Virus record (IMG/VR): IMGVR_UViG_3300047499_000102
Location: 1 to 64,000 of that record
DNA from: a virus
Length of the DNA: 64,000 bases
Reading direction: 5' to 3' (one strand)
This document shows, one piece after another, positions 1 to 64,000 of this stretch (position 1 is its first letter; every line of letters begins with the position of its first letter). The position numbers and the translations under genes were made by a program. Under the pieces are notes generated by a model that saw only the letters and a program-made list of their open reading frames with translations, made no database searches and was not told where the DNA came from.

Positions 1-396
1 TGATCGACTGCCCGCCGCGCATGGGGGCCGAGACACGCGCCGCGATGCTCGCCTCCGACCTGGTGATCATGCCCGTCATCCCCGGAGCGGCGGACGTATG
101 GGCGCTCCAAGAGACGATCGCCGTCCTCGACGAGGCAAAGCAGTACCGCGAGGAGCTCCGCGCCGTGATCGTGCTCAACCGCGCCGATCGGACCACGCTC
201 GCGAAGCTCGCCCTGGAAGCGCTCGGGGAGCTCGACGTGCGCGTGCTGGACGAAGTGATCAAGAACCGCGTTGCGTACGGCGAAGCGACGCTCGCCGGGC
301 TCGGGGTCGTGGACTACGCGCCCGAGAGCGACGCGGCGGCTCGAGGTGAAGCGATTTGCAAAGGCGGTCCTGGCCGCCGTGAGGAAAGCTGCATGA
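1..396 (+). pseudogene. parA: ParA/Soj partition ATPase, 5'-truncated by the window, with a frameshift near 338
   Basis: IDCPP at nt 3-17, DLVIMPVIP..DVWA, VIVLNR, RVAYGEA..G.GV. The canonical C-terminal helix (LEVKRFAKAVLAAVRKAA*) lies in another frame and ends at TGA 394-396. Confidence 0.8.
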
Positions 397-555
397 TGGC
401 CGACAAGGGAAAGAAGCTCGCCGGGGGGTTCACGTTGCCCAAGGCTCCGGCCCGGACGCCGGTGAAGGACCAGGCGGCGACGAAGTTCGTGAAGGCCGAG
501 CGGAAGCCATCGCGCGCGTCTCGGCTGCGCCGTGAGATCAGCGGAGAACGCCTTT
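396..555 (+). pseudogene. N-terminal part of a ParA partner (type Ib centromere-binding protein-like), apparently fused to unrelated sequence
   Basis: ATG overlaps the restored parA stop; Lys/Pro-rich flexible N-terminus; sequence character changes after ISGERL. Confidence 0.4.
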
Positions 556-739
556 TCATCCCCGCCCAGCACCACGCCGCTGCCCGCATCTGGCTCGCCG
601 GATGGTCCCGAGGCACCGCCGATGGCGTCGACTCTTTCCAGCGCCGCCCGCGCCGCCCGACCACGCGCGAGTTCGTGGTCGCCGAGGCTCTCATCGAGAG
701 CCTGCCTGCGTTCATCGCGCGCACGGCTGGGGGTGCGTC

Positions 740-2715
740 GTGACCGCCACCGACACGGGCGACACGTTCGAGCCGCGCGTCCCGCATCACGTGGGAGGCG
801 ACGACGTGAAGACCTTCTGCAACGATGGCGCGACGCACGAGCCGTTCACGCTCGCCGAGTTGCGCGAGCACAACGCCGAAGACGAGGAGCTTCCCACGTG
901 GGAGCGCGACCTCGACCAGCTGCCCGTGGGTGGCACGTACCACATCGGAATCGGCGGGGGCTGGACCGGGGTCGAGTCGTGAGCGCGTACAATCGGGACG
1001 AGCATCGCATCGACGTGCTACGAGAGGTCGCCCGCCTGCTCGGGTACGAGGGCAAAGTGATCGCCTTCTGGCCATGCTCGACATGGGACCCGGACTTCGT
1101 CGCCTGCCTGCGCGAGCACTACACGCAGCCGCGGGGCGCCGCCGGGGAAGAAGCGCGCGTGGCGCGTCATCGATCACGGCGTGCACCGCGGCTACGAATG
1201 GGCGAACCTCACCGGCCGATACGATGACGTAATGGACTACTTTGCGCGTCTTGCCACAAGCGATTCCGACGACGAGTCGATCGACGAGGCCGAGCTCTGC
1301 TCGACGATCGGAAACGACGTGTGGAACGACTGGTGCGCGGGCGAGCGTGCGCCGGAGGCGGCATGATGTACCGTGTGAAGAGCTTCGAGACTGGGGAGAT
1401 CCTCGAGGGGCCGCCGAGCCTCGATCTGATCGACGCGTGCAAGCGACGCGCGCAGCCCGCCTATCGCGACGGGGGCGGGGTGTGGCAGCACGTGCCTCCC
1501 GAGCAGCAGCAGCGCGAGATGGAGGCGGGGCGCGACGTGATGCCCGTCGAGATCGTCGAGGTGGGCACGTGAACCGCGTCGAGAAGCAGATCGCCGCCCT
1601 CGCCCTCGTGGCGCGGCCCGTGCTCGAGGGCATCGGCTACCAGTCCAACTGCTGCGTCCTCGCCTCGCGCGCCGCGCTCGACGTCCTCAAGGGGTGGGAC
1701 ATCAAGGCGCGCCCGCTGCTCTGCGAGGTCGTCGCCGCGAACTTCGCATTCCGCTCGGGCGGCCGCGATCCCGTCACCGCCTACGTCGTGCAGTGCGACG
1801 CGGGGATCGACATCAAGCCGGGCGAACGCGAGATGCGCGAGAAGGCCGGGGGGCTCAACGGCCACGTGGTGCTCGCGGCGAAGGTCGGGCGCCGCCACAT
1901 GCTGCTCGACATGAGCGCGTGGGGCTTCTCGCGGCCTACGCGCGACATCCACATCCCCTCGGGGGTCGTGTTCGACAGCCGCGGGCCGATCATCACACCG
2001 AAGTGGCAACTCTCTGTCGATCTCAAGGGCATGGGCTGCATGTTGTATCGCAGTCACCCCGCGCCCGAGCGCGAGCGCTTCCAGTCGGCCAGCGACTGGA
2101 CGCTGCCTACCGACAAGCATCAGGAGATGCATCGCGGCACCGTCGCGGCGCTGAGGCAGTACGCCGAGGAGACGGTCAAGGTCGCGGTGTTCGAATGAGC
2201 GCCAAGTCCGACGAGCGATGGTTCGCGCAGCGCTTCCCGAGCGGAGGCGCGCGCGAGGCGGCCGACCGCGCCGTCGACGCGATCGACGTGCGGGAGCCGA
2301 TGGCGACGTTCATCGACGCGTGGGTGCGCGCATACAAGGCCGCCGGGGGCATCGTGCTCGGGTGGCGCGAATGACCGCCGCCGAGACGCGGGCCGAGCTT
2401 CTGCGGCTGCTCGGGGGCACCGAGGTGTGCGTGAGCGGCTCGGTCGTCTATCGAGTCATCGAGGTGTTCCACGGGGCCACGCGTCTGCGGCGCATGGTCG
2501 GCCTCGTGGGCACCGAGAAGGAAGCCCTCACCTTCGTGCTCGACCAGTTGCGGCGCGCGCGCGGGCTGGAGCGGACGCAGTCGCCCTGGTGCTACGCCTG
2601 CCCGAAGCGCCGCGGCGTGCAGCGTCACCGGTCCGTGCGCGATGGGCTCTGCGCGCTGCACATCGCGCGCCGCGATCGCGCCCGCCGCGAGGCCTCGGCG
2701 AGGGCGTCGTCGTGA
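740..2715 (+). CDS. Run of small, translationally coupled early phage genes (740-982, 979-~1366 with a frame break, 1363-1572, 1569-2198, 2195-2374, 2371-2715)
   Basis: ATGA/GTGA overlaps and high GC3 codon usage; no recognisable family. Confidence 0.6.
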
Positions 2716-2962
2716 TCGCGCAGACCGCCTTCGGCTTCGCGGCCCCGCCCGCACCCGCCACGCTGCCCCCGCGCGCGCCGCGCCGCGTGCCCATGTTCTT
2801 CATGGGCACGCACATGCCGTCGTGGCTCGCGAAGCTGGACGTGCCGCTCTTCGTCTCGCGACGTCGGCTCTTCGAGATGAAGACGTTGCCGCGCGCGAAG
2901 GGGATCTGGGCGCTCGACTCGGGCGCGTTCACCGAGTTGCTGGCCTACCGCGGCTGGAGCTT
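2712..2962 (+). pseudogene. N-terminal fragment of a DpdA/TGT-like DNA 7-deazaguanine insertase
   Basis: FFMGTHMPSWL..LDVPLFVSRRRL...LPRA...WALDSGAFTEL..YRGW, then an abrupt loss of homology. Confidence 0.7.
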
Positions 2963-3134
2963 CGGTGCGACCAGGGGCACCAGCTCCCGACCGTTCCCGA
3001 GCCGTTCGCCTCGCGCTGCGCGCTTGCCCTGGCTTTTCCGGGGAACCGCCACGATCGCGCGGGAGTGCGACATGGACACGCACCCGAGCACTGAACATAG
3101 GAATGGAAAAGCCCATCGACAGCAGGCAAAGATA

Positions 3135-3170
3135 TTGCGCCCCGGGTGGGGTGCGTTATTGTGTATCTCG
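3135..3170 (+). promoter_or_regulatory. Putative sigma70-like early promoter
   Basis: TTGCGC...TATTGT..TATCTC just before ATG 3173; a similar TTGCGC...TATCTC occurs at 26905-26938. Confidence 0.45.
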
Positions 3171-3172
3171 TG

Positions 3173-3370
3173 ATGACGACCACGACGAATCGCGCGACGC
3201 TCGAAGCGAAGCTCGCGAAGAAGTGCGCGAAGCTGTACGACGCGCGCACGTCGCAAGCGACTCGCCGCGCGCTGTCGCTCGAAGTCTCTTTCCTGCGCGC
3301 TCGCCTCTCGGGGCAGCGCGACATGCTCGACACGATGACGCGCGCGAGCGCAAACACTGAGGAGTGCTGA
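3173..3370 (+). CDS. Small hypothetical protein
   Basis: ORF directly after the promoter-like motif. Confidence 0.55.
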   Translation: MTTTTNRATLEAKLAKKCAKLYDARTSQATRRALSLEVSFLRARLSGQRDMLDTMTRASANTEEC

Positions 3371-3585
3371 CCATGATCTCGATGACCGCCGAGAAGCTTG
3401 CCAAGAGCCTGTTCGCTGATGACATGGGCCGCGCCGATGAGCTCCCCGTCGAGCGCGACGGGGAGCGGGCCTATGATGGCTGGGTCCGAGCCGCTGGTGA
3501 GGCGGGCGACAGGGAGACGGCGACGGCCCTGGCGGGTGTCGATCGCTCCGAGTTCGCCGCCGCGTGGGATGCGCTCGTCGAGGTG

Positions 3586-3630
3586 CACTGCACTGAGGCA
3601 CTACGGAGTTTCCGAGGGCGCTGAGTGGCT
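3586..3630 (-). pseudogene. Motif X snippet of a C5 cytosine methyltransferase
   Basis: LSALGNSVVPQC matches the typical R-L-x-A-L-G-N-A-V-V-P-Q C-terminal motif. Confidence 0.55.
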
Positions 3631-3781
3631 CGGCATCGCGCGCGGTATCAGCGTCGTCTGCCCCGTACGCCTCGACGGTGTGACCGGGGTACCACTGCGT
3701 GAGCCGCGCCTCGACGAGCGCGCAGAATGACTCCCGGTCCTCCTGGGTGGGCTCGCCGTCGCCCCAGCCCTGCAGCGTACC

Positions 3782-3983
3782 ACCCGCAAGCGCTTCGCCG
3801 GGCGCCTGGAGGATCGCGGCGTGTTCCTGCGACGGCGCTTTTGCGATCGGACCTGCTCCAGCCTCGGCAACAACGCGCCTGAGAACGTCGAGACTCTCTG
3901 CAACTCGTGCCATCAGCAGTGGTGGCACTGGGACCACGGAACCCGCCGGCTGCGCCGGCGCCACACATCGAAAGGAATCTGAC
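3782..3983 (+). pseudogene. HNH endonuclease remnant with an internal deletion
   Basis: Frame not in the ORF track: TRKRFAGRLEDRGVFLRRRFCDRTCSSLGN|NAPENVETLCNSCH..WH; the HH-x-D catalytic segment is absent. Confidence 0.6.
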
Positions 3984-3984
3984 C

Positions 3985-4206
3985 ATGCCCCGACCGAGCA
4001 CCGACTCCGAGCAGCTGAACGTGCGCCTCCCTCGCGAGGCCATCGCGCAGGCCGACGATCTGATCCCGCACGCGGGCCAGATGATGGGGCTCATCAAGCC
4101 CACGCGGGCCGACGTGCTGCGCAGCGCCATCATGCGCGGGTTGCGCGAGATGCAGCTGGAGCGCGCCGCGGCGGCAGGGGGACGGCGCCGAAAGACCGGA
4201 TCTTGA
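3985..4206 (+). CDS. Ribbon-helix-helix DNA-binding protein
   Basis: QLNVRLPREAIAQAD...TRADVLRSAI; RBS AAGGA upstream. Confidence 0.7.
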   Translation: MPRPSTDSEQLNVRLPREAIAQADDLIPHAGQMMGLIKPTRADVLRSAIMRGLREMQLERAAAAGGRRRKTGS

Positions 4207-4370
4207 GACCGGGGCCGATCGGGTATGGCTGCTTCCGCGTGCCGGCGCCCTTCGGGGATCGCGCGGCCGGCGCGCTGCATCTCTGGCGCGTGAACGTCGC
4301 GTGGCAGGTGATGCGCGGCTGGTACGACGAAGGGTGGCTCTCGCTCGCCACCGTGATGAGGGTCGCCTGA

Positions 4371-4781
4371 ATGCCGATCGTCGTTCTCGTCTGCCCTCGA
4401 GGCCACTGGTTCGAATCCGTCGGATCCGTCGGTGGTCGCCACCCGTCCACGGGTCGCGTCGTCGTGACGAACGCCGCCAACCGTCGCATCCTCGCCGCGA
4501 TCGCGAGCGCCAACGCCACCGAGCAGCCGGTCAAGATGGGGGTGTCCGTCGAGGACGCCTCTCGCTACGGTTGGCCGGGCGAGAAACTCTTGCCGAAGTC
4601 GGTCAGCGATCGCGTGTTCACGGCGATCTCGAACCTGCGCAAGCTCGGGCTCCGAGGCGTGCTGACGCGCCGCGAGGACGGCTACGTGCTCGAGGCCGAT
4701 CGCGTCACGCTGGACTCGTGCTGCGCCGAGCTCGGGCCTCACGATCGGTGCCCCCTGGTGCCGCGCGAGGACGAGCCGTGA
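4371..4781 (+). CDS. Stand-alone winged-helix domain of the myxobacterial regulator type
   Basis: RRILAAI...GWPGEKLLPKSVSDRVFTAISNLRKLGLRGVL.RREDGYVL. Confidence 0.65.
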   Translation: MPIVVLVCPRGHWFESVGSVGGRHPSTGRVVVTNAANRRILAAIASANATEQPVKMGVSVEDASRYGWPGEKLLPKSVSDRVFTAISNLRKLGLRGVLTRREDGYVLEADRVTLDSCCAELGPHDRCPLVPREDEP

Positions 4782-5047
4782 CGGGGCGTCCACGCCTGAA
4801 GCCCACGCGACCGCGCCCCGCCACGAAGCCGACGAGTGCCACCGAGAAGCGCAGCGCCGAGGCGGTGCGTCGCCTTCAGGGGCTGGAGAAGGGGCAGGAT
4901 CGTCCGCGCGTCTGCAACGCGAAGGGCTGCCAGCACGTCGAGGACCTGCGCCTGGGGCCCTTCAAGAGCCCCGCGGGGGTCGACTGTCGGCGCTGCGGAA
5001 CGCGCGTCACCGAAGGCGTGGTCGTGCTGGTCGGCTTTCGGCGCTGA
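4778..5047 (+). CDS. Small Zn-ribbon protein
   Basis: CxxxxC...CxxC. Confidence 0.5.
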   Translation: MTGRPRLKPTRPRPATKPTSATEKRSAEAVRRLQGLEKGQDRPRVCNAKGCQHVEDLRLGPFKSPAGVDCRRCGTRVTEGVVVLVGFRR

Positions 5048-5765
5048 GGCGACGACGACGCCCTGGGCGGGCCCTCAGCGGGCGACGCTCGCGCGGGGCC
5101 CCTCTGGCGCGGGCGAGCCACGGCGGCCGCCGCGCGGGCAGCTGGGGACGGCGCGCGCGGGTCGGGCGTGGCCATGCAGGCACCTGCTCCCGCAGTCGCC
5201 GCTGGAAGTTGAGACGGGGATCTCCAACCGCGTCTCGGTGTAGGCACGCGTCTCGCGCATGACGAGCCGCAACTCGCCCTCGCGAGAGTCGCCAATCACG
5301 ATGACGCGAGGCTCTCCGCGGATGCGCGCGAGTCGCTGGATGCCGTCCGCCAACTTCGCGAGGTCCGGCATGGACAGCACGCGATCGAGCTTCGCCACGA
5401 AGTCGACGGTGAGGGTCCGTCGCAACTCGTCGAGGATGTCCTCTCTCGTCCTCGGGTCCGCCATGCCCATTGTGGCCGAGCCTACCACTGGGGGGCGCGC
5501 AGGTGCCGACGTCGCACGACGTAGACGCGTCCGAGCCAGAGGCGCCGCCGACGCACGGCACGCACGCGTCGCCACGCGCGCTTCAAGACGAAGAAGGGCT
5601 CGGCCTTCGCCGGATCGCCCACGAGCCATCCGCCCGCGTCGAGGTACTGCCCGGAGACCCTTCACGAGCCAGAGGAGCCCCGGCCGCATGTCGTGCGCGA
5701 CCGGCAGCTGGCCGAGCGTGAAGGGCTCCGTCGGTCGCCTAGCGCGCTTGCCCATCCCGAAATGA

Positions 5766-5806
5766 GTAACGCCGCAGAGAGGGAATCAAGCCCTCTGCGG
5801 CGTCAC
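5766..5806. promoter_or_regulatory. Intergenic inverted repeat with 14-bp arms (operator or terminator)
   Basis: GTAACGCCGCAGAG...CTCTGCGGCGTCAC. Confidence 0.45.
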
Positions 5807-6127
5807 AAGGAGCGAACGTGCTGACGTGTGCGGAACGAGGAGGAGAACGACGTGACGGACAACGAAGGGCGGCGGCGAGGTGTCGGAGCTAGCCGGCGGG
5901 TAGCCACGCTGGGCGCCGTCGTCCCAGGCTGCCGCGCGAGCATAGCGCCGCAGCGGTTCCCGCCAAGCGAAGATGGCGCCGCTGTTGGCCGTGATGATGG
6001 GCCACGAGAAGCGCCTCCCGAGCCCGGCCTCGAGGGCGGCGAACGTGGTCATGTCCTCGCGACTCGGCCAGGGCATGCAGCGTGCCATCCCTCGCCCACA
6101 CCGTGATTGCGGTGTTGTAGTCGACCT

Positions 6128-6364
6128 TCACGGCTTCGCCTTCCTCGCCTTCCTCGCCTTGTACCGCACGGGCCGCAGCGCGCGCGCATCGAAGCTGCCG
6201 CTCTGCAAAACACCCTCGCTCGTGAACCACTTCACGTGCACGGTGCCAACCTTGAACGCGTCGTGGTTGTTGCCCGTGTGCGAAATCGTCATGTTCGGCC
6301 CGCCCGACCGCAGACGTACGATCTTGCCGGGCATGAAGTCTTCCGGGCGCTGCTCGTCGGTCAT
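6128..6364 (-). CDS. YodC/DUF2158 family protein
   Basis: GKIVRLRSGGPNMTI...VHVKWF....LQSGSF. Confidence 0.75.
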   Translation of the reverse strand: MTDEQRPEDFMPGKIVRLRSGGPNMTISHTGNNHDAFKVGTVHVKWFTSEGVLQSGSFDARALRPVRYKARKARKAKP

Positions 6365-7371
6365 AGCGGTGTGTCCTCGTCCCAGTCGTCCCGCGCTGCG
6401 TTCGCCGCAGCGTACGCGCCTCGCGGCTCCACGGGGCGGTAGACGTGCAAGCGTCCCGTGCGCATCGCCTCGCGGATGACGCTCGGCAGGCTCTCCAGGG
6501 ACAGCAACTGGTCGTCCCGGCGACCCGTCGCGTGGTCCTGCAGACATATGCCGCTGTCGATCACGGCGAGAGTGAGCGCGTGGCACACGCATTCGAAGCG
6601 CCGCCCCTCGGTGCGGAAGCGCACGACCTTCTCGGTGGGCCGCGCCCCTGGCTGGCTGTCGAGCAACTCGGCGCCGCCCGTCGACAGCGCCGCCCGAGCT
6701 GCGCGCTCGAAGTCCACGGTAGCCAACTGCCGCCGGCCCACGGCGCTGACGCCGGCGCGGTCGAGTTCCCGCAGCCGATCGAGGCGCTCGCTCTCGGCAC
6801 GGGCGCGCTCGGCAACGTCGCGCTGCATCCAGAGCAGACGGAAGCCCCAGTCGAGGGCGGGCGTCACCCCGGGGATGCCCGCGATGGAACGCTCTCCGTT
6901 CTCCCACGCGCGCAGCACGCCCTCGGCCGCGTCCTCTGGCATGGCCATCTCGACGTACACGAGCGGCCCCCCCTCGAACGGGCGTCCTGCGATCACGGAC
7001 TGGAAGCGATCGATGCCGGGGTCGAGCAGATGGATCGGCTCGGCCCTCTGCAGCAACTCCGCCTCGACGCGACCGAGATCGTCCGGCCCGCGGACGCCGC
7101 CGAGCCACCCGAAGGTGCCGTCGACGACGAAGCGATCCCCGATGGGGATGCCTCGCTGGCGTCCGAGTAGCGGCGGCAGCGGGTGAGTCGCCACGTGCGC
7201 CCACATCGCCACGCGCCCACGTACACAGAAGGACTGCCACCCGTGCTCCGGCGGCAGGCGGCCCTCGATCGTCCAGCGCCTCGGCCCCATACGGAGCTCG
7301 CGGCCACCGAGCCATGGGGCCACGACGGTCTCGATCTTGTTCTGGCTCTGCAGGAGGTCGCGCCAGCCCAT
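6361..7371 (-). CDS. Conserved phage protein of unknown function (C-terminal VIDSGICL...LSLESLPSVIREA)
   Basis: 336-aa ORF with an RBS and good codon bias. Confidence 0.7.
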   Translation of the reverse strand: MGWRDLLQSQNKIETVVAPWLGGRELRMGPRRWTIEGRLPPEHGWQSFCVRGRVAMWAHVATHPLPPLLGRQRGIPIGDRFVVDGTFGWLGGVRGPDDLGRVEAELLQRAEPIHLLDPGIDRFQSVIAGRPFEGGPLVYVEMAMPEDAAEGVLRAWENGERSIAGIPGVTPALDWGFRLLWMQRDVAERARAESERLDRLRELDRAGVSAVGRRQLATVDFERAARAALSTGGAELLDSQPGARPTEKVVRFRTEGRRFECVCHALTLAVIDSGICLQDHATGRRDDQLLSLESLPSVIREAMRTGRLHVYRPVEPRGAYAAANAARDDWDEDTPL

Positions 7372-7509
7372 CAGATCCTCACCCGCTGGCTGAGGCTCGT
7401 AGGCTGCAGGATGTCGACGCTCACGCTCTTGACCCTCCTCGGAACGCGCCCAGCCTGACCTGACCGGGCGCCACTGCAGAGAAGCACGAGCGCATGCGCT
7501 GCGCAAGCG

Positions 7510-10483
7510 TCAGCCGGGTTGATGCGGCGTTTGCAACGCGTCGTCGAAGTCGTCGACGGGCAGATCGGGCTCGCTGTCCGGTGCCGCCGCGGGCTCGACG
7601 ATCTCGATGACGATGCGTGCTATCACGTCCTTGCCCATGCGTCGTCGGAACGACGCCTCAAGGATCTCGCGTGTGCGGCCGATGCCATCGCCTACGCTCG
7701 TCGCGTCGATTACGTGGCGTTCGCTGATGTGCTCGAGCATCGGCACGCACCCGTCCTTCGCCGCCGGCATGCTGCCAGGGAACGGCGACTCTGGGTGCGG
7801 CACGATGATCTGCGGCGGCGCGGGCTCGAAGATGGCGTCGACCCCGCGCCCGCGCTCGCGACGGATGACCGGATAGGGCGGGTACGGGGGACCGTTCTTG
7901 TCGTCGCTCATGTCGTCGCTCCCTTCAGTTCGAAGACCTCGATCAGCAGCAGCCCCTCCTCCTTCGGCGCCTGCTGCCATCGCGCCTCGCGCTGCAGGAG
8001 CTTCACGGTGTCGCCAGCCAGGATGCCAGCCTGCACCATGCGATCGACGGGGACCTTGCCACCGAGCACGTCGACCCCCATCTCGTCTGGCTGCTTCGAG
8101 GAGCAGCGCGTGACGCGCACGGCGCGCGGACGCGGCTCATCTTGGATGACCGCGAGCGGCCATCGCTCGAGTGCCTTGAGCAGGTCCGCATCGAGCCACT
8201 CGCGGAGTTCCTGCTTCGCCCAGATGTTGAGATTGACCAACTCGTTCATCGTGGCCACCCGCTTCTTCCGCACCGCCTTGCCCTTGTTCTTGCCACGGGT
8301 CGGGAAGACCTCTTGGACGAGCGCGATGCGCCATTCGAAGACCTTCTCGCCCCACTCGGGGCCGTAGCTGGCGAAGACATGCGCCATGCGCTGGCGCAGA
8401 TCGACTAACTCGCGCTCCCCCATCTTGACGGGGGCGCCGTTGATGACGTTGTCCACGATGGTGATGAGCGTTCGCAGGTCGTGACGCTGGAGGTTCATTC
8501 GATCTGCCTCACGGAGATGCTGATGCAGATGCGCCGGTCGGAGCGTCGTCCTTCAGCGCCACGCGCGCGACCTTCTCGTAGACCTTCGGCCAGCTGGTCG
8601 CGAGCGAGCGCGTGGCCATGAACCAGCCGACGAAGACGTCGTGCTTGTCGCGGACCTTCTTCACGAGCGCCGACAACTCCCGCGTGGCGACTTCGTCTGG
8701 GAAGAGGGGCCCGTAGGCGGTGCCGTCCTTGCCGAGGGAGCGCTCGCGCACGCCGACGACAGCCACGACCACGAAGGCGTGGGCGTGTGGACTCACGTAT
8801 GCGGCCGCCACATGGTCGCACTTTGCGCACGCGCGGACCAGATCGGCGGTGAGCGCTTCGTTCACGACGCGCGCCTCACATTGGCCGCGAGCCGCTTGGC
8901 GTTGCGCGCAATCTTCTCCGGGGCGGCTGCGAGGTCCGAGATGAGGTCGGGGGCCTCGACGACGAGCGGGTCGCGCTTCTCGGCCGCCTCGTGCGACGCG
9001 AGCTTCTCGAAGGTGCCCGAGTGCTCCTCGAGGACGCGCTCCTTGGACGCCTCGAAGCGCGCCTTGCGCTCCTCCTCGGCCTCCTTCGCGATGCGCGGAT
9101 CGCCGGGCGGGTACTTCGGCTTCAGCGACAGCACCGCCGGCGGCGGCTCCTTCGCCCATCGCGCGAGCACGTGCGGCGGGACGTCGATGGTCCCGCTGCT
9201 GCCTCCCGCGCGCCCTTTGAACTTCGTCCCGCCCACGCCATGCTTTGCCATATCTTCCCACTTTCTGCCACGTGGTGGCGGAGTCGGTCCTATCGCTCGC
9301 CCTTGGGGATGGCGTGCTCGCGCTCGTAGTCGAGGACGTAGCCTTCGAGGTGTCGCACGGCCGGTGCGCTGGGCAACTCGGTGACGTCGTTTCCCGCTCG
9401 GCGTGACGCTTCCGCGCAGCTGTCGCAGAGCCTCACGTGGGTCATCTCCGCTGGCGTTGGCGTGGTCCTGCTGGCGCTCGGCGTGATGAGTATGGCGCTC
9501 GCCGAGTGTGTGGCCGGGTGCTGCTGCTGCTCGCGGCAGCCCTTCGCCTGGCACTGCGGCAGGTCGTCGATCATCGCCCGCAGCGTCTTGAAGCCGTAGG
9601 TCGTGCGCGCATGGATGGCCGCGATCTGCGCGGGGTCGAAGGTCACCACGACCTGCATGTCGAGCGGCACCTTGAGGTTGGCGAGCGCCATCGCGCGCCC
9701 ACCGGGCGGCGCGTCGTCGAGCGTGAGGTCCTGGGGCTCGGAGTGCTTCACGAGAGTTCCGTTGGCGTACAGCGAGACGGTGATGTCCTTGGCGTTCATG
9801 GTCTTCTCCTTCCAGCGTTCAGAGGTCCTGCGTCAATAGCTCGTCGAGGTTGTCGCGCGCTTCGTTCGCCTTCGCGGTGGCCGTCTCCTCGAGGCGCGTG
9901 GCGCGTTCGAGGTCGTTCTCGTGCCGCCCCTGGCCGCGCGTGCGGAAGCCGCGCAGCGTCTTGGCCTGCCTCTCGGCGTACGCCTCGGCGAGCAGCGCCT
10001 GCCGGTACTCGCCGAGCGCCTGCAGCACGTCGGCTGCGAAGTGCGGCACGTGCGGCCGCGTAAGGTTTCTCAGTCCCTGAGCCATCGCTACTTCTCTCCT
10101 TCGGGCGCCGGTGGGCGCGGTGGTGGTTCGTGACCGTGCGGGAACAGGCTGCGCTCGTCGTCTGCATCGGCGAACGTCGTGCGGGCGCAGTTGGTGCACT
10201 TGCAGTCGGGCGCGTGCTTGCCCGTCGACGTCGCCGCCGCGGGACCCGCTTCCTTCGGCGCGGTCGCGATCCGGCATGCGCGGCAGAGGGCCTGGCGGTA
10301 CACGCGCCCAGCGATCACGCGCTCCTCGACCTGGCAGACCTTCCAGTCCGGGTAGGTCTTCTTCCGCTCCGCGCACCTCGAGCAGTCCGGCAGCGGCGCC
10401 TTCTGCCGCGCGTCCGGCGGCGCATCGAGGATGGCTTTGATCTCCGCGAGGGCCTTCGCGGCGTGGTCTCGGTCGTCGGGCAT
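7510..10483 (-). CDS. Cluster of hypothetical genes (7510-7911, 7908-8498, 8509-8865, 8862-9251, 9290-9799, 9819-10085, 10088-10483), several with CxxC pairs
   Basis: Coupled ORFs with high GC3. Confidence 0.6.
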
Positions 10484-11226
10484 TACTTCCTCCACGACAC
10501 GACGGTGACCTTGCCGCGCTCGGTGAGCCGACGCGCGAGACCGCCGTTGTACCTGTCGACCATCTCCTGATGGCTCAGGTACGTGGTGACCCACGTCGGC
10601 CGGTCGTGCTGGTGCCGCTCGAAGAGCACGTCCACGATGGGGTTGGAATCGCGCGCGGTCTCTTGCCCGACGTCGTCGAGCACCAGGAGAGCCACGTTGG
10701 CGAGCCTGTCGATCTCGGGCGCCTCGCCGCGCCCGAGCGCGTGCTGGATGGCCGCCTTGCCCAGCGTGATCGCGTCGACGAAGCTGGCGCGCAGTCCCTC
10801 GTGCTGGTCGAACGACCGACGCAGGAGCGCGCAGGCAAGCGACGTCTTGCCGCTCTGGGTCGGGCCCGTGAAGATCACGTTCCGCGTGTGAAGCGTGCCG
10901 AGTTGCGCGCCCATGTGCGCCACGTGATCGGCGCCGACGCGCTCCGCGAGCAGCGGCTCCTCAAGGTCCGCCCAGCGGTAGTGCTCCGGGATGGTCAGGT
11001 AGCGGCGCGCGAGTCGCTCGCGCTTGTCGAGCGCGATGCAGTCCACGCAGGCGTGCGCGTAGTAGGTGCGCCGGCCGCCGAAGACCACCGTCCCGCCGGA
11101 GATCACGCGCTGCGACGGCAGCGGTGCGCACGGCTTGCCACACGTGCACGGCGGCACGAACGGCTTCATCGGGTCGATCTTCTTCGAGGGCTCGACGTCG
11201 ATGTGCACCTTGCGCGGATCGCTCAC
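10483..11226 (-). CDS. DnaC/IstB-like AAA+ helicase loader
   Basis: Walker A GPTQSGKTS, Walker B LLVLDDVG, R....PTWVTT, N-terminal Cys pairs; lies directly after the initiator. Confidence 0.85.
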   Translation of the reverse strand: MSDPRKVHIDVEPSKKIDPMKPFVPPCTCGKPCAPLPSQRVISGGTVVFGGRRTYYAHACVDCIALDKRERLARRYLTIPEHYRWADLEEPLLAERVGADHVAHMGAQLGTLHTRNVIFTGPTQSGKTSLACALLRRSFDQHEGLRASFVDAITLGKAAIQHALGRGEAPEIDRLANVALLVLDDVGQETARDSNPIVDVLFERHQHDRPTWVTTYLSHQEMVDRYNGGLARRLTERGKVTVVSWRK

Positions 11227-12356
11227 GTGCCCTCCGCCGGGTCCATGCCCTCGCCGCCCTGCTTGATCTTTCCTGGCCCGCCTCGCTGCAGGCCCTTGGT
11301 GTGCTGGAAGCCGTTGTCGCACCAGCGCGCGAAGCCCCACACGCTGATCTCAGCACCGACGGACATGCAGCTGCTCGCGTACGCCGTGGCCTTCTGTTTC
11401 GTCCACTCCAGCAGGGCCCGAGGGTCCTTCTTCGGCCCATGGGCGACGATGGCCCCGGTCAGCTTCCGCTGCTCACCGGGCGCCATGGGGCTGAGGGTGC
11501 CAGCGGTCACGACGCACACGGCATCACGCCACACGCCGACCGTGTAGCCCATGCAGCCGTCCTCCACGGCGCTACGTGGATAGGAGCGCATCGGCACGAC
11601 CTGGCCCCCCTGCCACTCCATGCCGATCACAACGTCCGCCCACTCCGTGCCCTCGCGCCATCCCCACTGGGCGCAGCGGAGAATGCTCACCCGGACGCAG
11701 CCGCGAAAGCGAGCCATCTTCAGGACGGAACGGCCGCGGGGTGTCAGGTTGTCCAACTCGATGACCAACGTCTCGCCGTCCTTGCGAGCGACCAGATCGA
11801 CACGACCGTTGCGACCGTCCTCGAACGCGTCGGACACCGCCACCTCGCGCTCAACGAGCCAGCCAAGGTCTCGAAGTGCTTCCTCGTAGCGGTCCTTTAG
11901 GCTCGCTGCGTTACCGTGCTGACCACGGAGACTTTTGGCGATGCAGCGCAGATCGCGCCGGGCGACTTCGCTGATGCCGACCGACTCTGTCCGCGCGGAC
12001 ACGGACGGAACATGCGGCTCGGGGGGGTTGGTATTCTCGATCTCGATCTCTGTTTCAAGATCGACAGACACACCTTCCCCTTTCCCCGTCCGTCCTCTGT
12101 CCGTCATGTCCACCACAGTCCGCGCATGTCCGTCGTGTCCGTCGTGTCCGTCGTGTCCGCTCGGACGCGGCGGATCGCTGCCGCCGCGCTCGCGTCTCTT
12201 TCGATCGCGATCGCGCACCCGCCGTGCCTCGTCGCCCTGGTCGTCCGCCAGCTGCTCCAGGAGGCCCTCTGCGATGGCTCGCACGTTGTCCTCCGTTGAG
12301 AGCCTGGCGATGAGCCTGAGCCCCGTACGGGCGGCCTCAATGCGCGCGCGGCTCAT
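11223..12356 (-). CDS. Replication initiator-like protein with an internal PD-(D/E)XK-like domain
   Basis: RRVRDRDRKRRER helix, internal iterons, position upstream of DnaC-like gene; VEREV...GRVDLVA...VIELD. Confidence 0.6.
   Translation of the reverse strand: MSRARIEAARTGLRLIARLSTEDNVRAIAEGLLEQLADDQGDEARRVRDRDRKRRERGGSDPPRPSGHDGHDGHDGHARTVVDMTDRGRTGKGEGVSVDLETEIEIENTNPPEPHVPSVSARTESVGISEVARRDLRCIAKSLRGQHGNAASLKDRYEEALRDLGWLVEREVAVSDAFEDGRNGRVDLVARKDGETLVIELDNLTPRGRSVLKMARFRGCVRVSILRCAQWGWREGTEWADVVIGMEWQGGQVVPMRSYPRSAVEDGCMGYTVGVWRDAVCVVTAGTLSPMAPGEQRKLTGAIVAHGPKKDPRALLEWTKQKATAYASSCMSVGAEISVWGFARWCDNGFQHTKGLQRGGPGKIKQGGEGMDPAEGT
12090..12160. repeat. Iteron-like repeats (TGTCCGTCG x3 plus partial copies), putative origin
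   Basis: tgtccgtcgtgtccgtcgtgtccgtcgtgtccg at 12127-12159, with more TGTCC/GTCC copies nearby. Confidence 0.6.
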
Positions 12357-12727
12357 GCCGTCGTCCTCGACCTGGCCCATGCTTGGTTGCCTCTCATGCC
12401 CGTCGCCTCCATTCGCGAAGCGCGCGCGAGCCCACGACGCCCCTGCCAGCGGCGCGATACGGTCTGGAAAGTTGACGGGTCTCCCCGTCTCCGAACCGCA
12501 CCGCTGGCAGGAACGTCGACGACCGCGGCGCTTTCCAGTCGCCGTGTGAGAACCACCGTTACCCGATCCTGCCTCAGCCGGTCAAAGAAATTGTGTCGAA
12601 ACGCGACACGCTTGTGGCGGATTGCCACGCGACGCGGCGAACGCCATCGATCTTTCGATGGCTTGCAAGCGAGCGGAAGGATTCGCGCATCGCGCGAAAC
12701 CGTGACGCCCGTCCAGAGTCTGTGCGT

Positions 12728-14650
12728 TCACAGGGCAGCGGCGTCGATGCGCGCCCGCGCGCGCTTCTCGCGCTGGGCGAGGTACGCCTCGGCGAGCTTC
12801 TTCACGTGGTGGCCGCCGCCGGTGAGCTTCTCGGTCAACTCGCGCTCCGGGTCGCGGATGCCCTCCGCCTGCCCGGTCTTCAGCCCAAGCAGGTCCATCA
12901 GGTGCGGATCGCTGCCGTCCTCGCTCACGAGGTAGTAGGCGAACACCGGATCGGTCTGGCCGTCGCGATGGGGGCGGCCGCTACACTGCTCGTGCACGCC
13001 GGGCGACGGATCGAGTTCCCCGTAGACGATGGTGCGACAGCACTTCTGCAGGCCATCGACGCCGGCGCCGCTGCGCAGACTCATAACGAGGACCTTGGAG
13101 TCGCCCTCGATGAAGGCCGCGCGCGCTTCTTCCTTCTGCTTGGCGCTCTCGCGCCCCGTGTGCAGCACTGGCTTCAGATCGGCCAGCCCCTCGCGACCGC
13201 CGCCGAGGAGCTTCATCCATTCGCCGTACACGGCATGATGCCAGCCGAAGAGCAGGATCTTGTTCTCGCCGCCCTCGATGAGCAGTCGCACGAACTCGGC
13301 GACGTAGGGCGCTTTGCTGAGCCCAGTCGCCTCCCGCAGCCGCCAGTCGAGTTCCGTCGCGGCCTTCATGCTCGCCCCGCGCACCTTCTGCTCGGCGGTG
13401 ACTGGACCCATCTCAGCGATCTCGGTACCTGCCGGCGCGACCTTGTCCTTGCCGAGTAGAAAGCGCGCTAGCTCCGCGCAGCGGTCCTCCACCGCCTCGA
13501 GGACCGAGGCGTCGCTCTCCACCTTGTGAAGGACGTTCGTCAGCGGTGGCAACTCGCGCCCGATGTCGGCGCGGGTGCGGCGCAACATCATGCCCTCGCC
13601 GCGCACGTACACGCCGAAGGCCTTCGGATCCTTGATCTCGGCCTGGTCGCGATGCGCGCCGTCGCACCACTCGGTGGTGAACTCGTCGACGGTGCCGAGC
13701 GCGCCGGGACGGATACACTCCATCACCGTGAAGAACTCCGAGCCCCAGTTGTAGATCGGGGTGGCGCTGCAGCCGAGCCGGTACTTGACGGCATCGGCGA
13801 TGAGCTTCGCGGCCGCATACTTCTGCGTCCGCTGCTTGTTGCCATCCTTGTCTCGCCCCCACTCGCGCCGTAGTTCCTGCGCCTCGTCGAAGACGCAGCT
13901 GGCGAGCAGCCCTTCCTGCGCCATCTCCGCGAAGGTCTCGGCCCACCCCACGATCTTGGAGTAGCTCGTGACGATGACATCCGGCATCGGGAAGGGGCCG
14001 CGGCCGACCTCCTTCGGTCGGCACCCGCACTTGCGGCAGCGCGACGGCCGCAGGCGCTCGGCCTCGGTGAAGTCGTGCCGCCTGCAGCCCTTGGTCAGAT
14101 CGTAGGGCTTGGTCCCCTGGATGACCGCGACGCGCAGCGCCGGGGCGAACTTCGAGATCTCGCGACGCCACTGCTGGGGCAATGCCGTGGGCGCGATGAC
14201 CAGCGCGGGCAGACTGCGCTCGTCGCAGAAGGAGCAGATCGCCGTACAAGTCTTGCCTGTACCGAGGTCGTCAGCGAGAAGCAGGCCGCCGCTGGCCATG
14301 TAGAGCGCTGCCGCCTCGGTCTGGTAGTGGCGCGCCGGGACGGCCAGCTCCACGGGCAGCTTTGGGATCTTGCCCGAGAGCATCTTGGCAACCAGCGACT
14401 GCTGCTCGCGGTGCTCGTCTGCGCGCTGCTCGAGGTAGGCGCGCGCAGCGGCGTCGGTCGTCATCTCGTAGCGCTCAAGGAACCATTGCAGGTCGCGCGC
14501 GTTCTCGGGCGTGTCGCTGAGGACGTACTCATCGCGCGGCCCCGCGCCGAGCTTCGGGAAGACTCTCTTCAGCTTGATGGCCTGATGGGCTGGGAGCGTG
14601 ATGATCCAGACCGTGCCAGGCTCGCCCTTCGTCACTCGACCGAGCTTCAT
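12728..14650 (-). CDS. SNF2-family helicase
   Basis: LLADDLGTGKT, FDEAQ, SATPIYN, MLRRTR, GVDGLQ, QCSGRPHRDGQ. Confidence 0.92.
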   Translation of the reverse strand: MKLGRVTKGEPGTVWIITLPAHQAIKLKRVFPKLGAGPRDEYVLSDTPENARDLQWFLERYEMTTDAAARAYLEQRADEHREQQSLVAKMLSGKIPKLPVELAVPARHYQTEAAALYMASGGLLLADDLGTGKTCTAICSFCDERSLPALVIAPTALPQQWRREISKFAPALRVAVIQGTKPYDLTKGCRRHDFTEAERLRPSRCRKCGCRPKEVGRGPFPMPDVIVTSYSKIVGWAETFAEMAQEGLLASCVFDEAQELRREWGRDKDGNKQRTQKYAAAKLIADAVKYRLGCSATPIYNWGSEFFTVMECIRPGALGTVDEFTTEWCDGAHRDQAEIKDPKAFGVYVRGEGMMLRRTRADIGRELPPLTNVLHKVESDASVLEAVEDRCAELARFLLGKDKVAPAGTEIAEMGPVTAEQKVRGASMKAATELDWRLREATGLSKAPYVAEFVRLLIEGGENKILLFGWHHAVYGEWMKLLGGGREGLADLKPVLHTGRESAKQKEEARAAFIEGDSKVLVMSLRSGAGVDGLQKCCRTIVYGELDPSPGVHEQCSGRPHRDGQTDPVFAYYLVSEDGSDPHLMDLLGLKTGQAEGIRDPERELTEKLTGGGHHVKKLAEAYLAQREKRARARIDAAAL

Positions 14651-14652
14651 CG

Positions 14653-15011
14653 TCAGATGAGTCCTCCCGGGAGGCGCACGACGCGCACCCGCTTGCCGTA
14701 CCACTCCACGCCGTCCAACTCTACATAGCTCGCGCGGGTCGTCGCGAGAAGAAGAACGCGCACGCGCGGGCTCTTGGCGTAGCGCCACAACTGCGCCGCG
14801 ATCTTGCTCACCGTGCCGCGCATCTTGATCTCGATGCCGACGTCGCCCACGAGGAAGTCGATGCGCTCCCGGGGGCCGAGCTTCACCTCGTGCTCGGCCT
14901 CGATGCCGTTGCTGGCGAGCACACGCGCGATCGCATCGTGGAGCGGACCTTCCTGCGAGACGTGGTAACGGACCGAGGTGAGCGCGGCGACGACGTCGTC
15001 CTCGAAGCTCA
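14653..15011 (-). CDS. PD-(D/E)XK nuclease-fold protein
   Basis: EHEV...RIDFLV..VGIEIK...QLWRYA. Confidence 0.7.
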
Positions 15012-15419
15012 CGGCTTCACCGGCGGCCACCCGTCGCGCACGACATCGAGCCACGCATCGACGAAGGCAGGGTCGTGCTCGGGTCGCATCTCCTGCAGCA
15101 GGCGCGTGGGCATCCCGTTGGCGCCGGTCATGCGCAGGATCTCGCGCTCGGGCACGTTGGCCGCGTAGCCGCGAGCGCACGCCAGTTGCTCAGAGTGGGC
15201 GAAGATGCGGCAGATGAGCGGTCGCACCTCGTAGACCGAGCAGCGTCCGCCCTGGTAGAGCGGGCACACGTCCTCGGGACCCGCCAGGGGCACGATGCCG
15301 CGCGCCTTCATGTGGGCCGCGATCCGGTTGTACTCCGTCTCGGTCACGGGGATGACGCCGCAGCACGCACCGCAGCCGTCATCGCATCGCACCGACGGCA
15401 GCACCTTGAGCTTCCTCAT
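15009..15419 (-). CDS. YkgJ-family Cys-cluster (Fe-S/Zn) protein
   Basis: CxxGCGACC...CPLY..GRCSVYEVRPLICR. Confidence 0.85.
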   Translation of the reverse strand: MRKLKVLPSVRCDDGCGACCGVIPVTETEYNRIAAHMKARGIVPLAGPEDVCPLYQGGRCSVYEVRPLICRIFAHSEQLACARGYAANVPEREILRMTGANGMPTRLLQEMRPEHDPAFVDAWLDVVRDGWPPVKP

Positions 15420-15954
15420 CGGACACGACCTCCATGGCGAACGTACATGCTGAACACTTCTGCATCCCGAAGACGCCGGCGGGGACGCAGCACCCGGTGC
15501 CGCAGCCGTCATCGAGACGCACCGTGCACGGCTTGTCCGGGTTGCAGAAGCACGCCCCGCACGTCTTCGCCCCAACGGGCCACGTGGGCGGCGGTACCGT
15601 CTTCGGCACCGAGCGCCAGCACGGGTGCACCGTCCGCCCGAGTTGCTTGCTCGTCTCGGCCGCCAGCCGCACGGCGGCCGAGCAGCGCGCCGCGAGGTCG
15701 GCGATCTCCGCGATGTCGGTGCGGCCGTGCGTGCGCACATCGTTGACGCCGTCCAACTCTTCGGTGTGCAGCCGCACGTGCACCACGGTGCGTCCGCCGC
15801 GGCGCTCGGAGCAGATGAGCGCAAGCAGGCCCTGGCGTATGAGACGCCAGCCGATGCGCTTCCAGCTGCCCCAGAGCGTGAGCGTGCCGCCGTTGTCGTG
15901 CACGTCGCCGAGCACGATGATCTCGATGCGCGAGAGGCTCGTGGCCAGCGTCAT
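15379..15954 (-). CDS. Hypothetical protein with Cys-rich C-terminus
   Basis: ORF with multiple CxxC motifs. Confidence 0.5.
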   Translation of the reverse strand: MTLATSLSRIEIIVLGDVHDNGGTLTLWGSWKRIGWRLIRQGLLALICSERRGGRTVVHVRLHTEELDGVNDVRTHGRTDIAEIADLAARCSAAVRLAAETSKQLGRTVHPCWRSVPKTVPPPTWPVGAKTCGACFCNPDKPCTVRLDDGCGTGCCVPAGVFGMQKCSACTFAMEVVSDEEAQGAAVGAMR

Positions 15955-16120
15955 GCCGGAATCCGGTTCGGCGGCGAGTTGCTCTTCGGCGGCTCCAGCG
16001 ACACCTGCACCGCCTGCCAGCCGCAGGGGAGGCACACGAAGACCCGCGAGCCCGCGCGGCGACGGAGACGGTCCCTCTCGTGCGCGCGCTCCTCGCAGCG
16101 GCAGTAGATGGCGTCGCACG

Positions 16121-16501
16121 TCATGTGAAGAGCTTCCCTTGCCCGCGCTTTCGATCGCGCGTCTCCCTCGCGTTCTTCGCGTGGTGCTTGGCGTCAAGCC
16201 GCAGATGATGCAACTGGCAGAGTGCTATAAGGTTCGCGTCGTCGCAGTTCTCCGGCGTGTGATCGCGGTGCGCAACGGTCAGGACGATGCGGACCGGATA
16301 CCAGTCGTCCTCGAAGCCCGACGGCGCCGTGCCCTCCGGCAGGAATCGCTCCGGGTTGGCGATCTCGCGCAGTACCATGGAGCCGTTCACGGCGCCGCAG
16401 CCAGGGTGCGCGCAGCGGTTGCCGTCGCGCTCGCGGATGCGCTTCGAGATCGCCTTCCAGTCCTTCGGGTAGCGGGCCCGCTCCTCGGGTCGAATCGGCA
16501 T
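16121..16501 (-). CDS. HNH-like phage protein
   Basis: YPKDWKAIS.RIR.RDGNRC...LTVAHRDHTPENC...NLIALCQLHH. Confidence 0.8.
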   Translation of the reverse strand: MPIRPEERARYPKDWKAISKRIRERDGNRCAHPGCGAVNGSMVLREIANPERFLPEGTAPSGFEDDWYPVRIVLTVAHRDHTPENCDDANLIALCQLHHLRLDAKHHAKNARETRDRKRGQGKLFT

Positions 16502-18115
16502 CAGGCGAAGTCCTCCCACTCCTCGACCCCACGCCTGCGCAGCTGCAGCCGCCGGCACCCCGGCGTCGCCCCGTGATTGTAGTCGCCGACGACGCGCAGG
16601 AACACGTCCGGCTCCACCTTGCCGGTGACCACCTCGTCGAGCAAGCGATCGCTCCGCAGCGCCCCGCGCGCGAAGGCCCTCGCCGTGAAGAACGTCGGCG
16701 CGCCCACCGTGATGGACTCGATCGCGACGAGCGCAGCGCGCGCCGGGGCGTCGCTGTTCGGCTTGTGCGGCCTCTCGAAGGCGATGGCCGCGCGCTCCCA
16801 GAGCGGCTTCGGCGGCGCCCTCGTGCCCTCCGGCATCGTCCAGAACTTCCACATCACCGCTCGCGCCTCCACCACGCTCGACGGCCTCGGGCTGGGTCGA
16901 GGCAGAGTAGCGCGATGGCGAGCCCCACGCCCATCACGTGCCGTTCCAGAGGTACGACGACACGCGCGGGGTGCCGCCTCGGGCGCCATCGACCAACTCG
17001 AGCAGACGGAGAAGCGCGATTGCGCTGTTGGTTGTCCCGCTCGGCCGATAGTGCGTCGCGACCAGCAGGGTGTCGATTGTGATCCCTTCGTCCGGATCGC
17101 CAACTCGCACCCCGTGAGCCCGTTGGCGCCTTTCACGCGCATGTGCTTCTCCCGCTTCGGTCGCAGCGCAGGCTCAGCGCTCGGCATCGGACGATGCCTG
17201 CCCCGAATCGGCGAGCAAGCTCATGGCCCCCTGGAGCACCGGCGGCAGCGTGCGCTGCACGATGTCGACGGAGGCCACGCCCGGCGTACGCCCGAGCGCG
17301 ATGGCCGCGATCACTGCGTCGCGCACCGCATCGAACGCCGTCGCGATCGCCTGCAGGTCGGTCGGCAGAGGCACGGTCACGGACCTCGGCGCGGGCTTCT
17401 TCGTCGACTCTTCCATCCTCGGTCCCTCCTTCAGCAGATGCCACGCGATCTCGTGGCCGCACCGACAGAGCGGGCGGCCGCGCTTCGCCTTCGCGCGTGC
17501 GCGCGACCGCCGGTACTCCTCGCAGCCGCAGCCGTACTGGCAGGGGCCGAGCGGGCGTAACCCGTTCTTCGCCCGCCCGGCCGCCATCGGCTACTTCTTC
17601 GCCTTGGCCTTCGACCGCGGCCCCGGCAACTCCTCGTCGTCCTCTTCCTCGGGCGGCTCGAATCCGGGCAGACCCTCCTGCCGCTCATCGGCCGTCGCGA
17701 CACGCGCGTCCTTCCAGAGCTCCTGCTTGTCCACGCGAACGCTCTCGATGACGCCCGTGGGCAGGAGCCGGTCGACGCACTCGACCTCGCGCAACTCGGT
17801 GGAGTTGTCGATGGTCTCCACGCACCGCGACCGCATGTTCTTGATCGCCGCGCTCTTCTCCCGGCACTCCGACAGGAACTGGCGCTTCGACTTGTCGAGC
17901 TCCTCCTCCTCGTGGTGGAGCTTGGCCATCTGCTTCATGGCCTCTTCGACCTTGTCCTGCCCCACGCGTACGGGCAGAAGTTCCTTGTAGGTGCGCCGCA
18001 CGACTGCATCGCGATGCTGGTGCGCCTTGTCGCCCGCCGCGCCGAGGTGCGCGTCGCGCGCCGCCTCGGGCGTCTCCTTCGTGCCCTTGCTCTTCTTCGC
18101 CTTCTTCGCAGCCAT
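16501..18115 (-). CDS. Hypothetical genes (16501-16854, 17174-17587, 17591-18115)
   Basis: ORFs with RBS; 17591-18115 is coiled-coil. Confidence 0.55.
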
Positions 18116-18231
18116 GGACGTCTCCTCGCCGCGCACGTCCACGACGTCGCGAGCGGCGACGCCTTCTCGTCGGTGCGGGCTCACCCACTACTACCTTGAC
18201 CGATGGCACTTGCGCAAGGCATGCTCCGGGC

Positions 18232-18423
18232 ATGTCGACGACGCCGCGCGCCACCACCAAGACCACCAAGCGCAAGCCGCAGCCGTACCTGATGGTCCGC
18301 GTGGACGACGAGCAGCTGGCGAAGATCACCAGCGCCGCGAAGAAGGCCGGCTCCAGCTACCCGGCGGTCTGGGCTCGCACGCTGCTCCTGCAAGCGGCCG
18401 AACGCGTGCTCGCGAAGACGTAG
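18232..18423 (+). CDS. Arc/RHH-type regulator at the divergent switch
   Basis: YLMVRVDDEQLAKITSAAKKAG...WARTLLL; TTGACC-type promoter upstream; sits at the strand switch. Confidence 0.7.
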   Translation: MSTTPRATTKTTKRKPQPYLMVRVDDEQLAKITSAAKKAGSSYPAVWARTLLLQAAERVLAKT

Positions 18424-18436
18424 TCCCGCGAAGGAC

Positions 18437-18465
18437 TTGACCGCATGCGTTGCGCATGCGAGGTT
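18437..18465 (+). promoter_or_regulatory. Promoter with the palindromic operator GCATGCG-TTG-CGCATGC as its spacer
   Basis: TTGACC-[17-bp palindrome 18443-18459]-GAGGTT. Confidence 0.65.
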
Positions 18466-18518
18466 CTCCTCCAGAGACGCGCGGCAACCGACCGCCGCGC
18501 GCCTGAAGGGGGAACCCG

Positions 18519-20479
18519 ATGCGACCGAAGGGGCCCAAGGGCCGCGACATCCTCGACCAGGGCACGACCCTCGCGAGCTCCGCACACACCATGGCCGCCG
18601 GCATCCGCCTGACGGCGGAGACGACCCGCCACCCGATCGTGGCCCACGCCATCGCGCGCGCCAACCAGGAGCACGATACGCGCGTCCGCGAGGACGTCGT
18701 GCGGTCGCTCAGCCGCGAGCCCCTCGCGATGCTCTTCTCATGCATGGCCAACTGGGTGTCCGCGGTGCTCATGTCCGGCCCGCGGCAGCCCGAGTTGACG
18801 TGGGTGCTGCGCTTCGTGCCGACAGCGAAGCGCTGGCGCCTGTTCATCGTCGTCGACGGCGAGGAGGTCTTCGAGGGGCTGAGCAGCCACGTCGGGCAGC
18901 TGGCCATCGACGCCGAGCGCGCCTTCCGCCTCTGGGCCGACGAGGAAGACCGCAAGGAGAACGAGGCCCGCCTTGAGGCCTCCGTGACCGACCTGCAGAA
19001 GGAGTGACCGATGTCCTATGCCTACAACGATCTTCGCCCGACGCTGTTCACCGATGATGGGCAGCGTACGCTTCTGCGCGTGCGCGACAACGCGCGCGCC
19101 ATCCTCGATCGGTCGTGCGCCTTCCGCGCCGAGGCCCCGGCGCTGACGGACGGCGACCGCTGCATCGACCCGTGGCTGCTCGCCGCCTGCCTCGATCGGA
19201 TGGTCGAGTTGGGCGAGCTCCGCGAGGTGCCCACGCACAAGGACGCCTTCCTACAGCACCGCATCTTCGTGTCGGCGAGGCGCGGATGACCGCCACAACC
19301 TCGATCGCGGTGAAGGACCGAGAGCGCAAGGCGATGGTCTGGAACGTCCCGCGCGGCTTCGGCGTGCAGTATCGCGCCGTCGCCCGCGAGGTGGCCATGG
19401 GCCGCTACAAGGGCACGCGCGACCTGCTCGGGCTCGTCGGCTACGACGTGAGCGCCGAGGTCGTGGCGACGTGGAGCATGCGCGAGCACGTCGAGGCGAT
19501 CGTGTACGCCCTCAACGTCCACGCGCGCGCCAGCGACAACCCGCTCCGCAAGCACCCACGCCCCGCATGGCTGCCGCAGCCCTGCCAGGGGCACGAGATG
19601 GCGGCGACCGTGCTGGAGCGCCACCGATGAGCCTCGCCGAGAAGACCGACGCCCTCAACGAGGCGCTCGACGACGCCGAGACCATCTTCGAGATGCGCTT
19701 CAAGGTGGACGGGGTGACTGGCTCGGTTCCTCTTCTGCTAGGGAAACGGCTCGCATGGAAGAAGCAGGATGGCGACTGGGTGTTCGCCGTGCTCGACGAG
19801 CGACGACCGGAGGCGGTGTCTCTGCTCAAGGCGCCACGCCACCTTCGCATCGCCGCGGCCGCCGTTCTGCCGGCTCTCTGGCAAGAACTGGAGGGCAGCA
19901 TCGGCGTCAGCGAGCGCGAGGTCGAGAAGGCTATCGCCGCCGTCCGCACCTTCACTGCCGAGAAGCTCAGCGCCATGGCGCCGCCGCTGGTGCGGGGTCC
20001 ACGATGATACCCGCGCGCGTGAAGCTCGACATCCGCAACGCGATCGCGCGCGCCCGCGAGAGGGTGCGCAGCATGCGCGATGCCCCGGAGTGGGGTGGCC
20101 AGTTGGGCGTGCGCACGCGCGAAACCGCCGACGCAATCGAGGCGCTCGCGCTGGCGACGGAGCGCATGCTCGACGCGCTCAACCGCCCGCAGCCGCTGCG
20201 CCGCAAGCCCGCCCGGAGGGCACGCCGATGAGGGCCGGCTTCACCCACCTGGACTTCGAGCTGGCGTACCTAGCCGCCTTCACGGCTCTCCGCTTCCTGC
20301 CGCCCGACGACATCGCCCAGCGCCTGGCGCGCGCGACCCCATCGGGCGAGGTCCTGCTTGAGGTCGTCGCGGCGATGCGCATGGCCTCCCCTCTCGGCGT
20401 CCCCGCCCCCTCGAAGCGCATGGCGGCCGCCTTCTCTGTCCTCGCGAAGTACGAACGGAAAGGATCGACGTCCCAATGA
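18519..20479 (+). CDS. Six coupled hypothetical genes (18519-19007, 19011-19289, 19286-19630, 19627-20007, 20004-20231, 20228-20479)
   Basis: ATGA overlaps and codon bias. Confidence 0.6.
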
Positions 20480-21993
20480 GCCACGGTCACAAGGTCACTC
20501 GAATCGCCATCACGAACTACCGGGGCGTCCGCGCGCTCGACGCGAAGATCGGCCCGGGCGGCGCGGTCATCAAGGGGCGCAACGGGGGAGGCAAGACCTC
20601 GGTCCTGCGTGCCATCCGCGCCGCCCTGGCCGCGCAGGACATCAGCCCCGACGCCATCACGATCGGCGAGGAACGCGCCGAGATCCTCATCGACGTCGAC
20701 GACGTGAGCGTCCAGCGGGTCATCACCCCGAAGACCACGACGGTGAAGGCCAGCCGCGGAGGGATGTTCGCCGCCAAGCCGCAGACGTTCCTCAACGAGC
20801 TCCTCGGCAACGCCGCCATCGACCCGCTCGATCTGTTCCTGAAGAAGGACAAGGAGCGCCGGGCGGTCATCCTCGAGGCGCTGCCGGTGAGCGTGAGCGC
20901 CGCGCAGCTGCAGAAGTGGGCGCCCGTGCCGGACGACGTGGACACGAGCGGCCACGGGCTCGTCGTGCTCTCGCGCGTGCGGAAGGTCTTCTACGACCAG
21001 CGCACCGACGCCAACCGGGTGAAGGACGAGGCGGAGCGCGAGGTCGCGCGCATCAGCGCCATCCTCGCGAAGATGCCTGCGACGACGGGGCCCGATCTGC
21101 CCGACGCCGAGGCGGAGCTCGACGCCGCCCGCGCCGCCGCCGCGGGGCTCCATCAGCAGGAGGTCGACGCGGAGGCGACCGAAAAGAGGCAGGCGAGCGC
21201 CCGCGCCTCGCTTGAGGGGCTCAAGGCCGAGGCGGCAAAGGCGCGCGCCGACGCGGTCGCGATCGCGAAGATCGCCGAGGAGCAGGCGAAGCGGGAGGCG
21301 TTCGACGCCAAACGCGCCGAGGCCGAGCAGCTGGCGAAGAAGCTCGCCGAAGTGCGCCGGGAGATGCAGGCGCTGGGCAGCGAGTTGGACGCGCTCGTGG
21401 ACGTGAACGACACGGCCGCGCGGCTCGTGGCGGACGCCGAGACGAAGGAGCGGTCGGCCGCCAGCATCGAACAGACGCTCAACGCCACGGTCGCCCGCGT
21501 GACCCCCGAGCAGGTGGCCCAGATCGGCGCCCGCGTCGGGGCCGCGAAGGCTGCCGTGGACGAGGCGAAGGCCAGAGCGCAGCGCGCCGAAGTAGCCAGG
21601 CAACTCGACGAGGCGAAGGCGAAGGCCGCGCGCGCGACTGACGCGGCGCTCAACCTCGACCAGATCGTGAAGCGCCTCACCGACGATGCGCCCGTCGCGC
21701 TCGTCGCGGCCGCCAACGGCATCCCCGGGCTCGTGCTCGACGACGACAAGATCCTCCTCGACGGGGTCGACATCGACAAGCTCTCTGGAGCCGGCCAGAT
21801 GCAGTTCGCGGTGACCGTGGCCAAGCGCCTCAACGCCAAGAGCAAGATGCTGGTCGTGGATGGCATGGAGCGCCTGGACGAAGACAACATCCAGAGCTTC
21901 ATCAAGCTGGCGACCGCCGACGGGTGGCAGCTTTTGGCCACTCGCGTGGCATCCGGTGAGGTCGTGATCGAAGCCATCGAAGCCTCGCCGTGA
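20476..21993 (+). CDS. SMC/SbcC-like ABC ATPase with a long coiled coil
   Basis: Walker A GRNGGGKTS, signature LSGAGQ, Walker B LVVDGMERLD. Confidence 0.88.
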   Translation: MSHGHKVTRIAITNYRGVRALDAKIGPGGAVIKGRNGGGKTSVLRAIRAALAAQDISPDAITIGEERAEILIDVDDVSVQRVITPKTTTVKASRGGMFAAKPQTFLNELLGNAAIDPLDLFLKKDKERRAVILEALPVSVSAAQLQKWAPVPDDVDTSGHGLVVLSRVRKVFYDQRTDANRVKDEAEREVARISAILAKMPATTGPDLPDAEAELDAARAAAAGLHQQEVDAEATEKRQASARASLEGLKAEAAKARADAVAIAKIAEEQAKREAFDAKRAEAEQLAKKLAEVRREMQALGSELDALVDVNDTAARLVADAETKERSAASIEQTLNATVARVTPEQVAQIGARVGAAKAAVDEAKARAQRAEVARQLDEAKAKAARATDAALNLDQIVKRLTDDAPVALVAAANGIPGLVLDDDKILLDGVDIDKLSGAGQMQFAVTVAKRLNAKSKMLVVDGMERLDEDNIQSFIKLATADGWQLLATRVASGEVVIEAIEASP

Positions 21994-22070
21994 TGCTACT
22001 CTCGGGCGAACGAAGCCCCCGCGACCTTGCCGGGTCCGGGGGCCTGACCGAACGCCCGAAGGAGGCGCCG

Positions 22071-22358
22071 ATGCCGAGAGTGTACACGAGGCTGCCGCTG
22101 GCGGACCGCTTCCGCCGATACGTGAACGTCGACGGGCCCATCGTGCGACCCGCGCTCGGTCCGTGCCATCTATGGACCGGAGCGTTCGCCTCTGGCTACG
22201 GGACCATGGGCGTCGGCTCGCGCAGCGACGGGACACGACGCATGGTGGGCGCGCACGTGGTCGCGTTCTTCATCGCCGAGGGGCGCTGGCCGGATGCGCT
22301 CGTGGACGAGTGGATCGCCATCGTGAACGAGGCGGCGGACCTGCGAGGTGTGCCGTGA
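22071..22358 (+). pseudogene. N-terminal half of an HNH_3 homing endonuclease fused to unrelated sequence
   Basis: RFRRYV...GPCHLWTGA..SGYG...AHVVAF...GRWP, with no H-x-C-D...C.NP.HL; a hairpin leader at 22003-22066 covers the RBS region. Confidence 0.65.
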
Positions 22359-22816
22359 TGGACACGGTCGTCATCCAGACCGCGGGCACCGGACGCATCG
22401 TGATCGCCGGTGGTCCGCGGTGTGGGAAGACCACGCTCTCGCGCCGCATCGCTGCGATCATGGGGCTCGACCTGCTGGCCGTGCGCCACACCGACGACCT
22501 CGTCGGCGTGCTGGAGTGGTCAGAGGCATCGGCGCAGGTCGCCGAGTGGCTGGAGGCCCCGGGTCCATTCATCTGCGAGGGCGTGGCGGTCCCGCGAGCG
22601 CTGCGCAAGTGGCTCGCCGCGCACGACACCGGGGCTCCGTGCGACGTCCTGCTCTACCTGACCGAGCCCTTCGAGACGCTACTGAAGGGGCAGGCCGCGA
22701 TGGCAAAGGGCTGCCGCACCGTGTTCGACGAGATCGAGCCAGAACTACGAGCGCGCGGCGTTGAGATCGCGATGGGCGCGGCGCCTTCGCTTGCTCCAAC
22801 ACCTGTGAAGCAGTAG
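22358..22816 (+). CDS. P-loop kinase/NTPase
   Basis: IVIAGGPRCGKTTLS, HTDDL, FICEGV. Confidence 0.75.
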   Translation: MDTVVIQTAGTGRIVIAGGPRCGKTTLSRRIAAIMGLDLLAVRHTDDLVGVLEWSEASAQVAEWLEAPGPFICEGVAVPRALRKWLAAHDTGAPCDVLLYLTEPFETLLKGQAAMAKGCRTVFDEIEPELRARGVEIAMGAAPSLAPTPVKQ

Positions 22817-22843
22817 GTTACCGCGCATGCGTAGCGCATGCGC
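22791..22843 (+). promoter_or_regulatory. Promoter TTGCTC-N17-TAGGTT followed by the operator GCGCATGCG-TAG-CGCATGCGC
   Basis: Exact 17-bp spacing; perfect palindrome 22823-22843; AGGAGG RBS downstream. Confidence 0.7.
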
Positions 22844-22863
22844 ACGACACAAGGAGGACGACC

Positions 22864-24150
22864 GTGGCACGAACAGGTACGAAGCCGGCGACTGAGCCGG
22901 ACGACAACGAGCCGATCGAGGGGGAGTTCGACAACGACCAGCCGGGCGGAGGCGCCGCCGTTGGCGCGCTCGCGACGGTGCGCGGCGGCGCGATGAAGAC
23001 GCAGACGAGCTACCACACCGCCATCGCGGTGCAGAAGCCGCGGTCGATGGCGATCTTCACCGCGAAGGTGGTCGAGGAGGCCGCGCTCTGCGGCGAGGAC
23101 TTCTACTTCGGATGGAAGCAGGGCGGGCAGCAGATCGAGGGCGTCACCATCGGCGGCGCGATGGTCATGCTCCGGCACTACGGCAATTGCGCCCTGGAAC
23201 TCGATCTGGTCGAGGAGGGGCCGAGCCACTGGATCTTCAAGGCGACCTTCATCGACTTGGAGAGCGGCATGTCCCTGCCGCGCCTCTTCCGGCAGCGCAA
23301 GGGCGAGAGTCACCAGAAGTCGGGCGGGGACGCCGAGCGCAACCTCGACATCGCCTTCCAGATCGCCCAGTCGAAGTGCTCTCGCAACGTGGTCCTTCGC
23401 GCGATGCCCGAGTGGCTCGTAAAGAAGGCGCTGGCGGCGGCCAAGGCAGCCGAGGTCGACGGACTGGCGAAGAAGCTGCCCGCGGCGATCGCCAAGAGCA
23501 AGGAGCTTTTCGAGAAGATGGGCGTCAAGCTCATCGACCTCGAGCGCTTCCTCGGGAGCGAAGACGGCAACCTGCCGGCGGCGAAGCCCGAGGCCACGTG
23601 GACGGCCAACGACACGCGCATCCTCGGCGCTCTCTACCGCGGCATCATCGCGCGCGAGACGAGCGTGCCGAAGTCGTTCCCGTGGACCGTCACCGAGAAG
23701 CAGGCGCCGACCGGGGAGGTGCCGCCCGCAGCTGGCGACGCCCCGCCGGCCTCGAAGCCCGAGCCGACGCCCACCGCCACGGCCGAGCAGGCGACGCCGA
23801 AGGTCGCCTGCGTCGTGTGCGGAAAGGAAGTCGGCCCCGCCGATGCCGTCTACACGGGCCAGGGGATGGCGTTCCGGCACGGGGGCTGCCCCATGCCTGC
23901 GGCCGCGATCGCCCAGACGCCCGCAGCAACGCCCGGCGCGCCCCCCGCGTCGACACCCCAGCCCACGCCGACGCCCGCAGCGCAGCCCGGCGCAGCGCCC
24001 GCGCATGGGGCCCAGGCCTCCCTCCCGGGGACACCCTCGGCGGCCGAGCCCCCGAAGGGCAAGGACCGCCGCCGACGGACCGAGGAGGGGCTCGAAGAGC
24101 CGCCCGAGGACCTGAAGCTCGCCGGGGACGAAGACCGCCCCATCAAGTAG
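22864..24150 (+). CDS. Putative single-strand annealing/recombination protein with a Pro/Ala-rich tail
   Basis: FYFGW..GGQQIEGVTIG.A..LRHYGN...SKCSRNVVL.AMP; lies between the ATPase and the exonuclease. Confidence 0.5.
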   Translation: MARTGTKPATEPDDNEPIEGEFDNDQPGGGAAVGALATVRGGAMKTQTSYHTAIAVQKPRSMAIFTAKVVEEAALCGEDFYFGWKQGGQQIEGVTIGGAMVMLRHYGNCALELDLVEEGPSHWIFKATFIDLESGMSLPRLFRQRKGESHQKSGGDAERNLDIAFQIAQSKCSRNVVLRAMPEWLVKKALAAAKAAEVDGLAKKLPAAIAKSKELFEKMGVKLIDLERFLGSEDGNLPAAKPEATWTANDTRILGALYRGIIARETSVPKSFPWTVTEKQAPTGEVPPAAGDAPPASKPEPTPTATAEQATPKVACVVCGKEVGPADAVYTGQGMAFRHGGCPMPAAAIAQTPAATPGAPPASTPQPTPTPAAQPGAAPAHGAQASLPGTPSAAEPPKGKDRRRRTEEGLEEPPEDLKLAGDEDRPIK

Positions 24151-24966
24151 GGCGCACCGCGTCATGTCTACGCCCGCCGAGCGACTACCAGTCGCTCCCC
24201 CATGCCCAGGGGGGGGGGGCGCTGGCGCTGGAGCTGCATCCCCCGGAAGGACCGGCCGCTGACCGAGCGTCAGCGGTTCGTCCTTCGAGGCCAAGGGCGC
24301 CATCATCCGAGAGGGGCACGGTCACATCCGCATCCCCGGGGTACGTTGGCAGATGGTCCGCATCGAAGAAGGAGCGAAGTCTGATGAGCAACGACGACTC
24401 GACGAAGAAGGCGCTGGAGGCGATCGCTGACGCCGCGGAGACGATGGCGAAGGAGCACGAGCACGGCACGTCCGGCGGCTGCGTCATCGGGCAGATCGCC
24501 TCGGGGCTCGGCGCCGCGGCGAGGCGACGCGCGGCCAGCTGCGCGAGCGGGCCCGCCCAGGTGGCGACCGAGAGGTATCGCACGACGTGGGAGCAGACCT
24601 TCGGCGGGCGCAAGGCCGTTCGGGGTGAAGCGTGATGGGCACACGAGCCGAGGAGATGAACGAGGCGGCCGCCCGCGCCGTGGACGCCATCAAGCGAGAC
24701 CTGGGTGGCGAGGACCTGCGCTTCGTCGTCATCGTGACCAACCCGGGCCGCGATTGGGTCGGCATGAGCAGCAACGCGGACCTTGTCGACGTGAGAGCCA
24801 TTCTCGTCGCCGCGACGAAGGCCGCCGAGTGTGAGCCGTTGCCCACGCGCATCGTTCACAAGATCGCCGACGTGAAGAGCCGGACCGCCAAGTGTGGCGT
24901 CTTCCTGTTCGTCAGCGAGCGGCGTACCACGGTCGACGCGCAGGTCACGTGCCCGGGGTGCAGGTC

Positions 24967-26283
24967 GTGACCTTCCGCATCCCCAGCAGCTCGTCTCTAC
25001 CCCTCGTCCATCAGTGCGGCGCGTCCTTCGCCATCCCGCACGGCGGCCGCGGTGGTAGCTCTCGCTCGCGCATGGGCGACGCCCTGCACGAGCACATGGA
25101 CACGCGCGCGAAGTACGGCGTGGGCGAGGCCATGCTGCTCTGCGACCAGATCGCCAAGCGCCACGAGCTGACGCCCCGCGAGACGTCGATCTTTCTCGCC
25201 CGGTGCAAGCACTTCGAGTGGAGCCCCCCCAGAGGCTCCTTCGGCGAGGTCGCGCTCGTGCTCCTCGAGGACGGCACCGTCGAGCGCATGATCGGTGGCA
25301 AGGGCTCCTACACCTGGCCGGCGAACGCCGTCACGGGCGGCACGCTCGACCTGATGTGGAGCGAGCCCGAGCCGCTCGACCTGTCCGACCCGGAGCACCC
25401 ACGCTGCCCGCCAGGGTCCGTGCTATGGGTGCCCGACGTGAAGAGCGGAGAGGAGACGTACGTCGAGCCGGTCGAGCACAACTTCCAGATCCTCACCAAC
25501 GCGCTGCTCGCCGCCCGCTGGACCGGAGCTCGACGCGTTGCCCCGGGCGTCCTCTTCTGGCGCAAGGGCATGGGCGAGTGGGACCTGCCGCTCACCGACG
25601 ACGGCAAGCTCCTGCCCTGGGGCGAGGCCGACATGCGACGGCACGAGCGGCAGGTACGCGCCGACATGGACAACGTCCGCGAGCAGCAGCGCAAGGCGCT
25701 CGCCGGCGAGCCGCTCGACATGGTCGATGGGCCCTGGTGCGAGTGGTGCCCGGCGCGCGCGCGCTGCAGCGTGCACACCGCCCAGCTCAAGATGCTGGCG
25801 ACCGGCGAGATGGCCAAGGTCGGCGACGCCCCCCTCACCGAGCAGGAGCGCACGTGGGTCGCCGACCGCCTGGGCGCCTTCGAGCGCGTCGGCAAGGCCC
25901 TGCGCGACGTGCTGCGCGCCGACGTCGAGGCCAGCGGCCGCGCCATCATTATGAGCAATGGAAATGTCTGGGGGCCATACGACAAGCCCACCAAGAGCAT
26001 CCTCGTCGAGCAGGCGCTGCCCATCCTGCAGGAGGAGCTCGGCGAGCACGCCGCCGAGGTCGTGCAGCGGTCGATCTCGAAGGAGTCGATCGAGGACGTC
26101 GTTCGCGCGATGCACCAGGAGCAGGGCGTGAAGAAGCAACTCGGCTCCACCGTGCGTCGCATCTTCGCCAAGTTCGGCGAGGCCGGCGCGCTGCTCGAGG
26201 AGCCCAAGACCGTCTTCGGCGCGCACAAGCCGAGGGTGGACACCGTCGTGCACGATCCGAACATCGAGGACCTCGACGAATGA
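24967..26283 (+). CDS. Cas4/RecB-like PD-(D/E)XK exonuclease
   Basis: S.S.L..C...G..LHE, GTLDL, VPDVKSG, Q, CEWCPARARC. Confidence 0.8.
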   Translation: MTFRIPSSSSLPLVHQCGASFAIPHGGRGGSSRSRMGDALHEHMDTRAKYGVGEAMLLCDQIAKRHELTPRETSIFLARCKHFEWSPPRGSFGEVALVLLEDGTVERMIGGKGSYTWPANAVTGGTLDLMWSEPEPLDLSDPEHPRCPPGSVLWVPDVKSGEETYVEPVEHNFQILTNALLAARWTGARRVAPGVLFWRKGMGEWDLPLTDDGKLLPWGEADMRRHERQVRADMDNVREQQRKALAGEPLDMVDGPWCEWCPARARCSVHTAQLKMLATGEMAKVGDAPLTEQERTWVADRLGAFERVGKALRDVLRADVEASGRAIIMSNGNVWGPYDKPTKSILVEQALPILQEELGEHAAEVVQRSISKESIEDVVRAMHQEQGVKKQLGSTVRRIFAKFGEAGALLEEPKTVFGAHKPRVDTVVHDPNIEDLDE

Positions 26284-26879
26284 GCAAGTCGCACACCGCG
26301 AAGGAAGCATCTGGGGCGGAGATGAAGTCGGTGCTGCGTAAGCTCGGCATCCTGGCCGAGGCGATCGGGCAGCGACCGCTGACCGTTCCGACCGACGACG
26401 GCGAAGGCGTTGCGCTGGAGACCACCGTGGCCGTGCTCGCCCAGGCGATGTCGCTCATCGAGCGCCAGTACCACACGATCCACAAGGGCCCCCGCTTCGT
26501 GAAGCTCGAGGCGATACCAGACTCCGGCGGTCGACCGGGAGAGTTGTACGCCCTCGACGACCGCGGACGCGTCTTCGTCCACGCCTGCAACTGCGAGTTC
26601 GGCGACATCACGCCGTGGGCGCGCAAGGCGTCCGAGGAACTCGCACGCGTCCAGGCCGACCACGCGCGGCGCAACCGACACGACTGGCGCGTCCTGCTCC
26701 TCACGCCGGCGGCCGTCAGCACCGAGTGGTTTTCCGACTACGTGCACGGGCACGCGCTCGTGATGCCGCTGTCGCCGCGGGTGACCTTCGTGGGGCACGA
26801 GCACGCCTTCCCCAAGGATCTCAGCTTGTCCATTTACGGCGAGGCGCCAGGCTTCGCACCCTGGCGCTGGAAATCGTGA
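26280..26879 (+). pseudogene. Chimeric ORF: hypothetical N-terminus plus the C-terminal half of a phage N6-adenine methyltransferase
   Basis: CNCEFGDITPWARKA...VLLLTPAAVSTEWF..YV......LSPRVTFVG....FPKD; the SAM-binding motif I is missing. Confidence 0.6.
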
Positions 26880-26972
26880 GTCGTGCGAAACGACGAAAAC
26901 GAACTTGCGCTGTGGCCACGCTGGTGCATCACTATCTCTGTCAGCGCGTAAGCTGACGAGGAGGATGGGACG

Positions 26973-28161
26973 ATGCATATGCACATCACGATGGCAGCGG
27001 CGGTGGCCGCGTACCGGGCCGGCAACGATCGCGGCGAGGGTTACGCGCCGTACACCGACGAGGACGAGTCCCTGGTGTCCGCGCTGCTCGGCCGTCTCCA
27101 GGCAGCCGATCACCCGGCGTGGGGCGACGATTGGAGCGAGTGGCTGGACGCGACGGCCGAGCCGATCGCCCGTGAGCTGGTGCTGCCGTGAGCGCCACCG
27201 TCGACACCACCCAGATCCGCTGGAGCGACGACGAGGCCCACGCACTCGACGTCGGCGCCGTCAGACTCGCAGGATTGCTCGGCCGCCCGTGCACTCGGGT
27301 CGAGTTGATAAAATTGCTCGTGCGCGCATGGGCCGCGGAGATGAGGCCGGAATCGATGGTCGAGGGAAAGATGGAGAATGGGAAATGACTCACCCGTGGA
27401 GGCAACGAGCAACGCGACGGAAATGCGTCACGCCGGGGTGTGGGCGCTCGGCAGCTGAGGGGCGCGAACACTGCGTGCTGTGTCGTGTTGCGGACCCTAC
27501 GACCGCTGTCTGCACTCGCGGCGCAGACCTGGCCGAGCAGCGCCGGAGGAAGACGTGAGCCGCTCAGGCCCCAACATCCGCGACGGCGAGCGCAAGCGCC
27601 CGCCCGTCCGCATCACCCTCTCGCGGGAGACAATCGACCGGCTGGACGAGATCGCCAGGGCGCGCGGGACGACGCGATCCGGCGCCGTAGAGCAGCTCGT
27701 GCGCAACGCGCGATTGGGCGAGCGGTAGATCGATGACGACCTACTTGCTGAGCGACGGAAACAGTGAAGAGTACATCCAAGCGGCGGATCTCGCGGATGC
27801 GCGCCGCCAAGCGGAAGCCTGGGTGCGCGCCGGCGACTGGAACGAACCCGAAGAAACGATTTGGATCCGCGTGGTGATCAGCCAGGACGGCGAGCACGCC
27901 GACTCGGTGACGGTGGCGATCGATCCGACGGAGCCCGCATGCTCTAACTACGAGGATCACGACTGGCGATCGCCTTACGCGCTCCTCGTCTGGGGTCACG
28001 GCGGCGGCGGCGTCGTCATCCACGAAGTGTGCGTGCAGTGCGGCTGCAAGCGCACCACGGACACGTGGGCGCAAGATCGCAGCACGGGCGAGCAGGGACT
28101 GACGTCGGTCAGCTACCAGCCCAAGGCGTACTCGGCGGACGAGATCGGCAGGGCGCTGTGA
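26973..28161 (+). CDS. Small early genes, including an RHH protein (27555-27728) and 27733-28161
   Basis: GAGGAGG RBS at ~26962; VRITLSRETIDRLDEIA..RGTTRSGAVEQLV. Confidence 0.6.
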
Positions 28162-28390
28162 GCGCAGAGGACACGCGTCGCTGGCGTCTGGCCAACCCGG
28201 AGCGAGCGAAGGAGCAGGCGCGCCGCGCCACGGCTCGCTATCGGCAGGCTCACCCGGAGCGGGCAGCGGCAAGTATAGCCGCATGGAAAGCCCATAACCG
28301 CGAGCTGGTGCGTGCGGCTGAGCGCAGGTATCAACGTCGGCATCCCGAAAAGCAACGAGAGAAGCTCTGGCGTCGCGCTTTACGTGTCTA
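28158..28390 (+). pseudogene. Basic N-terminal repeat region typical of EndoVII/HNH nucleases, truncated
   Basis: W..ANPE / Y..AHPE repeats ending LRVY, with no CxxC nuclease domain following. Confidence 0.45.
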
Positions 28391-28694
28391 CGCTTCGCGC
28401 GGCGCCCTCTGGGGCTGCATCGATCCGCGCAGTCGCTGGGCGATAAGCGCGGCAAGGCCTGCAAGGGCGGTGACGTCGTGAGCCGCGCCGTGGTTCGCAC
28501 CAAGGCATCCTTCAAGGCGCTCGTGGAGGCCAAGCTCGAGGAGCTGGGCAGCAGGCGCTCGCCTGTACCGATCGACGTCCCTGCGGGGCAAGAGTTTCCG
28601 GGGCCGTGTGTCCTGTGCGGCAAGCAGACGGAGGAGGAAGAGAACGCGGAGCACTTGGAGAGCATCCGGCGACGATGGGGAGGGGCAGCCGTCG

Positions 28695-28751
28695 ATGCTC
28701 GCGGAGACGTGGGACGCGCGGGTGGACCCCAAAGGGTGGCTCATCAGCGAA
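28695..28751 (+). pseudogene. ATP-dependent DNA ligase N-terminal snippet
   Basis: MLAETWDARVDPKGWLISE ends just before the KxDG adenylation motif. Confidence 0.6.
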
Positions 28752-28887
28752 GCCTCCGGCTGGCCCTCTTCGGAGGGCCGTCGAAGCCTGCGCCTCGCCA
28801 GGGAAAGCACCGTTATTTCCTTTCCGGCAAGAGCCCCGCGCTGGGGCGCAGACTTCGGCGGGAGCCGACAACGAAAGGGAGGCGAAG
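28752..28887 (+). ncRNA. Highly structured RNA, resembling the non-coding (bridge-RNA-like) end of an IS110 element
   Basis: Nested stems: GCCTCC/GGAGGC, CGGCT/AGCCG, GGCCCTC-TTCG-GAGGGCC, and a 17-bp stem GTCGAAGCCTGCGCCTC/GGGGCGCAGACTTCGGC; the RBS is sequestered before ATG 28888. Confidence 0.45.
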
Positions 28888-29373
28888 ATGGATAAAAAAG
28901 CGTTTCACTGGGGCCGTCAGCGTCGCCAGCGTGGCCGGCAAACCGATCACGATCGGTGACGCTCACGCTGACTACCCCGGAGCCCATCACTGCGCTGTCG
29001 CGTAGAGCCGTCGCGCAGATGACCCCCGCCCTCGCTCGCGGCCTCGCCCAGCTGCTCAACGCAGCGGCCGACCGCGCGGAGGCGCTCTGATGGGCACCGT
29101 CACCCGCTCCGCCGTCATCGCCGTGCTGCGAACGGTTCGCGACGGTCAGCGCCCGCCGTGCGACACCGTGCCGCAGATCGACGCCATCACGGCCGCCATC
29201 GGCATGGGCTGGCTCGAGACCGACGACGGGGAGAAGCACCTGCGCAGGTGGCGCCTGGAGCTCACCGACGAGGGGCGCAAGCAGGCGGGGCCGGTGCTAC
29301 GGTTGATCGCTGGGGGGCGGGGATGATGCTGACACCCGTGCGCCCGTCATTTTCGGAACGTGAAAGGACAACC

Positions 29374-30603
29374 ATGAGGATTGCAGCAGACGAGCTGAAG
29401 ACCATGCTGGAGCAGCACAAGCTCTGGAGAGATAGCGGTGGGGATCGTGGCGCACGCGCGAACCTCGCACGCGCGGACCTCGCAGGCGCGGACCTCGCAC
29501 GCGCGGACCTCGCACGCGCGGACCTCGCAGACGCGTACCTCGCAGGCGCGGACCTCGCAGGCGCGGACCTCGCAGGCGCGGACCTCGCAGGCGCGAACCT
29601 CGCAGACGCGAACCTCGCAGACGCGTACCTCGCAGGCGCGGACCTCGCAGACGCGAACCTCGCAGGCGCGAACCTCGCAGACGCGTACCTCGCAGACGCG
29701 TACCTCGCAGGCGCGAACCTCGCAGGCGCGGACCTCGCAGGCGCGAACCTCGCAGGCGCGGACCTCGCAGGCGCGGACCTCGCACGCGCGGACCTCGCAG
29801 GCGCGGACCTCGCAGGCGCGGACCTCGCAGGCGCGGACCTCGCACGCGCGGACCTCGCACGCGCGGACCTCGCACGCGCGGACCTCGCACGCGCGGACCT
29901 CGCAGGCGCGAACCTCGCAGACGCGGACCTCGCAGACGCGTACCTCGCAGGCGCGAACCTCGCAGACGCGAACCTCGCAGGCGCGAACCTCGCAGACGCG
30001 GACCTCGCAGACGCGTACCTCGCACGCGCGGACCTCGCAGGCGCGTACCTCGCAGGCGCGAACCTCGCAGGCGCGAACCTCGCAGACGCGGACCTCGCAG
30101 ACGCGTACCTCGCAGACGCGAACCTCGCACGCGCGAACCTCGCAGACGCGTACCTCGCAGACGCGTACCTCGCAGGCGCGAGAAACAGGCCCGCGTCGCT
30201 GGCCGACCACAAAGATCCCGAGACGCCATATGTGCGATCGGGGCGAGCGACGACTCCCGAGGCGCGACGGGCAGAACGCCTGGCCTCAGCGCAGCGGTAT
30301 CGCGAGCATCATCCCAAGGTGCCCGTTGTGGAGCGACTGGACGCGAAGATCCTCGACGCCGTATCTCTGCCTGGCAACGCGCTCAACATGGGCGACTGGC
30401 ACACGTGCGAGACGACACACTGCCGAGGTGGCTGGGCGGTGCATCTGGCGGGTGAGGCCGGGTACGCGCTGGAGGCCGAGTTGGGCTCCGCTGAGTCGGC
30501 AGCGCGAGCCATCTACCGCGCGAGCACCGGACGTGCGCCGCACTTCTACGCGACCAACGAGCGGGCACTGGAGGACATCAGGCGGTGTGCGGCAGAGCAC
30601 TGA
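29374..30603 (+). CDS. Pentapeptide-repeat protein with a C-terminal Cys/His domain
   Basis: A(D/N/Y)LA(G/D/R) x48; [14 protein letters not shown]. Confidence 0.92.
29458..30177 (+). repeat. 15-bp tandem repeat x48 (GCG[G/A/T]ACCTCGCA[GG/GA/CG]C)
   Basis: Directly visible; encodes the pentapeptides. Confidence 0.95.
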
Positions 30604-30638
30604 CACCCATGCGCCCGAGCAAGTAGGAGGCAACCGAG

Positions 30639-31247
30639 ATGAGCGATCGAATGCTGAAGGTCAAGGCGTGCGAGCACACGAGCCGCACTCTGGTGTTCTC
30701 GTCGGGCGAGGACGCCCCCGGTAAGTCGCTGGACACCTGCGAGCAGTGCAACACGTGTGGGGCGGTGATCCACGACTACCGCCACGGGGGCGGACTGCGC
30801 TCCCCGAACTACCCGATCGTGCGCGAGTCGCCGCTACTCAAGCCGTTCCTCGCGGTGTGCCAACAACTCATCGAGGCTGAGCGCGCCCTGGCCGGTCGAG
30901 GAATGTCGCTCACGCCGGACCTCGACATGATCCGACTCGCGAAGGAGAACGAGCGGCTTCGTCTGGACCTGGACGTGGCCGAGTCACGCAAGTCCGACGT
31001 CATCCGTCGGCTCGTCGAGGACGGCGACCGGATGCGATTGGTCCTGCACGATCTGGCGTTCGCGGCGCCGCACGTACTCGACGAGCACCGCGACCAGCGG
31101 GGGTGGCTGGGGCCGGCTGCGTGGGGCAAGTACGTCGCGCGCGTGCAGAAGATGGCGGGCGGCGCCATCCGGCGCCCACCAACGGACCTGGTCGCGAGCG
31201 AGGCACCTCCGCTGCGCCCGATCCGCGACGAGGAACCGGAGACCTGA
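30639..31247 (+). CDS. Hypothetical protein(s)
   Basis: AGGAGG RBS; ORF may be a fusion of two genes. Confidence 0.5.
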   Translation: MSDRMLKVKACEHTSRTLVFSSGEDAPGKSLDTCEQCNTCGAVIHDYRHGGGLRSPNYPIVRESPLLKPFLAVCQQLIEAERALAGRGMSLTPDLDMIRLAKENERLRLDLDVAESRKSDVIRRLVEDGDRMRLVLHDLAFAAPHVLDEHRDQRGWLGPAAWGKYVARVQKMAGGAIRRPPTDLVASEAPPLRPIRDEEPET

Positions 31248-31293
31248 CGAGATGCGGACCTTCATCAGATCTCCAGCGCGGAAACCCCGTCCT

Positions 31294-31465
31294 TTAGGGC
31301 GGGGAGGAAGCGCTGTCTCCGCGCTGCGCCTCCACGTAGCGTTTGACAATCTCCAGCGGCGCGCCGCCGCACGACATGGCGCAGTAGCTCGGGCTCCAGA
31401 AGTGCGGACCCCACAACTTGCGCTCCACCTCCGGGCAGATCCGCGGTCGGTGCGCACGCAGCATC
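31294..31465 (-). pseudogene. tnpA: TnpA (Y1 HUH transposase) C-terminal fragment
   Basis: KLWGPHFWSPSYCAMSCGGAPLEIVKRYVEAQ. Confidence 0.85.
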
Positions 31466-31574
31466 GCGACACTGACGAACCACTGGTCGCCGTCGCGCTT
31501 GAGGGAGCAGGTCTTCGGCTTCCCTTCGAGCGGACGGTGCATCACCGTGCGGAGCGTGCCGAGCTTCGGGAAGC
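31466..31574 (-). pseudogene. tnpB: Inverted internal TnpB fragment
   Basis: FPKLGTLRTVMHRPLEGKPKTCSLKRDGDQWFVSV. Confidence 0.8.
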
Positions 31575-31743
31575 GGAACACGCAATCCAACCCGTTTCCT
31601 GTTTCGCAGGGTGCCCAACTTCGGCGAGCCCTCCACAGGCAGTCGATGAACGACTTGCTCGCGGCCGCGGACGTGAAGATCCGCGAGCTCGAGAGCCAGA
31701 AGAAGAGCCTCGAAGCCGAGAACATCACCCTGAGGAACCGTCC

Positions 31744-32373
31744 ATGACCACCACGCCCGAGCACACCATCAAGGCCCTCTGCGAACGCTCCCACGCCATC
31801 TCCCTCGAGAAGGGCTGGGTCAGCGCGGAAGGTGACCCGCGCTCCTTCGCGTCCATCGCCTCGCTCAATCACAGCGAGCTGTCCGAGGCCTTCGAGGAGT
31901 ACCGCAACAACAAGCCGCTGAACGAGATCTGGTACGAGATCGAGACGGTAGGCGAGGGCGGCATCTGGTGCAAGACGTACGCCTCGCAGCTCAAGGAAGA
32001 TGCCGACCTCTCGAGGTGCAAGCCCTGCGGCATCCCCATCGAGCTCGCCGACTTCGTCATCCGCGTGGCCCAGCACGTGGGTACCTCCGGCAAGTCGGCC
32101 GCGCTCGAAGAGCTCTTCAACGAGCGCATCGGCGATGAGCACTACGCCGACTTCGACACCCTCATCGCCGAGGCCCACCTGGCGGTCGCGCTGGCCTACT
32201 CGTCGAAGACGATGGGGGAGGGGGACACGGCGTACCTCGCGCACCTCACCGACGCCCTCAGGGAGGTCTTCGCATTCTGCAAGGGCAAGGGCATCGACCT
32301 GTGGGCCGCCATCGACCAGAAGGAGGCCTACAACCGCACGCGTCCCACGAGGCATGGAGGCAAGAAGGTCTGA
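31744..32373 (+). CDS. MazG-like nucleotide pyrophosphohydrolase
   Basis: EKGW...LNHSELSEAFEEYR...KPCGIPIELADFVIR...IDL..AI..K..YN.TRP.RHGGK. Confidence 0.8.
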   Translation: MTTTPEHTIKALCERSHAISLEKGWVSAEGDPRSFASIASLNHSELSEAFEEYRNNKPLNEIWYEIETVGEGGIWCKTYASQLKEDADLSRCKPCGIPIELADFVIRVAQHVGTSGKSAALEELFNERIGDEHYADFDTLIAEAHLAVALAYSSKTMGEGDTAYLAHLTDALREVFAFCKGKGIDLWAAIDQKEAYNRTRPTRHGGKKV

Positions 32374-32375
32374 TG

Positions 32376-32578
32376 AAGAGCGCATCCACGGCGACATCTT
32401 CATCGACGATAAGTACGAGCACGTTCGCAGTTGGTTCGACTACTGGCTCAGCCAGAACAACGACTACGTCATCCCGGTGCTCTGGCAAACCGACCGCACG
32501 ATCAACACCGAGGTGGTGGATGGCGTAACCGTGGCCACCAACTGGAACCAGGTGGTCCAGCTGGTACACAACCAGTCG
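32376..32578 (+). pseudogene. C-terminal fragment of a HAD 5'(3')-deoxyribonucleotidase (NT5C-like)
   Basis: IHGDIFIDDK...V..W...N...NW.QV; the N-terminal DxD motif is absent. Confidence 0.55.
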
Positions 32579-32579
32579 T

Positions 32580-32756
32580 TGCACAGCGTGTGGCTACCAA
32601 GATCACGCTGACCTCAATGCTGCGAAGATTCTTTTTGCGCGTGCGAATCGCCCGGGACTGCCTGTGGAGGGCTCGCCGAAGTTGGGCACCCTGCGAAACA
32701 GGAAACGGGTTGGATTGCGTGTTCCACGTCGTCCTCTCGAAAGCTCCGCCCTTTAG
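32580..32756 (+). pseudogene. tnpB: TnpB C-terminal fragment overlapping the omega-RNA scaffold
   Basis: CTACGYQDHADLNAAKI (Zn finger plus RuvC-III). Confidence 0.85.
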
Positions 32757-32790
32757 GGCGGGGTTGATTACGCGACGTCTGCGGCTCGCC
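32650..32790 (+). ncRNA. TnpB omega-RNA scaffold plus flank-derived guide
   Basis: GCCTGTGGAG...GAAACAGGAA...right-end hairpin...TTAC, then a guide starting GCGACGTCTG. Confidence 0.7.
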
Positions 32791-32824
32791 GCACTCATCT
32801 GGTGGGGAGGGCGACCTCACCGCG

Positions 32825-33043
32825 TACCGCGACCCCAAGGTGTTCGCCGGGCACTCGCTGCGGGCTGGGTTCATCACGAGCGCGGCGAAGCGGGGCGCCT
32901 CGCTGCCGAAGATCATGCGGCAGTCGCGGCACAAGAGCGAGCGGATGGCGATGACGTACATCCGGCCAGCGACGCTGTTCGACGACAACGCGGCCGATGG
33001 GATGGGCGACGATGAGGACGAAGATGAGGACGAAGATGGCTGA
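32825..33043 (+). pseudogene. C-terminal fragment of a Cre-like tyrosine recombinase
   Basis: FAGHSLRAGFITSAA..GA....IMRQSRHKS......YIR...LF.DNAA. Confidence 0.85.
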
Positions 33044-33308
33044 GCGACCCTACTGCAAGAAGCACGACCGCTACCTCGTGAACGGCTCGTGCTCGTTCTG
33101 CCGGCTCGATTACGCGATTGAGGCTCACGAAACAGCCCGAGCGACAGGGCTACTCGACGATGACGGCGTGTGGGTGGACACGGGTGCCCCGGCGTCCCCC
33201 AAGGTGGTCGCCAAGAAGTCGAAACCGCTGCGCCCGAAACCGTAGGAGACAACCGTCATGGCGGAACACGAATGCAGCGGCAACACCTGTCCGGCTGAGC
33301 ACAAAAGA

Positions 33309-33872
33309 CTACGGCCCGCCCCTCGCGAGGACCTGCTCCGCGACGCGAGATCGGAAGCGCGCCTCCTTGAGGCCCCCGCGGTTGGTGCACGAGCCGGCGG
33401 CGAGCCATGCCAGCCTGTCCTCGGGCGGGCTCGATGCGCAGACACGCAGGGCGTCGGCGCGCAGCTTCATCCACGCGACGGCCGCCTGCTTGGGATCGCA
33501 GGCGACCGACTTCGGGACCGAGAGCGCCGAGAGCTGGAAGACCCCCCACGACCGGAACTCGCCGGTGACGGGGTCCGGGTCCCCGCCGAGGCACACGCCA
33601 TTCGCATCCGTCTTCGAGTTACTCGACTCGTAGGCCGCGAACACCACGGCGTCGCTCGCTGCCTTGTCGGACGACGACGCGGCCGCGATGGCGTCCGCGA
33701 TCTCCGGCGCGTCGCGCATCGTCTCGTAGCGCCCTGGGCGGGACTGGTGGGCCTTCTCGGGGACCTTGGCCATCATCGAGAGCACGCGAACGCGCTCGGG
33801 GGCCCCGGCATGTAGATGCGCGCCGAAGAGCGTGAGGACGGCCAAGAGGCAGGCTGCGATGGTCGTTTTCAT
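33309..33872 (-). CDS. Secreted lysozyme-fold/lytic transglycosylase
   Basis: Signal peptide; AAYES...GD...SWGVFQ. Confidence 0.65.
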   Translation of the reverse strand: MKTTIAACLLAVLTLFGAHLHAGAPERVRVLSMMAKVPEKAHQSRPGRYETMRDAPEIADAIAAASSSDKAASDAVVFAAYESSNSKTDANGVCLGGDPDPVTGEFRSWGVFQLSALSVPKSVACDPKQAAVAWMKLRADALRVCASSPPEDRLAWLAAGSCTNRGGLKEARFRSRVAEQVLARGGP

Positions 33873-33911
33873 GGGCCGGACCTTGCCACGGCACCCATGG
33901 ATGGCCCAACG

Positions 33912-33951
33912 AAAAAGAGGGCCCCCCACGCTCGCGCGCAGGAGGCCCTCT
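33912..33951 (-). terminator. Rho-independent terminator at the end of the late operon
   Basis: AGAGGGCC/GGCCCTCT stem followed by T5 on the - strand. Confidence 0.7.
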
Positions 33952-33976
33952 GGAGCGTCGATCTGCCGGGGTGCGG

Positions 33977-34354
33977 TCAGGTCGTGGGCGTGGCGGTCGT
34001 CGCCGGCGTGGGAGACGGGGCGGGAGTGGGGGCCGGCGACGGGGTGGCGGCGGGCGTGTTCGCCGTGATGGCGGCCGCCAGGTCGGTCGCGCTCTTCGCG
34101 AGCTCGGCCTGCAGGTTGGGCAGCGCGGCGGTGTCGCCGGCGGCGTTGGCCGCGATCGCTGCCTGGAGCTGGGTGGCGAGCCCGTTGATGAGGATGACCG
34201 CGGACTCCTCCACGGAGGTGTTCTGCGCGACCTGGGCCTGGAGAGCGGTGAGCTGGGTGGACATGGACGTGACTCCTTCGAGGGTGAGGCCCTGACGCTC
34301 GAGGAGAAGACGGAGCATCCCTTCGATGCGATCGAGCTGGTGCACGAGGGGCAC
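33977..34354 (-). CDS. Coiled-coil protein of a kind often found near phage lysis genes
   Basis: LTALQAQVAQNTSVEESAVILINGLA...LAAAITANTP, then PT repeats. Confidence 0.65.
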   Translation of the reverse strand: MPLVHQLDRIEGMLRLLLERQGLTLEGVTSMSTQLTALQAQVAQNTSVEESAVILINGLATQLQAAIAANAAGDTAALPNLQAELAKSATDLAAAITANTPAATPSPAPTPAPSPTPATTATPTT

Positions 34355-34605
34355 CCTACCGCATCCGCCGCGTCATGGCACGAGTGACGTCGTCACCTGG
34401 ATTGTCACGCCGATGCCCATGTCGCCCAGGTCCGCCGCGGGACGCACGCCGATGTGGAGGCGGTCTGGATCGCTGTCGCGAACGCCTGGCACCGTCACCA
34501 CACGGCCGCCGCTCCACCAACGCGGGAGCGGCGGGTCGAACGGCTAGGCGATGGGCAGCTGCCAGAGCAGGTGGACGACGAGCGCGTGGAGCACCGCGCG
34601 CAGCA

Positions 34606-35022
34606 TCATTCGATGATTGGAGCAGGCGATGGATCTGTCGGTGGCGGTGGCGGGTCCGTGTTCATCACCGCGCTGGCGGGAATGGGCACGCTGGAAGCGG
34701 GCCTCAGATGCCAGAATAACTTCCCGAGCGCGTTGAGCCGCTCCGAGGACGGCTCCGTGCCGAGCGCCGTCGCCTGACCTGCAAGCGAGCCGTCGGTCTC
34801 CTCGACGAGCGCCACCCGAAAGCCCTTGGCGACCAGGCGGCCGTGATAGGCGCGCAGCTCGGCCTCGTCGGCGACGTGTAGCAGACGCAGGATGGTGCGC
34901 TTCGAGATCGGCGCCACGAGGATGCTCTCGCCCGCGGCGTGACCAACGTGAACCATCTGCGCCTCGTGGGTCATGTCGCGCCGCACGAGCACGTACTGGA
35001 CCGGGTCCTGAGCGCCTCTCAT
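34606..35022 (-). CDS. Peptidyl-tRNA hydrolase II (PTH2)-fold protein
   Basis: QYVLVRRDM...Q.VH.GHA...LHVADEAEL...L...G.....V.E.D...GQATALG.EP. Confidence 0.7.
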   Translation of the reverse strand: MRGAQDPVQYVLVRRDMTHEAQMVHVGHAAGESILVAPISKRTILRLLHVADEAELRAYHGRLVAKGFRVALVEETDGSLAGQATALGTEPSSERLNALGKLFWHLRPASSVPIPASAVMNTDPPPPPTDPSPAPIIE

Positions 35023-35732
35023 GCGGCCACCGAACCGGAAGGATCGACGTGTGGATCCGGCGGATTCGATTCGGGCGACGGCGCGATCTCGGCCACGAGT
35101 GCCATGCCGAACAGTTGGCGCCCGCGCGCGTCGTGTCCGTAGCAGCGATCGGGATCGACGATGATCCCGGCCACCTTGGTCTGGGCCTGCTGCTTGGCCA
35201 CGAAGCCGACGCCATCGGGGGCCACGCGCGGCCCGTAGTCGCTCCAGAGGACGTCGACGGTCCCTTCGCTCACGAGCTGCGAAAGCTGCGCGAGGAGCAA
35301 GCCGTCGCTGTAGCCGACGTACAAGCAGAGTTTGAAGCCGGCGGCGATCACGGGCGCTGCGCAGTCGCGCACGTAGCTCAGCACCGGGGCGCCCGTGTCG
35401 CCGAGCCCCTCCAGGTCGAGCGCGAGATGGGCACCCTTCGGGTACTCGAGGCGCGTCGCGTCGGAGACCATCCTTGCGCCGTGCTTCGCCCCGAGCGCCC
35501 CCGTGGCCTGCCAACCAGGCCGCAGGACGTGGAAGACCAGCAGCAGAATCCAGCCCACACCGAGCTCGGCATCGCGCTCCGCAATGCTCATGTCCTCGCC
35601 GTACCGCCACAGAAACACGAGAGGCTTGCCCTCGATGGCCTGACCGTGCAGTTGGCTCGACGTCGCTGGGTTGAACACGAAGATGGTGTCGGCGCCCATG
35701 CTGTCGGGCACCGGGGTCGCTGCGAAAGACAT
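35019..35732 (-). CDS. DUF1906/GH25-like glycoside hydrolase (endolysin)
   Basis: GADT...FLWRY...E...G..HG...LALDLEG...GF...LYVG. Confidence 0.7.
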   Translation of the reverse strand: MSFAATPVPDSMGADTIFVFNPATSSQLHGQAIEGKPLVFLWRYGEDMSIAERDAELGVGWILLLVFHVLRPGWQATGALGAKHGARMVSDATRLEYPKGAHLALDLEGLGDTGAPVLSYVRDCAAPVIAAGFKLCLYVGYSDGLLLAQLSQLVSEGTVDVLWSDYGPRVAPDGVGFVAKQQAQTKVAGIIVDPDRCYGHDARGRQLFGMALVAEIAPSPESNPPDPHVDPSGSVAA

Positions 35733-36280
35733 GGTGGCTCTCCTGGGTCGTCTTCGATGAAATCCTTCGAGGCTGTAGCCGCCCGCGAGCATGTGAGCCA
35801 TGGCCGCTTCCAACCACTCCACGCGTTCGCGGAGCTCGTAGTTCTCAAGCTCGATGTCTTCGGCCGACCGTTCCATGGTCCCCGATCAACGTCGTCGGCC
35901 CTGGCCCAGCGCGTGGTGCCTGGCGTACTGCTCTCGGCTCACGTACCCCGTGGGGTTGCCTTCGACCATGCACTCACGGCACTGCTCCGAGATCGCCTTC
36001 GCGACGGTGCCGTCCTCGTTGCGCTCTAGGATGGTGAGCACCGCCTTCTCGCCGAGGCAGACGTAGCAGCGGATGCGCGCGCCCGGTAGCGCCGGCTTCG
36101 TCGGGGGCTCCTCGGGCACCTCCGTGTAGAGCGGCGTCGGCCTCCGATGGATGTCGTCCTCGCCGCTCATGTCGACCTCCTACGGTGAGTCCGGGCTCCC
36201 CTTCCTCCATCCAGACCCCCGCGGCCGCCGCCAGCACGACGGCGACCAGGCGGCCAGGATGAGGCGCAACGCGCCCGCAA

Positions 36281-36586
36281 CTACGGGGCGCAGACGAAGC
36301 CCATGCGCTGGGCGTCGGCCACGGTCTTCACCGTCGACGACGTGACGTCGGCGCAACTGAAGACCTTGCCCGTGGTCGGGTTGCGATGGTCGTGGTCGAC
36401 GCTGTAGCCCATCAGGAAGGTCGGGCAGTCCGACTCGCCCCCGATGGAGCATGTCGCCGCCTTGAGCGCTTCGCATGCCGTCTTGCACTGCTGCGTCGTG
36501 GGCAGCGACCCGTCAGAGACGCTGCTCGCGCTGGGCGTCTGGCACGCCATCAGCGCGATCACGGTAATGGCAATGGCCGCTCTCAC
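36281..36586 (-). CDS. Cys-rich lipoprotein
   Basis: Lipobox-like IALMAC; several Cys. Confidence 0.6.
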   Translation of the reverse strand: MRAAIAITVIALMACQTPSASSVSDGSLPTTQQCKTACEALKAATCSIGGESDCPTFLMGYSVDHDHRNPTTGKVFSCADVTSSTVKTVADAQRMGFVCAP

Positions 36587-37521
36587 GTCGTCCCCGTGAT
36601 CGCCAGCACGCACGCGTCCTGGATCGAGCTGTCCAGGGCGGTGACGTCGCACTGCCAGAGCCCTCCTCGGATGCCAGGCACGTCGGACGTCCCGAAGCCG
36701 TCCTCGCCCCAGCTGTTGCCGTTCCAGAAGGACAGCTTGTTGTCGAGGCCGGGCGCGCCCTGCAGCCACGAGGTGAGCTCGGCCTGGGTCCCGGACCACT
36801 CGTAGTCCAGCAGGTAATTCGCATGGTCGACGTCGCCGGTCAGGTCGACGGCGCGCAGGATGCCGCCGCGGTACGCCTGGAAGGTCGCCCCCGATGCGGG
36901 GATGGCCATGCTCACGGGGCGGCCCACGGCGAGCGCGGACATGATGTCGATGCGGCGCTGCAGCCCGCTCGACTGGACGAAGAAGGCTCCGTCGACCCTG
37001 ATGGGCGACTCGGCCTTGAACTTCTCGGGCGCGGGCTCGATGAGCTCCGCATCGGTCGTGCCAGGCACGTACATGGTGGCCGAGCTGGCGGGGTACTGGC
37101 CCCACACGCTCGCGCCACACCCGCCCCAGCGACCGAGCGCCGAGAGCACCGACGACGGCATCGAGCCGACGTCGAAGAGTGGCACGAGAGTGCCGTCCGG
37201 CGCCGGCGGGGGGCGGTCGATCGTGTACATGCCGTATGCGATGCCCACGGGCGACAGTAGCTCGGGCAGCGGCTTGCCGAGGACCGCGTAGTACAGCGTG
37301 ATCGCGGCCGCGTGGGCATGCGCCTCACACGTCTCGGTGTCGTTCTGGTTGAGGATGCCCGGGCCGCCGAGCGACGGCAGCAGCTTTTGCCGGTTGCTCG
37401 TCTTCAGGGGCAGCGACTGCGCCGCGGCGCGCATGGCGCCGATGCCGTGGTGCAGGTGCAGCCCCATGCGCGCGGCGACGACCGCGGGAGCATCGGCGAT
37501 GTGTCCGGTGTGGAAGGTCAC
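36583..37521 (-). CDS. Papain-like (C1) cysteine peptidase
   Basis: NQ..T.TC.AHA, DHA, NSWG..FG..G. Confidence 0.75.
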   Translation of the reverse strand: MTFHTGHIADAPAVVAARMGLHLHHGIGAMRAAAQSLPLKTSNRQKLLPSLGGPGILNQNDTETCEAHAHAAAITLYYAVLGKPLPELLSPVGIAYGMYTIDRPPPAPDGTLVPLFDVGSMPSSVLSALGRWGGCGASVWGQYPASSATMYVPGTTDAELIEPAPEKFKAESPIRVDGAFFVQSSGLQRRIDIMSALAVGRPVSMAIPASGATFQAYRGGILRAVDLTGDVDHANYLLDYEWSGTQAELTSWLQGAPGLDNKLSFWNGNSWGEDGFGTSDVPGIRGGLWQCDVTALDSSIQDACVLAITGTT

Positions 37522-38327
37522 TTCGCGCTCCCGTGCGCCACGCTCGCATGCACCGCGCGCGGCTCCGACTGGTCGAGCGCGTTGACGACGTTGAGGAGAC
37601 TGCCTCCGCAGGCTGCCACGCCGTCCTCGAGCACGGTCAGGATGGGCGTTCCCGCAGGCTCCTTCGCGTACGTCGTGGCGACGCAGGCCACGAAGGCCGC
37701 GTCCACGGGCACGCTGTTGATGGCGGTCTGCCCCTGCTGGGCAGTGCAGCCGGTCTGGGTCGCGACGGTGCCGCCGAGCAGGCCACCGAGGCCGAGCAGC
37801 ACGAGCGCGGTCATGCTCGCCTTCACGGCGACGGCCTTGGCGATCTTGCCGGCCGTGGTCGCGTTGGTGTTCCCTCCGCTCAGATCGTCGATGAGGAAGA
37901 CGGCCGCCTGCGCCCACTTCGGTGCCGCGCCATGGTTGACGATCGCCGTCAGGATGCCATCGAAGAAACCGCTGCCGCCGGCCAGCACGATGCACGAGAG
38001 GATGGCCGAGCCGATGGGTGTGCCGTTCTGCAGAGCGGAGACCACGCCGTACACCAGGCCGAGGAAGGCGGACACCGACGGCAGCCACTGCGCGGGCAAC
38101 TTGATTGGGAAACGACTGTCGGGCCCGCAGAGCTTGCGTGCGTACAGCAGGGCGAAGCCGAACAGGGGCAGCCATCCGTGGGAGCTCACGAGGGCGACGA
38201 TGTCCTGCAGAGGCGAGATCGCGACCGGGGTGGTGGTCCCCTGGGCGAAGGCGGTGGTGGTGGCGCAAAGGCTGGCGAACGTCGCCACGACGAGGAACAC
38301 GGAAGTGAGACTACGACGAGGTGACAT
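37518..38327 (-). CDS. Multi-TM holin-like membrane protein with an internal lipobox-like segment
   Basis: Signal peptide, several hydrophobic helices, then LVLLGLGGLLGGTVATQTGC. Confidence 0.55.
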   Translation of the reverse strand: MSPRRSLTSVFLVVATFASLCATTTAFAQGTTTPVAISPLQDIVALVSSHGWLPLFGFALLYARKLCGPDSRFPIKLPAQWLPSVSAFLGLVYGVVSALQNGTPIGSAILSCIVLAGGSGFFDGILTAIVNHGAAPKWAQAAVFLIDDLSGGNTNATTAGKIAKAVAVKASMTALVLLGLGGLLGGTVATQTGCTAQQGQTAINSVPVDAAFVACVATTYAKEPAGTPILTVLEDGVAACGGSLLNVVNALDQSEPRAVHASVAHGSAK

Positions 38328-38393
38328 GATGGGTTCTCCTTGATGACGCTTCGCAGGCAATCGTGGCTGTCGCAGCAGCCGAGGTCAACTGGG

Positions 38394-39750
38394 TCAGGCC
38401 AGCGCCTTGAAGAACTGGAACGCCGATCCCACGCCGGTCGCGTCGCCGGCGATGGTGGCCGCGACGCCGAGGAACGCGAGCATGCTGTCCCATACGGTGG
38501 GGCCATCGTCGCGCTGGAAGATCGCCGTCTTCACCAGCAGCGCCTCGGACTGCTGGAGCTCAATACCCTGGCTGAAGAAGTCGTCCCACTCCTCGGGCGA
38601 CTTCACCGGCGCCTTCTCGGCCATCGTCGAGCAAATCTCGTCGTAGGTCATGGGCGACATCCCGCGTCTGCAGGGTACCCGGCCACGTGCCTGTACAGCA
38701 TGGCGCTCGCGTTGAGGCACATCGAGCCCTCGATCGATCTCACCGCCCCCCCGGGACAGGGGCCACCGTCGCGCGCGCACACGCTCTCCAGTTGGATGGA
38801 TGCGTTGCGCTGGGCCTCGGCCGCAGCGGTGTCCGCATCGGTCCACTTGTCCAGCTGCGAGCCGCCGCACGACAGCGCCGCGACAGCGACAGTGACCGCT
38901 CCCAGCATGGCGAAGAAATAGCGATCGGCGAGACTCATGGCGACGGGTACCTCCCTGGCTTGTGCGGTGATGCTGGCGCCGCCGTGGCGGGCACCGGAGC
39001 GGCGGGGATGGGATCGATGAACGCTGGCGAGGTCGCTGGTGCGGAAGTGGGTGGTGGCTGACGATTGACGCCCTCGAGGAGGCCCTGCTCGTGCGCCTTC
39101 GCGACCTCGGCGGACAACTTCCACATGAAGCCGAGGATGCTGATCACGACGGCGACGGCCACGCCCGCGGCCACGCCCCAGAACCATTTTCTGATCCGCC
39201 GCAGGGTCCGCCCATCGGCCGCAAGATGCTCGTCGGCGATGACCTCGCGGACCCGATCGCTGTCGCTTTTCTGGTCCGGCACCGGGGGCGGTGGCGGGAA
39301 GCCGGGGAGGGTTGTCAGCCGAAGACCCGGATTGGTTTTCTCGATCATGTCGTCGAAGGCCTCGCTGGCGGCGCGCTTCACCCCAGCCTCCATGTCCTCG
39401 ACGCTCGGAAGCTCGTCGCGCATGCCCTCGACACGCGCCTTCAACTCATCGCGCAACTGCTCCGCGTGCTGCTCGAGCGCGTCGTTCAGAGCGCCCGCCA
39501 CGCTCTCCTTGACCATGTGCTCAAGTCGCGCAGGGATGGTGTTTATGGCAGGACGGATCTCGTCCAACTCCTTGTAGATCGCCTTGAGGTGCTGGTGGTC
39601 CTGGGCGACAACGTTCGCGTAAACGCGCGCGAGTTCCTCCCACGACGCCCGCGGGAGGTTGCGAGGCACGTCTGTCATCATGGGCCGCTGGGGGGGCAAC
39701 GGGGCGATGAGCGGATCGCGGCCGTTGCCGCGGTGCTCGCGGTTACTCAT
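38394..39750 (-). CDS. Three genes: 38394-38651, lipoprotein 38648-38938, and coiled-coil+TM protein 38935-39750 (spanin/holin candidates)
   Basis: AALSC lipobox; C-terminal TM WFWGVAAGVAVAVVISILGF. Confidence 0.55.
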
Positions 39751-39786
39751 GGTGTCGTTCTCCTCGGCAGGCGTGTGGAGCGAAAG

Positions 39787-41655
39787 CTACTGCGATACGT
39801 CCGGGCGCCGCTTCGGGGTGTGTCGGCTCGCCCCGATCTCGTTACCGACGTCGCAGCACTCGTTCGGATCCGGGCACCCGACCGTCGGGAACGCTCCGCC
39901 GCAGACCTGTCCCTGCGAACAGCAGCCGTCTGGCTTGCCCGTCCCGTCGGGTGTGCCAGGCGCGTAGCACTCGACCTCGACCTCGCTGCACAGGTGGCCG
40001 GGCAGCGGCTTGATGGTCGGGTCGACCCGGTTGATCCAGTCGCACGCGGGGGCGAGCGTGATGGCGAGGACGGCGACGAAGGCGACGGCGATGGGCTTCA
40101 TGGGCAGCAGGCTCCAGGACACGTGCCTGCGGCTCCCCCGCAGAGGGTACCCGCGGCGCAGCATCCGCCGGCGGAGCGATCGGGGTTGGCGCAGGTGTCC
40201 TGGCCCGACGCGCAAGCCGGCAGAGGGCTCGGCTGCGTGGGCAGCCACGGCGCGGCTGCGCCCCCCTCGTGGGCGCTCGCGTCGACGTCGAGCGAGTCGC
40301 CCATCCGCTGCGCGTGGCGCGCGGCTGTCGGACCCGATGCGCACGCGGCAAGGACCGCGGCGGCGGTGAGGATGGCGATGGTGGTCTTCATGGTAGGACC
40401 TCGAGCAGTTTGCCGCCCACGTCGATGTGGGCCCCATGCAGCAGCTCGGGCGAGTAGTCGCCCATGTGAGCCTTGCCGACCCACACGCGCATGTTGCCGT
40501 CGGGCAGCGCCTGAAGAACCGCGTGGCGCGCGCCCTTCGTGTCCGCGTTGAGCGGGACCGAGAGGACGACGTTGCCCGGCTTCGCGTTCGCCCAGGCCTT
40601 CGGCTGCGAGGTGATGACGATGCTCCCGTCTCCCGCGGTGACGGTGCCGCTGACCGTGATGCCGCCGCCGTCGTCCAGGGTGATGCCGGTGGGCGGCTTC
40701 CAGTCCGGCCCGTGTGTGATCTCCGGCACGAGCCCGCAGCGCTGGAAGCACTCGATCCCCTCGGTGATGAGGGCTCCCTTGGTGTCCACGTACCCACCAG
40801 CGTCATCGCGAGGCCACGTTGCCCACCGCGCCGCCGAGACGTCTTCGCAAGCCTTCACGCACGGACTGCCCGATGGGTACCGAAACGCCCAGCGCGTGTG
40901 GTCGTCGTGGTCGCGGTCGCTCCATCCCGTCTGGCACGACGTCGTCTCGCCGGTCTGCGCGACGGTCCAGTTCGTCGAGGACGGCACGACGTCCCCGACG
41001 TAGATGACGCCGCCGCCGTCCGGGTACTGCGCCGTTTGCAGGATCGTCGGGCCACCTCGCTGCACGTCGTACTCGACCCGCTCGGTCGGCACCGGCTGCG
41101 ACTGCTCCAATGGAGCCGCAGTCGGGCGCGCGCACGCCGCGAGCGCCAGCAGCGCGGCTGCGAGCGGCGCCCTCACCGCGACCCCGGCCAGTAGACGTGG
41201 TCGGCGACCTTGCAGCTCTTGGTGCAGGCCTCGTAGTCGTGCAGGTAGGCCGCGTAGTCGCCCGGCGAGACCTCCGACAGCGGCTTGCCGAAGCGCTGGT
41301 AGACGGTCTGCCCGACGCTCGCGTAGGCCGCGGTGCAGCCGTAGTCGCACGGCCGCTCGTTGCCATCGACCACCGCGTAGGAGCCTCCATCGATCGTGGG
41401 GACGACGGTGCGGCCCGTCGGCAGCATGAGGCGGTAGTCCCCTACGTGGTAGGCCGGGGGCGCCGCCGCTGCGCTGGGGGCGGTGGTCGCGACGGGCGCG
41501 GATGCCTCGACAGTGGCCTCGGCCACCCCGGCGTCGACAACGAGCACTGAGGCAGTGGGCGCAGGGGGTGGCAGCGGTGGGACGGGGGGTGGCAGCGTCG
41601 CCATGCAAGCGACCATGGCGAACGTGAAGAGCGACAGCGCGAGCAGGAATCGCAT
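39787..41655 (-). CDS. Four tandem lipoproteins (39787-40101, 40098-40391, 40388-41176, 41173-41655)
   Basis: LAPAC, LAAC, LAAC and AMVAC lipoboxes; Cys-rich. Confidence 0.7.
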
Positions 41656-41676
41656 CGGAAGTGACCTCCGGGCCGA

Positions 41677-41705
41677 GGCTAGCACCGCGCATGCGCTGCG
41701 TGAAC
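41677..41705 (-). promoter_or_regulatory. Promoter TTCACG-N17-TAGCCT for the lipoprotein cluster, with an operator half-site
   Basis: 17-bp spacing; GCATGCG half-site in the spacer; GGAGG RBS. Confidence 0.5.
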
Positions 41706-41757
41706 GACCATCAGATCGCGTCCCGCAGCGGCACCGCGTCGTTCGCGGGCGCCGCCT

Positions 41758-43659
41758 TCACTGGGTCATCGCCGTCCCAACGAGCCGCGCCACGCCCGCC
41801 GAATAGCAGACGTGCGGCGTCTGGGTGGACGCCGTCGCCGTGATGGTGGTGCCCCAGTTTTGGCTGTTGGCGATGAGCGTGACGCCGTTGGACAAGCCGG
41901 TGACCGCCGTGAAGTCCAGGTCCCAGCACGCTCCGTCGGTCGCCGGGAAGGTGACCGTGGTGCCAGCTCCCGAAAGCGTCCCGGTGAACTTGATGTGGGG
42001 CGAGTTGTAGACCGTGTTCGCCAGGACGTTAGAGGCGCCCGAGGTGAGGGCCTGGGAGGTGCTCATCCAAGAGAAAGCATTCGTGCCGCTCACCCCGCCT
42101 ACAGGTACACGGTGCTGTTCGTTGACGTTCGACAAGGCAACATACGTCGAACCACCAAGACTGAACCCAATGTTTTCGTTGGCTGGTCCATTGAGAGTGA
42201 GCGACGTGCTTGAGTACGCGATTGCGTAATTCGTGGAACTTGGAGTAACTCCGTTGAAATAGATAGCGCCCTGCGAAGTGGTCCCCACCTGCGCCCCCAT
42301 CGCCACGAGAGTGCTGCCTGCACGCTGCACGTTGACGTACGCCTCCGTGCCACCGCTGTTCGGCGCGTTCACCTGGAGGTTGATCGAGCCTGAAGTGAAA
42401 GTAGCGTTAGAGGCCGCGCCTGCTCCGGCTGCAAGATTGAGTGAGCCACCAGTGACGTTTGTGGTCGCAGTAGCAAAAGCCGATTGAGCGGAGATAGTCG
42501 TGCTGTTCGTCGCCGTGTCCGTGGTCTGGGCCGCCTGATTGAGCGCGGGAGTCAGCGTCTTCGCCCACTGCACCGTCGCCTGCGAGTCGAGGAAGAACGT
42601 GTTGCCTGAGAAATGCGCCAGCGCGCTTCCCAACTGCGTGATGTACACGCTGCCGCCCGTGCCGGCGTTGACGTTCGTCTCCGAGGCGCCGTTCGACATG
42701 ATCGCGTAGTTGCCAGTCCCCGGAGTGATCCCACCCGTGCCAGCTAGGTACAGGGCGCCGTAAGCGGTCACCGAGCCGACGAGAGGTTGGACGTTGCCGA
42801 ACTGCGAGCCGCCCGACTGGAAGACGATGGACCCGTTCAGGCCCGCCGTAGCCGATCCGCTAGTGCCTCCAGCCCCAGAGCTGAGCACGAGGTTTCCACC
42901 CGTGCCGCCGTTGTTGCTCGCACCTGTTGCAGCCTGTCCCGCCTGCGCGCTGAGCGTCATGGTGACGCCGGCAGCACCAGATCCCGCGGATGTAGAAGAC
43001 AGAGCTGACTGGGTGAACGTCGGATTCGCGATGCTAGAGATCCAGGCCCACGTGCTCGCCGTTAGATTAGCTTCCGCAACGTTAGCCACTGCAAATTGCA
43101 GAGTGCTGCCCGGCGCATTGATAATGGTTGTTGAGCCGTTGCAGGCGAGACTGTAGTTCGAGCTAGATGCAGAAAGGTTACTCAGCCAAATAGCTCCGTA
43201 GCTGCTTCCGTTTGACTCTTGCCCCATCTGCACATAGTTCGAGCCACCACTCTGAACTTGGACAGCACCTGGAGATCCAGTACTGTTCGGAGCTGGTGTG
43301 TTCAGGATGATGTTGCCGGGAGTGTTGGTGCCGGCGTTGAGCGGGGCCTGAGACGCGATGGTGAGGTTGACGCCGTTGCCGGTCGTCGAGGTGGCCTGCG
43401 TCAGCGTCGGACTCGTGGTCCCCGCGGTCCACTGGAGCGACGCGGGGGTGATCGTGATGGGGCTCGTCCCCGAGATGCTCACGACCGTCTGGGAGGTGCT
43501 CGTGGAGCCCGCGAGATCGCCCGCCCACGTGACGGAGCCGCCCGAACCGCTGCCGCCCACCGGGCCGTAACCGTTGCTCTGCGCGCTCACCGTGCTTGAG
43601 GCAAGCATGGCGAAGACGGTCAGGCAGAGCGCGAGCAGAAGTAGTTTGGACTTCGTCAT
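41758..43659 (-). CDS. Gly/Ser/Thr-rich fibre/adhesin-like protein with a Sec signal peptide
   Basis: MTKSKLLLLALCLTVFAMLASSTVSA; three internal repeats ending GA(I/L)(W/Y). Confidence 0.7.
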   Translation of the reverse strand: MTKSKLLLLALCLTVFAMLASSTVSAQSNGYGPVGGSGSGGSVTWAGDLAGSTSTSQTVVSISGTSPITITPASLQWTAGTTSPTLTQATSTTGNGVNLTIASQAPLNAGTNTPGNIILNTPAPNSTGSPGAVQVQSGGSNYVQMGQESNGSSYGAIWLSNLSASSSNYSLACNGSTTIINAPGSTLQFAVANVAEANLTASTWAWISSIANPTFTQSALSSTSAGSGAAGVTMTLSAQAGQAATGASNNGGTGGNLVLSSGAGGTSGSATAGLNGSIVFQSGGSQFGNVQPLVGSVTAYGALYLAGTGGITPGTGNYAIMSNGASETNVNAGTGGSVYITQLGSALAHFSGNTFFLDSQATVQWAKTLTPALNQAAQTTDTATNSTTISAQSAFATATTNVTGGSLNLAAGAGAASNATFTSGSINLQVNAPNSGGTEAYVNVQRAGSTLVAMGAQVGTTSQGAIYFNGVTPSSTNYAIAYSSTSLTLNGPANENIGFSLGGSTYVALSNVNEQHRVPVGGVSGTNAFSWMSTSQALTSGASNVLANTVYNSPHIKFTGTLSGAGTTVTFPATDGACWDLDFTAVTGLSNGVTLIANSQNWGTTITATASTQTPHVCYSAGVARLVGTAMTQ

Positions 43660-43662
43660 GAC

Positions 43663-44220
43663 TCAGCTCCCCCCGTAGTAGAAGAGCGTGACCGTGTAGT
43701 TCGCGATGCCCGACGAGAAGACGATGGTGGACCCCGCGCCCAACTCGTTCGGGCTGCCCTGCAGCACGGGCCTGCCGAGCGTGAAGGACTGGTTGGCCTG
43801 CAGCGTGATGGGCGGGTTTATCTGCGCGTCGGTGATGCTCGGTCCCGCCGGGGTGATCGTGATCGTCCCCGTGCCGCCCGAGCCAGCCGACCCGGAAAGC
43901 ATCGTCACGTAGCTGCCTGCCGGCACCGTGACGGTCGCTGGTGTCGACGTGCCAGCGGTCAGGTAGAAGGTGCCGTTGCCATTCTGGTATCCCGCGTCGT
44001 ACACGCCGCCGATGCGAACCCATGGCGCGGGGGGCGGGGGAGGCGACGGAGGACGCGATGTCGGCGACGGGCTCAGCCCCGCCTCCTCGACGTACACGTA
44101 GACGGGCATCGGCTTGGCGCCGATGTACCAGGAGATGCCGCATGCGGAGAGCGAGAACAGGAAGAGCGCGAGCAGCGACACGGCGAGCCAGGTGCCTCGA
44201 GCGGCTTGGAAGCGATTCAT
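43663..44220 (-). CDS. Lipoprotein
   Basis: LLALFLFSLSAC; Pro linker followed by a beta-rich domain. Confidence 0.65.
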   Translation of the reverse strand: MNRFQAARGTWLAVSLLALFLFSLSACGISWYIGAKPMPVYVYVEEAGLSPSPTSRPPSPPPPPAPWVRIGGVYDAGYQNGNGTFYLTAGTSTPATVTVPAGSYVTMLSGSAGSGGTGTITITPAGPSITDAQINPPITLQANQSFTLGRPVLQGSPNELGAGSTIVFSSGIANYTVTLFYYGGS

Positions 44221-44252
44221 GGGGTGGCGTCCTTCGGTCATGATGGAGTTGG

Positions 44253-45168
44253 TCAGGCGATCTGGACCCATACGTTCGTCGCGACCTGCACGACGGTCGC
44301 CTTGGCGTGGGCGGCGGCCAGCACGAGTGTCGCGGCGCCGTTGATGGTGGCTCCGGTGGGCGTGATGGTGAGCGTGTTGGCGCCGGACATGCTTCCGTCG
44401 CCGTCGACGAAGGTGATGGGAATGCCGACGGGGAGCCCAGCTGGCAACGTCGCGATGCGCGCGGCGGTCAGCCCCGTCGTCGCGTATGTCGCCCTCGCGC
44501 CCGAAGCCGAGAAGTTCTGGTTGGCCACCTCCACCACGACGGGCGACTGGATGACGAAGTTGCCGCCGCCCGCCGCCGCGGTCGCAGCCACGACGGTGGC
44601 GCCTTCGGGAGTCAGGAGAGAGGACTGTTGGAGTTGCCACGTCTGCATCCCCGCCTGGACGTAGAAGAGGCTCCCATCGGGGTACGCGCTCGTGGGCGAC
44701 AGCGCCTCAAGGGCGACAAGGCTCGCAACGCTGCCCGCCAGCGGCCCCGGTGGCCCCTGGACGTACTCGGTGACGACGGTCTCGATGACAGGGTTGGTCA
44801 TGGCTGCCTCAGCTGCCGCTCACGATGAAGGGTCCCGAAAGGAACTCTTGGATGGTGCCGTTGGCCCAGGTGATGAAGAGCTTCGCGAGGTACACTCCCG
44901 TCGCGAGCCCCGCTGTGGTTGCGTTGTCGATGGCGAGCGCGATCGTGCCGGCGCTGCCGCCAAGGACGATCGAGCCTTGCCCGTTGGGCGTCGTCGACAC
45001 GCTGACCACCGGCGTTCCGGGGACGGTGGGCGACGTCACCTGAAAAGTCGCCGTGGCGCCCGTAAGATTGACGGGTGAGACCGCGCCGACTGCGCCCGTC
45101 TCCCACAGCCACGTGCGTGCATAGTCGGCCCCCTGGTCTACGTAGAGGCGACGACGGATGACGGGCAT
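44253..45168 (-). CDS. Two beta-rich virion accessory proteins (44253-44801; BppU-like 44809-45168)
   Basis: DQGADY...VNLTGATA.FQV...G.I.LAI...TAGL..GVY. Confidence 0.6.
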
Positions 45169-45332
45169 GCTCGCTCTTCCTTCCTATGGCTGCGCGGGCT
45201 CGCGCGGCATCGATGACGTGACTGGAGCGAACGCCTACTGGAGCGCGCCGTAGCGCAGCGACCGGAACTCGCGCAGGTGGCCGAGCGCGTTGGTCGTGCC
45301 CTGGCACTGCCTGCGCATGGTGCGGTCCTCAC

Positions 45333-46313
45333 TCATGGCTTGTAGTCGACGCGCAGCCTTGCGAACGTCACGACGAGCGACGTGCCGGAGCCGGACCGTT
45401 GCGCCCCGATGCCAGCCTTCAATGTCTTGCCGTTTGCGAGTTCCCAGTTGTTGGATGAGCTGCTGGAAGTCCAAACCTGCTGAATAGTAAGGCTGGCGAG
45501 AGTGGGCCACCCGCTAGAGTAGCTGCCCCTGTAAGAGAAGAACTGAGGGTAGGACGACAGCTTCGACACTTCCAAAACCATCACGTTATTGGATGAGCTG
45601 ATGGAAAATAAGTCACTGACGAAGCCAGAGTTGTTGCTGTTGTTGTACTCGAAAAAGGTAGCGACGCCGACTCCAGCAGTTCCGTACCCTCTCTTGTACC
45701 CGTAGCCGTAGCTCGTCGCGTTTTCGCCAGTGTCCAGGGACAATACAGCGTTGTCGTAGTTGGCAGAGAAGTTGCCAGCCGAGTTATAGGCCCAAACGCG
45801 CACGGAGATCGAAGGGTCGTAGAGCGGCAGAAGCGACGCTAGGTCGACGTAGAGACCTGGATACGTCTTGCCGGTGTTGTAGTCGCTGGTGGATGCCGGC
45901 GTGAACGTGATACCGGAGCTGCTCAGCGTGGCGTGCGTGACTTCATTCGCAGAGTTGAACTTAGTAAACGTGTAAGCGCCGATGGTGTAGGTGCCGTCGG
46001 AGGTGAACGTCTGCGACCCCTGCGCCGTCAGGTCCAGGTCCATCAGGGTCGTCCACCCGCCGCTAACGCCACCCGAATCAGAACCAGAACTCGAAGGCGG
46101 GTATTGCCAACTCCACGTCGAGCCATTGCTGCCGAGAAAGGACCCGTCGGGACCAGGGGACGGGATGAGGGGCGACGCGCCAACCTTCGCCGATGCGTCT
46201 GGTCCATCGGCGTGACCAGCAGGGGCGATGTCTCGCCCGAGGCCGACGAGAACGAGCAGCGCCGCCGACAGGAGGGCGACCGCGAGCGCGACGAGGATGC
46301 GAGTCTTGGTCAT
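45333..46313 (-). CDS. Signal/TM-anchored lectin-like protein with a lower-GC C-terminal domain
   Basis: N-terminal hydrophobic segment; Ser/Tyr/Asn-rich beta domain. Confidence 0.65.
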   Translation of the reverse strand: MTKTRILVALAVALLSAALLVLVGLGRDIAPAGHADGPDASAKVGASPLIPSPGPDGSFLGSNGSTWSWQYPPSSSGSDSGGVSGGWTTLMDLDLTAQGSQTFTSDGTYTIGAYTFTKFNSANEVTHATLSSSGITFTPASTSDYNTGKTYPGLYVDLASLLPLYDPSISVRVWAYNSAGNFSANYDNAVLSLDTGENATSYGYGYKRGYGTAGVGVATFFEYNNSNNSGFVSDLFSISSSNNVMVLEVSKLSSYPQFFSYRGSYSSGWPTLASLTIQQVWTSSSSSNNWELANGKTLKAGIGAQRSGSGTSLVVTFARLRVDYKP

Positions 46314-46322
46314 GGGTGTCTT

Positions 46323-47216
46323 TCAGCAGAGGTACAGGCCGGCGGCGACCGAGTAGGTGAACCGGAAGCGCCCGCGCGCGGTGGTGAGCGTCACCGGCGA
46401 GTTGGTGGCCCCCGTGCTGCCCACGTAGTTCGGGTCGACGACGGCGATGCCGTTGCCGCTCACGAGCAGCGGGTTGGACTGCCAGCCCGACTTCCCGAGC
46501 GGGTGGCCTCCCGAGGTCGCGAGCGGCACGTCCACGACTTCCCACCAGAGGCCGTTGCCGCCGTTGCTCGCCGCCGCCAGCGAGGCCGCGTTGGGCAGCG
46601 TCACGGTGAATCCGCCCGCGCTCGTGTCGACCAGGAAGATCGTGCCGGCCTGGGCGACCGTGAACACCGTGGCGGCGTTCACGTACTGCATCGAGCCGCC
46701 ACCACCCCCGGAGCTGCCCGCGTCGACGAGGCGAAACATGCGCATCACGCCGCCGGCCCAATTTCGAAGCACGTCCCACTGGTTCGCCTCGGTTGCGCCC
46801 AGGCCCTCCATGGCGAGGTTCGGGCTACGAATGGACATCACGAGCGACGTGTCCGTGAGCGCCGGGTTGTACGCCGGGTTGGCTGCGCCGTTGGCCAGCA
46901 GACGCGCCGGGTTGTTGTTCACCGTCAGGCGGACGGGGATCTTGCCCCAGTTGTTGGCCCCGGCCGCTGGCGCGTTGAATGCCGGCGGCAGCGTCGTGGG
47001 GTTCGCTGGCTGGAAGTAGTAGTTCCCCATCGCGTCGGTCGACCAGCCAGCCGGGCAGGCCATGCCAGGTGGGTAGTCGACCATCTGCCAAAGCGCGGAC
47101 GTCCACCCGCTGGTGTTCGCGGCCGAGAGTTGGACCGAGCTTCCGAAGGGGACCGTGACCGGTCCGGTCACGACGGCGCCGCCGGCAATGGAAACTTGGA
47201 CGTTGGCGCTGGTCAC
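46323..47216 (-). CDS. Tail-fibre-associated protein
   Basis: PKD-like N-terminus; LVDTSAGGFTVTLP module. Confidence 0.6.
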   Translation of the reverse strand: MTSANVQVSIAGGAVVTGPVTVPFGSSVQLSAANTSGWTSALWQMVDYPPGMACPAGWSTDAMGNYYFQPANPTTLPPAFNAPAAGANNWGKIPVRLTVNNNPARLLANGAANPAYNPALTDTSLVMSIRSPNLAMEGLGATEANQWDVLRNWAGGVMRMFRLVDAGSSGGGGGSMQYVNAATVFTVAQAGTIFLVDTSAGGFTVTLPNAASLAAASNGGNGLWWEVVDVPLATSGGHPLGKSGWQSNPLLVSGNGIAVVDPNYVGSTGATNSPVTLTTARGRFRFTYSVAAGLYLC

Positions 47217-47261
47217 TTGATCACCTTGTCCCTCACGGCAGGAAGTCGTACCTTCAAAAGC

Positions 47262-47906
47262 ATGCGCAACGCATACACACTGTTCGTGATCGCTTTCATC
47301 GGCTGTGGCGGCGCGTCGTTCTCGGCCGCGCCCCCAGGTCCCCTCGCCATAGAGCAAGACGCCGGCGTCCAGATGCCTATCGAGGCTGGGGCGTCGGACG
47401 CGTGGCCCGTGTGGATTGAGGGTGGCGCCGAGCTCGGCGACGACGGCGGCTCCGACGCAGCGCCCGTCGAGGCGACCGCTCCCATCGCCTTCGCGAACCT
47501 CGTCGCCTGCCTGGTCGATCCGTCGACCATCGTCGTCGGCTGCAACGCCATGCCCCTGCAGCGGTGGGGCGTGCCACCCGTCGTCTACGGTGGCGACGCT
47601 GGCCCAGAGAACCCGATGGACTGTCCCGATGGCGGGGACACGTGCTCGTCGGCGTGCACATCGGGCGGCGCCACCGTCGCCAACTGCGTGGCGGGAACAC
47701 CCTGCGGCGCTGGCTTCATCAACAGCCCCACCGCCGTGTGCGTGTCCTGCGTGGCAGCGGCTGACGTCGTTCGCGATCCGCCTGCGTGCCCCGCGAGTTT
47801 GACCGCTGTGCTGTGCAACGCGCAGCCGACTCAGAGCGGCTGTACGAGTGCGGGAGGGCCCTTCTTCTGCTGCCCAAGCAACGGACCCGCGCCCGCGGTC
47901 GAATGA
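47262..47906 (+). CDS. Cys-rich lipoprotein encoded antisense within the tail operon (moron)
   Basis: FVIAFIGC lipobox, DAG linker, many Cys; own TTGTCC-N17-TACCTT promoter. Confidence 0.7.
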   Translation: MRNAYTLFVIAFIGCGGASFSAAPPGPLAIEQDAGVQMPIEAGASDAWPVWIEGGAELGDDGGSDAAPVEATAPIAFANLVACLVDPSTIVVGCNAMPLQRWGVPPVVYGGDAGPENPMDCPDGGDTCSSACTSGGATVANCVAGTPCGAGFINSPTAVCVSCVAAADVVRDPPACPASLTAVLCNAQPTQSGCTSAGGPFFCCPSNGPAPAVE

Positions 47907-47907
47907 C

Positions 47908-50900
47908 CTACTCGAAGCCGAGCAGCAAGATCCCGCCGAAGTGGAACTCCACGGAGTGGAGGAGGATGTTCACGAACGGCGCCGTGGACCCGCTCACGTC
48001 GACCGCGCCCGAGACCAGGATCTGGTAGGCGGTCTGCGCGACGTCGACGGTGGGCAGGTTGTTCGGGTCGAAGTCGAGCTCCAACGACTGCGGCTGTCCA
48101 TCGTTGTAGTACGTCGATGCGTTCGAAGAGGGGAGCAGCTGTCCCGACAGCCCGACGCATGTCCACGTGATTTGGTTGGCGCCTGGGTTGTCGATGACCG
48201 TCGCGCCCACGACGGTCGGCCATGTCGGCTGCGTCGTGCTGCTCGATGTGCCCGTGCCCGCGATGGCCGTCGCCTTGTAGTAGAAGCCGGTGGCGTTGAC
48301 GGTCTGCGGCAGTATGTACGTGCCGACCGGGTACACCGTGGAGGGTAGCCAGCTCGTGGCCGCTGGTGCGAGGAGCGAGTAGCTATCGGTCGCCGAGTCC
48401 CAGCCGACAATGGCGAAGGAGAGCGGGCTCGCCGAGGCGAAGGCCGGTGGTTTCGTGACCACCCGGTAGTGGAGGATTATCTTCACGAGTTGAGCGCTGG
48501 CGTGGAGGCTCCGACCCGGGATGGTCAAGGTCATGTACTGCCCGCCGTAGACCGACTGGGCGCCGACCGTGGAGGGCACCGTGGACACGGCGAGGTAGTC
48601 GTCGGGAAGCCACGAGTAATTGCCCGAGATCGTCGACCCGCCAAGGGGCACCTGCATGTCGGTCATCGACAGCACGATGACGTCGGTGCCAGCGGAAGTG
48701 AGCTTTGGACTGTTGCCTGCGACCGCATCGACCAGCACGCGGCCGCCGGGCCCAGTGCTCACGTTGCCCGTGAAGAGCGTCCCCGTGGTGATGAATTGCA
48801 TGCCCGCGCCGCCGATGATGACTGGCGAGCTCGGGGCGTAGGCGCCTCCCCCGTCGCCGCTCACGGTGCGGCTCATGCGGTCGTCGAGGGTGCGATAGTC
48901 CTGGGCACCCGGCACGAACTCGCCTACCCATCGCCCTGACGGCCTTACGAAATCGAAGTGGCTCACTGCGGCCTCATGTCGGCGATGCCCGTGAAGGAGG
49001 CCACGCACTCAAGCCAGATGTTGCCGGCCACCGCGTTGTTCCCCGCCTCGTCGATGATCTCGGCGAAATAGAAGAACTGCGAGGTGTCGATGATCACGTT
49101 TGGCACACACGTGAGGGTGTAGGACTGCGGGTTGCCTCCGTTGTTCCATTGCGCGAGGTTCGGCGTCGGATGGAAGACCTCGAAGCCGTCGCCGACGGTG
49201 CCGGATCCCAAGGCGGTGATGTTGCCGTAGACGTCGATCTGGTGGACGCGGAAGAGGGGGAGGCTCGTCGGCACCCCAGTGTGCGTCGCCGTCGCGAACC
49301 AGAAGGTCACCGTCGCAAGCGTGGCGCCGTTGTGCACCCGCAGCGGCACGAGTAGGCGCCCACCTAGGCGGTAGGCAAACGCCGAGTTGGTGTTGATGAC
49401 GCCACCTGTCAGCACGGGGTTCGGGAGCATCACCGCATAGCCACCGACCGCGTCTCCGGCGGCGTCGACGATCTGGCAGCCCGAGGCGTCCTTGCCCAAG
49501 GACATGGGCGTGTTCAACGTCCGGGTGTTCATCGCCTGCCCGGTCGCCAACTCGATGAAGTCGCTGTCGCCGTGCGTCAGGCTGTTCACGTTCTCGAACG
49601 TGAGCAGGTTGCGCGCGAAGTGGACGCTGGTCTGGGTCGCGGGCGGCTCCAGATACCACGGCCCCGCGCACCACATGCCCGCGCCACCGATACCGAGCGG
49701 CGCGGCAGGCGCCCACGTGCCTCCAGCGTCGCCATCAATCGCGGCGACCTGTCCAGCGTCCAGCGCCGTGAAGTACGAAGCTGGGATGGGCACGCCGTTG
49801 ACGTAGAAGCTGTCGGCGAAGATTCGTGCGGGCATGGGCTACTGCCACTCGTTGAAGCGGATGTCGGAGTACGTCATCGTCGCGGTGTGGAAGACCGTGC
49901 CGTACGCGTTGGCAGCCTCGCCACCGGTGTACAGGTCGACTGCGGGGCGCGTCACGAACGGAAGCGGTGTCGCCGCGGGACCGATGCACGTCCAAACAAC
50001 GGTGCCGTCCTTCACGGTCTGCCCTGGCTGCGACGGCCACGGCGGCTCATGAGCTCCCGTGGTGCCTGCCGTCGTGCAGAGGTACCAGTAACCGGTCGTC
50101 GAGGCCAAGGGCAGGATCGGCGTGTTCGCCGTGTAGCCCGACGTCGCCAGCCAGGCGCCGCACGGTGGCGTCGTGCCTGGCGACCACGTGTCGATCTCCG
50201 AGGCCGCCGCCCAGTAGGTCCCGCCGAAGCTGTTGCCCTGCTGGATGCCGACGACGAAGCCCTGTCCGAACTGCGAGGCCTGATTCAGATCGGTCGACCG
50301 CACCCAGTCGCCCGCGCTCGCGATGTAGATGCCGGTCTCGCAGCTGCCGCCGTTGAAGGGGCTGTCCACGACGAGCACGCGGTCGCCGGCGGCGGGGGTG
50401 TAGCCGTCGATGGCCGCCAGCCCCGCGAGGGGGAAGCTCGGGCCGTAGCTGAGGACCCGGCACGGCTGCATCAGCGGCACGGTCCAGGGGAACGCGGTCA
50501 CGCCCTGCTCGTCGCGCACCTCAAGGACGTAGGTGTAGAGGCTGCGGATGACGTAGCCGTTGTCCACGGCGAAGGTGAACGACTGCGCGTTGCCTGCGTT
50601 GTACCAGGCGGTGACGTTCGCGGGCGTCGGGACGTAGCACCACCCGTCGACGTCGGCACCAGCGGCGACGCTCGTGCAGGGCGTCGCGTTGCCGTTCTCG
50701 TCGACCACGAGCAGGCGAAAGGAAGGCATCGTCGTCGGCAGCGACGTGTGCAGCGTGACCACGGAGAAGGTCACGGTGACCGAGGTGATGCTCGCATACT
50801 GCACCCCGCGGATGCGCAGCGCGAGCCTCGAGGGCAGCGTTGTCCCGTTCTGCACGTACTGGGGCGCCACGCTCTGCAGCGAGCTGGTGCCGCGCCGTAC

Positions 50901-51437
50901 GACCCACATCGAGTATGGGATGGGGCGCGCGTCGACGAACGAGTAGACGACCTTGCGCGTGTTCCAAGAGTGCGTCGGGCCGAGCAGAGGGAAGTTGCCG
51001 GGGTCGAAGGCGAGCACCCCGGTGTTCGAGTGGAGCACTCCGCCGCGCGCGACGACCAGGGGGCCGGTCAACTGCAGCCCGGCGCCGCCGATGACGATGG
51101 GCGTGGCCGGCGCCCAGCATCCGCCGTCCACGCCGTTGATGCTGCTCTTCAGGTTGCCATCGAAGGTGGCAAAGTCCGAGGTCAGCACGGACGTGTAGTA
51201 CATGCACGTCCACGTCACGCCGCCGTCGACCACGGTCGCGCCACGCACCAAGGGCCACGCGGGCTCCGCGGCACCGCTCTGCCCGGTCGTGATGGCCGTC
51301 GCCTTGTAGTAGAAGCCGGTGGCGTTGACGGTCGTGGGGATGACGTACGCGCCGACCGCGTAGCCCTGCAGCGCCGCCCACGTCGACCACATCGACGGGC
51401 CTACCCATTCGGTGCGCTGTTGCGTGTGATGGGCCAT
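47908..51437 (-). CDS. Three paralogous tail fibre/receptor-binding proteins (47908-48966, 48963-49835, 49839-51437)
   Basis: Shared G..GG.(W/Y)AP..P..IGGAG and N.G..QS motifs; CBM5/12-like W...Y..G...WP..G.TV.D...WTC modules. Confidence 0.75.
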
Positions 51438-51440
51438 GCG

Positions 51441-52448
51441 TCACATCGACTGGAAGAAGGTGAACGGCGAGATCGGCTGGGTACCCATGGCGCCGCCCAC
51501 GACGACCGGACCCACGGTGAACTTCATGCCAGCGGTCGACGTCGGCGCCACGATGGCCCATGCGTCGCTCGTGCGCATGATCTTTGCCAGTTGCGCGTCG
51601 ATCGCCGCGCGCGTCGTCCGCGAGGTCGCCGCCGCTGCTGTTAGGACGATGTAGCTGAGTCGCTGCGAAGACCACCAGTACGGAAAGTTTCCGGTCGTGA
51701 TTGGCGCGCCGATGTCGTGCGAGTTCGCGAAGGTCGCCTGGAAGTAGTTGTATCCGGGCGTGCAGCCGGCCGGCGCGGTCGTCGCGGTCCCCGTCACGGT
51801 GACGCGCTCCATCTGCGCGGTGTTGCCCGCGCCGACGATGATGGTGTCGCCGAGGAGGAGTAGCTCCGGGACGACGATCGTGGTGTCGAGGTTCTGGTAG
51901 GCGCACCAGACCGCACCCGCGGTGACGACGGGGTCGACCAACTGCACGAACCGCGGCGGGACGCGCACGTCGAGAAACTGGCCCGGGCCGGCGCCCGGCG
52001 CTGCCGGGTAGATGGACGGCGCCGGCGCCGTGGGGCTCGGTACGTAGCCGAGGAAGTTTCCGGCGCCCGCCAATCTCTTGACGGTGTTGACGATGTTGCT
52101 CGGGATGGCACCGAGCGGTAGCGCCATCGCCGCGGCAAGCGCGTTCTGTCGCGTGCGGATGTTGTCCGTGGGCCCCGGTGTGAGCCCGTAGTCCTGCTCC
52201 AGCAGGGGCAACAGGTCGTAGACCGCGAGCGGGTTGGCCTGGTTGCCCGCCTTCTCCGACTCGTAGAGAGCGCTGCCCAGCACGACGGCGGTCGCGTACA
52301 GTTGCAACTCGTCGTCGCTGCCCACTTCCGTGAAGTCGATCTCGCTGCCCCACAGCGATGGCAGAAGCTCGTAGAAGACCTGGATGTGGGTCTTGTTGCT
52401 GGAGAAGTCGAAGGCTCCGGGCCAGGTGAAAGCGGACGGCTGCGGCAT
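51441..52448 (-). CDS. Baseplate wedge protein (Mu gp48/YmfQ-like)
   Basis: NP....DLLP.LEQDYGL.P......RQ.ALAA; lies after the J-like gene. Confidence 0.7.
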   Translation of the reverse strand: MPQPSAFTWPGAFDFSSNKTHIQVFYELLPSLWGSEIDFTEVGSDDELQLYATAVVLGSALYESEKAGNQANPLAVYDLLPLLEQDYGLTPGPTDNIRTRQNALAAAMALPLGAIPSNIVNTVKRLAGAGNFLGYVPSPTAPAPSIYPAAPGAGPGQFLDVRVPPRFVQLVDPVVTAGAVWCAYQNLDTTIVVPELLLLGDTIIVGAGNTAQMERVTVTGTATTAPAGCTPGYNYFQATFANSHDIGAPITTGNFPYWWSSQRLSYIVLTAAAATSRTTRAAIDAQLAKIMRTSDAWAIVAPTSTAGMKFTVGPVVVGGAMGTQPISPFTFFQSM

Positions 52449-52457
52449 GCTTTCTAC

Positions 52458-52964
52458 CTAGAAAAAGTCGACGCCAAACGAGATGTCGGCGAGAGCGCCG
52501 TCGATGGTCGTGGTGACCTGCACGCCGTTGGCGATGTTCACGACGCCGATGCTGTAGCTATGGGCGCCAAGGATCGCGGTGATGGTCGCGCGCGGGTTGC
52601 CCACCGGCGCGGGAAAGACACCGGCCGCCGTGGTGATGGAGTAGTTCCCCACCGAGTTGCGGACGACCGTGAAGGGGTTGGCCGTGACGTTGTTCGCCGC
52701 CACTCGCCAGTTGGTGATGGTCGGACCGACGCCCGCGGCGACGTCGCATGCACCCCACGGGATCATCCGCGAGACGGAGATGAGTTGCCAGCCCTCGGTG
52801 TTGGTGAGTCCCGCGCTGGGGATGTAGCGCGGGTTGGGCGGTGCGCTGCCGAGGTCCTCAAACTCTGCGCCGTCGAAGTCGTCCTGCCCAGGGCGGTAGC
52901 CCTGGGTCGTGGGGATCGGCAGGTTCGGGTTGCCGTCAAACGTGGAACATCCGGGCGCCGGCAT
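52458..52964 (-). CDS. Virion protein of unknown function
   Basis: Beta-rich ORF within the baseplate block. Confidence 0.6.
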   Translation of the reverse strand: MPAPGCSTFDGNPNLPIPTTQGYRPGQDDFDGAEFEDLGSAPPNPRYIPSAGLTNTEGWQLISVSRMIPWGACDVAAGVGPTITNWRVAANNVTANPFTVVRNSVGNYSITTAAGVFPAPVGNPRATITAILGAHSYSIGVVNIANGVQVTTTIDGALADISFGVDFF

Positions 52965-53031
52965 GCTGTTACTCTCCGTTCACGTCTCACGCGGTGGTGT
53001 GCACGTCATCGAGAAGGCGGACATGCCGTCG

Positions 53032-54651
53032 TCAGCCACCAGGGAAGACGACGAGGTTGCCCAGCGTGAGCAGGTACACGAAGACCCCGGGAGTGCCCGT
53101 GGGAGCGGCGTACGGCACGGTGGGTTCCTCGAGCAGTACATCCGCGATGCTGTCCGTCGAGAAGAGTGTGGGCACCGGGGGCTGAGTCTGCTGCGCGCCC
53201 TGCGGCGGCTGGTTCGTGATGGTGCCGCCCAGCAGGCGGTTGGTGATCGATGACGGCCAGTATTGCGGGTTGGCGGGACTGCGCTTCTGACGCAGTCCAG
53301 GGTCGAAGAAGGTCGCGAACTGCTCGCCGGGGCCGATGGTGTCGAAGTAGCTCACGACCGGGGCCAGGGCGTCGTTGAGCGACGGGCTCCAAGGACAGCA
53401 TGCTTGACCAGCGATCGGCGTGTAGCTCGTGTCGGAGATGCCGTTCGTCGTGTCCACGGTGATGTCGTACGTGGTCGTGGAGATGACCGTGACCGTGAGG
53501 ATCTTCTTCTGCCGGAAGGTCAGGTTCGGCAGGTCGAGGAAGGCGATGTTCTGGCCGACCTGCGGCGCCGTGGCAGCGGTGAGCTCGGGGCTCGACAGCC
53601 GGAAGGCCAAGGCGGTAAGGCTGCCCGCGGCGTTCGCACTTGCGACGACACCATTGGTCGCGATGGGGCCCAGATACGGGGGGAAGGTCGTGGTGTCCGC
53701 CCAGCTGTCGGCCGAGTTGTTCCACAAGATCTCGAGGACAACGGTGACCGGAGAGGCCACGATCGTGCACATGAAGATGCCGTCGGTGGCAGGCATCTGC
53801 CCGCCGAGCAGTTGCGCGGCGAGCGCAAGATGCGTCGCGGTAGGGATTCGGCTCGCCCCTGGCTGTCCTGGGCGCAGGGTGAAGAAGACGGCCGTGGTCC
53901 CAGGGCCCATCGCATCGGGGATAGTGAAGGCCTGCTCGATGGGGATCGTCGTGGCGCTCATCAGGAGCGCCTGGTACTGGGCATCGTTGCCGCTCGCGGG
54001 GGGGTTCGCGGCGAGGTAGTCGAGGCGTCGGCGAACCTGATCGTCGGTCTCGACGGGTGCGCCACCTACGAGTCCCTGCCCGTTCGACTGGATGACGACG
54101 TTGCACGTGAGCGAGCTGCCAGGCCTTGGCGAGGCCCATGTGAGCACCGAGTCGGCCGGCAGGTTCGTCTGCAGGCCCGTGTCGATGCCCGTGATCGGGA
54201 TGGGCGTGCCCGAGCCCGCGATGGCGGGATTGGCTGGCAGGTAGAGACCCGTCTGGGTGCACTGGAACTGCAGCCCCGTCGGCAGATGTGTGAGGACGTC
54301 GCCGGCGAAGATGGTCGCTCCGCTCGAAGAGCCTCCCTGGTTGATCGCGGCGCCGGATCCACCCACGGCGGGCAGCGGTGCCGTGGTGCCAAGGATCGTG
54401 GCCCAGTCGTACAGGTCCTGACCCGTTGCCGTGGAACGGCGCACGCCCTTGGCGATCGTGATGGAGTTGGCGTCGATGCTGCCAGCGACGTCGGATGTGG
54501 CGCGGGCGTCGAGGTCGACCTTGCTGCCCGGTCGCATGTCGGGCGGGGTATTGCCGATGGGCACGCGCGCCGAGATCGCCCGCTTGTAGAGCGCGATGCG
54601 CTGGTCGCGCGATGGGATGACCAGCTTTCCGGCGAGCTTGTCGAGCGGCAT
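53032..54651 (-). CDS. Baseplate J / Mu gp47-like protein
   Basis: TATG.DL..WA...G; G...NL; GGA.VETD...R.RL....NPPASGN..QY. Confidence 0.88.
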   Translation of the reverse strand: MPLDKLAGKLVIPSRDQRIALYKRAISARVPIGNTPPDMRPGSKVDLDARATSDVAGSIDANSITIAKGVRRSTATGQDLYDWATILGTTAPLPAVGGSGAAINQGGSSSGATIFAGDVLTHLPTGLQFQCTQTGLYLPANPAIAGSGTPIPITGIDTGLQTNLPADSVLTWASPRPGSSLTCNVVIQSNGQGLVGGAPVETDDQVRRRLDYLAANPPASGNDAQYQALLMSATTIPIEQAFTIPDAMGPGTTAVFFTLRPGQPGASRIPTATHLALAAQLLGGQMPATDGIFMCTIVASPVTVVLEILWNNSADSWADTTTFPPYLGPIATNGVVASANAAGSLTALAFRLSSPELTAATAPQVGQNIAFLDLPNLTFRQKKILTVTVISTTTYDITVDTTNGISDTSYTPIAGQACCPWSPSLNDALAPVVSYFDTIGPGEQFATFFDPGLRQKRSPANPQYWPSSITNRLLGGTITNQPPQGAQQTQPPVPTLFSTDSIADVLLEEPTVPYAAPTGTPGVFVYLLTLGNLVVFPGG

Positions 54652-54652
54652 C

Positions 54653-55141
54653 TTAGGTGTTCACTCCGACGACGGAGATTGATCGCTTGTTCGAGGTGGG
54701 GAACCGCGGGTTGGTCGCCGGGTCGCGCAGGTTCACGTAGGCGACGGCGAAGACGTTCTGTCCACGGAGTTGCTTCACGGTCACGCTCAGTAGGAGCACA
54801 TCGCCGTTCGTGATGAGGTCCTGCATGACGCTGCGCACTTCGTTGTAAGCGGTCTGCAGGACCTTCGGCGCGGGCAAGCGCGCGCAAACGATTGCCAGGC
54901 GCGTTCCGAGTGACGTCGCGCTCTTGCTCTGCCCCTTTCGTGTCGTGAGTCGAAGGGTCACGATCTGATCGATCGGGTGCATGTCGATCGGGTTGCCGTT
55001 CTCGTCCAGCGTGAGGAACTGGTTGATGGACGGGTCGAAGAACGGCGCGCGCGGCAGGAACGGAGGCGATGGCGTGGCGGGCACGTACACGGGATCGAAG
55101 CCCGCGGGACCGGCGCCAGCTTGGAAGTCTCCAGCACCCAT
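54653..55141 (-). CDS. Baseplate gp25/Mu gp46-like protein
   Basis: V.LRL.T..G......LGT.L...EV...M..LI..G; gene position. Confidence 0.65.
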   Translation of the reverse strand: MGAGDFQAGAGPAGFDPVYVPATPSPPFLPRAPFFDPSINQFLTLDENGNPIDMHPIDQIVTLRLTTRKGQSKSATSLGTRLAIVCARLPAPKVLQTAYNEVRSVMQDLITNGDVLLLSVTVKQLRGQNVFAVAYVNLRDPATNPRFPTSNKRSISVVGVNT

Positions 55142-55398
55142 CAGGACCTCGGGCAGTTGAGCGGCAACTGGTTGATGAGCGCCTCGAGCATGTCGAACGC
55201 TTCCTGCACGGGCTCAAGGAAGGCGAAGTTGATGGTCAGCGGCGGGAGCGGAAGCGAGAGGACGATCGTGATCGCCTCTGGGAGTAGGCAGCACGGGTTC
55301 GGGAGGCTCAGCGAGACGGACGGCAGCTGCGGCGACAGGGAGATCCCCGATGGGAGCGACGGGAACGGCAGCTTGGGAATGGGGATGCAGGTGGACAT
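55141..55398 (-). CDS. Small Pro/Leu-rich protein next to the spike gene
   Basis: Coupled ORF. Confidence 0.5.
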   Translation of the reverse strand: MSTCIPIPKLPFPSLPSGISLSPQLPSVSLSLPNPCCLLPEAITIVLSLPLPPLTINFAFLEPVQEAFDMLEALINQLPLNCPRS

Positions 55399-55402
55399 GG
55401 GC

Positions 55403-56344
55403 TCACCCGATGTTCGTGGCGGTCGCGATGGTCTCCAGCGCCGTGCCGATCGCCGACTCTGCGGTCCCGAGCAGCGCTGCCAGCGCTGCGACAGGGCCAG
55501 CCGATCCAGAGCCGCCGCCGAGCTTCACGATCTCGGCCTGCAGCGCAACGATCGCGGCCGACTGCGCCGCAGCGAGCGCGCCCATCGCGCCGAGTACGCC
55601 GACCAAGGGCTCGGCTTGGGCGACGGGGCCGACCACGGATCCCGTCGGTCCGATCGAGATGACCGGGGCGACGACGCGCACCATGTCCGCCTGCAGACTC
55701 GCGGTCGACCCGAGCCCGGGCAGAATGCCACCCATGTATCCGAGGGTGAACCGAGCCCCGCCACCTGCCTGCATCGAGTAACCGGTGAACAGCACGTCGC
55801 CGTTGTCGTCAGCGAACTGCCCGAACATCTCGCGCCCCCAGGGCGACGCGCGCACGAAGCCGTATCGGCTCACCTCCTCGAAGATGGTCTGCCCATCCCC
55901 ACCGCCGCCCGTCGACGTCGTCGCGAGGCTGATGCGCCCGTCGGAGTGCGTGCGGACGAAGCTGCAACCGAGGATGTCCGAGCTTGCGCCGGCCGTTGGG
56001 TTCACGCCGTAGAAGACCGCGCAGCCCGGATCGGGGATGGGGATGATGGCCAACACCCGAGGGTCTTCCATCGTCCACGCGTGACCCTGGCTGCCCTCGT
56101 ACGCGTAGAGGAGCTGGGCGCCCTTGGTCGGATCTGGCTGGCCGTTGCCTGGCTTACCGGGCGGTGCGGTGTTGAGCGCGGGGTCGAGGGCGCGACCCCA
56201 TAGGCCGTAGAAGTGATGACGCTCGATGGGCGATGCGCCGCTCGCGCCCTCGCCCTCGGCATCGTACTGGACGTCCTCGAAGCCCTGGTCGTCCATGACG
56301 GATGCGATCTGGACGCCGATGTCCCATTCGAGAGGTCGGGGCAT
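55403..56344 (-). CDS. Baseplate spike (Mu gp45/gpV-like)
   Basis: YGL.GR..DP...DPR.....P.PG..VFYG; follows the hub gene. Confidence 0.65.
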   Translation of the reverse strand: MPRPLEWDIGVQIASVMDDQGFEDVQYDAEGEGASGASPIERHHFYGLWGRALDPALNTAPPGKPGNGQPDPTKGAQLLYAYEGSQGHAWTMEDPRVLAIIPIPDPGCAVFYGVNPTAGASSDILGCSFVRTHSDGRISLATTSTGGGGDGQTIFEEVSRYGFVRASPWGREMFGQFADDNGDVLFTGYSMQAGGGARFTLGYMGGILPGLGSTASLQADMVRVVAPVISIGPTGSVVGPVAQAEPLVGVLGAMGALAAAQSAAIVALQAEIVKLGGGSGSAGPVAALAALLGTAESAIGTALETIATATNIG

Positions 56345-56354
56345 TCGTCGACTC

Positions 56355-57584
56355 CTACTCTTCGTCCGCCCCGAAAATTAGGTCTGTCAAGCGCATCAAT
56401 CGGATGGTCGTTGTCGTCTGCGGTCCGCGCTGGCGGTCGAGGGATTCCAGGTAGAAGTTCTCGTGGAACCCGAGCTCGTCATCGTCGACATGCACGACGG
56501 TGTCGGGCACGAGCACGGCTCGCTGTCCGCCGCCGGCGGCGTTCGAGGCGCTCGCCAATGGCAACGTGTGACCGTCGACGGTGTACTCCAGCTTCCAACC
56601 CGAGCGACGCTCCTCGGCGAGCTTGCGTCGCGCGAAGAACTCCGCCTCGGCCTGGTTGTGGCAGTTGGCATCGCGGAACACGATCGGCTGGTTGTATCCG
56701 CTCGCCTGCATCTCGTCGTCGTCGAAGGCGCCCTTGCTCTTCACGCGACCGAATGCCTTGCCTCCGCCCTTGGCGTAGACGATCGCTTCGGAATGGCGGT
56801 GCGTGCGGTCGTCCTGAAAGCTCATGCCCACAACATTCGCGCGCAGACTGTCCTTCGGCTGCCCCGTCTTGCGGCGCAGTAGGTACGTGGGTGCCTGGTT
56901 GCCGTTGGGCGCGGCGAGGACGAAGCTGCCGTCGTTGGCGGCCCAGAAGAAGAGCCCCGCGCGATCGAAGTGACGCCGCAGGAACTGGTGCCACGTCTCA
57001 TGCAGCCGCGCCTGCGGGTGAGAGGCGATGGAGCCCGCAGAGATTTCCTGTCCGGCCTGGCTCGCCTTCGTCTCGGCGACGTTCACGCCCGCTTTTGCGC
57101 TGCGGTTCGCGGTGTTGTCCGTCTGCAGGATGTTCGGGTCGATGGGGCCAGAGGGCGCAAGCTTCACCTGCTGCAGCGCGAACCACGCCAGCTGCGCGCA
57201 GGTCTTCACGTTCGCCGCGATGACCCCGGTCACGAAGGTGTCCTGCAGCGGCGCGAGCGAGTCGCGCCCCTTGAGTGTCACCTTCGTCGCCGAGCCAGGG
57301 GGCTGCCCGGCCATCACCGCGTCGAGGTAACCGCTCTGCTGCAGGACGTTGCCGACCAAGAGCTGAAAGATGTAGTTCGGACCTGGCTGGAAGGTCTGGA
57401 TGAGCGATGCGGCGAGGTCGCCGCTGCCGATGGTGATCGAGAAGCCCGCGGGCTGCGAGAGGACGCCTTCGTTGACGTTCCAGCTTTCGGCGATGAGCAA
57501 CTGTTGCCCGTTGACCAGGAGCTTTACGCTGTCATCGCGTCCGCCCAGTCCCTGGATCAGCGCCTGCGGCGTGGGGTTGCTCAT
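56355..57584 (-). CDS. Baseplate hub (Mu gp44/gpP-like)
   Basis: V.L.VNG...F.I..G...GRD..APL.D...ET.HQFL.R...VHV.D. Confidence 0.8.
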   Translation of the reverse strand: MSNPTPQALIQGLGGRDDSVKLLVNGQQLLIAESWNVNEGVLSQPAGFSITIGSGDLAASLIQTFQPGPNYIFQLLVGNVLQQSGYLDAVMAGQPPGSATKVTLKGRDSLAPLQDTFVTGVIAANVKTCAQLAWFALQQVKLAPSGPIDPNILQTDNTANRSAKAGVNVAETKASQAGQEISAGSIASHPQARLHETWHQFLRRHFDRAGLFFWAANDGSFVLAAPNGNQAPTYLLRRKTGQPKDSLRANVVGMSFQDDRTHRHSEAIVYAKGGGKAFGRVKSKGAFDDDEMQASGYNQPIVFRDANCHNQAEAEFFARRKLAEERRSGWKLEYTVDGHTLPLASASNAAGGGQRAVLVPDTVVHVDDDELGFHENFYLESLDRQRGPQTTTTIRLMRLTDLIFGADEE

Positions 57585-58537
57585 CCTGCGGTGTTCGACT
57601 GGCCGGCGCCCGCGTTCGGGCTGTCCGGGTAGTAGTAGATGATGGTGGTCGCAGGCACGTTTAGGACGTCAGCCAGCCCGGGGTTGAGGCCGAGAAGATC
57701 ACTCACTCGAGACGCGTCTCCGTAGATCGAGACGGCGCAGTCCACGAGGGTCTGGGTCTGCTCGACGATGTACTGGTTCAGCGGTACCTGCTTGGACTGC
57801 AGGTCCTGCAGCGCGAGGGACGCGCCGTTCCATAGGTCGAGGAGCACGTTGACGACCGGCCAAGCCCGGGCGTCTTGCATCGACAGCGCGCCCTCAAGCT
57901 GTTGGCAGAGCCCCGCGAGGTCCTGCAGCTTCGCCGAGTAGTCGTTGCCGTACAGCTGCACGGTGTCGCCGATGGCGAGGATCTGGGTGACCGTGCTCTG
58001 GATGACATCGAACAGGCTCTCGTCCTCGTCGCTCAAGGCGAGGTCGGATTCGACTGCCGCGAGCTCGGCGGCGAGGCGCGCGGCACTCGGACCGATCGAT
58101 GTGTCGTCGAGATCCGTCACCACGTTGTTCAGAGCGTACTGCGCGCTTTGGTCCTCCAGGAAGGTGATGTCCACCTTCTCGCCGCTCAGCATCCTGGCGT
58201 CCTTGACCTGCTCCCACCCGATGATGAAGGCGGGGAAGCTGCCGATGGTCGGATGGACGAATGTCAGGGTCTGCATCTGCTCGGCGTAGCCTCGCAGCGT
58301 GTTCATCCCGTTGGGGTATAGGTCGGGGAACGCCGGGAAGGTCGCCTGGAAGTTGCCCCGAACGGTGACCTTGTAGAGCGATCGCCCGAGCTTCTCGACG
58401 TTGCCGCCGGGCGAATGCGGGTACTCGTGCACGTGATGCCGAAGCACGAGCGACACGTGGTGGGTCTCGCCCGGGAACTTGATGTCCCCGAACTGCGTTT
58501 GAGGCAGGCCGGTCTGCGCGGTCACCTTGCTGGGCAT
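57581..58537 (-). CDS. DNA-circularisation N-terminal (Mu gpN-like) tail initiator with a LysM-like C-terminus
   Basis: HVHEYPH..G..VEKLGR...HPTIG...ITFLE; A..IYGD.SR...L..LNP. Confidence 0.8.
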   Translation of the reverse strand: MPSKVTAQTGLPQTQFGDIKFPGETHHVSLVLRHHVHEYPHSPGGNVEKLGRSLYKVTVRGNFQATFPAFPDLYPNGMNTLRGYAEQMQTLTFVHPTIGSFPAFIIGWEQVKDARMLSGEKVDITFLEDQSAQYALNNVVTDLDDTSIGPSAARLAAELAAVESDLALSDEDESLFDVIQSTVTQILAIGDTVQLYGNDYSAKLQDLAGLCQQLEGALSMQDARAWPVVNVLLDLWNGASLALQDLQSKQVPLNQYIVEQTQTLVDCAVSIYGDASRVSDLLGLNPGLADVLNVPATTIIYYYPDSPNAGAGQSNTAG

Positions 58538-58540
58538 CGG

Positions 58541-60751
58541 CTACTCCGGCGGCGCGGCGTTCGCAGGCTCTTTGCCGCCTTGCCCTGGCGGAGGAGTGCC
58601 CCCGGTAGACTGCGCGATGGCGTTGCCGGTGTTGATCGCACGAAGAATCTCGCCGAGGACGCGCGTCTGGTCGTCGGCTGCGCGCTGCGCGGCCTGGAGC
58701 TTGAGGGAGTCCTCGCCCGTTTGCGCGTTCAGGCGCTCGGCTACGGAGCCGCGCGTTTCCATGCCGAACAGCTTCCGCAAGCCATCCTCGTGCTTGCCTT
58801 GCTCGCGCGCCTCCGCGGCCTCTGCCCCTTCGGTCTTCACCTGGGTACCCAACTCCGCGATGGCGGCGTTGCGCTGCGCCCAGTGCTGCTTGGCGACGTC
58901 GATGGCCTCCTGGCTGTAGATCTTCTTCCCTGTCTTCTTGTCGACCTTCGATGTCGACTCCAGCAGGCGCATGTCCTCGTTGACCTGCTTGTCGTTCACG
59001 TTGTCGAGCGTCGCGAGGGCGCCCTCTCGCTTCGCGCCCGTGACCTGCGCGATCAGATTGGCGAAGCTGCTGATACCCTGCTCGATGCCCGGCGCGATCT
59101 TCAGGAATGCGGGAAGGACGGCGGTCGTGATGGAGTCGGCCATCTCGTCGAGCTTGTTGTTCATGATGGCTGCCGCCGACTGGCTGCTCGTTAGCGTGGT
59201 CTTGAACGCGCGCTGAACCTCCTCGGTGTCGAGCATCGCACTCTTGAGGCGATTGAACTCGTCCTCCACCGCCTTGATGCCCGCGTCGCCACCGCCAGCG
59301 CGGTTGTAGACGGCCTGCCATCCCGTCGCCGCTCGCGCGGCTTGTGCGCTACCGAAGAGCTGTCCAAACGTCGTCTCGTTGGACTTGCCCTGTCCGTTCG
59401 CACCCGAAGAGGCGCGAAGGGCGTTCTTCACGATGGTCAGCGGGTCCATCAACTCGGACCGACTCGCATCGGTGAAGGCTCCGTTGGCGAAGCCATGCGC
59501 CTGCCACTGCTTGACCGTCTTGGGCGTGGCGAGAGCGCGCGCGAAGCTGGAGACGCTCGTCGCCGCCGTCGTGCTGCTTGAGGCGCCGCCTTCGAGCTTC
59601 GCCTCCTGGGCGAAGACACCAAGAGTCGCGATGTTCGCAGCGGCGCCTCCCTTGAAGAAGTTGCCCGACGCGGCCACCTTCGCCATCTGCCGCGCGAGAT
59701 CCTTGACCTCGATCGCGCCGAGCTTGCCCTGCCCGGCTATCTGCCGCATGACCTTGTCGACAACCTCCGCCTTGTTCGGCATGTCGCCGAGGTGGTTCGC
59801 TACCTCCGCCGATGCGTCGGCCATGTCCTCAAGGCTTGAGCCCGTCGCCTTCGACAGGATGGCCATGCCCTTGAGGCTCTCCTGTCCGAGCTTCAGGTCG
59901 CCCGTCTTGCCCACGAAGGCCTTCAGGGCGTCGAGCGCGTCCTGCGTCTCGGTGCCCGTCTCCTCGCCGACCTGGCGCGCCTGCTTGAGGATCTCGCCCG
60001 GCGCCACCAGCGCATTGCGCCCCGGGATGTAGCCCGCGTTGGAGATCTTGCGGGCGGTGTCGTTCTGTTCCTGCGACTTGCGGACGTGCGAGGTGAAGTC
60101 GGTTTCGACCCCGATCCCTCGGAGCATGTCCTCGCCGAAACCCTCGGCGGCGTGGATGGCCGCACCGCCGTAGCCGTAGATGGCTGCGGCGCCACGCCCG
60201 ACCCGGATGCCCGCGCGGCGTCCGATACCGATGGCGCCGCCATGGCCGGACAGCTTGCCGATGTCCTTGGCGTACCAGGGTGTGGACTTCGCCGCTTTCG
60301 CCCGCTCGGCTTCGATGGCCTTGGCCGCACGCGCCGCGGCGCGGATCTCGGCCGCGGCCTGTTTGGCGGCCTCGCGCCCCGCCATCTCCGACGAGCGGCG
60401 GCGGATCGCCTCGCGGCGTTTCTCCTCCTTCTCGACCTCCGAAGTCTTCTTCTTTTCGGTCGCGATGACCTCGCCGGCGCTCTTCTTGGCGACCGCTGCC
60501 GCCTGCTTCTCGGCCTTCTCGCGGGCCCGCAGGATGCGAGTCGCCTCGCGCTCGAGTTCCTTCTCGACCTTCTCCCACTCGGAGAGCACCGGACGTGCTG
60601 AGCGGGCGCCGGTCTGTCCCGCAGCGTTGAGGTTGCGCTCGATGATCGTTCGCGCTCGCGCGCTTGATCTCTCAAGCGGCTCGAACGCCTTCAGCGCGGC
60701 CTGGTCGAGGTAAGCCCCGACCTTGATCCTCAGCGAGCCGGAGCTGGGCAT
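58541..60751 (-). CDS. Tape measure protein
   Basis: Long Ala-rich helical ORF; Q.KLGAIE.KDLA; gene position. Confidence 0.85.
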   Translation of the reverse strand: MPSSGSLRIKVGAYLDQAALKAFEPLERSSARARTIIERNLNAAGQTGARSARPVLSEWEKVEKELEREATRILRAREKAEKQAAAVAKKSAGEVIATEKKKTSEVEKEEKRREAIRRRSSEMAGREAAKQAAAEIRAAARAAKAIEAERAKAAKSTPWYAKDIGKLSGHGGAIGIGRRAGIRVGRGAAAIYGYGGAAIHAAEGFGEDMLRGIGVETDFTSHVRKSQEQNDTARKISNAGYIPGRNALVAPGEILKQARQVGEETGTETQDALDALKAFVGKTGDLKLGQESLKGMAILSKATGSSLEDMADASAEVANHLGDMPNKAEVVDKVMRQIAGQGKLGAIEVKDLARQMAKVAASGNFFKGGAAANIATLGVFAQEAKLEGGASSSTTAATSVSSFARALATPKTVKQWQAHGFANGAFTDASRSELMDPLTIVKNALRASSGANGQGKSNETTFGQLFGSAQAARAATGWQAVYNRAGGGDAGIKAVEDEFNRLKSAMLDTEEVQRAFKTTLTSSQSAAAIMNNKLDEMADSITTAVLPAFLKIAPGIEQGISSFANLIAQVTGAKREGALATLDNVNDKQVNEDMRLLESTSKVDKKTGKKIYSQEAIDVAKQHWAQRNAAIAELGTQVKTEGAEAAEAREQGKHEDGLRKLFGMETRGSVAERLNAQTGEDSLKLQAAQRAADDQTRVLGEILRAINTGNAIAQSTGGTPPPGQGGKEPANAAPPE

Positions 60752-60754
60752 GGG

Positions 60755-62058
60755 CTACCCGGAGCGCGCGACGTGCACGCTTTCAACACCGCTGCCAGCG
60801 ACGCCCTCGTCCATCAACTCGAGCAGGATGTTGTCCATCGCAATCTCTTCCTCGTCGGGCGTGTCGGGCATTGCCTCCTGAAGGTTCGAGAGTAGGTAGG
60901 CGCATAGGTGTCGCCCCTCGGTCGTGATGATGCGGCGTCCCAGATCGCTGCGTAGGCAGCGCGCGAGCAGCTTCAACTCCTCGTCAGAGGCCACGACCAT
61001 CGTGCTGCGGGCGCCGCGCTGCATGATCGTGTACTCCGACCAGAGCCATCGGAGGCTCTCGCTCGTGAGCGCGTCTCGAATGGTCACCGTGGCGTTGTCG
61101 AAGTACGGCTCGCCGACGTTGTTCGGGTTGCACGCGGCTCGAGCCAAGGCCTCGCATAGCAGGACCTCGTTGTAGGTCTCGATGCCGATCTCCTCGATGA
61201 AGGCGTCGGCGCCGCCATGCTTCGGCTGCTCCTCGTAGAAGCCGGTGGCCTCTCGCTTCGCTTCGACCCGGCAGTCCTTGAGCTCTGCGATCGACAGAGG
61301 GCGCAGACCCATGGCGACATCGACGGCGGGTCGATCCTTCCAGGTAGGCTCCCACGCGTCGACGGGCACCTTGACCACGCGCGGCGGGGTGAGCTTCTTC
61401 TTGACCTGCGCGAACGCGGTCACGAGACCGCCTCGCTATCCGCCTTCGTCCTCTGCAGCACTTCCTCCAGGGACGTCCGTATCCGCCTCACCAACTCGTC
61501 GGCGGGCAACGCCGTATCCGAGGAGATGAGCGAACGCCACAGCTTGTAGCCGGGTGAGTTGCACAGCAGGACAGCCGTAAAACGCTGCAGCAGCCATCGC
61601 ATGCTTGGCGAGAAACGGGCGAAGGCGAAAGGGTCCCCGCGTTCGCACACCTCCTCGGCATGCTTGAAGAGATCCTTGGTGCTCACCTCGTGGATGCTGG
61701 GCGAGCATTCTTGCTGCCACATCGCTTGCTGTTCGCAGAGGATGGCGACGGTGTCCTGATCCAGTTGCAGGACCTCCTTCGTGTCGGCGAACGTCGGCGT
61801 GCGAGCGCCCTCGGGAGAGTCTGGATCGAGGCATGCGAGGAGCAGCGTCTCGGCCTGTGCGTGGGCCTCGTAGATGGGATCACCGGGCCTGGGCTCGCGC
61901 ACGCCTTCCTTCTGCGCGATCTTCACGGCGCGCGCGATGATGCCGATCTCCTCCTCGAAGCTGAGGGGACAGAGCAGCACCGGGATGGACTTGCCGCCGT
62001 AGGAGAACGCCGACGCCTTCTCGGCTTTCGTGCCCTTGGCGACGTCGGAGAACTTCAT
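60755..62058 (-). CDS. Two paralogous tail assembly chaperones (61420-62058, 60755-61423)
   Basis: Between tube and tape measure; shared L.PLS..E, Y.....E.L..A..(D/N)P and L....L...Q. Confidence 0.6.
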
Positions 62059-62210
62059 GCAGCCTCAAGGAAGGTGACGTGGAGACGGGCGCCATTCGGG
62101 TCCCGCACGTCGTTCCACTCGGTGATGTGCGCCTTGATGGAGCCCACGTTCGGGCTCGCCAGCTTGGCTTCGGTCTCGTTGGCGAACGTGAGAGACGTGG
62201 CGACCATCAT
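62055..62210 (-). CDS. 51-aa ORF (missed by the ORF track) resembling part of the gpN-like domain
   Basis: ATGA overlaps on both sides; LASPNVGSIKAHITEWNDVRDPNGARLHVTFLE. Confidence 0.55.
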   Translation of the reverse strand: MMVATSLTFANETEAKLASPNVGSIKAHITEWNDVRDPNGARLHVTFLEAA

Positions 62211-62581
62211 GTCCTCTTCGTCTCACCGCCGCCGAACTCGAAGTTGCCCTCGAGGCGGCCTGTCTTCTGGTCGGTGTCGTACTCCGCCTTGATGGTGCGG
62301 AAGGTGGCGGTGTAGATGTTCGGGCCGATGGGGATGGCAACGTCGATGTCCTGCTTACCGATGAGCAGGTTCGGCAAATCCACGTCCATCTGGGTCGTCG
62401 CGGGCTGGATCGCTGTGCAGGTCAGCATCGTCTGCGAGGCTCCGTCGGAGTAGCCAAGTAGCCCCCCGTCGCCGAACTGCGGCTCGTCGCCGCTCTGCAG
62501 GGTGAACTTCGCCTGGTGCATCTGCCCCAGCTTCTTCCCGTTGATGTAGATCGAGAACGGACGGATGCGAACGTTGGCCAT
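62207..62581 (-). CDS. Tail tube protein
   Basis: 124-aa beta-rich ORF, IYINGKKLG...EGNFEF.G, downstream of the sheath. Confidence 0.75.
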   Translation of the reverse strand: MANVRIRPFSIYINGKKLGQMHQAKFTLQSGDEPQFGDGGLLGYSDGASQTMLTCTAIQPATTQMDVDLPNLLIGKQDIDVAIPIGPNIYTATFRTIKAEYDTDQKTGRLEGNFEFGGGETKRT

Positions 62582-62763
62582 GGCGGCGGGCTCCGGTGGG
62601 TAGGTGGGACGCAACGCAGATCACCCCGTTCAGCCGGGAGACCGGCATACGGGGGAGGCCATCGTGCCGATCCTCGAAGCGCAGCGACGGCTCCCAGCGA
62701 GCGCCCACCATGGGGGGACGCGCGAGAGCCTCGCCTCTTGGCGCGAGGACGGGCAGTGGTTCT

Positions 62764-63293
62764 TCAGTGAGAGCGGCCGCGGCGCACTTCGCGCTGGGCG
62801 TCACGGAGCAACTGGGCCTCACGCTGGGCGCGCTGGCGTCCGAGCGCCGCCGGGATGGCGTCGCCGGGGCCCGCGATGGCCACGGCCTTTGTCGGCTGCC
62901 CATGGGCGTTGTAGTCGAGGAGCCGCACAAGCATGCGGCTCGGTGGGTGCCATGCGTACAACACCATCAGGACTCCGTGGCGGGAGGGGGAGGCAGCAAC
63001 TTCGCGAGCCGCTCGACAGCGTCGGCGTCGGCCGCCTCGTCCTTCTCCCGAAGGCCCATGCGCCGTTCGATGATGGCGAGCCGCCAGCCGAGGGCATCCA
63101 CGCGTGGGTCCGAGGTGAGCTTGTTGCTGCCCGGCGAGACCTTGCTCCAGAAGGAACTGGAGCGGTCGATCTCGATGCTCACCTCGGCCGACGCGTGCTC
63201 GTGCGCCCCGTCGACGCTGTCCCGAACAACCATTCGAGTTGCCCGATGCAACTCGAAGGTCATGCGAGGCCCGTGGCAGCGAATGACCGCCAT
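62764..63293 (-). CDS. Two small genes between sheath and tube (62967-63293, 62764-62967)
   Basis: Coupled ORFs. Confidence 0.5.
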
Positions 63294-64000
63294 CAGGCCG
63301 CCTGCCGGACGCTGATGCCCAGCTGCGCGTCGTTCGCCTTCACGCGGACGTTGGCGGTGACCATGATGCGCTTGGCGACGTTGTCGTATACCGCCTGGAC
63401 GTCGCCGACCTGCGGAGCATCGACGATGGGCGCAACGCTGCCGCCCGTCGAGTTCGGCGTGGCCGAGGATGGGCCGAGGATTCCCCTGGAGTAGTCGACC
63501 AGGCGGGAGAAGAAGATGTTCTGTACGCGCTGCGGGTAGAGGACGCCGGCGGGCGGCTCCTTCTCGCCCGCCGAGATGTTCGGGTTGTCCTGCACGCGCG
63601 GGTTGTTCGGCGCGAGGAACGAGTTGTAGTAGAGGCGCCAGTCGGTGAGGACGAAGTCGGGGACCGATGCCTGACCCGTGTCGAAGGTGGCATAGTTCGG
63701 GCTGCCGCCGGTGAGCGACAGCGTGGTGATCGACCGCACCACGTTCATGAAGTTGTCGCCCCGGTTCGTGCTCATCACGGTCACCGAGTTGTTCAGCGCC
63801 GAGATCTTGGTCGACAAGGTCGGCCAGTCGGGCGACTGCGACTGCGGCGCCACCGTGAGCAGCGGGAAGTTGTTGTAGGCGGCGTCCGGGTCCTGCTGCT
63901 CGCTCAGCGCGCGCTGCGCAGCCATGGCTGCTGCGATGCGCGAGGGGTGCGTTTCGCAGTTGAGCGCCCACAGGTGCTGGAAGCGGGCGTTGTTCAGGTT
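63293..64000 (-). CDS. Contractile tail sheath protein, C-terminal part (truncated by the window)
   Basis: AL.N.VT......VVRSITT...D....V.DFV; frame open to the window end. Confidence 0.8.
   Translation of the reverse strand, partial: NLNNARFQHLWALNCETHPSRIAAAMAAQRALSEQQDPDAAYNNFPLLTVAPQSQSPDWPTLSTKISALNNSVTVMSTNRGDNFMNVVRSITTLSLTGGSPNYATFDTGQASVPDFVLTDWRLYYNSFLAPNNPRVQDNPNISAGEKEPPAGVLYPQRVQNIFFSRLVDYSRGILGPSSATPNSTGGSVAPIVDAPQVGDVQAVYDNVAKRIMVTANVRVKANDAQLGISVRQAA

Follow-up and report, generated by a model that had tools for sequence, protein, structure and literature searches.

In the Hendrix/Hatfull mosaic model, as outlined from the work on mycobacteriophage Giles, phage genomes are joined more or less at random with little or no homology, DNA is imported from unrelated phages, and the products survive mainly where function is undisturbed (Morris et al., 2008, cited in PMC8136500); illegitimate recombination is one route of phage gene flow (PMC8136500). 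Free-standing phage HNH genes degenerate progressively, and a cyclic model of gain and loss has been described for homing endonucleases, with examples in the Xanthomonas oryzae phages Xop411, Xp10 and OP1, hegG/hegJ of T5 and mobA of T4 (PMC2248197). Decayed or non-autonomous IS200/IS605 elements (IS608/ISDra2 family, palindrome-associated derivatives) have subterminal hairpins at both ends, which persist when the interior genes are lost; in intact copies TnpA and TnpB are divergent. In T4-type phages, promoter-early stem-loops act as mobile regulatory cassettes that mediate modular shuffling.

The phage described here is uncultivated and moss-associated, and is represented by a 98-kb record that is a metagenome contig. 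The window, the whole 64,000-nucleotide stretch that was analysed, covers positions 1–64,000 of that record. In dispensable regions at least seven enzyme genes are truncated or chimeric, with sharp junctions: DpdA, an HNH_3-type endonuclease, half of a Dam methyltransferase, NT5C, TnpA, pieces of TnpB and the C-terminus of an integrase. Each ends inside an ORF too short for its family. The coding density of the arms is 0.66 and 0.75, against 0.93–0.95 elsewhere. Outside the pentapeptide and tail genes, which contain internal repeats, every intragenomic repeat of at least 40 nt lies in the arms. The genes for replication, recombination and the tail are intact, with no frameshifts in core genes. 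The original prediction, that remnants with abrupt junctions cluster in non-essential regions while replication and tail genes lack frameshifts, is borne out by the Pfam and ORF limits, the contrast in coding density and the intact core. It named twelve enzyme pieces, seven of which are real and truncated and five unsupported or weak; six-frame Pfam searches across the full 98-kb record found no C5 MTase, EndoVII, ligase or Peptidase_S24/LexA piece. Parental states were mostly reconstructed from distant homologues (28–59% identity) because no close phage relative was obtained. We put at about 70% the probability that the remnants are what gene import, the decay of selfish elements and illegitimate recombination ordinarily leave behind, with no special microhomology-driven process.

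In the left arm a DpdA remnant runs directly into DNA that recurs at the far end of the record:
2793..2962, plus strand: DpdA (7-deazaguanine DNA transglycosylase) remnant, Pfam PF23859 positions 5–63 of 291, 56 bits
2963..3153, unstranded: 191-bp repeat, 100% identical to genome 90818–91008, outside the window (self-blastn, base-by-base extension)
3323..3390, unstranded: far-arm patch matching 91010–91077 (95.6%)
3380..3438, unstranded: far-arm patch, reverse complement of 87841–87899 (100%)
3866..3919, plus strand: possible HNH motif piece (…NVETLCNSCH…), PF01844 positions 26–43 of 47

The remnant keeps its native start and ~57 of ~250 codons, after which the frame continues through an Arg/Ser/Pro-rich, out-of-context tail to a stop at 3173. 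In tblastn, all 38 metagenomic DpdA homologues (235–267 aa) and the DpdA of mycobacteriophage LindNT align by residues ~2–60 only, and with these queries no second DpdA piece was found in any frame. The breakpoint is the first base of the 191-bp repeat, whose far copy is intergenic and adjoins a full HNH gene. A 169-bp indel (3154–3322) separates the repeat from the two patches, which are joined with a 2-nt overlap (CG). Short near-identical intergenic repeats flank accessory cassettes in variable regions here, as the T4-type stem-loops do; one of them marks the DpdA breakpoint and ends in a hairpin (3136–3155). In contrast to the T4 cassettes, the copies number only three, a search of the 191-bp repeat for a sigma-70-type promoter gave none, and the join of DpdA to the repeat is not at the repeat end. 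The possible HNH piece lacks the upstream catalytic His (PF01844 E 0.0017 in the genome search and 0.013 in the ORF scan; phrog_144 E 0.0095).

It might be argued that several short forms have a function, for example as catalytically dead DNA-binding or decoy proteins against host defence, and are kept by selection. The tail of the DpdA stump does not fit this, having a non-coding composition and no relative sharing it among 5.8 billion proteins, and folding would be unlikely for a 57-residue piece of a TIM barrel or for the 56-residue integrase end. Two ORFs in and beside the recombination module speak for a function:
20476..21993, plus strand: AAA_23 ATPase (Pfam)
21990..22358, plus strand: ORF with an HNH_3-type homing endonuclease N-terminus, phrog_826 E 7e-9
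22864..24150, plus strand: Rad52-like annealing protein (AlphaFold model, Foldseek, VIA-align)
24949..26283, plus strand: PD-(D/E)XK nuclease (Pfam)
26280..26879, plus strand: chimeric 199-aa ORF, the C-terminal half of a Dam methyltransferase with an unrelated N-terminus

The HNH_3-type similarity extends over ~70 residues (22089–22295) and ends at …GRWPD, immediately upstream of the HxCDN..HL..N catalytic motif. Homologues in L010 and L039, with 50–59% identity to the piece, both run on into the motif; that of L010 has 164 aa and matches PF13392 at residues 56–98. The HNH piece claimed at 22071 is thus real, truncated and without its motif, and that claimed at 3782 is weak (E 0.002–0.013). 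A decatalysed HNH gene beside intact paralogues in the same genome (84557–85078 and 90322–90765), with an intact gene at another location in the relative L010, resembles the homing endonuclease cycle (PMC2248197). The loss here, however, is one clean truncation fused to the neighbour's tail rather than an accumulation of point mutations.

In the chimeric ORF, residues 103–199 (26586–26876) are 98% identical to residues 72–168 of P0167, a 168-aa phage Dam (PF05869), and residues 1–102 have no known relative. The N6 MTase claimed at 26580 therefore stands as a real Dam half, truncated with its breakpoint directly upstream of CNCEF, at the position of motif IV, (N/D)PP(Y/F). Full-length P0167 also has CNCEF in place of NPPY, which hints at a non-catalytic lineage; the Dam of L010 has DYRTPPEF and NPPF. 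A 98%-identical variant of the chimera, P0166, lies on a separate contig. Both the HNH ORF, whose tail overlaps the following gene by ATGA, and the Dam chimera, present in its two variants, are open frames with usable starts and translational coupling to their neighbours. These two may be retained for a function, a point against the leftover reading, and yet selection for function seems an unlikely account of several remnants.

The right arm contains a decayed insertion sequence and foreign DNA:
31266..32771, plus strand: IS200/IS605 insertion sequence shell, four pieces with 84–96% DNA identity to intact copies in L033, L034 and L035
31324..31437, minus strand: TnpA (Y1/HUH transposase) C-terminal remnant, PF01797 positions 84–121 of 121, 39.5–41 bits
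31474..31577, minus strand: TnpB residues ~136–171, phrog_506 E 1.4e-4, 90–91% DNA identity to tnpB of L033/L035
31575..31644, unstranded: left arm of a perfect 70-bp inverted repeat, partner 32656–32725
31644..32577, plus strand: imported 0.93-kb segment, 99% identity to L031/L032 in two blocks
31646–31747, plus strand: 3' 37 codons of an 81-codon ORF, part of the imported segment
31744–32373, plus strand: intact MazG-like pyrophosphatase, phrog_9236 match 6–191 of 191
32379–32577, plus strand: C-terminal 68 codons of NT5C, parent in L031, PF06941, 42 bits
32579..32730, plus strand: TnpB C-terminal remnant (…SRCTACGYQDHADLNAAK…), PF07282 positions 27–58 of 60, E 7e-6
32837..32971, plus strand: tyrosine recombinase C-terminal remnant, PF00589 positions 125–169 of 172, E 4e-5 to 3e-4, below cut-off

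The ends of the shell retain their hairpins (31286–31304 on the left, 32745–32763 on the right, with TTGATTAC at the right end), and the interior is rearranged and mostly replaced. The intact L033 copy has a TnpA of 155 aa and a TnpB of 405 aa, divergently arranged. Here the TnpA remnant keeps the Tyr region, lacks the HUH motif and is fused in frame to a TnpB piece that is inverted relative to its canonical orientation in the element. The TnpB C-terminal remnant, in canonical orientation, holds the second half of the zinc ribbon, the RuvC-III Asp and the tail (32579–32772 is 88% identical to L033); the right arm of the inverted repeat is the natural 3' end of tnpB, just within the right end of the element. 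The hairpins and the loss of interior genes are as in decayed IS200/IS605 elements, whereas the inverted tnpB pieces, the perfect 70-bp inverted repeat and the foreign MazG–NT5C are not.

The parents of the import are the IMG/VR contigs L031 (171 kb) and L032 (137 kb), from phages unrelated to this one, and its ends cut through genes at both sides. A 304-bp frame-shifting deletion at 32378 has removed residues 3–101 of the 171-aa NT5C, including LLDVDG (DxDG motif). The resulting 85-aa ORF (32354–32611), matched at the C-termini of homologues of 143–264 aa, starts at an accidental ATG within mazG and reads through the TnpB remnant out of frame, which again argues against a function. The NT5C, TnpA and TnpB pieces of the original prediction are confirmed by Pfam and parent alignments, with DxDG lost from NT5C and HUH from TnpA. 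The tyrosine recombinase claimed at 32825 is also real, as a C-terminus only: it sits in an ORF (32768–33043), contains the HxxR and catalytic Tyr region, matches phrog_1 (E 6e-7) and represents about the last 56 of ~360 residues, aligning to residues 311–366 of the L038 integrase.

Simple deletion is insufficient for the interior of the shell, which calls for several events or one complex event, and this weighs against the leftover reading. A single replication template-switching event would copy the inverted tnpB tail, switch to the genome of a co-infecting phage and return. At least five breakpoints in 1.5 kb, a perfect 70-bp inverted duplication directly adjoining the import and overlaps of 1 nt are consistent with it, and arms of 100% identity and an import 99% identical to its parent would make all of this recent. 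Such an event is improbable, however: the 304-bp NT5C deletion and the TnpB–TnpA fusion are superfluous to it, the IS pieces are only 84–96% identical to available copies so that timing is not comparable, and an intermediate form is absent.

The three junctions resolved to the base with both parents overlap by 1, 1 and 2 nt. For random joins in this genome the mean overlap is 0.8 nt and the probability of at least 1 nt is 0.48, giving ~0.11 for all three by chance, although three junctions are too few to argue against a modest microhomology bias. The strings cited as junction duplications do occur, AACAAC at 3869 and GCACTGCACTG at 3585, but repeats of this kind are as frequent as expected by chance: the window has 2095 tandem 3-mer pairs, and its 30 period-5 repeats compare with 34 in shuffles. 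The original prediction was of a highly active microhomology-mediated deletion and inversion process, possibly driven by the ATPase, annealing protein and Cas4-like nuclease of the phage as they repair host-nuclease cuts. The module (20476..26283) is present, intact and plausible; the model of the annealing protein (mean pLDDT 71) has RAD52, Red-beta and RecT as best Foldseek matches and aligns to RAD52 with Z 8.0 over 136 residues (rmsd 4.3). The IS shell does show inversions besides deletions, and all three resolved junctions overlap by at least 1 nt. Overlaps at the level of random joins nevertheless make this process quite unlikely, and no role of the module in the junctions is supported. 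Rad52/Red-beta-type annealing proteins require much longer homology, no breakpoint is tied to a nuclease site, a CRISPR spacer or the phage's own recombinase, and the decayed IS200/IS605 element, the 0.93-kb import and the far-end intergenic repeat copies account more specifically for much of the pattern.

That the fragments are assembly or amplification chimeras is highly improbable. The record is a metagenome assembly in which perfect 70- and 191-bp repeats can mislead assemblers, and Logan contigs, which end at the 70-bp arms, do not independently fix how the intervening segment is oriented. Contigs of the independent moss sample X3 are nevertheless 100% identical over five ranges (19701–22703, 23103–26771, 30152–31604, 31615–32685 and 32696–33399) that span the HNH, Dam, NT5C and TnpB junctions, reproducing those of the right arm. 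The Dam chimera recurs as a 98% variant on a separate contig, a repeat-induced mis-join cannot yield unique-to-repeat k-mers at 2962|2963, and frameshifts are absent from core genes.

According to the leftover reading, selfish elements (HNH homing endonuclease genes, IS200/IS605, an integrase) and accessory genes of DNA modification and nucleotide metabolism (DpdA, Dam, MazG–NT5C) would have been gained repeatedly in the arms, at least two of them recently and from co-occurring phages, as 98–99% identity to other contigs suggests. We infer that the gained DNA was afterwards trimmed or overwritten by joins needing almost no homology (0–2 nt), that the products, N- and C-terminal stumps, out-of-frame tails and in-frame chimeras, are not under selection as stumps, and that a capsid-size limit, under which each gain calls for a loss, probably contributes. 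The outcome would be that of unfiltered illegitimate recombination as in the mosaic model, together with the gain–decay–loss cycle of homing endonuclease genes and IS elements. In comparison with the model as outlined for Giles, the junctions here lie within genes and not at gene borders, with many in a few kilobases, and near-identical parents of several remnants persist, indicating young events that selection has not tidied. Joins would end inside genes because nothing in these stretches is essential. Positions 2.7–6.1 kb and 26.3–33.3 kb of the window, and 82.8–92.9 kb of the record, are likely to be dispensable, high-turnover DNA; on a circular or circularly permuted genome, the last of these would probably adjoin the left arm.

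The record is linear and 98,010 bp long, with a completeness of 95% by the CheckV estimate, and its first 64 kb form the window. Its GC content is ~69%, so that shadow frames abound in raw ORF lists, and genes were called with a codon-score model trained on long ORFs. The phage sequence occurs in runs that are moss metagenomes. The genes are laid out as follows.

1-5 kb, plus strand: gene block
3-743: ParA-like gene, interrupted by the contig end and not by decay
6.1-18.1 kb, minus strand: replication block (SNF2 helicase, DnaC-like protein)
18.2-33 kb, plus strand: gene block
From 33.3 kb, minus strand: late genes (baseplate hub, wedge, tape measure)

Coding density is 0.93-0.95 in the replication, recombination and late regions but 0.66 and 0.75 in the accessory arms at 2.7-6.1 kb and 26.3-33.3 kb, respectively, where genes are also shorter and have lower codon scores. 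The far region at 82.8-92.9 kb resembles the arms: it too is an accessory region of low density, with gaps of 300-600 bp. It contains an ASCH-DUF932-HNH cassette between 128-bp inverted repeats (87715-87842 and 90756-90883, 97.7%) and, at 84557-85078, a full-length paralogue of the HNH gene that is truncated in the window; it also has 60-191-bp patches in common with window 2963-3438. All intragenomic repeats of at least 40 nt lie in the arms, except for the internal repeats of the pentapeptide and tail genes. The gene of the 409-aa pentapeptide-repeat protein (29374-30603) has long internal DNA repeats. Caulobacter and Ralstonia phages have pentapeptide genes with 68-76% DNA identity to it, and these matches hint that the gene pool circulates among proteobacterial hosts.

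No GenBank phage was matched by megablast with 2-22 kb or 20-34 kb, and distant blastn matched the DpdA stub and the pentapeptide gene only. IMG/VR scans with single proteins (the 428-aa protein, the DpdA ORF and the Dam chimera described below) found no close relative, an IMG/VR profile scan found distant relatives only (28-44% identity), and genome-contig scans with MazG and with the Dam relative P0167 gave no match. A metagenome-contig scan with the PD-(D/E)XK nuclease returned one relative at 40% identity.

The original prediction had recognized more than ten enzyme pieces in this DNA. Truncation was counted here only where the bounds of the ORF and its homologues both show shortening; partial profile coverage was dropped as a criterion because intact tail proteins also match PHROG profiles only in part. 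By profiles and homologues, seven of the pieces are real remnants, namely DpdA, an HNH_3-type gene, Dam, NT5C, TnpA, TnpB and a tyrosine recombinase. Evidence for a second HNH piece, at 3866-3919, is weak (E 0.002-0.013), and the C5 methyltransferase (3586), endonuclease VII (28158), ATP-dependent DNA ligase (28695) and LexA/S24 (24240) are unsupported. When the whole record was searched in six frames with PF00145, PF02945, PF01068 and PF00717, no match appeared at E up to 10, and ORF scans at 3586, 24240, 28158 and 28695 against Pfam and PHROGs were empty. The 'LexA-like' feature is a nine-residue resemblance inside a 233-bp stretch without coding potential. Over the ~800 bp of 28161-28956 the best coding frame switches every 100-200 bp and no ORF matches any family; this stretch is possibly older debris, beyond recognition.

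The DpdA stub matches positions 5-63 of the 291 of PF23859 (56 bits). Only the first ~60 residues (~2-60) of its homologues, a mycobacteriophage DpdA and 38 metagenomic proteins of 235-267 aa, align, to 2793-2969. The complete TIM barrel (~250-290 residues including the C-terminal catalytic Asp and the zinc site) is absent from the ORF, no further DpdA piece was found in any frame of the 98-kb record, and no protein among 5.8 billion has sequence in common with the tail of the ORF. The similarity stops at 2962, and from 2963 onward follow 191 bp that are 100% identical to 90818-91008, an intergenic sequence of the other accessory region, next to a full HNH gene. Beyond this repeat lie further patches, one at 3323-3390 (95.6%) and an inverted one at 3380-3438 (100%). 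No sigma-70-type promoter was found in the 191-bp repeat.

The HNH_3-type ORF (21990-22358) has 50-59% identity to genes of two relatives, L010 (164 aa) and L039, up to …GRWP; from there the relatives go on to HxCDN..HL..N, and the window copy departs and reaches a stop 20 codons on. The catalytic motif HxCDN..C..P.HL..G....N is missing from this ORF, and Pfam places HNH_3 (PF13392) at residues 56-98 of the L010 protein with no match in the window ORF. The 153-aa ORF after the stump (22355-22816) has a P-loop N-terminus only (AAA_18/AAA_28 profile positions 1-37) and may encode a small kinase or represent one more gene that has been shortened. The tyrosine recombinase piece corresponds to the last ~56 residues, equivalent to 311-366 of a ~360-aa integrase, and matches positions 125-169 of the 172 of PF00589 (the HxxR and Tyr region) at 19.5-21 bits, under the 27.1-bit cut-off. 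The full catalytic domain (R..HxxR..Y) and the N-terminal core-binding domain are absent. At 33011, within the acidic (D/E) repeat that ends the integrase-remnant ORF, a contig from the moss metagenome run X3 has a 12-nt deletion polymorphism.

In the Dam chimera (ORF 26280-26879) residues 103-199 have 98% identity to residues 72-168 of the 168-aa methyltransferase P0167, and residues 1-102 show no relation to P0167 residues 1-71 nor to anything else. The N-terminal AdoMet-binding region of Dam (PF05869; …TP..…DLAA…) is absent, and the Pfam match covers positions 66-128 of 169 only, at 14 bits, under the 28.1-bit cut-off. The breakpoint lies directly 5' of CNCEF, at the place of motif IV, (N/D)PP(Y/F), which reads NCEF in the chimera and likewise in P0167, NPEY in a further Dam relative (P0168) and NPPF in L010. 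The occurrence of CNCEF in full-length P0167 may mean that this methyltransferase lineage was already catalytically altered or dead, independent of the truncation. A 98% variant of the chimera is present on a separate contig.

The remnants of TnpA and TnpB belong to an IS200/IS605 shell at 31266-32771. Subterminal imperfect hairpins are present at both of its ends (31286-31304 and 32745-32763), and the end sequences share 84-92% identity with the corresponding parts of intact copies (L033, L034). The intact relatives L033 and L035 have a 155-aa TnpA and a 405-aa TnpB in divergent orientation. The following pieces survive.

Left end and TnpA C-terminus
TnpB residues ~136-171, inverted
TnpB tail residues ~372-395, inverted
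TnpB residues ~346-405 of 405, and right end

The TnpA remnant matches positions 84-121 of the 121 of PF01797 only and the HUH region of an intact Y1 transposase is missing; an intact TnpB (WED, RuvC I-III, zinc ribbon) is likewise absent, with no match to PF01385. The interior could be the product either of several events or of one template-switching event. The idea that excision of the IS would restore an integrase reading frame was rejected, as the frame upstream of the left end is an off-frame of an unrelated 198-aa gene without integrase similarity. Over 31.0-33.1 kb Rfam gave no omega-RNA or other family over threshold; the left-end hairpin (31211-31308) has a weak match to the HgcC family RNA (19 bits, E 0.16) via a common CCCCG.CCUUUAGGGCGGGGAGGA hairpin. 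In intact TnpB copies of this family (such as L033:2524-3741) the peptide PKLGTLR occurs twice, near residues 139 and 385, the latter in the tail (compare window 31560 and 32680). The DNA under the two copies has ~80% identity over 20 nt, and the tail copy is at the expected location of the guide RNA scaffold.

The shell carries a MazG-NT5C import as cargo, and both its ends and the cargo are confirmed. Two unrelated IMG/VR phages, L031 (171 kb) and L032 (137 kb), have a MazG gene followed by a 171-aa NT5C (PF06941, 42 bits, LLDVDG) and are 99% identical to window 31644-32378 and 32378-32577. Compared with them 304 bp are missing at 32378, by which NT5C residues 3-101 are gone and the frame is shifted; motif I, DxDG(T), with its nucleophilic Asp is in the deleted part (LLDVDG in the L031 parent) and absent from the window copy. 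The 85-aa ORF over the NT5C stump starts at an accidental ATG near the end of mazG and continues out of frame into the tnpB remnant, and its independent homologues, of 143-264 aa, match at their own C-termini. The import starts within an 81-codon gene and stops two codons short of the NT5C stop, so neither end respects a gene border. In X7, another moss metagenome run, the MazG segment (31644-32378; 3 differences in 735 nt) is found at the end of a 37.7-kb contig with a depth ~3x that of this phage's own contigs in the same sample. This contig is probably a donor-type large phage co-occurring in the moss.

The import is bracketed by a perfect 70-bp inverted repeat (31575-31644 and 32656-32725), formed by the inverted and the natural TnpB tails. 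Homologous recombination between these arms would flip the 1-kb segment, and both orientations may be present. It seems rather unlikely, but is conceivable, that the shell as a whole is a cargo element carrying a foreign MazG, with both hairpins intact and mobile in trans via the TnpA of intact copies in co-occurring phages, that the 70-bp repeat makes the cargo invertible, and that the arms record a burst of template-switching repair in a co-infection. If this were true, the arms would be a natural system in which to read phage recombination junctions at base resolution.

It could be supposed that the abrupt junctions are assembly chimeras. Logan contigs of X3, a moss sample other than the probable source yet of limited independence, being from the same habitat and the same year, are identical to the window over five stretches.

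19701-22703: HNH stump
23103-26771: Dam breakpoint
30152-31604: left end, TnpA, TnpB piece
31615-32685: import, NT5C deletion, join to tnpB
32696-33399: integrase end

The X3 contigs break at the 70-bp arms, as would be expected where a repeat exceeds the assembly word; they therefore give no independent proof of how the enclosed segment is oriented, and only ~30 nt span the join at 31644. The numerous joints whose sides were just 20-23 nt long were set aside as cross-matches of DNA from other organisms. At the DpdA stub, a repeat-induced mis-join would be unable to invent the unique-to-repeat boundary 2962|2963.

The joins had been ascribed to microhomology-mediated deletion and inversion. 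Three junctions, for which both parents are known to the base, were scored.

31644: inverted-repeat arm/import junction, overlap 1 nt
32378: NT5C deletion junction, overlap 1 nt
3380-3381: patch join, overlap 2 nt

At the join 32577|32579 and the TnpB-TnpA fusion (about 31437-31474) the IS proxies, only 84-91% identical, are too distant to place the junction to the base. When this genome was joined at random 200,000 times, overlaps averaged 0.8 nt, with at least 1 nt in 48% and at least 2 nt in 20%. Against this background the observed overlaps are unremarkable, though with n=3 the power is low. Scars of microhomology are thus not clearly above chance. The short duplications reported at junctions, AACAAC (3869) and GCACTGCACTG (3585), do exist, but the window has 2095 tandem 3-mer pairs, and 30 such period-5 repeats where shuffles give 34.

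As for the ATPase-annealase-nuclease module that was proposed as the driver, the AAA_23 ATPase and the PD-(D/E)XK nuclease are clear assignments, but nothing ties the module to the junctions. Between them lies the 428-aa protein (22864-24150), the model of which has a mean pLDDT of 71 and RAD52, Mgm101, Red-beta and RecT as its best matches. The VIA-align top ten are RAD52, Mgm101 and Red-beta (Z 8.0-5.9, 136 residues, rmsd 4.3), the Foldseek E is only 0.013, and a PDB profile search by sequence gave no match. From the predicted fold, tentatively a Rad52-like beta-beta-beta-alpha DNA-binding fold, the label 'annealase' is reasonable though unproven. Annealing proteins work on far longer homologies. 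Neither Ku, Mu Gam nor QueC is encoded in the record.

The remnants fall into two classes known for high turnover: selfish elements (HNH genes, insertion sequence, integrase) and accessory genes of DNA modification and nucleotide metabolism (DpdA, Dam, MazG-NT5C). The arms probably represent the raw, young output of gene gain and illegitimate recombination, through imports from co-occurring phages, overwriting of arm DNA with repeat copies from intergenic parts of the phage genome itself, and deletions whose end points are random. All three would be tolerated because nothing in the arms is needed, and gains may be tied to losses through a limit on packaging. The striking points are how densely the scars lie and that parental sequences survive. 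Degenerating HNH genes in phages and a cycle of gain and loss have been documented (PMC2248197), and illegitimate recombination is an established proposed route of phage gene flow (PMC8136500).

For annotation these arms carry a warning, as short accessory-region ORFs that match a family only in part can be genuine stumps; those of DpdA, Dam, NT5C, HNH and the integrase are without catalytic parts. Whether phage mosaicism arises by homology-free joining or by relaxed homologous recombination has long been debated. Junctions can rarely be read directly because selection normally erases the failed products of recombination. This phage has kept many young, unselected junctions, and several parents are still present in the same habitat at 98-100% identity, so that the joins are readable to the base. 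With a series of moss metagenomes that contain the phage together with a donor phage, one anecdote could become a junction spectrum.

Follow-up and report, generated by a model that had tools for sequence, protein, structure and literature searches.

Background

The best-described relatives of the element analysed here are IS605 and IS608 of Helicobacter pylori and ISDra2, whose ends each have a subterminal hairpin, the two lying in direct orientation with a 4-nt guide 5' of each foot, and which insert 3' of a fixed tetra- or pentanucleotide. To our knowledge, elements of the IS200/IS605 family are usually described with their own genes only, and the known non-autonomous forms, the palindrome-associated transposable elements (PATEs), are gene-less. 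PATEs have no transposase genes, keep both ends and often also the omega-RNA scaffold, and are short and usually multi-copy. In laboratory mini-IS608 constructs, a foreign marker placed between intact ends is moved by TnpA supplied in trans. The ISGst elements of Geobacillus stearothermophilus, for which TTCAT is documented as the TAM, include PATE-like derivatives; in this group TnpA acts in trans on elements that lack tnpA, and omega-RNAs from the right end guide TnpB to the vacated site (Meers et al., PMC10055086). The ISGst elements carry tnpB, iscB or nothing, with no foreign genes, and in laboratory mini-ISGst constructs a marker gene set between the left end (LE) and the right end (RE) was moved by TnpA in trans (PMC10055086).

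Here we describe a natural instance of foreign DNA enclosed by the two intact ends of an insertion sequence, with the donor type identified at 99% identity and every junction readable. The element is of the IS605 type, is 1,506 bp long and occupies positions 31266-32771 of the window, by which we mean the whole 64,000-nt stretch that was analysed, from the 98-kb record of a moss-associated phage. It shares with IS605, IS608 and ISDra2 the direct subterminal hairpins with their guides and the insertion 3' of a fixed motif, and in its native relatives tnpA and tnpB are divergent, the arrangement of IS605; unlike these three, the present copy is without functional tnpA or tnpB, and its interior is rearranged and holds foreign genes. 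The ISGst elements resemble it in the TTCAT sequence and in having PATE-like derivatives, which in the family of our element measure 223 bp and 329 bp, but the organism is unrelated. Like a PATE, the element is non-autonomous, has lost its transposase genes and keeps both ends and the scaffold; unlike PATEs, it is 1.5 kb long, has been seen at a single site and contains a foreign ORF of 209 aa that is intact. It differs from the engineered mini-IS constructs in that the capture was natural, from an identified type of donor phage, and bears signs of illegitimate recombination.

Ends and location of the element

The left boundary, at 31265/31266, reads TTCAT followed by CAGATC, and the right boundary, at 32771/32772, reads GTTGATTAC followed by GCGACG. 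Among relatives on metagenome contigs, about 14 independent left ends cease to resemble the window precisely at TCAT, and about 27 right ends do so at TTAC, in which they finish, a few of them in a GTTTAC context. The flanks beyond TCAT and TTAC are unrelated among these relatives, which indicates insertion 3' of a fixed TCAT and a fixed TTAC at the right end. The original prediction of an IS200/IS605 element with intact ends at these positions is borne out, since the ends of the relatives diverge from their flanks at the same two points. It had also taken the restoration of an in-frame ORF upon excision as evidence for the boundaries; this argument is void, because the frame in question is low in GC3 (0.64-0.70, against 0.86-0.87 in the frame of an integrase remnant) and overlaps that remnant.

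The target TTCAT (31261-31265, plus strand) holds the left cleavage site with its TCAT core and stays in the flank, and the flanks of the copies diverge upstream of TCAT. By analogy with the ISGst elements, TTCAT is the expected TAM for the cognate TnpB. All further end features also lie on the plus strand. The LE (31266-31310), which is 95-97% identical to that of an autonomous copy, L018, consists of a 19-nt linker with the guide GAAA (31281-31284) and then the adjoining subterminal hairpin (31285-31304); on the right, the guide AAAG (32740-32743) adjoins the RE hairpin (32744-32763), and TTAC (32768-32771) forms the terminus. The two hairpins are imperfect palindromes in the same orientation, have the loop TTTA in common and are conserved across copies of the family, and terminal inverted repeats are absent, as expected of a member of IS200/IS605. 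AAAG/TTAC is the documented left guide and target pair of IS608; in the family of our element it serves the right end instead, and the target is TCAT. The pair GAAA/TCAT presumably obeys the same guide rule, by analogy with the right end of IS608. Both guides and both cleavage sites are invariant across the copies, which leaves no covariation to score. Pairing of the TAM and TEM with the guide is general for the IS200/IS605 family (PMC10055086). The insertion site is a non-coding spot of the phage genome, 18 nt past the stop of the gene at 30639-31247 and just upstream of the integrase remnant.

The last 195 nt of the element (32577-32771, plus strand) form one block that is 83-92% identical to many native copies and comprises the end of tnpB, the scaffold, AAAG, the RE hairpin and TTAC; its last 60 nt are identical to those of several copies. 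About 52 final codons of tnpB are kept here, with the stop (32754-32756) inside the hairpin loop. We had considered 32577-32730 as an N-terminal tnpB fragment and rejected this, as comparison with native copies shows it to be the native 3' end of the gene. The family consensus structure has 49 pairs, 19 of them with compensatory changes, and its covarying stems all fall within 32577-32771. Of 47 consensus pairs the window has retained 44, within the range of the native copies (39-47). The right end is thus predicted to carry a complete guide-RNA-like (omega-RNA-like) scaffold, one that is conserved, covaries and overlaps both the 3' end of tnpB and the RE. Rfam has no family for it, and the one match that came up, to HgcC on the hairpin of the left end, scores 19 bits and falls below the threshold of 50. 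The right flank (32772-32791, plus strand), from its place 3' of the RE and the mechanism of TnpB, would supply the guide part of a read-through omega-RNA; in the hypothetical empty allele, the same stretch would stand next to TTCAT.

A rearranged interior

Native relatives carry tnpA (155 aa) and tnpB (400-405 aa) in 1,688-1,692 bp, and the family also includes deletion derivatives of 223, 329 and 1,247 bp. The autonomous copy L018 lies between RusA-like and HslV-like genes. Aligned to a native copy, the window has positions 1-181 forward, ~969-868 inverted, ~1643-1574 inverted, then the cargo, and then ~1494-1688 forward. The interior is a five-junction patchwork whose junctions have only 0-3 nt in common.

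The first piece includes a tnpA stub (31297-31468, minus strand), seen both in the alignment to L018 tnpA and as a match to positions 84-121 of 121 in Pfam Y1_Tnp (E 3.9e-10). It retains the C-terminal ~40-55 codons and misses the HUH part of a Y1 transposase, which makes the element a non-autonomous derivative and not an autonomous member; it is also the only Y1_Tnp match in the entire 98-kb record. The second piece is a tnpB fragment (31472-31577, minus strand) of approximately codons 134-168, matching positions 128-170 of 403 in phrog_506 and 93-97% identical to L018, L042 and L085, where it faces the other way with respect to LE and RE. The third, at 31575-31645 on the minus strand, is an arm of 71 nt that is identical to, and an inverted duplicate of, 32655-32725, itself a part of the tnpB 3' end and right-end scaffold. 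The reading of both transposase genes as stubs therefore holds, with tnpA limited to Y1_Tnp positions 84-121 and tnpB to the phrog_506 fragment and its last ~52 codons; no other tnpA or tnpB was found in the 98-kb phage record. The interior is not, as had been proposed, a simple replacement by phage DNA, since two inverted IS segments are also present.

Such a structure, in an inverted-repeat context and from a metagenome in whose habitat the donor-type phage also occurs, might be suspected to be an assembly or amplification chimera with no real molecule behind it. However, Logan contigs from two moss metagenomes, X1 and X2, bridge all junctions with zero mismatches, and contigs of a third moss metagenome of low depth, X5, bridge all except the arm-to-cargo junction (31610-31973 is uncovered there). 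The junctions are thus found at 100% identity in independent assemblies, the 0-3 nt in common are too little for a mis-join in a de Bruijn graph, and two contigs carry exactly this MazG allele. With bridging contigs in three moss-metagenome datasets, the element is not an assembly artefact, and we regard a chimera as extremely improbable. The left and right arms collapse into one Logan unitig of raised depth (about twofold in X2), and the contigs examined, built with k=31, do not fix the orientation of the segment between the two 71-nt arms.

Origin of the cargo

The cargo of 931 bp is 99% identical to two IMG/VR phage contigs, L005 and L006, in agreement with the original prediction of about 930 bp of phage-type DNA in which an intact MazG-like gene is accompanied by the tail of another gene and a stub of NT5C. 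Its first part (31646-31747, plus strand) is the last 33 codons of a coiled-coil gene of 81 aa, which is whole at L005:5759-6004. The second (31744-32373, plus strand) is an intact gene for a 209-aa MazG-like all-alpha NTP pyrophosphatase (phrog_3301, E 3e-30), and the third (32373-32576, plus strand) a broken NT5C-like 5'-nucleotidase gene, aligned to L005:6630-7145. The latter has lost 304 bp internally at 32378/32379, with a shift of frame, and also its last 8 nt. Pfam NT5C recognises the protein of the intact donor gene (E 1.2e-10); in the window, the deletion removes the N-terminal part including the DVDG motif, and no complete HAD-type domain is left.

Several observations together point to the donor type and to the direction of transfer. 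Besides the 99% identity, all three genes are whole and contiguous in L005 and L006, neither of the element's 20-kb flanks has a match in these phages, and they carry no IS of the element's family; the cargo has a GC content of 62.9% compared to 68% for the window, and a phage of the donor type is present in the same habitat type (run X8). Capture of the cargo by TnpA was considered and rejected, as there is no TCAT or TTAC at the donor breakpoints.

Formation of the composite

We think it probable that the composite was formed in place by illegitimate template-switch repair and has so far not transposed as a unit. The end anatomy and the comparison with relatives show that an IS605-type element of ~1.69 kb first inserted 3' of TTCAT by single-strand "peel-and-paste". 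A break or replication accident within this element may then have been repaired by illegitimate template switching at the level of microhomology, in which a tnpB segment would have been copied in inverted orientation, a snap-back on the element's own right-end region would have copied the 71 nt that became the inverted arm, and ~1.2 kb would have been copied from an unrelated phage genome in the same cell, with 304 bp skipped. The product is a 1,506-bp non-autonomous shell with no working tnpA or tnpB, with the TnpA ends and the scaffold intact and with one intact foreign gene, and TnpA from another source, perhaps TnpB too, could in principle act on it in trans. The 0-3 nt in common at all junctions suggest one or a few such repair events, and the element would then be a readable record of illegitimate recombination between co-infecting phages that placed a gene inside a transposon. 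Recombination between the two tnpB stretches that code for PKLGTLR was rejected as an explanation, the junction lying outside both.

Several considerations weigh against this account. The composite could have formed elsewhere and then transposed in, as the scrambling is undated relative to the insertion; a product with five junctions could have come from several separate events; and a complete 195-nt right end together with a complete gene could have been kept through selection and not by chance. The persistence of deletion derivatives in the family also tells against it, as does the orientation of the segment between the arms, which the k=31 contigs examined do not fix.

Possible movement in trans

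The first of these considerations leads to the reading of a working cargo transposon, which would have formed elsewhere, on a host chromosome or in another phage, and been inserted as a unit by TnpA in trans. Were TnpB present in trans as well, the RNA of the right end could direct it to TTCAT plus the matching flank in sister phages that lack the element, and cleavage there would drive the MazG-like gene through co-infecting phages. In favour of this reading, every site needed in cis is intact and agrees with the consensus of the family, the size is native-like (1,506 compared to ~1,690 bp), and autonomous relatives with 95-97% identical left ends, such as L018, occur in phage-like contigs from similar habitats. 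Elements without tnpA are known to be moved by TnpA in trans, and some known PATEs have omega-RNAs (PMC10055086). The persistence of the deletion derivatives implies that shells of this family are not quickly lost and may be mobile.

The searches for movement gave no second site. In IMG/VR there was no match to the predicted empty site, sought as an exact 28-mer, to a 30-nt probe of the left flank or to a 31-mer of the cargo-to-right-end junction; among genome and metagenome contigs, scans with junction-keyed peptides recovered ordinary members of the family and nothing else, the collections searched (viral, metagenome and genome) being incomplete. No related phage was found through the upstream flanking protein, and among GenBank phages there was no match to 31000-33100 at the DNA level. 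In the run contigs examined we found neither a joined RE-LE circle (GTTGATTAC running straight into CAGATCTCCAGC) nor a resealed donor (GGACCTTCAT running straight into GCGACGTCTG), and no contig of these runs skips 31266-32771, which, like the uncovered stretch in X5, is an absence only. Because no second site, empty allele or excision product was found, mobilisation by TnpA in trans is something we infer from the intact cis sites. In addition, the useless inverted IS pieces and the two broken cargo genes are unlike a product of selection for a vehicle, and the perfect inverted repeat of 71 nt would be expected to fold strongly in a single-stranded intermediate. We consider a working cargo transposon unlikely, though worth keeping in view; in place of the tidy vehicle first envisaged, a five-junction patchwork with inverted IS pieces better fits the repair accident in place that we favour.

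More broadly, emptied IS200/IS605 shells with intact ends and scaffold might be a wider, undescribed habit of phages, serving as gene shuttles that are moved and homed between co-infecting phages by the TnpA and TnpB of other copies, and here spreading a dUTPase/MazG-like gene captured from an unrelated phage. We hold this to be rather doubtful. The element provides a concrete substrate for asking whether shells move or home in trans. If they do move, they would offer unrelated phages a route of gene exchange for which homology is not needed; if they do not, the locus is a plain IS scar whose interior is unusually informative.

The MazG-like protein

Selection may also have acted on the gene itself. 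On this reading the pyrophosphatase would have been kept for a benefit to the phage, through sanitation of the dNTP pool or interference with alarmones or defence, and the IS remains would be only the scar of its landing. No other ORF of the patch is intact, and the gene has the same orientation as its neighbours and keeps all acidic residues invariant in its family, and the reported roles of phage MazG-like enzymes include depletion of (p)ppGpp by Atd1. However, the protein differs from the L005 and L006 alleles by 3 amino acids (99% identity), and all 3 nucleotide differences change an amino acid, which gives no sign of purifying selection, three sites being too few to judge by. Its partner NT5C is broken, a scan found no promoter-like site, and the function of the protein is predicted from sequence and model. 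We find retention by selection improbable, and the "anti-defence" role that had been suggested for the gene is speculation; repair in place is the reading we prefer. As the gene is co-oriented with the flanking phage genes, it is probably expressed by read-through.

The AF2 model of the 209-aa protein (mean pLDDT 94.7) is nearest in predicted fold to the dimeric dUTPases and further from MazG proper. In VIA-align the dimeric dUTPases score Z 10.1-11.0 (5myd 11.0, with an rmsd of 3.0 over 143 residues; 1w2y 10.9; 2yay 10.1), whereas the MazG protein 1vmg scores 6.4 and further MazG-type and HisE chains 5.0-5.6. Foldseek returned nothing below E 0.3. MazG proper thus scores Z 5.5-6.4 compared to 10-11 for the dimeric dUTPases. 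Curated MazG models give no match, neither in Pfam at E<=0.1 nor in NCBIfam at E<=0.01, and the sequence-profile matches are to PHROG "pyrophosphatase" families only. A PDB sequence search gave only a cytochrome match, which we judged to be spurious. With phage MazG-like pyrophosphohydrolases and dimeric dUTPases, both of the all-alpha NTP-PPase superfamily, the protein shares the modelled fold and the acidic metal-binding residues of the ExxE ... ExxD motif, and its assignment to this superfamily rests on these two features. E45, E48, E51, E100 and D103 are invariant in 45 homologues, and the relatives of the protein in GenBank, at 27-36% identity, are annotated as MazG-like.

Boundaries of the element and its relatives

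The IS605-type derivative of 1,506 bp lies at 31266-32771, with its left boundary at 31265/31266 (between ...GGACCTTCAT and CAGATCTCC...) and its right boundary at 32771/32772 (between ...GGGGTTGATTAC and GCGACGTC...). A peptide-seeded scan of metagenome contigs recovered 78 loci with relatives of the element, and their match to the window ends exactly at TCAT (about 14 left ends) and at TTAC (about 27 right ends), the flanks beyond being unrelated. The original prediction had placed an IS605-family element here from a guide/cleavage pairing rule and from a reading frame restored on excision; the placement is confirmed, and the ends of the relatives support it much more strongly than either of those arguments. 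Its ends mark the element as a genuine TnpA-type insertion.

The pairing rule itself also holds, as AAAG 5' of the right hairpin together with TTAC is the documented left guide and target of IS608, and guide-to-TAM/TEM pairing is general across the IS200/IS605 family. GAAA with TCAT obeys the same rule by analogy with the right-end guide/target pair of IS608. Guides and cleavage sites are invariant in the element's family, so that covariation carries no information here. The restored frame fails as an argument, because the GC3 of the joined frame (0.64-0.70) is low against that of the overlapping integrase-remnant frame (0.86-0.87, similar to the 0.86 of the real gene upstream) and because open frames are expected by chance at the 68% GC of the window. 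An open frame of 373 codons (31252-32373, +) begins with an ATG in the left flank, crosses the left end and the antisense stretches of IS, and joins the MazG-like gene in frame; in DNA of this GC content it is probably also due to chance.

Full native copies at two metagenome loci (L018:3482-5173 and L085:3509-5209) measure 1,688-1,692 bp. Their tnpA (155 aa; NCBIfam IS200 transposase, E = 8e-41; Pfam Y1_Tnp, E = 7e-39) and tnpB (400-405 aa; guided_TnpB, E = 6e-84) are divergent and overlap slightly, and the stop codon of tnpB falls within the loop of the hairpin at the right end. The autonomous L018 copy is flanked by genes for a RusA-like resolvase and an HslV-like peptidase and is therefore probably in a phage too; phage-like DNA seems to be a recurrent location of the family. 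TnpB (L085:3524-4741, L018:3497-4699) contains the stretch PKLGTLR two times, once around residue 136 and again within its C-terminal tail, the part that overlaps the guide-RNA scaffold; at the DNA level the two stretches resemble each other only in part.

The family also includes deletion derivatives, with lengths of 223, 329 and 1,247 bp. The 223-bp forms (L066:603-829, L072:4917-5143) are gene-less mini-elements consisting of the left end and 77 nt of the right end. Because both have the same left flank, they do not cleanly prove movement, and the different right flanks suggest that the right end was rearranged or recombined. The 329-bp form (L034:2750-3078) joins a 46-nt left end to a 183-nt right end through about 100 nt without a native match.

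Cis-acting sequences of the shell

The left end shares 95-97% identity with that of L018, and several copies match the final 60 nt of the right end exactly. An alignment of the family's right ends gave a consensus structure of 49 pairs, 19 with compensatory changes, in which the covarying stems all lie inside the last ~150 nt; 44 of 47 consensus pairs are preserved in the window, and 39-47 in the native copies. Judged by sequence, the shell thus contains everything that TnpA requires and that a TnpB guide RNA would require. A sub-threshold Rfam match to HgcC RNA (19 bits vs a threshold of 50) is centred on the left-end hairpin (31211-31308, +).

Source of the cargo

Two IMG/VR phage contigs, G001 (171 kb) and G002 (137 kb), match both parts of the cargo (31646-32378 and 32378-32576) at 99% identity. 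In these contigs three intact genes follow directly on one another: an 81-aa gene, the MazG-like gene and an NT5C gene of full length (Pfam E = 1.2e-10). The window retains the last 33 codons of the 81-aa gene and the entire MazG-like gene, while its NT5C gene has a frame-shifting deletion of 304 bp and lacks the final 8 nt. As all three genes are whole in G001 and G002 and two of them are broken in the window, the phage type of these contigs was the donor and the window's phage the recipient. Neither contig matches the 20 kb on each side of the element, and neither carries an IS of the element's family. The GC content is 62.9% for the cargo and 64.2% for the donor-type locus L005; a 43-kb donor-type contig comes from a different moss run, X8.

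Interior structure and its origin

We mapped the window's copy onto the native copies. The left end and the tail of tnpA (31266 to ~31446-31468; native ~1-181, forward) are followed by an inverted tnpB fragment (31472-31577; native ~969-868), across a junction whose position is not resolvable to the base. An inverted left arm (31575-31645; native ~1643-1574) comes next, which is the reverse complement of 32655-32725 with identity over 71 nt, and then the foreign cargo (31646-32576), which has no native counterpart. The last 195 nt (32577-32771; native ~1494-1688, forward), holding the 3' end of tnpB and the right end, form a single contiguous native block that is 83-92% identical to many copies. 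Overlap at the junctions is at most 3 nt (GGA from fragment to arm, C from arm to cargo, 1-2 nt at the others).

This arrangement belongs to a real molecule. In two moss-metagenome runs, X1 and X2, Logan contigs (k=31) span both IS junctions together with the flanks, every internal junction and the cargo deletion with zero mismatches; in a third, X5 (~3x depth), they span every junction except that from arm to cargo. Since the junctions share 0-3 nt, a graph mis-join is excluded as their source. The 70-nt arm forms a separate unitig at raised depth (~2x in X2), as a true inverted repeat predicts; these contigs fit either orientation of the stretch that the arms enclose, and both isomers may exist.

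Microhomology-mediated template switching would account for the five junctions, which have little or no homology, and for the two inverted IS pieces and the self-copied arm. The switching would have included a snap-back onto the right end of the element itself, and one of the templates would have been the genome of a co-infecting phage. We consider it fairly probable that the composite formed in place. The alternative, arrival as a ready-made vehicle, we regard as unlikely: formation in place is favoured because a single site is known and the interior holds useless debris. The shell should nevertheless be a legitimate substrate for TnpA acting in trans, which makes the vehicle idea directly testable.

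The MazG-like protein

No Pfam or NCBIfam model matches the 209-aa protein, which does match PHROG pyrophosphatase families (E = 3e-30) and has about 100 homologues, most of them unnamed. Across 45 homologues, E45, E48, E51, E100 and D103 are invariant. GenBank phage relatives with 27-36% identity are annotated as MazG-like. A confident AF2 model (pLDDT 94.7) is closest to dimeric dUTPases (Z = 11.0, 10.9, 10.1), followed by MazG, HisE and YpjD-type chains (Z = 5-6.4). Fold and motif thus identify a predicted all-alpha NTP pyrophosphatase, and Atd1 offers an analogy for a possible anti-defence role. It differs from the donor alleles at three sites, all amino-acid-changing and too few to test selection.

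Genome setting

The window covers the opening 64 kb of an IMG/VR virus record of 98,010 bp with a completeness rating of 95%, and the runs bearing the region are moss metagenomes. Both genes adjoining the element are on the + strand, an unnamed 202-aa ORF ending at 31247 upstream and a tyrosine integrase remnant downstream (Pfam Phage_integrase positions 125-169 of 172, E = 3e-4). The phage record holds no tnpA or tnpB besides the element's remnants. The integrase remnant (32771-33043, +) comprises only the C-terminal ~50-70 residues and ends in an acidic D/E tail, and one X1 contig has a 12-bp length variant at 33011. The phage may belong to an ex-temperate lineage. Two genes upstream of the element, a 481-aa phage ORF (29158-30603, +) consists mostly of pentapeptide repeats (Pfam Pentapeptide, E = 7.8e-52) and could encode a protein of the DNA-mimic type.
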